From: a virus | DNA length: 12,174 nt | Strand: one strand, 5' to 3' | Virus record (IMG/VR): IMGVR_UViG_3300045988_033060 | Span: 1-12,174 of that record | Part shown: positions 1-12,174 of the stretch, piece after piece | Layout: the number at the start of each line of letters is the position of its first letter | How positions within the stretch are numbered: position 1 is the stretch's first letter | Translations under genes and position numbers: made by a program | The notes under the pieces: generated by a model | Told to the model about the DNA's origin: nothing | Seen by the model: the letters and a program-made list of their open reading frames with translations, nothing else | The model's database searches: none

Positions 1-149
1 AAAGGTACACAAAGCACGCAGATTTAACATTTCCCAACACATATTTAACAGATGCTAACACACTTTGGCACGTTTTTTGCTATGCCACATTTACGATTCT
101 TTAACATATTTAGCACACCGCAACTTTTGTTAAACTTTCATAAAAATAA

Positions 150-230
150 TGTTTCACGTGGAACGGTGGCAAAGTGATTGTTTCACGTGGAACAAATGAG
201 GGGTATGTTATAAATGTTTCACGTGGAACA
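150..230 (+). promoter_or_regulatory. Array of three direct copies of the dyad motif TGTTTCACGTGGAAC(A) in the left ITR (candidate protein-binding or iteron-like sites)
   Basis: The GTTTCACGTGGAAC core occurs at 151-164, 180-193 and 216-229, giving 29- and 36-bp spacing. All three copies share the same orientation and the same deviation from perfect dyad symmetry (TTTC versus GGAA half-sites). Confidence 0.7.
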
Positions 231-285
231 TTGCAGGTGTTAACAACAGTTAATTTATTTCTTTAAGACTTTTTAACGAAAATAA

Positions 286-317
286 TTTGGTTGGTTCGCA
301 AAAACGTGGTATCTTTG
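286..317 (+). promoter_or_regulatory. Bacteroidota-type promoter inside the left ITR (-33 TTTG, -7 TAnnTTTG), driving the plus-strand arm
   Basis: TTTG lies at 286-289, followed by 20 nt and then TAtcTTTG at 310-317. The predicted transcription start site (TSS) falls at about 322-325, at the ITR boundary. The first ATG is at 364. Confidence 0.65.
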
Positions 318-363
318 CACCGTTATTAAGAAACATAAGTTGAACAATTAAAATTATAAAATT

Positions 364-693
364 ATGGCAAAGTATAATATTACAGTGAAAGCTAACAGTA
401 ACGCAATTTGTAACGGCACACGTTTTACAAAAGATATTCCATTTCCATCTACTGTTATAAACGGTAATATGAATGATGTAGCAAATCATATTAATAAGAT
501 GCTAACGGGAATTTATAATATTAATCGAATCTCTATACAGGGTGTGCGTTATCCTAAAACTATGTATGCTTATAAAAGCAACATTGCAGATATTTACGCT
601 ATCGGTTACGGTTTCGTAACTGTAACTAACATTTATAGCGGTGAGTACATCGAAACATTACGTTACGAGTTTACAGCCGAAAGAATCGGTTAA
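364..693 (+). CDS. Hypothetical protein (109 aa), first gene of the left arm
   Basis: The ATG is the first one downstream of the ITR promoter. The ORF is followed by a perfect 10-bp hairpin. I recognise no motif. The antisense ORF 250-489 is judged spurious. Confidence 0.6.
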   Translation: MAKYNITVKANSNAICNGTRFTKDIPFPSTVINGNMNDVANHINKMLTGIYNINRISIQGVRYPKTMYAYKSNIADIYAIGYGFVTVTNIYSGEYIETLRYEFTAERIG

Positions 694-701
694 TATTAAC
701 T

Positions 702-727
702 GCCTGTAAGGTTCACCCCTTACAGGC
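702..727 (+). terminator. Stem-loop after the 109-aa gene (possible attenuator or RNA-stability element)
   Basis: gcctgtaagg (702-711) pairs perfectly with ccttacaggc (718-727) around a 6-nt loop. The trailing ttaaaataatt is A/T-rich but is not a clean U-tract. Confidence 0.35.
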
Positions 728-743
728 TTAAAATAATTGATAT

Positions 744-947
744 ATGAAACAGTCATATTTTAGAATCACATTGAAACAAGCCGGTGAAGTTACGGTTTTT
801 ATGGTACGCTCAGACAAAGTAAGCGAGTTCTTTAATAATAAGATTGATTACTTACAGAGCAATTGTTCAATAACAGTAAAGGGGCGTTTTCAAACGCACA
901 AAGATTCTCGCAAGTGGTTTATTGTTACACCAATAGAAAATAAATAA
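744..947 (+). CDS. Hypothetical protein (67 aa)
   Basis: It is tightly packed between neighbouring genes on the same strand, with 5 nt between its stop codon and the next ATG. No motif recognised. Confidence 0.55.
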   Translation: MKQSYFRITLKQAGEVTVFMVRSDKVSEFFNNKIDYLQSNCSITVKGRFQTHKDSRKWFIVTPIENK

Positions 948-952
948 GTGAT

Positions 953-1375
953 ATGAAAAAGATTAAGTACTTTAAATTGTCTGAGTTCATCAACTCAGCA
1001 ACAGCAAAACGTTTGGGCATTGATAATATGCCATCGTTTGAAGTAGTTGATAACTTGAATCGTTTGGCTGATTATTTAGATGGTATTCGTGCAAAGTTGG
1101 GTAAACCAATTTTAGTTAATAGTGGGTATCGTTGCCCGATGCTTAATAAGGCTGTCGGTGGGGTTGTTAACAGTCAACACCAAAAAGGTTTAGCCGCTGA
1201 TTTGGTTTGTGCTGATATGGAATCTTTAGAAAAGGTTCTAAGAGAAACAGGTGGTTATGACCAACTTATTAAAGAACATCGTAAGGGTTCGAAAAGTTTT
1301 TGGTTTCACGTTTCAGTTTGTAACCGTAACGGCAAACCACGTAACCAAATAATTATGAATCTAGAAAAGAAATAA
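953..1375 (+). CDS. Peptidase M15-family (D-Ala-D-Ala carboxypeptidase-like, zinc) peptidoglycan hydrolase; candidate endolysin
   Basis: YFKLSEF...SGYRCPMLNKAVGGVVNSQHQKGLAADL contains the H-x6-D zinc-ligand signature. A later His sits in FWFHVS. The size and layout are typical of phage M15 endolysins. No signal peptide or transmembrane segment is present. Confidence 0.85.
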   Translation: MKKIKYFKLSEFINSATAKRLGIDNMPSFEVVDNLNRLADYLDGIRAKLGKPILVNSGYRCPMLNKAVGGVVNSQHQKGLAADLVCADMESLEKVLRETGGYDQLIKEHRKGSKSFWFHVSVCNRNGKPRNQIIMNLEKK

Positions 1376-1377
1376 TT

Positions 1378-1626
1378 ATGGAAAAACCGTTGGAACTTCT
1401 TTTAAATTCGGTTAAAGGTTCAATAGATAGTTTACAATATGTTGCAGACCAAACAACAGATATAAACGGTATGGTTTTAATTTCTGTTATTGATGTTTTA
1501 AAGGCGCAAGAACTAGTAATAAGAAACATTTCTTGTATTTTAGATAAAGAAAAATCAATTAAAAACCGTGCTTTGGATTTTATTTGCAAAAAAGGTTTTA
1601 TAATAGAATTTTATAAAACAAAATAA
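1378..1626 (+). CDS. Hypothetical protein (82 aa), last gene of the left arm
   Basis: Its ATG lies 2 nt after the M15 stop codon, and its own stop sits directly before the convergent terminator. It is preferred over the antisense ORF 1353-1589. Confidence 0.55.
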   Translation: MEKPLELLLNSVKGSIDSLQYVADQTTDINGMVLISVIDVLKAQELVIRNISCILDKEKSIKNRALDFICKKGFIIEFYKTK

Positions 1627-1628
1627 GA

Positions 1629-1660
1629 AAACAGGCGGTAACAATTTTACCGCCCGTTTC
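1629..1660. terminator. Bidirectional intrinsic terminator between the convergent arms
   Basis: ggcggtaa (1634-1641) pairs with ttaccgcc (1647-1654). The stem is extended by aaac/gttt pairing. It is flanked by an A-run on the left and a T-run on the right. It lies between the stop at 1626 (+) and the stop at 1663 (-). Confidence 0.7.
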
Positions 1661-1662
1661 TT

Positions 1663-3465
1663 TTATAAATAAACGCCTGTTTCAAGTTGTGAAATAATTT
1701 CGTCATATTCAGAAACCAAAAGATTTGCAGCGTTTAAATTCACGTTTGCAAACTGTGCAAAACCTGTAACTGTATTTATAGTTACATTTTCTTGCGTGTT
1801 GTTTACAGGAACGTCAACGGTTAAATTCTCAGTAATCAATACATAAGGTTCTAAACCGTACAAAATTTGTTCGTTCCACCGTTCACCGCCAACAACGTTT
1901 AAATCTGTTCCCAAACGGTAAAGAACATCACGTGACAAAGAAAAACTTTCAATTTGGAACGTTACACCTTCACACGATAACAACGCCACGGCATCCCCTG
2001 TAATCACGTTTACTTTGATAGATAAATTAACCGCTTTACCGATATATTTATTATCAATAGAAACAACGCCACGGCACGGAATAAACATTTGTATCTGTGC
2101 GTTAAAGTCTTCGTTGTTACCGTTTGCGCCTGTTAGTTCAACGTTTCCGAAATCTAGCACAATAACATCACTATCGGGATATTTAACCTTTATCCCCGTG
2201 TTGTAGTTACCGCATTTAAGAACGTCTTCACCGCCAACGGGCACGGTAGCAAATATTCTTTTGATACGGTTTACATAATCACCCAAATTCACTTCTGAAT
2301 AATTTGTGCCCGTGTCACTTTCACCGATTGGTTTAAAGAAACGTTTCTTTGCAAATTCATTCAAATTATCCAACGTAACGATATAAACGTTTATTGCACC
2401 GTAATTTTTAATTGTTGGCGGTTGTATCACATTTGCATTTGCATAAACCGTTAAATGTGCAGACCCTGTTGTAAGTTCAAACGTTATATTTCCCGTTTGC
2501 TTATCTTCTGAAATTGTGCCCTGGTTTGAAACCCAATTACCAATTTCATTTTGGTAATTAACTTGAATCTCTGTTAATTCCGAATTAGGGTTTGCTCTGA
2601 AATTAAAAGTGTAACTTTGCCCCGTTTTAACCTTTACAGGTTTATCGCCAACGATTTCGCAATTAATCAAACTGTAATTAACTTCGATAAAATCGCCTAA
2701 CAGATACTCGCCATTGATAACAACAGATTCCGTTGCTATAGGTACAATAGCCGTTGCAGTTTGGTTTGTTACAGTCATATTGTACGTATCGCCACCGTAT
2801 GTTATTGTAGGTGTGCCGTTAAACATTCCATTTGCGTTTCCTGTAACCGTGACGGTGTAATTTGTTTCACTTGCAACAGAACTTGCCGTTGTGTTCTGAA
2901 TATTGTTGGTTATTTGCAGTTCCTTTACACCTGCGATAAATTCACCCGTTAACGTTATTTTTGCGTTACTTGAACAATTTACAGTAAGTGTTCCAACATT
3001 TCCATTTATTGCAAAATCGCCCTGTTTCCAATCACCGAAAACACCTTGATACGTTGCAGTTAAACTTTTAAACGTACCGTCACCGTTACCCGTTACCGTT
3101 ATAATAAAATGGTCTTCGTCTTCACCCTGTTCGTCTGTAATTGTAACATCACCCTTTAAACCTGTTGTGTTGTAAGTTAACAACGTCGTTGGCGTTGGTG
3201 AACTTGCAACAAATTCACCTGTTAACGAAATTCGTGTGTTACTTGAACAATTTACAGTAAGTGTTCCAACATTTCCATTTATTGTAAAATCCCCCTGTTT
3301 CCAATCACCGAAAACACCTTGATACGTTGCAGTTAAACTTTTAAACGTACCATCACCGTTACCCGTTACCGTTATAATAAAATGGTCTTCGTCTTCACCC
3401 TGGTTGTCGGTAATTGTAACATCACCCTTTAAATATGTTGTGTCGTATCTCAATAAATTATCCAT
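1663..3465 (-). CDS. Tail structural protein (600 aa): N-terminal tandem beta-sandwich-like repeats fused to a C-terminal region resembling the phi29 gp9 tail-knob C-terminus; candidate tail tip or receptor-binding protein
   Basis: It is the last gene of the late operon. Residues 4-86 and 95-177 are near-identical repeats, followed by more divergent VTVTGN-type modules. The C-terminal ...MFIPCRGVVSIDNKYIGKAVNLSIKV... and ...FAQFANVNL...EYDEIISQLETGVYL recall, from memory, phi29 gp9 segments MYPYCVTEITDF... and FNYVQTKD...LQEIRTIFDNGITLW. Confidence 0.55.
   Translation of the reverse strand: MDNLLRYDTTYLKGDVTITDNQGEDEDHFIITVTGNGDGTFKSLTATYQGVFGDWKQGDFTINGNVGTLTVNCSSNTRISLTGEFVASSPTPTTLLTYNTTGLKGDVTITDEQGEDEDHFIITVTGNGDGTFKSLTATYQGVFGDWKQGDFAINGNVGTLTVNCSSNAKITLTGEFIAGVKELQITNNIQNTTASSVASETNYTVTVTGNANGMFNGTPTITYGGDTYNMTVTNQTATAIVPIATESVVINGEYLLGDFIEVNYSLINCEIVGDKPVKVKTGQSYTFNFRANPNSELTEIQVNYQNEIGNWVSNQGTISEDKQTGNITFELTTGSAHLTVYANANVIQPPTIKNYGAINVYIVTLDNLNEFAKKRFFKPIGESDTGTNYSEVNLGDYVNRIKRIFATVPVGGEDVLKCGNYNTGIKVKYPDSDVIVLDFGNVELTGANGNNEDFNAQIQMFIPCRGVVSIDNKYIGKAVNLSIKVNVITGDAVALLSCEGVTFQIESFSLSRDVLYRLGTDLNVVGGERWNEQILYGLEPYVLITENLTVDVPVNNTQENVTINTVTGFAQFANVNLNAANLLVSEYDEIISQLETGVYL
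2935..3456 (-). repeat. Tandem duplication (273-nt period) inside the 600-aa tail gene
   Basis: 2935-3183 aligns with 3208-3456 at a fixed 273-nt offset. There are long identical runs and only scattered substitutions, most clustered near the copy boundaries. Confidence 0.95.
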
Positions 3466-3468
3466 ACC

Positions 3469-3912
3469 TTAAACGTTACCTTTAATAGTTACCATAATAA
3501 TACTACCTGTTTCATTCAACAACCCTTTATTCGGAAAATCTAGTTTTCTGATATTCGGGCGAGCATCAACCACATTTGTACGGTTTGAAAGATATTTGTT
3601 ACCGTTTTCACTTTTCGTTAACGTTGCGGTACTGTTTAAGATAATATCCTTATAAGTAAACAGAACGTCAATACGCAAACGAACTGTACAAATATCACCG
3701 TCTTGCTGTTTCTCAGAAACGAAATAATAACGGTTCAAACTTTCGATGTAAACGTAATTGAAAGTTACAGGCGTGCGAGTTCTGAAACGTACAACAGGTG
3801 TTAACACGTTGAATGTCGCATTTAACACGCCCGTATATTCTTCGTTTACCTGTAAATTCTTGTTTACTTCGTTGGGTTTGCCATCGTAAACGAAAGTTTT
3901 AATTTTAATCAT
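3469..3912 (-). CDS. Tail protein (147 aa) resembling the N-terminal domain of the phi29 gp9 tail knob
   Basis: It lies directly upstream of the 600-aa tail gene, separated by 3 nt. FNYVYIESLNRYYFVSEKQQDGDICTVRLRIDVLFTY recalls gp9 [41 protein letters not shown] (from memory). Confidence 0.45.
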   Translation of the reverse strand: MIKIKTFVYDGKPNEVNKNLQVNEEYTGVLNATFNVLTPVVRFRTRTPVTFNYVYIESLNRYYFVSEKQQDGDICTVRLRIDVLFTYKDIILNSTATLTKSENGNKYLSNRTNVVDARPNIRKLDFPNKGLLNETGSIIMVTIKGNV

Positions 3913-3925
3913 ACCTTTAAAGTTT

Positions 3926-3966
3926 AAAAGGGTGTTTCCTGTGCTATCAACTACAGGAAAACACCC
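3926..3966 (-). terminator. Intrinsic terminator or attenuator downstream of the capsid gene
   Basis: gggtgtttcctgt (3930-3942) pairs with acaggaaaacaccc (3953-3966) with one bulge. On the minus-strand transcript the hairpin is followed by UUUUAAACUUU. Confidence 0.6.
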
Positions 3967-3986
3967 TCAACAGTTAAACAATCAAA

Positions 3987-5171
3987 CTAGGCAACAAAGA
4001 ACACAACAAAGTTTTCGTTTGTGTCGTTGAAGTAGCCAGCATCGAATTTGAAGTAATTGTTGAAAAATTCTGCTTTGGCGTTGTAGTTTGTAGTTACACG
4101 CTTATCCAAATTGGTAACACCCAAAGCGTCACGGTCAAACATCACACCCAACACTCCACCGATAGAAACAGTTGCACCACTAGCAGATTTTACATCAATC
4201 TTTGAAACATTGGCGAAAGCGTAATCTGTGCCCGTTGCTTGCCAACTTGCCACGGTTTCCGCTTGTGGTAACAAAACGTTCTCATTATGGAACGTGTCTG
4301 CATACAGGTATGTTTTCGCAGCTGCTGCGAAATCTGACAACAGAACTGTATGCAAAACGTCTTTAGGTGTGAAACGTTCCTTACCGCCAACGTTAAACAG
4401 GGTTGAAATTGTCTGCAATCTGTCTGCATACAAACCCATCACATATGCAGCAAAACGGATAAAGTCTGGTGTTGTTACCGCTACATCTGCGTTCAAAGAT
4501 GCACCCGTCTTATCATTGTAAAGTTTCAACAGGTTCACACATCTAACTGTTGAAGCACTTGCATAGTCAACAGTTTCGTGTGTTGATGGAACGAAACCAA
4601 ATGCGGCTTTGTCTGCGTCCAGGGTTTCCGCAATCATATTGTTGATAGTACGCATAACAAGTGCGTCTGTCTTAATAGTCATTGACTTTTCAACTGCTGA
4701 GTAAATCATAGACAAAAAGCCGTTCAACTGTTCTGCGCTGCTAAAAGATTCCTTTACCTGTCTTTCAGTGATAGACACTGGAACTTCAAAAGTTACCTTT
4801 GAATTGAAGAACTTAGCAGAAACAGTTGGCTTGTGAAACACGTCCTGTTTGTACTCTGTACCGTCCGTAAGATTCCAACTATCATTTTCCTCAGCCTGTG
4901 GAACGTCAGCGGAAATTTTTTCCAATACAGAACCGAATTCCCAAGCGTCCATAAGAACCGATGGAACTTTACCACTGTAAGGGCGGTTAACGAAAACCAC
5001 TTTACCAATGTGGTTTACAAGTGACTTCACGTAATTATCAACGGCATTCTGATTAAAAACTTCATTGCCCAAATCAACAATACCTGTTAAATCTTCTTTT
5101 ACAATACCTGTTTTGCCCAATACTTCACCCGATACGGTGTTAACTAAACTATAAATCTGTTTTACTTCCAT
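3987..5171 (-). CDS. Major capsid protein, phi29 gp8-like (HK97 fold), lacking the C-terminal Ig-like domain
   Basis: Three segments parallel remembered phi29 gp8 segments. [23 protein letters not shown] parallels [36 protein letters not shown] parallels [23 protein letters not shown]...NFVVFFVA parallels VDKDWFMV...NAVAFVS. Its size, its position and the terminator behind it fit an abundant late protein. Confidence 0.85.
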   Translation of the reverse strand: [394 protein letters not shown]

Positions 5172-5189
5172 TTTTATAAAAATTAAGTA

Positions 5190-5759
5190 TTAATAAATAT
5201 CTATTGTTAACTCTTTTGCAAGTTCTGTTATTACTTGCGTTTTGAAATTAGTTTTGCGCAAACTCATTTCTTTTTGAATAATTTCGCTAGTAGGAACACT
5301 AGATGGGAAACCGTTTTTAACAACTGTTTTCGTGCCCGTTTCTTGTCGGTTTCCTGTGGAATCTCTTTGCTGCTTTGTGTCATTGCCGAAATCTCCATCA
5401 TTAAAAGTTACACTTGAATCAATGGTGTTGTTATTGCCTGTTTCGTCAACGGTGTTATTTGTTGTTTCCGTTGTCTTTGATGTTACAGGGTTCAACACAT
5501 CATATTCGTTATTAAACACTTGAATCTGTTTTTGCCATTCATCAAACTTCACCGTAATAATGCTTTTAACAATATCCGTTGCGGTTTCAGTTGTCACGGC
5601 ATCAACTAGAGTTCTGTTTCCATATTTGAAACGTAAATCAATATCAATTAATTTCGGGTCATCTTCCCCGAAAATTGATTCGTACAAAACAGGAAACAGG
5701 GGTGCAAAGATTTTTTCAAACAAACCATTTTCACCCGTGAAAAGTTCACTAAGTTTCAT
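5190..5759 (-). CDS. Virion-associated protein (189 aa); lower-collar or head-tail adaptor candidate, alternatively a scaffold
   Basis: Its start overlaps the portal stop by 11 nt. A helical N-terminal part is followed by a Thr/Asn/Asp-rich central stretch. Its position directly after the portal mirrors the phi29 gp10-gp11 order. No motif recognised. Confidence 0.4.
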   Translation of the reverse strand: MKLSELFTGENGLFEKIFAPLFPVLYESIFGEDDPKLIDIDLRFKYGNRTLVDAVTTETATDIVKSIITVKFDEWQKQIQVFNNEYDVLNPVTSKTTETTNNTVDETGNNNTIDSSVTFNDGDFGNDTKQQRDSTGNRQETGTKTVVKNGFPSSVPTSEIIQKEMSLRKTNFKTQVITELAKELTIDIY

Positions 5760-6804
5760 CTTTATTTTCTTTTTCTTCTGTTTCTTCTGTTTCTTCTGTT
5801 TCTTCTGTTTCTGTTTCTGGTTCTTCTGTTTCTTCTGTTTCTGTTTCTGTTTCCTCAGTTTCTTGCGTTTCTTCTGTTTCGTTTTCCGTTACAGGGTCAA
5901 CGTCTTCTGTTTCGGTGTGGTCGTGCCCGTCTTCTGTTGCTTTTAGCAACGACAAATAATTTTCGTGTTCGATTTTCCAACTTGACCCCAAAGTTACGGT
6001 TATATCCGTGCCGAACATTTCGTTAACACGTTTCACACCCTCAACACGTTCTGTTAACATTGAATCAACGAACGGCATCAAAGCGTCTATATTCATTGAA
6101 ACTTCTTGCGTGTTCAAACGTTCACGTTTCATATTATAGTTTGCATTCAAACCCAAATCGTTAAACAGGCTAGCTTTGTAGTACTGCAACAGTTCAATTA
6201 ATTGACCGATTTGTTGGTTTCCCTGTGTCGGTGGGGTCTGTAAGTTCACACCTTTGAAAAAGGCATTTTCACCGATAACAGAAAAATCACCGTTCAAAAT
6301 CTTCTGTAAGAATGATTCTGCGCTCTGTTTGGTCTTATCGTCACTTGCAGAAATAAGCATTGTGATTCTAGTTAAAATACTAGCCAAATTAAGCGTTATT
6401 GTTGCATCGGTGTAAAGAACTCCATATTTGCCAATTAACGGCAAAAGTGAATCCGCAAACGGTGTGTTGTTGATAACGACAATATCGGAATCGATTTTGA
6501 ACGTTTTGTTCAAATTTAACCACGGGTTTGCTACAACGTAATCTTTGCCGTGATAATAGGCATCGCATTCTCCACTCCGTGTGCCCTGTAACGCATACAG
6601 ATTCCCGTTTACTTCTGCTATTCCAACGTTACCAGATGTTTGCAGAATCTTTTCAAGTTCAACGGGCGGCATTGTTTCGGGTGTACCCGTATATTCAAAC
6701 ATCTTTGAAGTCATACAAAGAACTCGCTGCATAAACGTGAATAATGCTGCATCTTTGTTTTTAACTTCTGTTTGATACCTGTTATATAAGTTTTCCTTTT
6801 CCAT
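5749..6804 (-). CDS. Portal (upper collar/connector) protein, phi29 gp10-like, with an acidic Thr/Glu-repeat C-terminal tail
   Basis: [28 protein letters not shown] parallels gp10 [47 protein letters not shown] parallels NANLEKKERMVTDEVSSN (from memory). The C-terminus reads ...[37 protein letters not shown]. Confidence 0.85.
   Translation of the reverse strand: [351 protein letters not shown]
5760..5885 (-). repeat. Short tandem repeats (gtttcttct / gtttct units) encoding the E/T-rich portal tail
   Basis: The plus strand reads ttcttctgtttcttctgtttcttctgtttcttctgtttctgtttctgg... This region also produces the artefactual FFCFFC ORF on the plus strand. Confidence 0.9.
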
Positions 6805-6998
6805 TACTTTACAATCGTTTTAATTAAGGTGCAAAGTTCTGTTAACACCTTAGTGTTACTTTGCACGGTTTCGTTCAACTTGTCGGTTTCCTGTTGGTGG
6901 CGTTCGTTCTGTTTCTCCATATAAAAGAAAAGGGCGATACAAACAGCTATAGGAAAACCAACGTTACTGATTAATGATACTATTGCATTTGAGTCCAT
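6804..6998 (-). CDS. Small single-pass membrane protein (64 aa); holin candidate and first gene of the late operon
   Basis: It has one hydrophobic segment (AIVSLISNVGFPIAVCIALFFYM) followed by a charged, helical C-terminus. The GFPIAV-containing N-terminus recalls YvrJ-family small membrane proteins (from memory, unverified). Its stop overlaps the portal start (TAATG). Confidence 0.45.
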   Translation of the reverse strand: MDSNAIVSLISNVGFPIAVCIALFFYMEKQNERHQQETDKLNETVQSNTKVLTELCTLIKTIVK

Positions 6999-7030
6999 AT
7001 AGCAAATTTTAACTTTGTTATTTTATGATG

Positions 7031-7062
7031 CAAAGATAGGAAAATTATCTGGCAACACCAAA
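7031..7062 (-). promoter_or_regulatory. Internal Bacteroidota-type promoter for the structural (late) operon
   Basis: On the minus strand, TTTG (7062-7059) is followed by 20 nt and then TAtcTTTG (7038-7031). The spacing and the -7 box are identical to the ITR promoters. The ATG of the 64-aa gene is at 6998. Confidence 0.65.
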
Positions 7063-7106
7063 TAAACCAGGGGAAAAAGTGTTTCACGTGAAACATTTTT
7101 AACCCC
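7058..7106 (-). terminator. Extended hairpin after the ATPase gene (candidate terminator of the early operon) built around the dyad motif
   Basis: GGGGAAAAAGTGTTTCAC|GTGAAACATTTTTAACCCC (7070-7106) can fold into a stem of about 17 bp with small bulges. On the minus transcript it is followed by UGGUUUAUUUGG. It starts 12 nt after the stop at 7119. Confidence 0.5.
7080..7095. promoter_or_regulatory. Perfect 16-nt palindrome TGTTTCACGTGAAACA (candidate operator or activator site upstream of the late promoter)
   Basis: It has the same core as the six ITR copies but is fully symmetric. Its centre lies about 60 bp upstream of the predicted late TSS. Confidence 0.65.
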
Positions 7107-7118
7107 TGTTAACAGATA

Positions 7119-8258
7119 TTAAGTAATAATGTTACTTCTTGCACTTGCCATCAAGTAATTACGCACAATTTCGCCAATTTCGTTATTCTGATAAAATACC
7201 TTATCTGTGGCAAAATACTTAGTTATCTGTGATTCCACATAACTTGCAGTACTCAACAACTTTCGTTTGTAGTTTGGTTTGCCGTTCATTTGCAACGAAT
7301 ATATCAAACTGTTGTCCGTATCCTTAATAGGGGTTGTTTTGTTGTGAATGTAAATGAAGTTGTTCACCCCAGTTTCTTCGTCTTCCAACTGAATAACGTT
7401 GCCCTGTAAGGTCATTTCGTTAAACTGAATGTAGAATACAAACAACACGTCATTTGGTTTATATTTTACAGGCAAATGAGGATATACAGCGAGTTCCCAT
7501 TTACCGCCCGTAATCATTTGCAGATTTTCGTTATCGAAACAGAAATATTTGTTGCTCGCTTTGTGTTTAACAATCGTGCTACAATATTCTACTGCAACCG
7601 TTGCACCGTGTTCACCGAAACGGTAAATATCAATAGTTCCCTGTTCCATCACTCGCACCTGTTTCAATCCCATTTCTGAGAAATAAGGGCAAAACTGATT
7701 CACCGTATTACCTAACATAAAAACTTTAACATCGTTTCTCTGTCTGATAATTGTACTCAACAGGTTCATATATAACATAAATTCATCGGGCAAATAGTAA
7801 CGTCTTGTTAGGAACTCATCAAAAACTATTGTAGTTATGTTTGGATAACTGCTAGATTTTTCGTGTTCCTGTTCTGAAAGACAAAACCCGAAACAGAACG
7901 GTGTGTTATCGGGTACACGCTTTTTGGTTTCGGGGTCATAAGACGAAAGAAACCATTTACCCGAAATATAAAAGACTTCGTTAAACTTACCGCCTGTTAA
8001 TTCCTGTATCACGCCATTTGCAACGTGATTTGCAAACAAACTTTCGGCACGTTTGCCCCTCAAGTCTTCACGCCATCTACGAATATACGCCATTTGCTTT
8101 CCTGTGCGCAAATATTCTTTGATACCGTACAATAACGTTGCATACGTTTTACCGTTTGAACGTTCACCGAAAATAACGTTGTAATCTGCATTCTTTGATA
8201 AAATGCGATTCAACGTGTAAAATTTCGGTGTTTCTACCTTTTCTTTCTTCTGTTTCAT
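7119..8258 (-). CDS. DNA packaging (encapsidation) ATPase, phi29 gp16-like
   Basis: Walker A FGERSNGKTYA parallels gp16 IGARGIGKSYA. GKQMAYIRRW parallels GEQFIYVRRY. Walker B YPNITTIVFDEFLTR parallels YPNVSTIVFDEFIRE. Confidence 0.9.
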   Translation of the reverse strand: MKQKKEKVETPKFYTLNRILSKNADYNVIFGERSNGKTYATLLYGIKEYLRTGKQMAYIRRWREDLRGKRAESLFANHVANGVIQELTGGKFNEVFYISGKWFLSSYDPETKKRVPDNTPFCFGFCLSEQEHEKSSSYPNITTIVFDEFLTRRYYLPDEFMLYMNLLSTIIRQRNDVKVFMLGNTVNQFCPYFSEMGLKQVRVMEQGTIDIYRFGEHGATVAVEYCSTIVKHKASNKYFCFDNENLQMITGGKWELAVYPHLPVKYKPNDVLFVFYIQFNEMTLQGNVIQLEDEETGVNNFIYIHNKTTPIKDTDNSLIYSLQMNGKPNYKRKLLSTASYVESQITKYFATDKVFYQNNEIGEIVRNYLMASARSNIIT

Positions 8259-8262
8259 ATTA

Positions 8263-10467
8263 TTATTTCTTTAATCTGATTCCCATTAAATAATTAATAT
8301 AAAGAACTGAAAGACTTAAAGTGTACCCCGTTGGTTCTAAGTGAACACCCGTTAACGTGTCGTAACTTGAAACAGTACCTTTGTAATCTTTTATAGTTCC
8401 TGTCTGCTCATAATCAATATACGTGTGTATGTTCTTACCTGTTGCCGATGGTGGTATATCCAGGTAATTTGTGAATGCATCAAAGATTCCACTTTCACCA
8501 AACGTTTCTAGCATATACGGGATAGCCGATTTTTTGTTAACGCCCGAAACGGTAATTGAGTAATCGTAATCTTTGCCGTTTACTGTAAGGGCGTTTTCTT
8601 CTTGTACCATATAGCGTTTTGCACCTAGAGTTTTGAAACGGGTGTAACGCCCCTCATAATCCCAAACACCCAACGGTTTTGCGATTCCCTTTATCGTGAC
8701 GGGTTCAACCTTTTCAAAGGGTATTTTGTGAAACTTACAGGCGGCACGCAATTTCTGTTGTGCTAAATCGTTGTACGCTTTGAAATATTCTTTGTGGGCA
8801 TCACCGTTCATAATTTTAACGGAATCGGTATCACTGTATATGTAATCGTCACCACATTCCGAAATACCCGTGAAAAGATTTCTACGGGCATAAGCGGTAA
8901 CATAAATACCCCACGGGTAAAACAAAAAGCGGTTTTTGCTATCATTGTATTTATTCAACATTTCTAACTGCTTTTCGCCTGTAAGGTGTTCAATATCCCA
9001 CGTTTCACCGTCACACAAAATTTCATCACGCAACGGGTTTGTAACACACATACCGTAACAACTGTTTAGCATTTCTTTGCTATTTAAATACTCAACCTCT
9101 TTGCCCTTTACACCCTTTAGTTTTGTTTTCATTTCATACAGGTGCAAAATAGATTCTACAAATTCAGTTGGCAAATATTCTTTTCTGTAACAAATCATTT
9201 GCCCAATTCGTATTTGTTCCCACGTGTAAAACTGTGAAAACACTTTGTAATCTATTTCGGTAATGGTCATACATATTTTCTTTGCACAAACCAATCGCCC
9301 GTTATTCTCAGAAACGTTTTCTTTCACGAAACATTTACTAACAGAAATCGGATTCTCGTTTTCTGATTTCGCAAATATGTTTGTTATCTCTACATCGAAC
9401 ACGCAACAAAATTTGCTAATCATAAACTCAAATTGCTTCATTGACTTTATAGGTACAATAACACCTGTGCTCATCGGAAACCTTTCTGAAACCATCACAT
9501 AAGGGTAACTGCTGGTAAAATCGTAACTGTCAACGTTTTCAATTACTTCATCGGTGTATTTTGCATTTGCGTGCGTAAAACCGCCTGAAAACGCCCGTTG
9601 TAACATCGCAAATTCTTCCATACCTGTTATATTTAAGTTGTGAATCTTATCAATATATTTAAAGTTTGGAATTGTTTTGCCTGTTTCGTCAGTTGTTTTA
9701 AAACAAACAGAACGGCAATATTTACGAACAAACCCCGTTTTTGTAATCGGCAAACGTGTTATTCCTTTGTAACGTTCCAATAGTTCCTGGATGTAGCACA
9801 TCACCACTTTTATATCATTCAGACAGTAACCGATTTCTTTTTGTGTTAACGGGGTTTTACTGTGACGTAACAAACTATAATCCAAATCACCAACTAACTT
9901 TTCACATTTGTAGATGTGTAATTGTTCGCCTAATTTCGCCAACGAATAACCCGATAATAAGTAACTGCATCGGAACTCTAAACCCGTTTTTGTTATTCCG
10001 TAAATTGGTTTTCGTAAATCAATAGAGAAAACTTTTTCCCATTCCAACAACTCACGGAAAAATTGGAACTCATAAGCCAAATTGTGAACATATATAATAA
10101 TTCGTTTCTTTGGGCAAAGTTCTAATATATCCACTATACTGGATAACATTTGCAAAAATTCTTCCCACGTTCGCCCCATTATGCAAAAACCGTTTATTCC
10201 AAATTGCCAAACATACATTAAAGAACACTTTTCCATTTTAGTTTCTTTACCGCCTAATTTCATATAGCGTTCGTAACTGTATGTTTCCCCGTATTCATCA
10301 CGGTAAAATGATGTAGTTTCAATATCGAAAGATACAGGAACATTCAAGAACTTTTCGCCCTTATTGTTTCCTGTAAAATTCTTTTCGTTAACAGCCAAAG
10401 ATAAAACCTTTGCAATATCTTTAGGCGTGTAAACTTCTGTATGTAGTTCAAAGGGTATTTTCTTCAT
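8263..10467 (-). CDS. Family B DNA polymerase, protein-primed type
   Basis: Exonuclease motifs: ExoI FDIETT, ExoII HNLAYEFQF, ExoIII YCLNDIKVV. Polymerase motifs: A DSYDFTSSYPY, B KEMLNSCYGM, C YSDTDSV, plus KxY in GAKRYM. The gene sits in a linear ITR genome directly downstream of the candidate terminal-protein gene. Confidence 0.95.
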   Translation of the reverse strand: MKKIPFELHTEVYTPKDIAKVLSLAVNEKNFTGNNKGEKFLNVPVSFDIETTSFYRDEYGETYSYERYMKLGGKETKMEKCSLMYVWQFGINGFCIMGRTWEEFLQMLSSIVDILELCPKKRIIIYVHNLAYEFQFFRELLEWEKVFSIDLRKPIYGITKTGLEFRCSYLLSGYSLAKLGEQLHIYKCEKLVGDLDYSLLRHSKTPLTQKEIGYCLNDIKVVMCYIQELLERYKGITRLPITKTGFVRKYCRSVCFKTTDETGKTIPNFKYIDKIHNLNITGMEEFAMLQRAFSGGFTHANAKYTDEVIENVDSYDFTSSYPYVMVSERFPMSTGVIVPIKSMKQFEFMISKFCCVFDVEITNIFAKSENENPISVSKCFVKENVSENNGRLVCAKKICMTITEIDYKVFSQFYTWEQIRIGQMICYRKEYLPTEFVESILHLYEMKTKLKGVKGKEVEYLNSKEMLNSCYGMCVTNPLRDEILCDGETWDIEHLTGEKQLEMLNKYNDSKNRFLFYPWGIYVTAYARRNLFTGISECGDDYIYSDTDSVKIMNGDAHKEYFKAYNDLAQQKLRAACKFHKIPFEKVEPVTIKGIAKPLGVWDYEGRYTRFKTLGAKRYMVQEENALTVNGKDYDYSITVSGVNKKSAIPYMLETFGESGIFDAFTNYLDIPPSATGKNIHTYIDYEQTGTIKDYKGTVSSYDTLTGVHLEPTGYTLSLSVLYINYLMGIRLKK

Positions 10468-11129
10468 TATAAGCCAAATTTTATAAAACTTTTTAGAATC
10501 TTTGCGAGTGTATCATCTAACAAACCTCTTATTCGTTCCTGTTCTTCTTCGATGGCTTCAGCCTGTTCGTTCAAATCGTCTTGCAACGAATCTGCTATTT
10601 TTATTGCATCACTTTCGATTTGGTCGGAAACGTCTTTACTCTCTTGTTCAAGTTCACCTGTAAAATCTTTGTACTGCATTAAATACTGTTCCAAAAACCT
10701 TTCATCTGAAACACTTGCAATTTTACCCATCAATTTATTTTGCATCAAACTAAATTCATCGTCATTTAGTTCGTATGTATCCTTCAGGTGCTGTGCATAT
10801 TCTTTTGTACCCGTTGCACTTGATGTTGGCTGTTGCAAAAACGCCACCGCTTTTGCATATTCGATTTTTAAATCATTCCAATCGTGTTTCATTGAAAATT
10901 TTGTGAACCCTTTTATATCACCCTTATTAAGAGCAACAACGGCTGGCGAAACAATACCCGAATTTTCAACATTTTGAATGCGTCTGTTTGCCTGTTGAAA
11001 AGTTCGTGCAATTTCTTTTCGTAAAACAGGGTCTGATTCTAAAGCGGTTAAAATCTCACTTTTTACGTGAATTTTACCAGTAAATGAAAAGGTTCTTTTG
11101 CTAAAACCAATAGGATTCCTTTTTGCCAT
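10467..11129 (-). CDS. Candidate terminal protein (220 aa)
   Basis: It lies immediately upstream of the polymerase and is translationally coupled to it (TAATG overlap at 10467), as in phi29 genes 3 and 2. The N-terminus is basic (MAKRNPIGFSKR..., RKEIARTFQQANRRIQN). The C-terminal half is strongly acidic (ELEQESKDVSDQIESD...EEEQE) and ends KFGL, compared with phi29 TP ...KGF. Confidence 0.5.
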   Translation of the reverse strand: MAKRNPIGFSKRTFSFTGKIHVKSEILTALESDPVLRKEIARTFQQANRRIQNVENSGIVSPAVVALNKGDIKGFTKFSMKHDWNDLKIEYAKAVAFLQQPTSSATGTKEYAQHLKDTYELNDDEFSLMQNKLMGKIASVSDERFLEQYLMQYKDFTGELEQESKDVSDQIESDAIKIADSLQDDLNEQAEAIEEEQERIRGLLDDTLAKILKSFIKFGL

Positions 11130-11148
11130 AACTTACTAAATTTAAAAT

Positions 11149-11196
11149 GAAACAAAAACGGGGGCAACAATAAACAAAGTTACTGTTTACCCCCGT
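11149..11196 (-). terminator. Intrinsic terminator or attenuator between the 121-aa gene and the terminal-protein gene
   Basis: cggggg (11159-11164) pairs with cccccg (11190-11195). There is an inner taaaca/tgttta stem. On the minus transcript the hairpin is followed by UUUUUGUUU. Confidence 0.6.
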
Positions 11197-11224
11197 GACG
11201 TTATCCACCCTTTACCCTACGAAA

Positions 11225-11590
11225 CTACTTATCTACAAAGGTAATACCGTAACACTTTTTGGCGTGCGATTCATATTCGTAAATTGTGTAACCGACTTTG
11301 TTGGCTTTGATAGCGTCCACCGCATCACTATTTGCGAGAATCTCTCTAACTGTGTCACCTGTGAACTGTGGTAAGTTAACTAATCGCTTGTTTTCTGCGT
11401 CAATGATTACAGGTGAATCGCCCAACTGCGATTTGTGAACGTACATACCATTAATAGGGTGTACTACATCACCGCCACCATCTTTCTCATCGTTGTAAAT
11501 ATCGGTCAACTTTACAAACGGAAAATCGGTCGTATCAATACCGAAACTAGTCTTATTGAAAGTACTAGCGAAACTAAAACCTTTAGCCAT
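11225..11590 (-). CDS. Early protein (121 aa); possible abundant DNA-binding or SSB-type replication accessory protein (positional guess only)
   Basis: The ORF is clean, lies upstream of the TP-Pol pair and is followed by an attenuator. Its size and position resemble phi29 p5/p6. No motif recognised. Confidence 0.3.
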   Translation of the reverse strand: MAKGFSFASTFNKTSFGIDTTDFPFVKLTDIYNDEKDGGGDVVHPINGMYVHKSQLGDSPVIIDAENKRLVNLPQFTGDTVREILANSDAVDAIKANKVGYTIYEYESHAKKCYGITFVDK

Positions 11591-11637
11591 AACTTTACAC
11601 TTTTAAAACGTTAAACTTCTGTTGTCTGTGAACGGGG

Positions 11638-11805
11638 TTACTTTACCTCATTCACCCCGTTAGCTGCTGCAAACTCGTTCAACCACTTCTTAAAACGGTT
11701 CAACTTGATAACCGCCTTATCATCTTTTGCGACTTCATCTGAAGTCATAAGAGCGTTAACACTAGTAATACAGTTGAAAACAGTTTCATTAAAAATCTCA
11801 TTCAT
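11638..11805 (-). CDS. Small hypothetical protein (55 aa), first ORF of the right arm (below the ORF-track cutoff)
   Basis: My hand translation gives MNEIFNETVFNCITSVNALMTSDEVAKDDKAVIKLNRFKKWLNEFAAANGVNEVK*. Its ATG sits at the position homologous to the left-arm ATG at 364, behind a related 5' leader. Confidence 0.45.
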   Translation of the reverse strand: MNEIFNETVFNCITSVNALMTSDEVAKDDKAVIKLNRFKKWLNEFAAANGVNEVK

Positions 11806-11857
11806 AATTTTACCTAATTTAAATTGTTAAACTTATATTGTTTCTTAAAACACGGTG

Positions 11858-11889
11858 CAAAGATACCACGTTTTTGCGAACCAACCAAA
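11858..11889 (-). promoter_or_regulatory. Bacteroidota-type promoter inside the right ITR, driving the replication/packaging operon
   Basis: It is the mirror copy of 286-317. On the minus strand, TTTG (11889-11886) is followed by 20 nt and then TAtcTTTG (11865-11858). Confidence 0.65.
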
Positions 11890-11944
11890 TTATTTTCGTT
11901 AAAAAGTCTTAAAGAAATAAATTAACTGTTGTTAACACCTGCAA

Positions 11945-12025
11945 TGTTCCACGTGAAACATTTATAACATACCCCTCATTTGTTCCACGTGAAACAATCA
12001 CTTTGCCACCGTTCCACGTGAAACA
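11945..12025 (-). promoter_or_regulatory. Array of three copies of the dyad motif in the right ITR
   Basis: GTTCCACGTGAAAC occurs at 11946-11959, 11982-11995 and 12011-12024, the reverse complements of the left-ITR copies. Confidence 0.7.
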
Positions 12026-12174
12026 TTATTTTTATGAAAGTTTAACAAAAGTTGCGGTGTGCTAAATATGTTAAAGAATCGTAAATGTGGCATAGCAAAA
12101 AACGTGCCAAAGTGTGTTAGCATCTGTTAAATATGTGTTGGGAAATGTTAAATCTGCGTGCTTTGTGTACCTTT

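Follow-up and report, generated by a model that had tools for sequence, protein, structure and literature searches.

Phi29-related phages of Gram-negative hosts, with genomes of 11-14 kb, have already been described as a whole group, in which a split tail knob combined with a short lower collar is the published architecture (PMC11476376). The smallest isolated tailed phages have been put at 11.6 kb (bioRxiv 10.1101/2025.06.18.659913). The stretch of DNA analysed here, IMG/VR record IMGVR_UViG_3300045988_033060 (12,174 nt; hereafter the window), is a real and complete linear genome of a phi29-related podophage bearing inverted terminal repeats (ITRs), and the phage is a new species-level member of this described small-phage group.

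Marker genes were assigned from Pfam matches above the gathering cut-offs, with PHROGs in agreement, and all features are collected in table 1. The closest cultured relatives were the Astrithrvirus-like phages of Gram-negative hosts Astrid, Phanie and DU_PP_III (11.2-11.9 kb), with identities of 46% for the DNA polymerase (PolB) and 58% for the major capsid protein (MCP; Astrid and Phanie), and gene order was collinear with theirs, the packaging ATPase directly following PolB in both. At least 366 related contigs, from gut metagenomes, were present in IMG/VR, and the best relative among those retrieved shared 91% ANI. Taken together, the window is very probably the genome of an uncultured podophage from a lineage that is gut-associated and sister to the Astrithrvirus-like phages. 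An earlier sequence-only reading had called it a reduced, divergent lineage, had given 16-20 kb as the usual size with P1 as the small outlier, and had named phi29, Cp-1, P68, C1 and P1 for comparison; the first two points are unsupported or out of date in view of the collinearity, the IMG/VR relatives and the published 11-14 kb group, and the Astrithrvirus-like phages are nearer than any of the five. Its estimate of about 16 genes becomes 15 ORFs, which make 90.3% of the window coding (95.3% without the ITRs), and its description of the window as almost entirely coding stands.

Table 1. Features of the window, with positions in nucleotides, strand and basis or remark.
Feature	Position	Strand	Basis or remark
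Left ITR	1..323		terminus 5'-AAAGGTACAC; presumed protein-primed replication origin
Palindromic motif GTTTCACGTGGAAC, three copies	151-164, 180-193, 216-229	+	candidate operator sites
Promoter TTTG-N20-TATCTTTG, Bacteroidota type	286..317	+	inner edge of left ITR; predicted to drive left operon
g109, clade-specific	364..693	+	homologues within clade only
g67, clade-specific	744..947	+	Pfam/PHROG/phage/clade searches
Endolysin, single-domain, Peptidase_M15_3	953..1375	+	Pfam E = 1.6e-20; PHROG endolysin E = 1e-36
g82, clade-specific	1378..1626	+	Pfam/PHROG/phage/clade searches
Bidirectional terminator-like hairpin	1628..1660	both	between convergent left and late operons
g600, major (distal) tail-knob protein	1663..3465	-	four Ig-like domains and knob C-module
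One 91-aa Ig-like domain recently duplicated in tandem	2929..3456	-	273-nt period, 91% identity, repeat family D4
g147, minor (proximal) tail-knob protein	3469..3912	-	equivalent of N-terminal part of phi29 gp9; BLAST to Astrid ORF009, Phanie gp9
Major capsid protein, phi29 type	3987..5171	-	Phi29_MCP E = 5.7e-55
g189, homologue of short 'lower collar' protein	5190..5759	-	homology to Astrid ORF007 family
Portal / upper collar, gp10 type	5749..6804	-	Phage_connector E = 4.1e-14; PHROG upper collar connector E = 8.9e-37
Small holin-like protein, first late-operon gene	6804..6998	-	PHROG holin E = 3.4e-9
Late promoter TTTG-N20-TATCTTTG, Bacteroidota type	7031..7062	-	predicted to drive late operon
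GC-clamped hairpin CAGGGG...CCCCTG, then U-rich tract	7065..7110	-	apex = perfect palindrome GTTTCACGTGAAAC (7081-7094); repeat I13
DNA packaging ATPase, gp16 type, last early-operon gene	7119..8258	-	Podovirus_Gp16 E = 2e-23
Protein-primed-type family B DNA polymerase	8263..10467	-	Pfam DNA_pol_B_2 E = 1.3e-14; PHROG E = 3.1e-70
Terminal-protein candidate, 220 aa	10467..11129	-	directly upstream of PolB; Astrid ORF002 / Phanie gp2 homologue
g121, phi29-type single-stranded DNA-binding protein (SSB)	11225..11590	-	tblastn
g55, clade-specific, first early-operon gene	11638..11805	-	homologues within clade only
Promoter TTTG-N20-TATCTTTG, right ITR	11858..11889	-	same promoter; predicted to drive early/replication operon
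Mirror copies of GTTTCACGTGGAAC	11946-11959, 11982-11995, 12011-12024	right ITR	candidate operator sites
Right ITR	11852..12174		complement of 1-323

The alignment of PolB with the phi29 DNA polymerase (1XHX) had E = 1.8e-8 and ran through ExoIII, motifs A, B and C, and KxY; ExoI reads FDIET and ExoII reads HNLAYEFQF. The earlier claim of all exonuclease and polymerase motifs is therefore right, but ExoII carries a Glu in place of the catalytic Asp of phi29, a conservative, lineage-specific replacement kept in the whole group, cultured Astrid and Phanie included. The gene previously noted in the terminal-protein position has same-position homologues in Astrid, Phanie, DU_PP_III, K58 g2 and a Shigella phage, and its ATG overlaps the PolB region, likewise in relatives. 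Since the family profile gave no direct match to the phi29 terminal protein in the PDB, this assignment is based on position and on what has been published at HMM level about the orthologues: Astrid ORF002 and Phanie gp2 have been termed p3-like terminal proteins (PMC11476376). For g121, tblastn returned 83 records, all from Staphylococcus phi29-like podoviruses (E down to 4e-5, 87% coverage), and the full-length matches among those listed carry an SSB annotation; Pfam, PHROG and phage searches with g55 gave no match. Judged by homology, replication would be protein-primed and start at both ends, with the terminal-protein homologue, the family B polymerase and the phi29-type SSB taking part. 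The ends read 5'-AAAGG..., with a terminal A-run that would be compatible with sliding-back initiation, and the AAA start resembles the 5'-AAAGTA of phi29 (PMC11476376).

The ATPase, portal and capsid protein matched the phi29-type families proposed for them. Across its whole length the ATPase shared 51-53% identity with Astrid-group ATPases, its Pfam match being confined to the N-terminal ATPase domain. Its location in the replication operon had been recognized correctly, as a terminator-like hairpin and a promoter part it from the late genes; this is, however, a trait of the Astrithrvirus-like phages as a group and not peculiar to the window. The C-terminal tail of the portal is rich in Glu and Thr and highly acidic, and a repeat with a 9-nt period (5749-5886; repeat families D1-D3) encodes it. 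In agreement with the sequence-only reading, no gp7-like scaffold gene was found in the window.

Three transcription units are predicted, of which the early unit would run inward from the right ITR promoter (g55, SSB, terminal protein, PolB and packaging ATPase), the left unit inward from the identical left ITR promoter (g109, g67, M15 endolysin and g82), and the late unit from a central promoter just past a terminator-like hairpin (holin, portal, short lower collar, capsid protein and two-piece tail knob). The promoter pattern was correctly oriented at exactly the three places needed and was kept in about 80 relatives, including the positions of the two ITR promoters and that of the late promoter, which follows the central palindrome at a distance of about 18 nt. 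Genome-wide, the excess over chance was modest, with 5 matches against 1.45 expected (5/200 shuffles reached 5), two of the five being the same ITR sequence, and sigma-70 sites were not enriched (38 versus 37.5 expected). The hairpin at 1628-1660 forms a stem of 14 pairs on the minus strand and of 8 pairs on the plus strand, with a T-rich tail after each, and that at 7065-7110 (RNA fold z = -3.24) is a candidate early-operon terminator and late-promoter operator. Searches of Pfam, PHROG, NCBIfam and phages with g109, and of Pfam, PHROG and phages with g67 and g82, gave no functional match; the last two also have homologues within the clade. The holin-like protein has one hydrophobic N-terminal stretch and a same-position homologue in all Astrid-group phages, the Astrid counterpart being annotated with one transmembrane segment.

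A Bacteroidota host is most likely, as suggested by the promoters, the lack of Shine-Dalgarno sequences and the endolysin, whose best cultured-phage matches were Bacteroides fragilis phages (46-50% identity). All three operon starts carry TTTG/TAnnTTTG, the recognised Bacteroidota promoter consensus. A Shine-Dalgarno sequence preceded 0/13 long ORFs (>=100 aa), versus 33-73% in the group's cultured Proteobacteria phages, and was recognisable for 0/15 annotated genes, whereas most Astrid genes have one. A low-GC gut bacterium outside the Bacteroidota, such as a member of the Gastranaerophilales (Melainabacteria), or another lineage without Shine-Dalgarno sequences is a possible, although less probable, host: the GC content of the window is 36.5%, and the two closest species-representative genome matches were whole phage contigs in Melainabacteria and Gastranaerophilales MAGs, with MCPs 91-92% identical. 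Bin labels in the wider family are nevertheless scattered (Prevotella, Bacteroidales, Clostridia, Elusimicrobia and Omnitrophota) and do not track the signals, two Christensenellaceae-binned contigs having 0% Shine-Dalgarno and Bacteroidota-type promoter matches; the promoters and the endolysin likewise argue for Bacteroidota.

The tail is encoded as g189, g147 and g600, so that the earlier statement that no appendage or tail-spike gene is recognisable holds for fibres and spikes and not for the tail as such. The match of g189 to the Astrid ORF007 family had a probability of 95% in hhalign (E = 2.7e-8), with iterated profile values of E = 1e-32 to 1e-41. The AF2 model (pLDDT 49) was too poor to test a collar role, and g189 is designated a putative short lower collar by this homology and from the literature on the collar function of ORF007-type proteins (PMC11476376). 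The g147 family profile matched 4eo2 'Major tail protein' (E = 3.2e-4), 8egs (E = 0.036) and the phi29 'Distal tube protein' 5fb4 (E = 0.043), in each case in the N-terminal region. The g600 protein begins with an array of four Ig-like beta-sandwich domains (residues 1-347; AF2 pLDDT 80-95; tandem Ig/FnIII arrays in Foldseek) and has a conserved knob module of 260 aa at its C-terminus. The module profile matched the C-termini of Astrid ORF010 (E = 8e-30), Phanie gp10 (E = 3e-16), a Shigella phage protein and K58 g2, and the module was C-terminal in all of 570 clusters at 50% identity; its sequence gave no match in the PDB, and its similarity to the C-part of phi29 gp9 was not reproduced, the module region being unmodelled in AF2. 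Alleles of g600 with 509 aa and one repeat fewer were found at 94-95% identity. Because homologue lengths step by about 88 aa and the left arm (1-3600) is the sole hypervariable part of the genome in clade comparison, the Ig array appears to be a variable host-contact element, and its domains are the likeliest to act as adhesin. The phage would thus have a minimal tail without fibres or spikes, the distal knob protein bearing an Ig-like array whose copy number varies in the population.

The same genome could also belong to a non-autonomous phage, a gut satellite whose virions, like those of the related Acinetobacter phage Phanie, would become infectious only once attached to a contractile tail borrowed from an unrelated helper myophage. 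The window shares Phanie-linked features (split knob with lateral Ig-like domains, short collar, no fibre or spike gene), the phage collection searched held no cultured member of this abundant clade, and other Gram-negative phi29-like phages might behave in the same way (PMC11476376). We consider this unlikely, as Astrid/astrithr, whose architecture is the same, is regarded as a non-satellite (bioRxiv 10.1101/2025.06.18.659913), the sequence holds nothing diagnostic of helper dependence, and the CHAP/amidase gene that follows the knob gene in Phanie is absent from the window.

A 14-nt palindrome precedes each of the three promoters; either ITR has three copies, and one lies in the central hairpin at the early/late boundary. 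The motif gave 16 strand-matches in the window against 0.33 expected, nearly all relatives have 2-3 copies per end, and the orientation toward the end is fixed (232 copies of GTTTCACGTGGAAC read inward, 0 reversed). Most likely it is the operator of one phage-encoded dimeric regulator, which would coordinate the early-to-late switch; no DNA-binding protein for it was identified in the window. That the palindromes are instead RNA structural elements, for example hairpins of a small ITR RNA, conceivably a functional analogue of the phi29 pRNA, is very unlikely. In favour of this, the terminal copies have a fixed asymmetry (GTTTCAC/GTGGAAC) that leaves a G-U pair on the strand read inward and an A-C mismatch on the opposite one, and the gp16-type Pfam match covers only the N-terminal half of the ATPase; the ITR (z = -2.0) and the central region (z = -3.2) also fold better than shuffles, scores that carry little information since any palindrome folds well. 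Against an RNA element, no Rfam family, pRNA included, matched at E <= 1, the ITR promoters were found only downstream of the palindromes and pointing away from them, and pRNA has been reported only in phi29 and its close Bacillus relatives (PMC11476376).

The ITR arms were 100% complementary, as first described, and past position 323 both ends were still recognisably homologous, with indels and divergence; the ITR is thus that stretch of a longer terminal homology which has been homogenised, and a simple assembler duplication was rejected on the same ground. The perfect identity of the two copies may in part be an assembler collapse. ITRs were 196-335 nt long among relatives with true ends, and genome sizes within the clade were 11,574-12,682 bp. 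Eighteen contig ends among relatives stop exactly at AAAGGTACAC, and this terminus ends dozens of related contigs from independent assemblies. In 9 related public contigs a TruSeq (Illumina) adapter ending in ...CTCTTCCGATCT was joined straight to AAAGGTACAC with zero bases between, which identifies the first and last bases of the window as the physical DNA terminus. That the window is no complete phage genome (an assembler-made ITR, part of some larger element, or a linear plasmid) is hardly credible: assemblers can yield identical copies, and the terminal inverted repeats of many related contigs equal common assembler k-mers (55, 99, 119 and 141), but independent assemblies agree on one terminus and on 11.6-12.7 kb, adapters are ligated there in relatives, replication, packaging, head, tail and lysis genes are all present and collinear with the cultured 11.2-11.9 kb phages, and cultured relatives also carry ITRs (84, 171 and 219 nt, annotated or detectable). 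The earlier claim of a full-length genome is upheld on these grounds, and the possibility it had raised of the ITRs being an assembly artefact is answered by the shared terminus and size and the ligated adapters. Stubs of 53-88 nt lay outside the terminus in three related contigs, and a Nextera-type related contig broke 13 nt inside it.

The window represents one species in a gut-associated lineage, abundant and uncultured, that is sister to the Astrithrvirus-like phages. Its best protein matches were small phages of Gram-negative hosts, namely the phages Astrid, astrithr and assan of Salmonella (11.6–11.7 kb), Enterobacter phage Entb_47, Acinetobacter phage Phanie (11.9 kb), Pectobacterium phage DU_PP_III (11.5 kb), Shigella phage vB_SHGBLB0004 (11.2 kb) and Vibrio phage K58 g2 (10.4 kb), and not phi29, Cp-1, P68, C1 and P1, the comparison set proposed in the sequence-only reading. 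Identities to the Astrid-group phages were 42–46% for PolB, 56–59% for the major capsid protein (MCP), 51–53% for the ATPase and 36–39% for the portal. The Astrid-group maps were collinear with the window, running from small gene(s) through a gene in the terminal-protein (TP) position, PolB, ATPase, a small membrane protein, the portal, a ~185-aa protein, MCP, a ~146-aa protein and a large protein to a run of small genes encoded on the opposite strand. Every gene of the Astrithrvirus-like order (cluster 23 of PMC11476376 and allies; TP-PolB-ATPase-TM-portal-collar-MCP-knob N-knob C, 11–14 kb) was found in place with a homologue. Megablast of the window gave no nucleotide match among 50,697 phage records, and the window therefore lies outside the genus Astrithrvirus; in ICTV practice, a genus corresponds to about 70% intergenomic similarity. 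The best fetched relative, contig L004, had 91% ANI over 97% of the length, most others 84–88%, and under the usual species criterion of 95% ANI the window is thus a species of its own.

Astrithrvirus and its allies share with the window small genomes (10.4–11.9 kb) with ITRs, the same gene order and a Glu in the ExoII motif of PolB, but differ in several respects. The window has a 120-nt early/late intergenic cassette, made up of a hairpin and a promoter, between the ATPase gene and the one that follows, whereas these two genes abut or overlap in Astrid, Phanie, K58 g2 and the Shigella phage; the window lacks the CHAP/amidase gene after the knob gene and carries an M15 peptidase gene on the opposite strand; it has no Shine–Dalgarno (SD) sequences and has Bacteroidota-type promoters; its ITR is longer and contains repeated palindromes; and its small early and left-arm genes are unrelated. 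A 2024 review with bioinformatic analysis already describes the wider group as having genomes of 11–14 kb, TP, SSB and PolB detectable by HMM, a shortened lower collar and a tail knob divided between two genes, of which the larger carries Ig-like domains in varying number, with fibre or spike undetectable (PMC11476376), and a 2025 preprint gives 11.6 kb (Astrid/astrithr) as the smallest isolated tailed phage (bioRxiv 10.1101/2025.06.18.659913). The earlier size framing, with phi29-like phages mostly at 16–20 kb and P1 as the outlier, is therefore outdated. What had been taken for a reduced lineage is explained by membership of this collinear group, and the supposedly peculiar position of the ATPase gene, directly after PolB, is a group trait. 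The genome itself adds little: its size class, gene set, gene order and split knob are all in the literature, as is the idea of Bacteroidales phi29-like phages, and public catalogues already list its near relatives by the hundred.

Phanie (Aci01-2-Phanie) resembles the window in gene order, in its ITR (171 nt) and in its split knob with N-terminal Ig-like domains and a conserved C-terminal module, but its gp10 has 854 aa with six predicted extra domains, compared with 600 aa and four domains in the window's g600 (the large distal knob protein), and an amidase gene follows the knob gene. Phage phi29 (Bacillus, Salasmaviridae) shares the PolB motifs, MCP, gp10 connector, N-terminal domain of the gp16 ATPase and an AAAG terminus, and its gp9 is related to g147, the proximal knob protein. 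It has a 19.3-kb genome, a 6-bp ITR, pRNA, scaffold gp7, head fibres, appendages of gp12, a one-piece knob and a gene 16 that closes the late operon (PMC11476376); in the window, at 12.2 kb, none of pRNA, gp7, head fibres, gp12 and the one-piece knob was found, and the ATPase gene follows PolB. The characters of Salasmaviridae, or phi29 in the strict sense (pRNA, scaffold, fibre, appendage, place of gene 16, about 19 kb), were accordingly absent. The faecal Bacteriophage sp. isolate 2692_55609 (cluster 30; 12,148 bp), for which a Bacteroidales host was suggested, was placed by MCP and DNAP beside Amedibacillus phage AD70P2 and not Astrid (PMC11476376); likened here by description only, it is a small phi29-related gut genome with the split-knob plan, but with 42.5% GC against 36.5% in the window. 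Resemblance to the Staphylococcus phi29-like podoviruses (Rountreeviridae; SLPW, 66) is distant: they have a phi29-type virion and replication and an SSB homologous to g121 of the window, but 17–18 kb genomes, Gram-positive hosts, tail fibres and tail lysins. The K58 g2 record (OZ195715.1; 10,390 bp) opens inside the gene order, with the terminase at its first base, and closes with a truncated polymerase; no ITR was detected in it. Probably the assembly is permuted or incomplete, and its small size is therefore no genome-size record.

The ITR arms at the two ends of the window were 323 nt long and 100% complementary, as the sequence-only reading had it. Inward of them the two ends could still be aligned, with substitutions and indels, and the ITR is therefore the homogenised outer portion of a longer terminal homology. 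For comparison, 80 IMG/VR contigs were fetched from at least 366 confirmed relatives (MCP identity 89–98%; nearly all 11–12.7 kb). The window's own first bases, AAAGGTACAC, were the exact stop of 18 contig ends among these relatives, and in nine contigs (L010, L016, L017, L032, L050/L089, L052, L065, L077 and L078) the TruSeq adapter ending in CTCTTCCGATCT was joined to AAAGGTACAC with zero intervening bases. In one contig with a Nextera adapter the break lay 13 nt inside the terminus, as tagmentation predicts. That adapters were ligated at the same nucleotide in independent libraries indicates a blunt physical DNA end, which makes the window a full-length linear genome; the earlier claim of completeness is thereby backed independently by physical ends. 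Contigs with both true ends measured 11,574–12,682 bp, with ITRs of 196–335 nt. The window thus shares with the phi29-related assemblage a linear genome with ITRs and defined ends. The untrimmed TruSeq adapter in public assemblies of the clade is a contamination artefact that happens to pinpoint the physical ends.

Sequence beyond the terminus was present in six contigs and was examined for integration or host flanks. Two (L031, L053) were internal-phage chimeras, one (L076) had adapter plus 7 nt, and three (L004, L037, L072) had unique stubs of 53–88 nt. No common flank was found among the three stubs, and no integration was seen in the six contigs. The stubs were non-phage, each different and GC-richer, and are probably ligation chimeras at the blunt end. 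The phi29 terminus is AAAGTA, to which the AAA start of the window is similar (PMC11476376); such a start would permit sliding-back initiation.

Fifteen ORFs, of which the four at the left end are on the plus strand and the other 11 on the minus strand, covered 90.3% of the window (95.3% without the ITRs), in line with the description of the window as almost entirely coding. Marker families were called at Pfam gathering scores, with PHROGs as a second, concurring set. Phi29_MCP (E = 5.7e-55), Phage_connector (gp10; E = 4.1e-14) and Podovirus_Gp16 (E = 2e-23; N-terminal domain only, profile positions 5–168 of 331) each exceeded the gathering score, which upheld the phi29-type capsid, portal and ATPase proposed before; DNA_pol_B_2 was matched at E = 1.3e-14 (54.4 bits, cut-off 25.8; PHROG E = 3.1e-70). 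Together with the PolB alignment and the ITR ends, these families support the assignment as a phi29-related protein-primed phage genome. No ORF matched the scaffold gp7, head-fibre or appendage gp12 families, or any fibre or spike family, in Pfam or PHROG, and a gp7-like scaffold gene, reported missing before, was likewise not found among the window ORFs. The window contained no tRNAs. The phage pRNA family is present in Rfam, and an Rfam scan of the whole window gave no match at E ≤ 1 except a sub-threshold trpB motif. A pRNA-like reading of the ITR was dropped, as palindromes inflate fold scores.

The small genes g55, g109, g67 and g82 (named, as all window ORFs here, by length in aa) had homologues within the clade only and no family match in Pfam or PHROG, to which NCBIfam added nothing; for g109 no phage homologue outside the clade was found. 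The g109 profile matched 107 ORFs across just 70 loci, so some relatives have two paralogues in a hypervariable left arm. The portal C-terminus is a Glu/Thr-rich tail of extreme acidity (ETEETEETE...); the 9-nt periodic repeat that encodes it overlaps the start of g189, the short lower-collar homologue, by 11 nt. Given that there is no scaffold gene, an assembly or DNA-mimicry role for this tail is conceivable.

PolB matched phi29 polymerase structures (1XHX and others) at E = 1.8e-8, and the motifs ExoIII (YCLNDI), A (DFTSSYP), B (KEMLNSCYG), C (YSDTDS) and KxY were aligned, so that the polymerase is of the protein-primed type seen in the phi29-related assemblage. ExoI reads FDIET. The earlier statement that all motifs are present stands for these six; ExoII (HNLAYEFQF, PolB residues 128–136) is present, but Glu replaces the catalytic Asp of phi29. 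The Glu variant was kept in about 100 relatives, cultured Astrid and Phanie among them, across both the Astrithrvirus-like group and the clade, and is therefore a lineage trait and not a lesion. The protein g121 matched the annotated SSB of Staphylococcus phi29-like podoviruses (E down to 4e-5, coverage 87%), and every one of its 83 matching records came from such a phage. Directly upstream of PolB, a 220-aa protein was homologous to those that Astrid-group phages carry in the TP position, called p3-like (PMC11476376); on this homology it is a candidate terminal protein. Its Ser61, within an 'SPA' motif, is nearly invariant and is a candidate for the residue that would be linked to DNA. The TP-family profile gave no significant match to the phi29 TP in the PDB.

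Coordinates of features in the window and in related contigs
Feature	Sequence	Position	Strand	Remark
Variable region	window	1-3600		left operon and g600
GTTTCACGTGRAAC palindromes	window	151-229		three, left ITR, upstream of ITR promoter
Promoter	window	286-317	+	inner edge of left ITR
GC-rich hairpin	window	702-727		between g109 and g67
Bidirectional terminator-like hairpin	window	1628-1660		between convergent left and late operons
g600	window	1663-3465		large distal knob protein
Tandem Ig-domain duplication	window	2929-3456		g600 domains 1 and 2
g147	window	3469-3912		proximal knob protein
Conserved region	window	3600-11,700		all 60 closest relatives
g189	window	5190-5759		short lower-collar homologue
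Acidic portal tail	window	5749-5886		portal C-terminus
Promoter	window	7031-7062	-	sole internal intergenic gap
GTTTCACGTGRAAC palindrome	window	7081-7094		one perfect copy, early/late intergenic hairpin
PolB ExoII motif	window	9982-10008		
Promoter	window	11858-11889	-	inner edge of right ITR
GTTTCACGTGRAAC palindromes	window	11946-12024		three, right ITR, upstream of ITR promoter
Long g147-like ORF	L127	617-2818		
Long g147-like ORF	L098	4302-5777		
Long g147-like ORF	L117	5753-6844		
Long g147-like ORF	L114	3530-4384		

The Bacteroidota promoter consensus, which we take to be TTTG, 17–23 nt and TAnnTTTG, was matched five times in the window (1.45 expected), and three of the five matches lay exactly at operon starts in the correct orientation, with the −7 box TATCTTTG in common. 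This three-promoter arrangement was repeated in nearly all 80 relatives. Sigma-70-type sites, scanned over the window, were not enriched (38 found, 37.5 expected). The 14-mer GTTTCACGTGRAAC gave 16 strand-matches (0.33 expected), and the number, place and orientation of the palindromes were conserved across about 80 relatives; read inward, 232 terminal palindromes were GTTTCACGTGGAAC and none was reversed, and the central copy was mostly perfectly symmetric. On the minus strand, the central region (z = −3.2) consisted of the ATPase stop codon, a hairpin with CAGGGG and CCCCTG flanking the palindrome, a U-rich tract, the −33 TTTG, the −7 TATCTTTG and the ATG of the holin. This layout resembles a terminator of the early operon joined to the late promoter, and it is specific to the lineage of the window, because the corresponding genes abut or overlap in the four Astrid-group genomes compared. 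On our reading a single phage-encoded dimeric regulator would act at all three promoters via the palindromes; no candidate protein was found. In a less likely reading, one small clade-specific protein would control the three transcription units via the ITR and central palindromes; were this so, the early/late switch would be minimal and fully symmetric. In the left operon, a strong 10-bp GC-rich hairpin, GCCTGTAAGG...CCTTACAGGC, without a clear plus-strand T-tract, may be an attenuator. A sequence similar to this hairpin was seen at the terminus of L031, an apparent chimera.

No SD sequence was found upstream of the window genes, whereas Astrid genes carry them. Cultured Proteobacteria phages had an SD in 33–73% of ORFs and 0–1.8 Bacteroidota-type promoters per 10 kb, against 0–8% and 3.5–5.1 per 10 kb in the window and contigs L088 and L089 (MCP 91–92% identical); other relatives down to 67% MCP identity had 0–9% and 1.8–4.1 per 10 kb, whatever their MAG bin. 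The endolysin is a single-domain M15_3 protein whose closest cultured-phage matches were B. fragilis phages (46–50% identity), the remaining best matches among those listed being Achromobacter phages and uncultured faecal contigs. A Bacteroidota host is accordingly the favoured, reasonably probable assignment. The MAG bins disagree on the host: the two closest contigs were binned in Gastranaerophilales/Melainabacteria MAGs, others in Prevotella, Bacteroidales, many Clostridia and Omnitrophota. These labels were rejected as host evidence, being scattered across phyla and in conflict with the expression signals. Whole family phage genomes of about 12 kb (L088–L127) were seen in MAGs including Melainabacteria, Prevotella, Christensenellaceae, Elusimicrobiaceae and Omnitrophota; small phage contigs are likely to be widely mis-binned in species-representative genomes.

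The sequence-only reading had recognized no appendage or tail-spike gene. No fibre or spike family was indeed matched, but g189, g147 and g600 are, by homology, tail genes of the form published for the group. The g189 protein matched the Astrid ORF007 family, named short lower collar (PMC11476376), over nearly its full length by hhalign (probability 95%, E = 2.7e-8), and at E down to 4e-41 with an iterated profile. An AF2 model from a 10-sequence, low-diversity alignment reached a pLDDT of only 49; its predicted helix, long beta-hairpin and helix layout is compatible with a collar at that poor confidence. The ORF007 family profile gave no credible match in the PDB, and searching the PDB with the single sequences of MCP, g189 and g600 yielded no meaningful match.

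The g147 protein matched Astrid ORF009 and Phanie gp9, and its family profile (14 members) matched the N-terminal regions of phi29-type knob structures in the PDB (4eo2 'Major tail protein', E = 3.2e-4; 8egs, E = 0.036; phi29 gp9 'Distal tube protein' 5fb4, E = 0.043), so that a gp9-type tail knob was found through its N-part. The final 260 aa of g600 are a widespread conserved module (570 clusters at 50% identity), invariably C-terminal in proteins of 291–1030 aa; the module profile matched the C-termini of Astrid ORF010 (E = 8e-30), Phanie gp10 (E = 3e-16), the Shigella phage protein and that of K58 g2. The profile had no credible match in the PDB and AF2 left the C-terminal 250 aa unmodelled, so its equation with the C-part of gp9 is taken from the literature (PMC11476376). 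Residues 1–347 were modelled as four beta-sandwich domains (pLDDT 80–95), which Foldseek matched to generic tandem Ig/FnIII arrays. The knob is thus split, its larger gene carries Ig-like domains at the N-terminal end, and neither fibre nor spike was matched.

Domains 1 and 2 of g600 are a recent 273-nt tandem duplication (91% identity). Alleles without one repeat (P0094, P0100; 509 aa) were 94–95% identical, and longer ones (P0023, P0037) had about 800 aa; close homologues measured 509, 600, about 700 and about 800 aa, and lengths in the family rose in steps of about 88 aa (345, 435, 520, 615, 705, 790, 880). Members of the clade differ in how many Ig-like domains their distal knob protein has, and across the wider family this number is quantised. 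In some distant relatives the g147-like N-part was seen in far longer ORFs (285–734 aa), which suggests unsplit or differently split knob genes. The split has been dated to the ancestor of the Gram-negative lineage (PMC11476376), and these ORFs could date it.

As cited in PMC11476376 and PMC13587820, Phanie (Pourcel et al. 2024, J Virol) is reported to need the tail of a helper myophage, Aci01-1. By kinship to Phanie the clade is a candidate for gauging how frequent tail borrowing is among minimal podophages. That the clade is itself a borrower of the Phanie type, making capsid, portal, collar and stub knob itself yet dependent on the contractile tail of a Bacteroidota helper for infectivity, seems improbable; as a possibility raised by analogy, it may nonetheless be the most interesting one for the clade. 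The variable Ig-like array on the knob would in that case be a docking or adhesion module.

The clade is dense and evidently widespread in the gut, and has no cultured member. Its expression signals give a concrete Bacteroidota host hypothesis that could steer isolation, and its exact physical ends could aid a protein-primed replication system or a minimal phage chassis for Bacteroidota. Among the 60 closest relatives variation was concentrated in the left operon and g600, which fits host-interaction functions. The JGI and ENA collections already contained the exact g600 protein, in a contig of 12,174 bp (P0001); an exact MCP look-up returned just one 2.4-kb Logan contig with DNA; and certain g189 clusters held hundreds of member sequences.

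Follow-up and report, generated by a model that had tools for sequence, protein, structure and literature searches.

The bacterial chromosomal centromere site parS has the consensus TGTTNCACGTGAAACA, which is bound by dimers of ParB (Spo0J) and has been given for Bacillus, Corynebacterium, Caulobacter, Hyphomonas, Burkholderia and others (PMC7022226, Table 1). A gut Hi-C study found ParABS together with consensus parS in 12 of the 12 genomes examined, including that of Bacteroides caecimuris (PMC10197239). The site is also found in a phage: phi29 carries five parS sites that are bound by the Spo0J of its host, and Spo0J is involved in the transfer of the phage genome into the prespore (PMC2731898). 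We found no report in the literature of parS in phi29-like phages other than those of the Bacillus group, and a 2024 review in which Bacteroidales hosts are proposed for some phi29-like metagenomic genomes of 11-14 kb never mentions parS. Our own sequence scan of phi29 showed four exact copies of the 16-mer TGTTTCACGTGGAACA, at 10445, 15903, 17243 and 18760, the third of which starts 1 nt past the stop codon of gene 16 (the packaging ATPase). The same kind of scan gave two parS sites in Nf and none in GA-1.

Centromere sites are also carried by the prophage-plasmids P1 (ParB/parS) and N15 (SopB/sopC), in which they let the phage genome partition like a replicon. Both of these phages are temperate, with genes for a ParA and a ParB of their own, and their centromere sequences are different from the parS described here.

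Genome organization

The window, by which we mean the whole stretch of DNA that was analysed, is a complete phi29-like genome of 12,174 bp with inverted terminal repeats (ITRs) of 323 bp (Table 1). Its 15 open reading frames were compared with Pfam and PHROGs and include Pfam matches to DNA_pol_B_2, Podovirus_Gp16, Phage_connector and Phi29_MCP; the encoded proteins comprise a type B DNA polymerase, a gp16-type packaging ATPase, a connector, a Phi29-type major capsid protein, an M15 peptidase and a holin-like protein. No lysogeny genes were found among the 15 ORFs with either resource. Four genes (364-1626) lie on the plus strand and read inward from the left ITR, and every other gene lies on the minus strand and reads from the right ITR. 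Megablast of the window against phage records gave no match, profile searches of the PDB gave no significant match, and Rfam found no family in the window, with no pRNA recognized.

Table 1. Coordinates and strands of the features of the window.
Feature	Position	Strand	Remarks
Left ITR	1..323	+	Inverted repeat versus 11852-12174, 100% identical
Right ITR	11852..12174	-	Mirror of left ITR
sigma54-type promoter consensus TGGCACGTTTTTTGC (TGGCACG-N4-TTGCT, perfect)	66..80	+	Inward-facing, between terminus and parS array
sigma54 consensus, mirror	12095-12109	-	
parS L1, TGTTTCACGTGGAACG	150..165	+	15/16 versus consensus TGTTNCACGTGAAACA on complementary strand; outer-position mismatch
parS L2, TGTTTCACGTGGAACA	179..194	+	Reverse complement of TGTTCCACGTGAAACA; full consensus match; identical to phi29 sites
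parS L3, TGTTTCACGTGGAACA	215..230	+	Full consensus match
Internal parS, TGTTTCACGTGAAACA	7080..7095	.	Perfect palindromic consensus
parS R3	11945..11960	-	Mirror of L3
parS R2	11981..11996	-	Mirror of L2
parS R1	12010..12025	-	Mirror of L1
Second palindrome, TGTTAACA	238-245, 1165-1172, 3799-3806, 6052-6059, 6840-6847, 7107-7114, 11930-11937		
Bacteroidota-type promoter TTTG-N20-TATCTTTG	286..317	+	Inner edge of left ITR; would drive 364-1626
Bacteroidota-type promoter TTTG-N20-TATCTTTG	7031..7062	-	Upstream of holin-like, connector, capsid and tail genes
Bacteroidota-type promoter TTTG-N20-TATCTTTG	11858..11889	-	Right ITR
Intrinsic-terminator-like hairpin with parS tip	7058..7108	-	Stem 7108 to 7068, then U-rich GUUUAUUUGG 7067 to 7058
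Packaging ATPase (gp16-like)	7119..8258	-	Pfam Podovirus_Gp16, E = 2e-23
121-aa early protein	11225-11590	-	

The left ITR contains, besides the three parS sites, the terminus AAAGGTAC, TTAACA repeats, a sigma54-like element and the early promoter. In a relative (L094, positions 1-45) the remnant of an Illumina adapter (…gctcttccgatct) is followed directly by AAAGGTACGC; because this remnant abuts AAAGGTAC, the first base of the window is the true terminus of the genome. The terminus resembles that of phi29, AAAGTA. The hexamer TTAACA is enriched about eightfold in the ITRs, with six copies per 323 bp. A second palindrome, TGTTAACA, occurs seven times in the window against 1.05 expected, a count reached in 0 of 200 shuffles; the copy at 238-245 and its ITR mirror lie 7 bp from a parS site, and that at 7107-7114 lies 11 bp from one.

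Identification of the repeated dyad as parS

The starting point was an earlier note, made from the sequence alone, of a dyad present in three copies in each ITR and in one internal copy, and a direct scan found every coordinate in it to be exact. The 14-mer GTTTCACGTGGAAC occurs without mismatch at 151-164, 180-193 and 216-229 on the plus strand and at 11946-11959, 11982-11995 and 12011-12024 on the minus strand, and the internal copy is the palindrome TGTTTCACGTGAAACA. Scanning the whole genome for the 14-mer with up to two mismatches, as the note had proposed, gave 15 strand-matches against 0.18 expected, which was reached in 0 of 200 shuffles; the observation is real and strongly non-random. 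As the ITRs are 100% identical, the right-hand copies are not independent of the left-hand copies, and the independent units are therefore the three ITR copies and the one internal copy. Seven of the nine CACGTG hexamers in the genome are the cores of these sites, and the other two (1929 and 9221) were confirmed to lack the flanks. The near-match GTTTCACTTGCAAC at 2864-2877, within the tail gene, has no CACGTG core and looks like a chance occurrence.

A full-text literature search for the core sequence led to papers on ParB and parS. Counting the N, five of the copies fit the consensus at 16 of 16 positions and two at 15 of 16, with the outermost base off, and the sole asymmetric base of the ITR sites TGTTTCACGTGGAACA falls on the degenerate N of the consensus. 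Judged by sequence, the seven dyads are chromosomal-type parS sites and not a novel operator. This identity supports the proposal in the earlier note that the motif is the recognition site of a dimeric DNA-binding protein. The note had also regarded a frequent host-genome word as an argument against such a site; the motif is indeed a host-genome word, but this identifies the site rather than refuting it. Since the motif is chromosomal parS, the relevant phi29 precedent is parS/Spo0J and not p4 or p6.

The window resembles phi29 and Nf in being a phi29-like protein-primed podovirus (from its domains, ITRs and the shared 16-mer) that carries several orphan copies of TGTTTCACGTGGAACA and no ParB of its own, and it resembles phi29 in having one copy directly after the packaging ATPase gene, the placement of the phi29 site at 17243. 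It differs in the number and arrangement of the sites: phi29 has ITRs of 6 bp and three of its four exact sites are inside genes, whereas the window has seven copies, all of them intergenic, with six in tandem arrays inside the ITRs and the internal copy fused to a terminator hairpin. With chromosomal parS loci the window shares the identical consensus and the clustering of sites within a few hundred base pairs to kilobases; on chromosomes ParB-CTP dimers are expected to bind at the site and to spread from there, and by analogy the same is predicted for the window. Unlike those on chromosomes, the sites here lie on a 12-kb linear viral genome, presumably capped by terminal proteins, that has no parA or parB of its own, at a density that is orders of magnitude higher.

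The internal copy

The internal parS starts 23 nt past the stop codon of the packaging ATPase gene, between the replication and packaging genes and the morphogenesis and lysis genes and beside a promoter, which confirms its earlier assignment to a promoter-adjacent early/late junction. On the transcribed (minus) strand the hairpin CAGGGG..AAAA.UGUUUC-ACGU-GAAACA.UUUU.CCCCUG has this parS at its tip and runs on into GUUUAUUUGG; the fold (86 nt) has an energy of -26.2 kcal/mol (z = -4.5). The lower stem alternates among relatives between CGGGGG/CCCCCG and ACAGGG/CCCTGT, two pairs show 20 double changes among 60 relatives, and in L225 the same parS is enclosed by a quite different lower stem, CCCCGGAA/TTCCGGGG. 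The internal copy thereby combines a GC-closed hairpin, a U-tract, a position at the end of the replication and packaging operon and compensatory changes, all of which are expected of an intrinsic terminator. A simple consensus terminator scanner did not call the hairpin, probably because the stem has bulges. Where the internal copies of relatives are asymmetric, their orientation always retains a G-U pair in the transcript.

The U-tract of the terminator runs into the late promoter (7062-7031), and the parS lies 17 bp upstream of the -33 element (25.5 bp from centre to edge), so that bound ParB could affect this promoter. The internal element is thus a composite of terminator and parS with the next promoter immediately downstream, and its putative role as a terminator is better supported than its predicted role in loading ParB. 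The perfect internal site and the imperfect ITR sites had been suggested to differ in affinity and to give graded occupancy. This is not supported: the difference between them is the degenerate N, and in view of the hairpin composite a role as a terminator tip accounts better for why the internal copy is perfectly symmetric.

Conservation among relatives

IMG/VR holds at least 366 relatives, of which the best 80 are mostly from one metagenome dataset. The clusters that hold the homologues of one early protein have more than 1,500 member sequences, which shows the phage to be very common. Both the number and the position of the sites are conserved in relatives, a check that the earlier note had proposed. 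Among 83 close relatives parS is present at the left end in 72, at the right end in 75 and internally in 71; one to three sites per end are usual and two or three are commonest (60 and 61 genomes), with a start-to-start spacing of 26-29 or 35-39 bp, and the internal site lies 23-27 nt past the ATPase stop codon in 69 of 80 IMG/VR relatives. The conservation profile of the ITR among close relatives is uninformative, the entire ITR being conserved at that distance. In the clade of the window the GGAAC half-site always faces inward (112 versus 0 at the left end and 130 versus 0 at the right end). The asymmetric end-located parS of L278 (160-210) is reversed, with TGTTCCACGTGAAACA on the inward strand, and because of this opposite orientation the inward rule reflects shared ancestry and not a general constraint.

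An intermediate clade (L018, L055, L059, L094 and L106; capsid protein 74-79% identical) has exact sites in different flanks. Genomes with unrelated ITRs (L218, L234/L235, L244, L247 and L278) have one to four parS sites near each end, and in L218, L234, L244, L247, L278 and the L018 clade the sites lie about 30-300 nt from the ends despite the unrelated ITR sequences. Two to six sites are present in the very distant phi29-like genomes L003, L116 and L048, which have Shine-Dalgarno sites and capsid proteins that are only ~23% identical; in L003 and L116 a tandem pair lies between a 349-aa gene, apparently that of the ATPase, and a holin-like gene. In a scan of viral contigs for tandem parS, at least 82 of the 120 matches listed were phi29-like, from at least four lineages. 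Tandem parS thus appears to be widespread among phi29-like phages.

Tandem parS was also seen in larger viral contigs of 18-94 kb that are not phi29-like (L302, L299, L267, L275 and L311), and ParB gave no match in the ORFs scanned beside the tandem pair in these five sampled contigs. The pair in L302 (8259-8305) is just upstream of the large terminase gene, and that in L299 (8701-8745) precedes an ORF whose terminase match is weak and below threshold.

Astrithrvirus isolates from Salmonella, Acinetobacter, Pectobacterium, Enterobacter and Vibrio have capsid proteins with ~58% identity to that of the window. These five cultured proteobacterial isolates have no parS, even when two mismatches are allowed. 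The three enterobacterial hosts are expected to be without ParABS; the hosts of Acinetobacter phage Phanie and Vibrio phage K58 g2 are expected to have it, and because these two phages are also without sites, parS is optional in the lineage.

Promoters and host signals

Three Bacteroidota-type promoters, for which the consensus is quoted in PMC7366714, are present, one ahead of each of three transcription units. That in the right ITR would drive the genes for the 55-aa, 121-aa and 220-aa proteins, the DNA polymerase and the ATPase; the 220-aa gene is in the position of a terminal protein and is a candidate for it. No Shine-Dalgarno motifs were found anywhere in the genome. The sigma54 consensus recurs in the ends of relatives, divergent genomes included, with 85 copies facing inward, none outward and one internal, and L094 has up to three tandem copies. 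A sigma54-dependent early promoter would be unusual for a phage. The promoter signals, the missing Shine-Dalgarno motifs and the inward sigma54 consensus point to a Bacteroidota host.

The closest relatives in bacterial assemblies, L212 and L213 (whole contigs of ~11.5 kb; capsid protein 91-92% identical), are binned into Melainabacteria/Gastranaerophilales MAGs, contrary to these signals. The bins of relatives contradict one another (Melainabacteria, Prevotella and Clostridia; 40 relatives, many phyla), and host calls from MAGs suffer from the unreliable binning of phage contigs; the presence of relatives in such bins may be a binning artefact or may reflect a persistent association with cells.

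Unlike phi29, the window has host signals that are Bacteroidota-like and not those of a spore-former, and Spo0A boxes are absent (no TGTCGAA in the window against 1.5 expected; phi29 has six). Neither of the sporulation features of the phi29-type system, a spore-forming host and Spo0A boxes, was found for the window, and spore entrapment is therefore probably not the purpose of the sites here.

Candidate binding proteins

No ParB, helix-turn-helix or any other DNA-binding domain was found among the 15 ORFs with Pfam and PHROGs. As no ParB gene was detected, the sites are orphan host-type sites that would borrow a host protein. The earlier note had left the binder as either an orphan small protein or a host factor; the host factor is now the most likely, and the small proteins have lost ground, as no DNA-binding domain was found in them and that of 121 aa is SSB-like. 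Five small ORFs have no assigned family, and no homologue of p4 or p6 was found among the small ORFs (both with Pfam and PHROGs). The window resembles the p4 and p6 sites of phi29 in having repeated, putative protein-binding sites near the early/late switch and the genome ends, but its motif is unrelated to the p4 sites, is the parS consensus and probably has a host protein as its binder, so that the analogy to p4 or p6 drawn earlier is unsupported.

The 121-aa early protein is a member of a large family, which comprises 426 clusters at 50% identity. Its AlphaFold model from a deep alignment has a pLDDT of 85 (43 with a shallow alignment), and the best structural matches of the model are the OB-fold single-stranded DNA-binding proteins (SSBs) PrgE, PRD1 P12 and LEF-3; these matches are weak (E = 0.02-0.08), with a consistent theme. 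The model suggests that the protein is probably a phage SSB, the counterpart of phi29 p5. The family co-occurs with end-located parS (seven of 11 genomes with the family versus one of 24 without), which is most simply explained by shared ancestry.

Other types of site were considered for the dyads and rejected. The motif fits TGT-N10-ACA and three dyads could seat a hexamer, as in a sigma54 enhancer; the ITR dyads, however, are downstream of the element at 66-80, and there is no sigma54-like site near the internal dyad. Reading GGAAC/GAAAC as the -35 element of an ECF-sigma promoter was abandoned as no CGT-type -10 element was seen by eye at the right spacing. A restriction-site context for CACGTG was set aside, seven of the nine hexamers being merely parS cores. 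The LacI/CcpA, CRP/FNR, Rex and LexA boxes were dropped because of their half-site spacing, which we take to misfit the motif.

Proposed role of the sites

We propose that the seven sites are orphan host-centromere sites that would load host ParB onto the phage genome and so provide a segregation handle, a reading to which we assign a probability of roughly 60%. After injection, host ParB-CTP dimers would nucleate at the internal site and at the three sites of each ITR and, once closed into clamps, would slide outward; the entire 12-kb genome would be inside the normal spreading range of ParB. In vitro, ParB clamps accumulate only on DNA that is closed or capped (PMC7053999), and the covalently attached terminal proteins could serve as end caps that keep the clamps from sliding off. 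The phage genome would then be a mini-centromere, which host ParA, and possibly SMC, could position and, if lytic growth is held back, could pass on to the daughter cells. This would be the non-sporulating counterpart of the prespore entry of phi29 through parS and Spo0J. The outcome in segregation or persistence is extrapolated from phi29, where it is sporulation-dependent; the phi29 sites are mostly intragenic and away from the termini, so the clustering in the ITRs here could reflect a different use.

A broader form of this proposal is that orphan parS arrays are a general hallmark of small protein-primed (phi29-like) phages across bacterial phyla, rather than a device for sporulation in Bacillus, and give a ParB-dependent carrier state in non-sporulating gut bacteria. 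Lytic, integrase-free phages would in this way gain plasmid-like inheritance, for example in Bacteroidales. We put this forward tentatively and regard it as rather doubtful.

Loading of ParB could also serve ends other than segregation. The sites might act as decoys that pull host ParB off the chromosome as the genome copies reach hundreds, with the disturbed origin segregation, SMC loading or cell division benefiting the phage. A density of seven sites per 12 kb, compared with 1-10 per whole gut-bacterial chromosome (PMC10197239), the lack of a ParB or ParA of the phage itself (Pfam and PHROGs) and the retention of the sites across many strictly lytic-looking lineages are all consistent with such a sponge. 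The only experimental precedent, phi29, nevertheless points to segregation of the phage genome and not to damage to the host, and parB is non-essential in many species (PMC7022226, Table 1), so its titration may do little; we consider this explanation improbable.

It is likewise unlikely that ParB acts here chiefly as a regulator or origin organizer, silencing or timing phage promoters, or controlling protein-primed initiation through a nucleoprotein complex near the termini, as a host-supplied stand-in for the p4, p6 or Spo0A of phi29. The sites are all intergenic and separate the termini from the early promoters or precede the late -33 element by 17 bp, which would suit this role, as would the lack of a detectable p4 or p6 homologue, and Pseudomonas aeruginosa ParB is reported to repress promoters adjoining parS3 and parS4 (PMC5521831). 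The centres of the ITR sites are, however, ~100-165 bp upstream of the presumed early start, a long distance for direct repression, and parS is intragenic in phi29 and in the L116 clade, so that the function shared among these phages is not promoter-specific.

That the binder is instead a dimeric regulator encoded by the phage, one of the orphan proteins of 55 to 121 aa that would link the late promoter with those of the ITRs as p4 or p6 might, is very improbable. The five family-less ORFs and the co-occurrence of the 121-aa family with end-located parS could be taken in its favour, but the motif does not differ from the universal host parS or from that of phi29, phi29-like phages with none of these small proteins have it as well, and the one co-occurring family is modelled as an SSB-like OB-fold, with a co-occurrence confounded by shared ancestry. 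Equally hard to credit is that the dyads are purely RNA or single-stranded DNA hairpins (terminators, or processing or replication pause sites) with an incidental match to parS: the conserved hairpin and U-tract tipped by the internal copy, its compensatory lower-stem changes and the retained G-U pair would fit, but the ITR copies have neither lower stem nor U-tract, a 6-bp AT-rich stem is weak by itself, the end-located asymmetric site of L278 is reversed, and a 16/16 match in many unrelated flanks cannot be incidental.

Implications

The loading of host ParB as a segregation handle remains our preferred reading. What is known here is the parS element, with its direct precedent in phi29; what is new is its arrangement as ITR arrays and its fusion to a terminator, in an abundant lineage of gut phages whose hosts are probably non-sporulating bacteria. 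What was an anonymous repeat now stands for a specific and testable host-phage interaction, with host ParB as the predicted partner. Tandem parS close to the termini of a linear contig is a practical marker of phi29-like genomes and implies a host with canonical ParABS. These 12-kb phages of the human gut are very abundant. If it is true that ParB loading gives a carrier state that can be inherited, the phi29/Spo0J paradigm would no longer be limited to spore-formers and would provide a mechanism by which phage and host coexist in the gut over the long term, which could explain the persistence of these phages and their very high prevalence in humans.

Follow-up and report, generated by a model that had tools for sequence, protein, structure and literature searches.

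The window, by which we mean the whole stretch of 12,174 nucleotides analysed (IMG/VR record IMGVR_UViG_3300045988_033060), is the complete, linear, 12.2-kb genome of an uncultured protein-primed podovirus of the phi29/Astrithrvirus type, its completeness following from the perfect (100%) inverted terminal repeat (ITR) formed by positions 1-323 and 11852-12174. Its G+C content is 36.5%, and 15 credible genes were counted. The features are as follows:

1-323, noncoding: left ITR, holding three CACGTG palindromes and the complete predicted promoter P_L
151-164, 180-193 and 216-229: three copies of the palindrome GTTTCACGTGGAAC, with mirror copies at 11946-12024 and a seventh copy at 7081-7094
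286-317, plus strand: predicted promoter P_L, with TTTG at 286-289 (-33), a 20-nt spacer and TATCTTTG at 310-317 (-7), heading the left operon
364-1626, plus strand: left operon, with genes for a 109-aa protein, a 67-aa protein, a 140-aa Peptidase_M15_3 endolysin (953-1375) and an 82-aa protein
1628-1660: intrinsic terminator acting in both directions where the left and structural operons converge, with a 14-pair stem and T-run on the minus strand and an 8-pair stem and T-run on the plus strand
1663-6998, minus strand: structural operon of six genes, the membrane/holin-like protein first and the tail knob last, with homology to Astrid ORF010 and Phanie gp7
1663-3465, minus strand: 600-aa tail-knob C-part/receptor-binding protein
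3469-3912, minus strand: tail knob, N-terminal part
3987-5171, minus strand: major capsid protein (Phi29_MCP, 5.7e-55)
5190-5759, minus strand: 189-aa protein, homologous to Phanie gp7
5749-6804, minus strand: connector (Phage_connector, 4e-14)
6804-6998, minus strand: 64-aa membrane/holin-like protein (PHROG holin phrog_4898, 3e-9)
7031-7062, minus strand: predicted promoter P_M, with TTTG at 7062-7059, N20 and TATCTTTG at 7038-7031, heading the structural (late) operon
7066-7108, minus strand: terminator-like hairpin, CAGGGG...CCCCUG followed by UUUAUUU, ending the right operon immediately upstream of P_M
7119-11805, minus strand: replication/packaging operon, in the order 55-aa protein, 121-aa protein, putative terminal protein, polymerase, ATPase
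7119-8258, minus strand: gp16-type packaging ATPase
8263-10467, minus strand: protein-primed family-B DNA polymerase
10467-11129, minus strand: putative terminal protein of 220 aa, directly upstream of the polymerase gene
11155-11197, minus strand: conserved hairpin and U-run within the right operon, between the 121-aa and terminal-protein genes
11852-12174, minus strand for its promoter: right ITR, the mirror of the left ITR and 100% complementary to 1-323, holding P_R
11858-11889, minus strand: predicted promoter P_R, the ITR copy identical to P_L, with its -7 box at 11858-11865, heading the replication/packaging operon

The Pfam and PHROG matches of the DNA_pol_B_2 polymerase, the phi29-type capsid protein, the gp10 connector and the gp16 ATPase are all above the cut-offs, and with these four proteins and the ITRs the window belongs to the phi29-like protein-primed podoviruses as a broad group. 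The 220-aa gene has no Pfam or PHROG match and is 33% identical to the Astrid gene that occupies the same position before the polymerase. Within the window, no Rfam match to a packaging RNA (pRNA), a highly divergent type of molecule, was obtained at E <= 1, and a tRNA scan returned none. Permissive Pfam scans of the small proteins (55, 67, 82, 109, and 121 aa) for a DNA-binding regulator gave nothing, and no sigma-like or RNA-polymerase-like domain was detected among the window proteins by Pfam and PHROG searches. The 64-aa membrane protein had been read by the first-pass annotation as resembling the YvrJ family and thus as a sign of Firmicutes; this reading does not hold, the match scoring 23.2 bits against the Pfam PF12841 cut-off of 29.5 and spanning only the 18 residues 9-26, a transmembrane helix. 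The PHROG holin family is a better fit (3.4e-9), and Astrid and Phanie have the same small membrane-protein gene at this position. The end of the ITR was also considered as a transcription start and rejected: perfect identity stops at 323, yet the two 5' UTRs are homologous, if imperfectly, as far as the ATG. Because this homology runs on, and because the exact repeat length in relatives is often that of an assembler k-mer (55, 99, 119, or 141), the ITR boundary is not meaningful.

By capsid, polymerase and ATPase, the closest cultured relatives are phages of Salmonella, Acinetobacter, Pectobacterium, Enterobacter, Shigella, and Vibrio. The best comparison is with Astrithrvirus (phages of Salmonella: Astrid, astrithr, and assan) and its allies, here Acinetobacter phage Phanie, Pectobacterium phage DU_PP_III, Enterobacter phage Entb_47, and Vibrio phage K58 g2, whose genomes are linear like that of the window, at 10.4-11.9 kb. 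Terminal inverted repeats are likewise seen in Astrid and Phanie, and the gene order of these two phages is that of the window: small genes, putative terminal protein, family-B polymerase, gp16 ATPase, small membrane protein, connector, a 185-190-aa protein, phi29-type capsid protein, and a split tail knob. Capsid proteins are 56-59% identical between the Astrithrvirus-type phages and the window, polymerases 42-46%, and ATPases 51-53%, and homology is also seen for the tail knob in its C-terminal half (E = 3e-4). The two differ in that the Astrithrvirus-type phages lack the intergenic terminator plus promoter that the window has between the ATPase and membrane-protein genes, and in that their lysin is a CHAP or amidase enzyme encoded at the end of a long operon, while the window encodes an M15_3 endolysin in an operon on the opposite strand. 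ICTV genera are delimited at about 70% intergenomic identity. As megablast against 50,697 phage records detected no nucleotide similarity to known phages and as protein identities reach only about 42-59%, sequence comparison places the window outside the genus Astrithrvirus, in a related but separate lineage.

The Astrithrvirus-type hosts are all diderm (Proteobacteria). The first-pass annotation had held the phage type to be known mainly from Firmicutes and Mollicutes, so that a Bacteroidota host would extend it to a diderm phylum, a view that is outdated, given the Proteobacteria infected by the nearest cultured relatives (Astrithrvirus, Phanie, DU_PP_III). Moreover, phi29-like phages of Gram-negative bacteria are already listed in a 2024 review, where one metagenomic genome is suggested to have a host in the Bacteroidales (PMC11476376). 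That genome, Bacteriophage sp. isolate 2692_55609 (cluster 30, Evseev et al., 2024), resembles the window in being a phi29-like metagenomic genome, of 12,148 bp and from human feces, with a split tail knob (PMC11476376), protein homology being the only ground for the suggested host. By its published description, it differs in its G+C content of 42.5%, in being a singleton, and in having a capsid protein and polymerase nearest those of Amedibacillus phage AD70P2, while the window is nearest the Astrid type; no promoter or Shine-Dalgarno analysis is reported for it (PMC11476376). Beyond this suggestion, literature searches turned up no described phi29-like isolate of Bacteroidota. Bacillus phage phi29 itself (Salasmaviridae) shares with the window terminal inverted repeats, a protein-primed family-B polymerase, a gp16 ATPase, a gp10 connector, and a phi29-type capsid, along with the separation of the replication genes and the central structural block into different transcription units. 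It differs in its 19-kb genome, sigma-A promoters of the -35/-10 type, strong Shine-Dalgarno sequences, a monoderm host, and a pRNA. The phi29 tail knob is a single protein, and its terminal repeats are of 6 bp.

As to the signals for transcription, a pattern search of the window recovered TTTG-N20-TATCTTTG exactly at 286-317 (plus), 7031-7062 (minus), and 11858-11889 (minus), precisely where the first-pass annotation had placed it. All three sites are present, but the three promoters claimed there amount to two independent sequences, because P_L and P_R are one sequence carried in a perfect 323-bp ITR. The attribution of TTTG and TAnnTTTG to the primary sigma factor of Bacteroidota was borne out by the literature, TAnnTTTG at -7 with TTTG at about -33 being the consensus recognized by sigma-ABfr (PMC7366714). 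Transcription is predicted to start at about 322-324 from P_L, 7024-7026 from P_M, and 11851-11853 from P_R. The distance from the -7 box to the first ATG is 47 nt for P_L (from the G of the box to the ATG at 364), 33 nt for P_M (ATG at 6998), and 53 nt for the third unit, headed by P_R, with predicted 5' UTRs of about 27-47 nt in the three units; the median 5' UTR in Bacteroides is 32 nt (PMC7366714). All three units end at terminators. The -7 element, the -33 element, their spacing, and their position at the heads of the units are thus all consistent with promoters of the Bacteroidota primary-sigma (sigma-ABfr) type. Chance would place the full motif in both of two independent 100-nt upstream regions with a probability of about 1e-6. 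Across the genome, the bare TAnnTTTG octamer shows no enrichment (19 found versus 20.4 expected); its non-random features are where it lies, that it is paired with TTTG, and that it is conserved. Sigma-70-like sites show no enrichment in the window either (38 found versus 37.5 expected). Three further candidates were set aside. A loose match at 2591-2619 (plus) lies within the tail gene, and another at 6988-7017 (plus) overlaps the start of the holin-like gene and the conserved 5' UTR of the structural operon; both are antisense and were taken as chance. A fourth promoter, with TAACTTTG at 11175-11182 (minus), has no -33 TTTG, is found in 14 of 87 relatives, and sits inside the conserved hairpin.

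We now have multiple relatives in which the behavior of these boxes can be followed. Across some 80 close relatives, the blocks at -33 (ATTTGGT) and at -7 (TATCTTTGCA) hardly change, while the spacer between them varies in sequence and keeps its length. For P_M (62 unique relatives, boxes near-invariant) the spacer is of 20 nt in 61 of 62, and for P_R (57 unique relatives, boxes likewise near-invariant) in 52 of the 55 spacings scored, or 113 of 117 spacings scored when the unique sequences of P_M and P_R are pooled. As the boxes are conserved while the spacer drifts, their origin by chance is ruled out. The orthologous sites of the more distant clade members L078, L087, L088, and L116 still have a TAnnTTTG box. 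Relative L003, a Shine-Dalgarno user, has TTGACA-N17-TATTGT together with a Shine-Dalgarno sequence at the position that corresponds to P_M by orthology. Taken together, the comparative evidence shows the predicted signals to behave as functional and host-adaptive ones.

The hairpins and palindromes are conserved as well. The 71-nt stretch 7055-7125, which includes the hairpin at 7066-7108, folds at -19.7 kcal/mol (z = -2.9); the G/C arms of this hairpin show compensatory changes in relatives, and its stem includes one CACGTG palindrome (7081-7094). The 66-nt stretch 11140-11205, with the hairpin at 11155-11197, folds at -23.7 kcal/mol (z = -5.25), again with compensatory changes among relatives, and this hairpin is a probable attenuator. 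The GTTTCACGTGGAAC palindrome occurs at seven sites, versus 0.01 expected, every one of them noncoding, and is conserved in the clade and in distant members.

As to the signals for translation, none of the 15 window genes has a GGAG, GAGG, or AGGA core at -18 to -4 (chance alone would give 0.8); the lack of Shine-Dalgarno sequences noticed earlier thus stands, for 15 credible genes and not the 16 start codons counted then. Astrid and Phanie present the opposite case, with such cores in 8 of 13 and 10 of 13 genes (18 of 26 versus 0 of 15, Fisher p = 9e-6) and with no TAnnTTTG promoters. In the window, adenine reaches 0.67, 0.80, 0.80, and 0.67 at positions -14 to -11 (15 genes, mean 0.73), versus 0.41 and 0.32 on the two flanks (binomial p = 9e-7), and clade-wide it stands at 0.55-0.77 (517 unique upstream regions). 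A purine is found at -3 in 87% of the genes (A 0.47, G 0.40), and no ATG occurs at -20 to -1 in any of the 15. The adenine peak at -14 to -11 and the companion features of the start region have been described as characteristic of Bacteroidetes (PMC6847099). With the same script, the Bacteroides fragilis phage B124-14 as a control gave A = 0.64 and G = 0.15, with four intergenic promoter motifs; the cyanophage P-SSP7 gave A = 0.30, with no adenine peak and no promoter motifs, and Astrid and Phanie had a G peak (0.35-0.43) instead of an adenine peak. The window thus displays initiation of the Bacteroidia type, independent of Shine-Dalgarno sequences, in all respects: no such sequences, an adenine peak, a purine at -3, and AUG depletion. 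The B. fragilis siphophages B124-14 and B40-8 share this signature (adenine 0.64 at -14 to -11, low G, purine at -3 in 0.82), along with intergenic TTTG-N-TAnnTTTG motifs and an M15 endolysin, while their virions are unrelated and their genomes, of 45-48 kb, encode a terminase and no protein-primed replication. The best matches of the window endolysin among isolated phages are those of B. fragilis siphophages, at 46-50% identity.

The relatives bearing the signature form a single clade with 100/100 neighbor-joining bootstrap support in capsid, polymerase, and ATPase trees, and outside this clade all of the 18 relatives sampled use Shine-Dalgarno sequences. Related contigs number 366 in IMG/VR and 0 in the GenBank phage set searched, and when contigs were looked up by the capsid protein, the single result was a short one from ENA run ERR1018296 (Logan assembly). 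The matches of the endolysin in a protein-database search were saturated by clade members. Attempts to read the host from genome bins were abandoned, as the labels contradict each other and do not follow the expression signature. Among the species representatives of the genome collection, the two closest matches (L084 with a capsid protein 92% identical, L085 with 91%) are contigs of whole phages that were assigned to metagenome-assembled genomes of Melainabacteria/Gastranaerophilales; other clade members are binned with Prevotella, Scatosoma, Christensenellaceae, and Acutalibacteraceae, and L097 and L115, binned as "Bacteroidales," use Shine-Dalgarno sequences. Coverage and composition are an unreliable basis for binning a free phage contig of 12 kb.

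The host proposed by the first-pass annotation, a member of Bacteroidota, is well supported on this evidence, because the conservation of the promoter boxes, the initiation signature, the restriction of the signature to one clade, and the affinity of the endolysin to those of Bacteroides phages all point to it; we put its probability at about 80%, with a gut member of the Bacteroidales as most plausible. Cyanobacteria make low use of Shine-Dalgarno sequences. The bins of L084 and L085 could therefore be taken at face value, making the host a gut bacterium of the Gastranaerophilales (Melainabacteria, non-photosynthetic Cyanobacteriota) in which the lack of Shine-Dalgarno sequences reflects the low usage of the cyanobacterial lineage, and the low G+C content of the window would suit this, the name of the L084 bin containing "33," which we read as about 33% G+C. 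We consider such a host unlikely, considering how poorly these bins agree with each other and with the signature (the "Bacteroidales" bins included), that the conserved -33/-7 motif is the Bacteroidota consensus and not of the -35/-10 type, and that the adenine peak characteristic of Bacteroidetes is absent from the cyanophage control, itself a rough proxy for Melainabacteria.

Very improbable, in our judgment, is that TTTG-N20-TATCTTTGCA is read by a factor of the phage itself, or serves replication or packaging, the likeness to Bacteroidota being coincidental. The terminal repeats of protein-primed phages such as phi29 carry replication origins, those of the window hold two of the three sites, and the proteins of 55, 67, 82, 109, and 121 aa, having no assigned function, could include such a factor; but P_M is internal, flanked exactly by a terminator and the first structural gene, both boxes match along with the canonical spacing, the genome-wide translation signals independently indicate the same host phylum, and the domain searches detected nothing like a sigma factor or RNA polymerase. 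Least credible of all, and largely refuted, is a proteobacterial host, as for Astrithrvirus and Phanie, or a Firmicute one, as for classical phi29, with the motifs as by-products of A/T-richness between genes, a proposal that draws on the hosts of the best isolated relatives (Salmonella to Vibrio) and on the weak YvrJ/BhlA-like match of the 64-aa protein, but that meets the contrast in Shine-Dalgarno cores with Astrid and Phanie, the lack of enrichment of sigma-70-type sites, boxes conserved beside a drifting spacer, a signature confined to one fully supported clade, and a YvrJ score below the Pfam cut-off.

With a Bacteroidota host, the phage would be expressed wholly by the machinery of that host. 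The host RNA polymerase, carrying a primary sigma factor of the sigma-ABfr type, would recognize TTTG at -33 and, across N20, TATCTTTG at -7. P_L and P_R, as identical ITR copies, would fire inward, P_R into the replication and packaging genes and P_L into the small operon that includes the endolysin, while P_M, independent of them and following a terminator hairpin, would serve the structural genes. Translation would start without Shine-Dalgarno pairing, as in Bacteroidia, relying on leaders that are rich in A and free of structure, where adenine peaks at -14 to -11, a purine occupies -3, and AUG is absent upstream. The analysis shows the motifs with their positions and their conservation among relatives, the signature of the initiation region, and its confinement to one clade; we infer from these the dependence on this sigma factor, the exact transcription starts, the early or late timing of the operons, and which host is infected. 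A broader proposal, which we regard as doubtful, joins an abundant gut lineage with a single switch of host phylum that rewired the expression signals, the use of a helper as by Phanie, and a palindrome-binding regulator: like Phanie, the phage may not infect by itself and may get across the outer membrane with a contractile tail taken from a helper phage, and a phage protein bound to the conserved GTTYCACGTGRAAC palindromes of the terminal repeats and the middle promoter may switch the operons.

Overall, the novelty claimed by the first-pass annotation was overstated and the surprise is limited, as phi29-like phages of Gram-negative hosts, possibly including Bacteroidales, were already published; the finding is solid but modest. 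Should the assigned host be correct, gut Bacteroidales carry an abundant and uncultured branch of the smallest class of tailed phages. The clade would also present a clean natural experiment in host switching: one side of a single branch has Shine-Dalgarno sequences and, in at least one genome, a sigma-70-type promoter, and the other has -33/-7 promoters of the Bacteroidota type with A-rich leaders. As orthologous genomes are split by signal type across this single branch, expression signals can predict the host phylum where binning fails, and the bin labels here are plainly wrong. In addition, Bacteroides genetics could gain useful parts from the 12-kb genome and its three short, conserved promoters.

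Bounded by a perfect inverted terminal repeat (ITR) of 323 bp (arms 1-323 and 11852-12174 of 12,174 bp) and possessing the phi29-type gene set, with a major capsid protein matching Pfam family Phi29_MCP at 5.7e-55, along with a gp10 connector, a gp16 packaging ATPase and a family-B polymerase (DNA_pol_B_2) recognized by profile matches, the window is the complete linear genome of a protein-primed mini-podovirus. Its G+C content is 36.5%, and its 15 credible genes form three transcription units, listed here with the hairpins:

364-1626, plus strand: left unit, including a Peptidase_M15_3 endolysin
1628-1660, both strands: bidirectional terminator hairpin, closing units
6998-1663, minus strand: central unit, structural genes
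7066-7108: terminator hairpin directly before the promoter at 7031-7062 (the containing 71-nt stretch folds at -19.7 kcal/mol)
11805-7119, minus strand: right unit, replication/packaging genes
11155-11197, minus strand: strong, conserved internal hairpin with a U-run, within the right operon, after the 121-aa gene and before the putative terminal-protein gene

The 66-nt stretch holding the internal hairpin (11140-11205) folds at -23.7 kcal/mol (z = -5.25), and the stem shows compensatory changes in relatives; it looks like an attenuator that would set how much terminal protein and polymerase is made relative to the small early proteins. Zero tRNA genes were found in a scan of the window, and an Rfam scan of it recognized neither the phi29 packaging RNA (pRNA) family nor another credible match, the sole match, a trpB motif, being below threshold (E = 0.6); a pRNA, if present, is too divergent for detection. 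The main noncoding room for one is offered by the terminal repeat, in its first ~285 nt. The connector ends in an acidic Glu/Thr-rich tail (…ETEETEETEE…; 5749-5890, minus strand), encoded by a 9-nt repeat array that extends over the beginning of the following gene (5749-5759).

The closest cultured relatives, of the type of Salmonella phage Astrid and Acinetobacter phage Phanie, have capsid proteins 56-59% and polymerases 42-46% identical to those of the window, and Astrid and Phanie share its gene order; a search of 50,697 phage records gave no nucleotide-level match. Related contigs in IMG/VR number 366, and in the 80 compared, most of them 11-12.7 kb long, the capsid protein is 89-98% identical to that of the window. 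A further 40 whole-phage contigs are found in species-representative genomes, binned into assorted metagenome-assembled genomes.

We agree with the first-pass annotation that the host is a member of the Bacteroidota, at a probability of about 0.8, as supported by the translation signals, the conserved -33/-7 boxes, the confinement of these signals to one clade, and the affinity of the endolysin, all of them features of sequence. As to the translation signals, the reported lack of Shine-Dalgarno sequences holds for all 15 genes, none having GGAG, GAGG or AGGA at -18 to -4 (0.8 expected by chance). Instead, adenine peaks at -14, -13, -12 and -11 (0.67, 0.80, 0.80 and 0.67, versus flanking frequencies of 0.41 and 0.32; p = 9e-7), 87% of the genes have a purine at -3, and none of the 15 upstream regions has an ATG within 20 nt of the start. 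These are features found in Bacteroidetes by ribosome profiling (PMC6847099). The same script was applied to four other phage genomes.

Expression signals in the window and control phages (A at -14 to -11; G at -13 to -7; intergenic promoter motifs)
Window: 0.73; 0.12; 4
B. fragilis phage B124-14: 0.64; 0.15; 4
Prochlorococcus phage P-SSP7: 0.30; 0.23; 0
Salmonella phage Astrid: 0.35; 0.43; 0
Acinetobacter phage Phanie: 0.33; 0.35; 0

As to the promoters, a pattern search of the window places TTTG-N20-TATCTTTG at 286-317 (plus strand), 7031-7062 and 11858-11889 (both minus strand), exactly where three candidates had been proposed, but the outer two are one and the same sequence inside the terminal repeat, leaving two independent promoters. 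Each stands at the head of a transcription unit, with the first ATG 33-53 nt downstream, and for two independent upstream regions of 100 nt the chance probability of the full motif in both is about 1e-6. By itself, the octamer shows no enrichment across the genome (19 copies versus 20.4 expected), and sigma-70-like sites are at background (38 versus 37.5). ATTTGGT and TATCTTTGCA are near-invariant upstream of the first structural gene in 62 unique relatives and of the first right-operon gene in 57, and the sequence between the boxes drifts freely at a length of 20 nt in 113 of the 117 spacings scored, as would be expected of the footprint of a two-box promoter. The TAnnTTTG box is also kept at orthologous sites in more distant members (L078, L087, L088, L116). 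The -33 TTTG and -7 TAnnTTTG consensus is assigned to the Bacteroidota primary sigma factor, sigma-ABfr (PMC7366714). One Shine-Dalgarno-using gut relative, L003 (MT836125.1), possesses TTGACA-N17-TATTGT and AGAGGTG at the site orthologous to the 7031-7062 promoter, upstream of the small membrane-protein gene; the regulatory layout is shared with the window, but promoter and ribosome-binding signals differ with host type.

In a capsid-protein tree placing 30 representative genomes, the Bacteroidota-type signature (near-zero Shine-Dalgarno cores, adenine peak 0.55-0.73, G 0.04-0.14, usually at least one intergenic promoter motif) is confined to one clade (the window, L004, L014, L057, L063, L078, L086, L087, L088, L090, L116, L119); all other genomes on the tree, Astrid and Phanie included, use Shine-Dalgarno sequences. 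Neighbour-joining trees of capsid, polymerase and ATPase each recover this clade with 100/100 bootstrap support. This distribution fits a single switch of host phylum, after which the expression signals would have been replaced throughout. Bin labels do not track the signature: the 'Bacteroidales' bins L097 and L115 use Shine-Dalgarno sequences, and the 'Christensenellaceae'/'Acutalibacteraceae' bins L116, L119 and L090 are without them. Binning is therefore unusable as host evidence, including the two Melainabacteria/Gastranaerophilales bins of the closest matches.

Whole-phage contigs inside metagenome-assembled species-representative genomes (L084, L085, L086, L087, L090, L097, L115, L116, L119) carry Melainabacteria, Prevotella, Scatosoma, Christensenellaceae, Acutalibacteraceae and Bacteroidales labels that conflict with their own expression signals; they are probably contaminants of these reference bins. 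At the ends of contigs L004-L085, the longest exact terminal inverted run is often 55, 99, 119 or 141 nt, typical assembler k-mer sizes, and terminal-repeat lengths in these metagenomic contigs are thus assembly-limited; the 100% identity of the window's two ITR arms may partly be due to the assembler collapsing the repeat. The clade also shows modular variation. The putative terminal protein (10467-11129) falls into two types, sharing about 70% or about 94% identity with that of the window, in genomes whose other core proteins are mostly 85-99% identical, and only about 12 of 82 close relatives have a detectable counterpart of the 109-aa gene (364-693) that opens the left operon.

The isolated phages with the most similar M15_3 endolysins are siphophages of Bacteroides fragilis (46-50% identity), followed by Achromobacter phages and gut microviruses; Astrid and Phanie, in contrast, encode CHAP or amidase lysins, located elsewhere. 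A YvrJ-like 64-aa membrane protein had been taken as a counter-signal for a Firmicutes host. However, this match is below the cut-off (23.2 versus 29.5 bits) and spans 18 residues of the transmembrane helix, a PHROG holin family fits better (3.4e-9), and the gene occupies the same position in Astrid and Phanie, making it uninformative on such a host.

Another conserved element is the palindrome GTTYCACGTGRAAC, present in seven noncoding copies (0.01 expected):

151-164, 180-193, 216-229: left terminal repeat, upstream of the promoter
7081-7094: inside the terminator hairpin just upstream of the 7031-7062 promoter
11946-11959, 11982-11995, 12011-12024: right terminal repeat, upstream of the promoter

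The close clade retains the motif (on average 4.3 copies per genome, 95% of them noncoding), as do distant members: L090 has eight boxes, all in its terminal repeats, and in L116 one sits between the -33 and -7 boxes. Shine-Dalgarno-using L106 and L107 have one per terminal repeat. It is probably bound by a regulator or an origin-binding protein that the phage encodes; scans of the window's small proteins returned no candidate.

The proposal that this would be the first phage of its kind in a diderm host is not supported, as phi29-like phages of Gram-negative bacteria (Astrithrvirus, DU_PP_III, Phanie), with a split tail knob and a shortened lower collar, have been described in a 2024 review (PMC11476376). 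This virion plan applies to the window, whose 600-aa protein is homologous to Astrid ORF010 in the C-terminal part of the tail knob (E = 3e-4) and has two tandem ~91-aa domains at its N-terminus, encoded by a direct duplication (2929-3183 and 3202-3456; 273-nt period, 255 nt aligned, 91% identical). No protein of the clade varies more than this tail-knob/receptor-binding protein (identity 32-90%, versus 89-98% for the capsid protein), as would be expected of a host-range determinant. For the question of how so minimal a tail crosses an outer membrane, a known answer exists in a relative, Phanie. For one metagenomic genome, isolate 2692_55609 (12,148 bp, 42.5% G+C), the same review suggests a host in the Bacteroidales on the basis of protein homology and reports no promoter or Shine-Dalgarno analysis for it; thus the expression-signal evidence and the clade size are new, and the concept is not. 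Overall, the window stands for an abundant lineage that is new but of known kinds: a mini-podovirus of the Astrid type with standard Bacteroidota expression signals.
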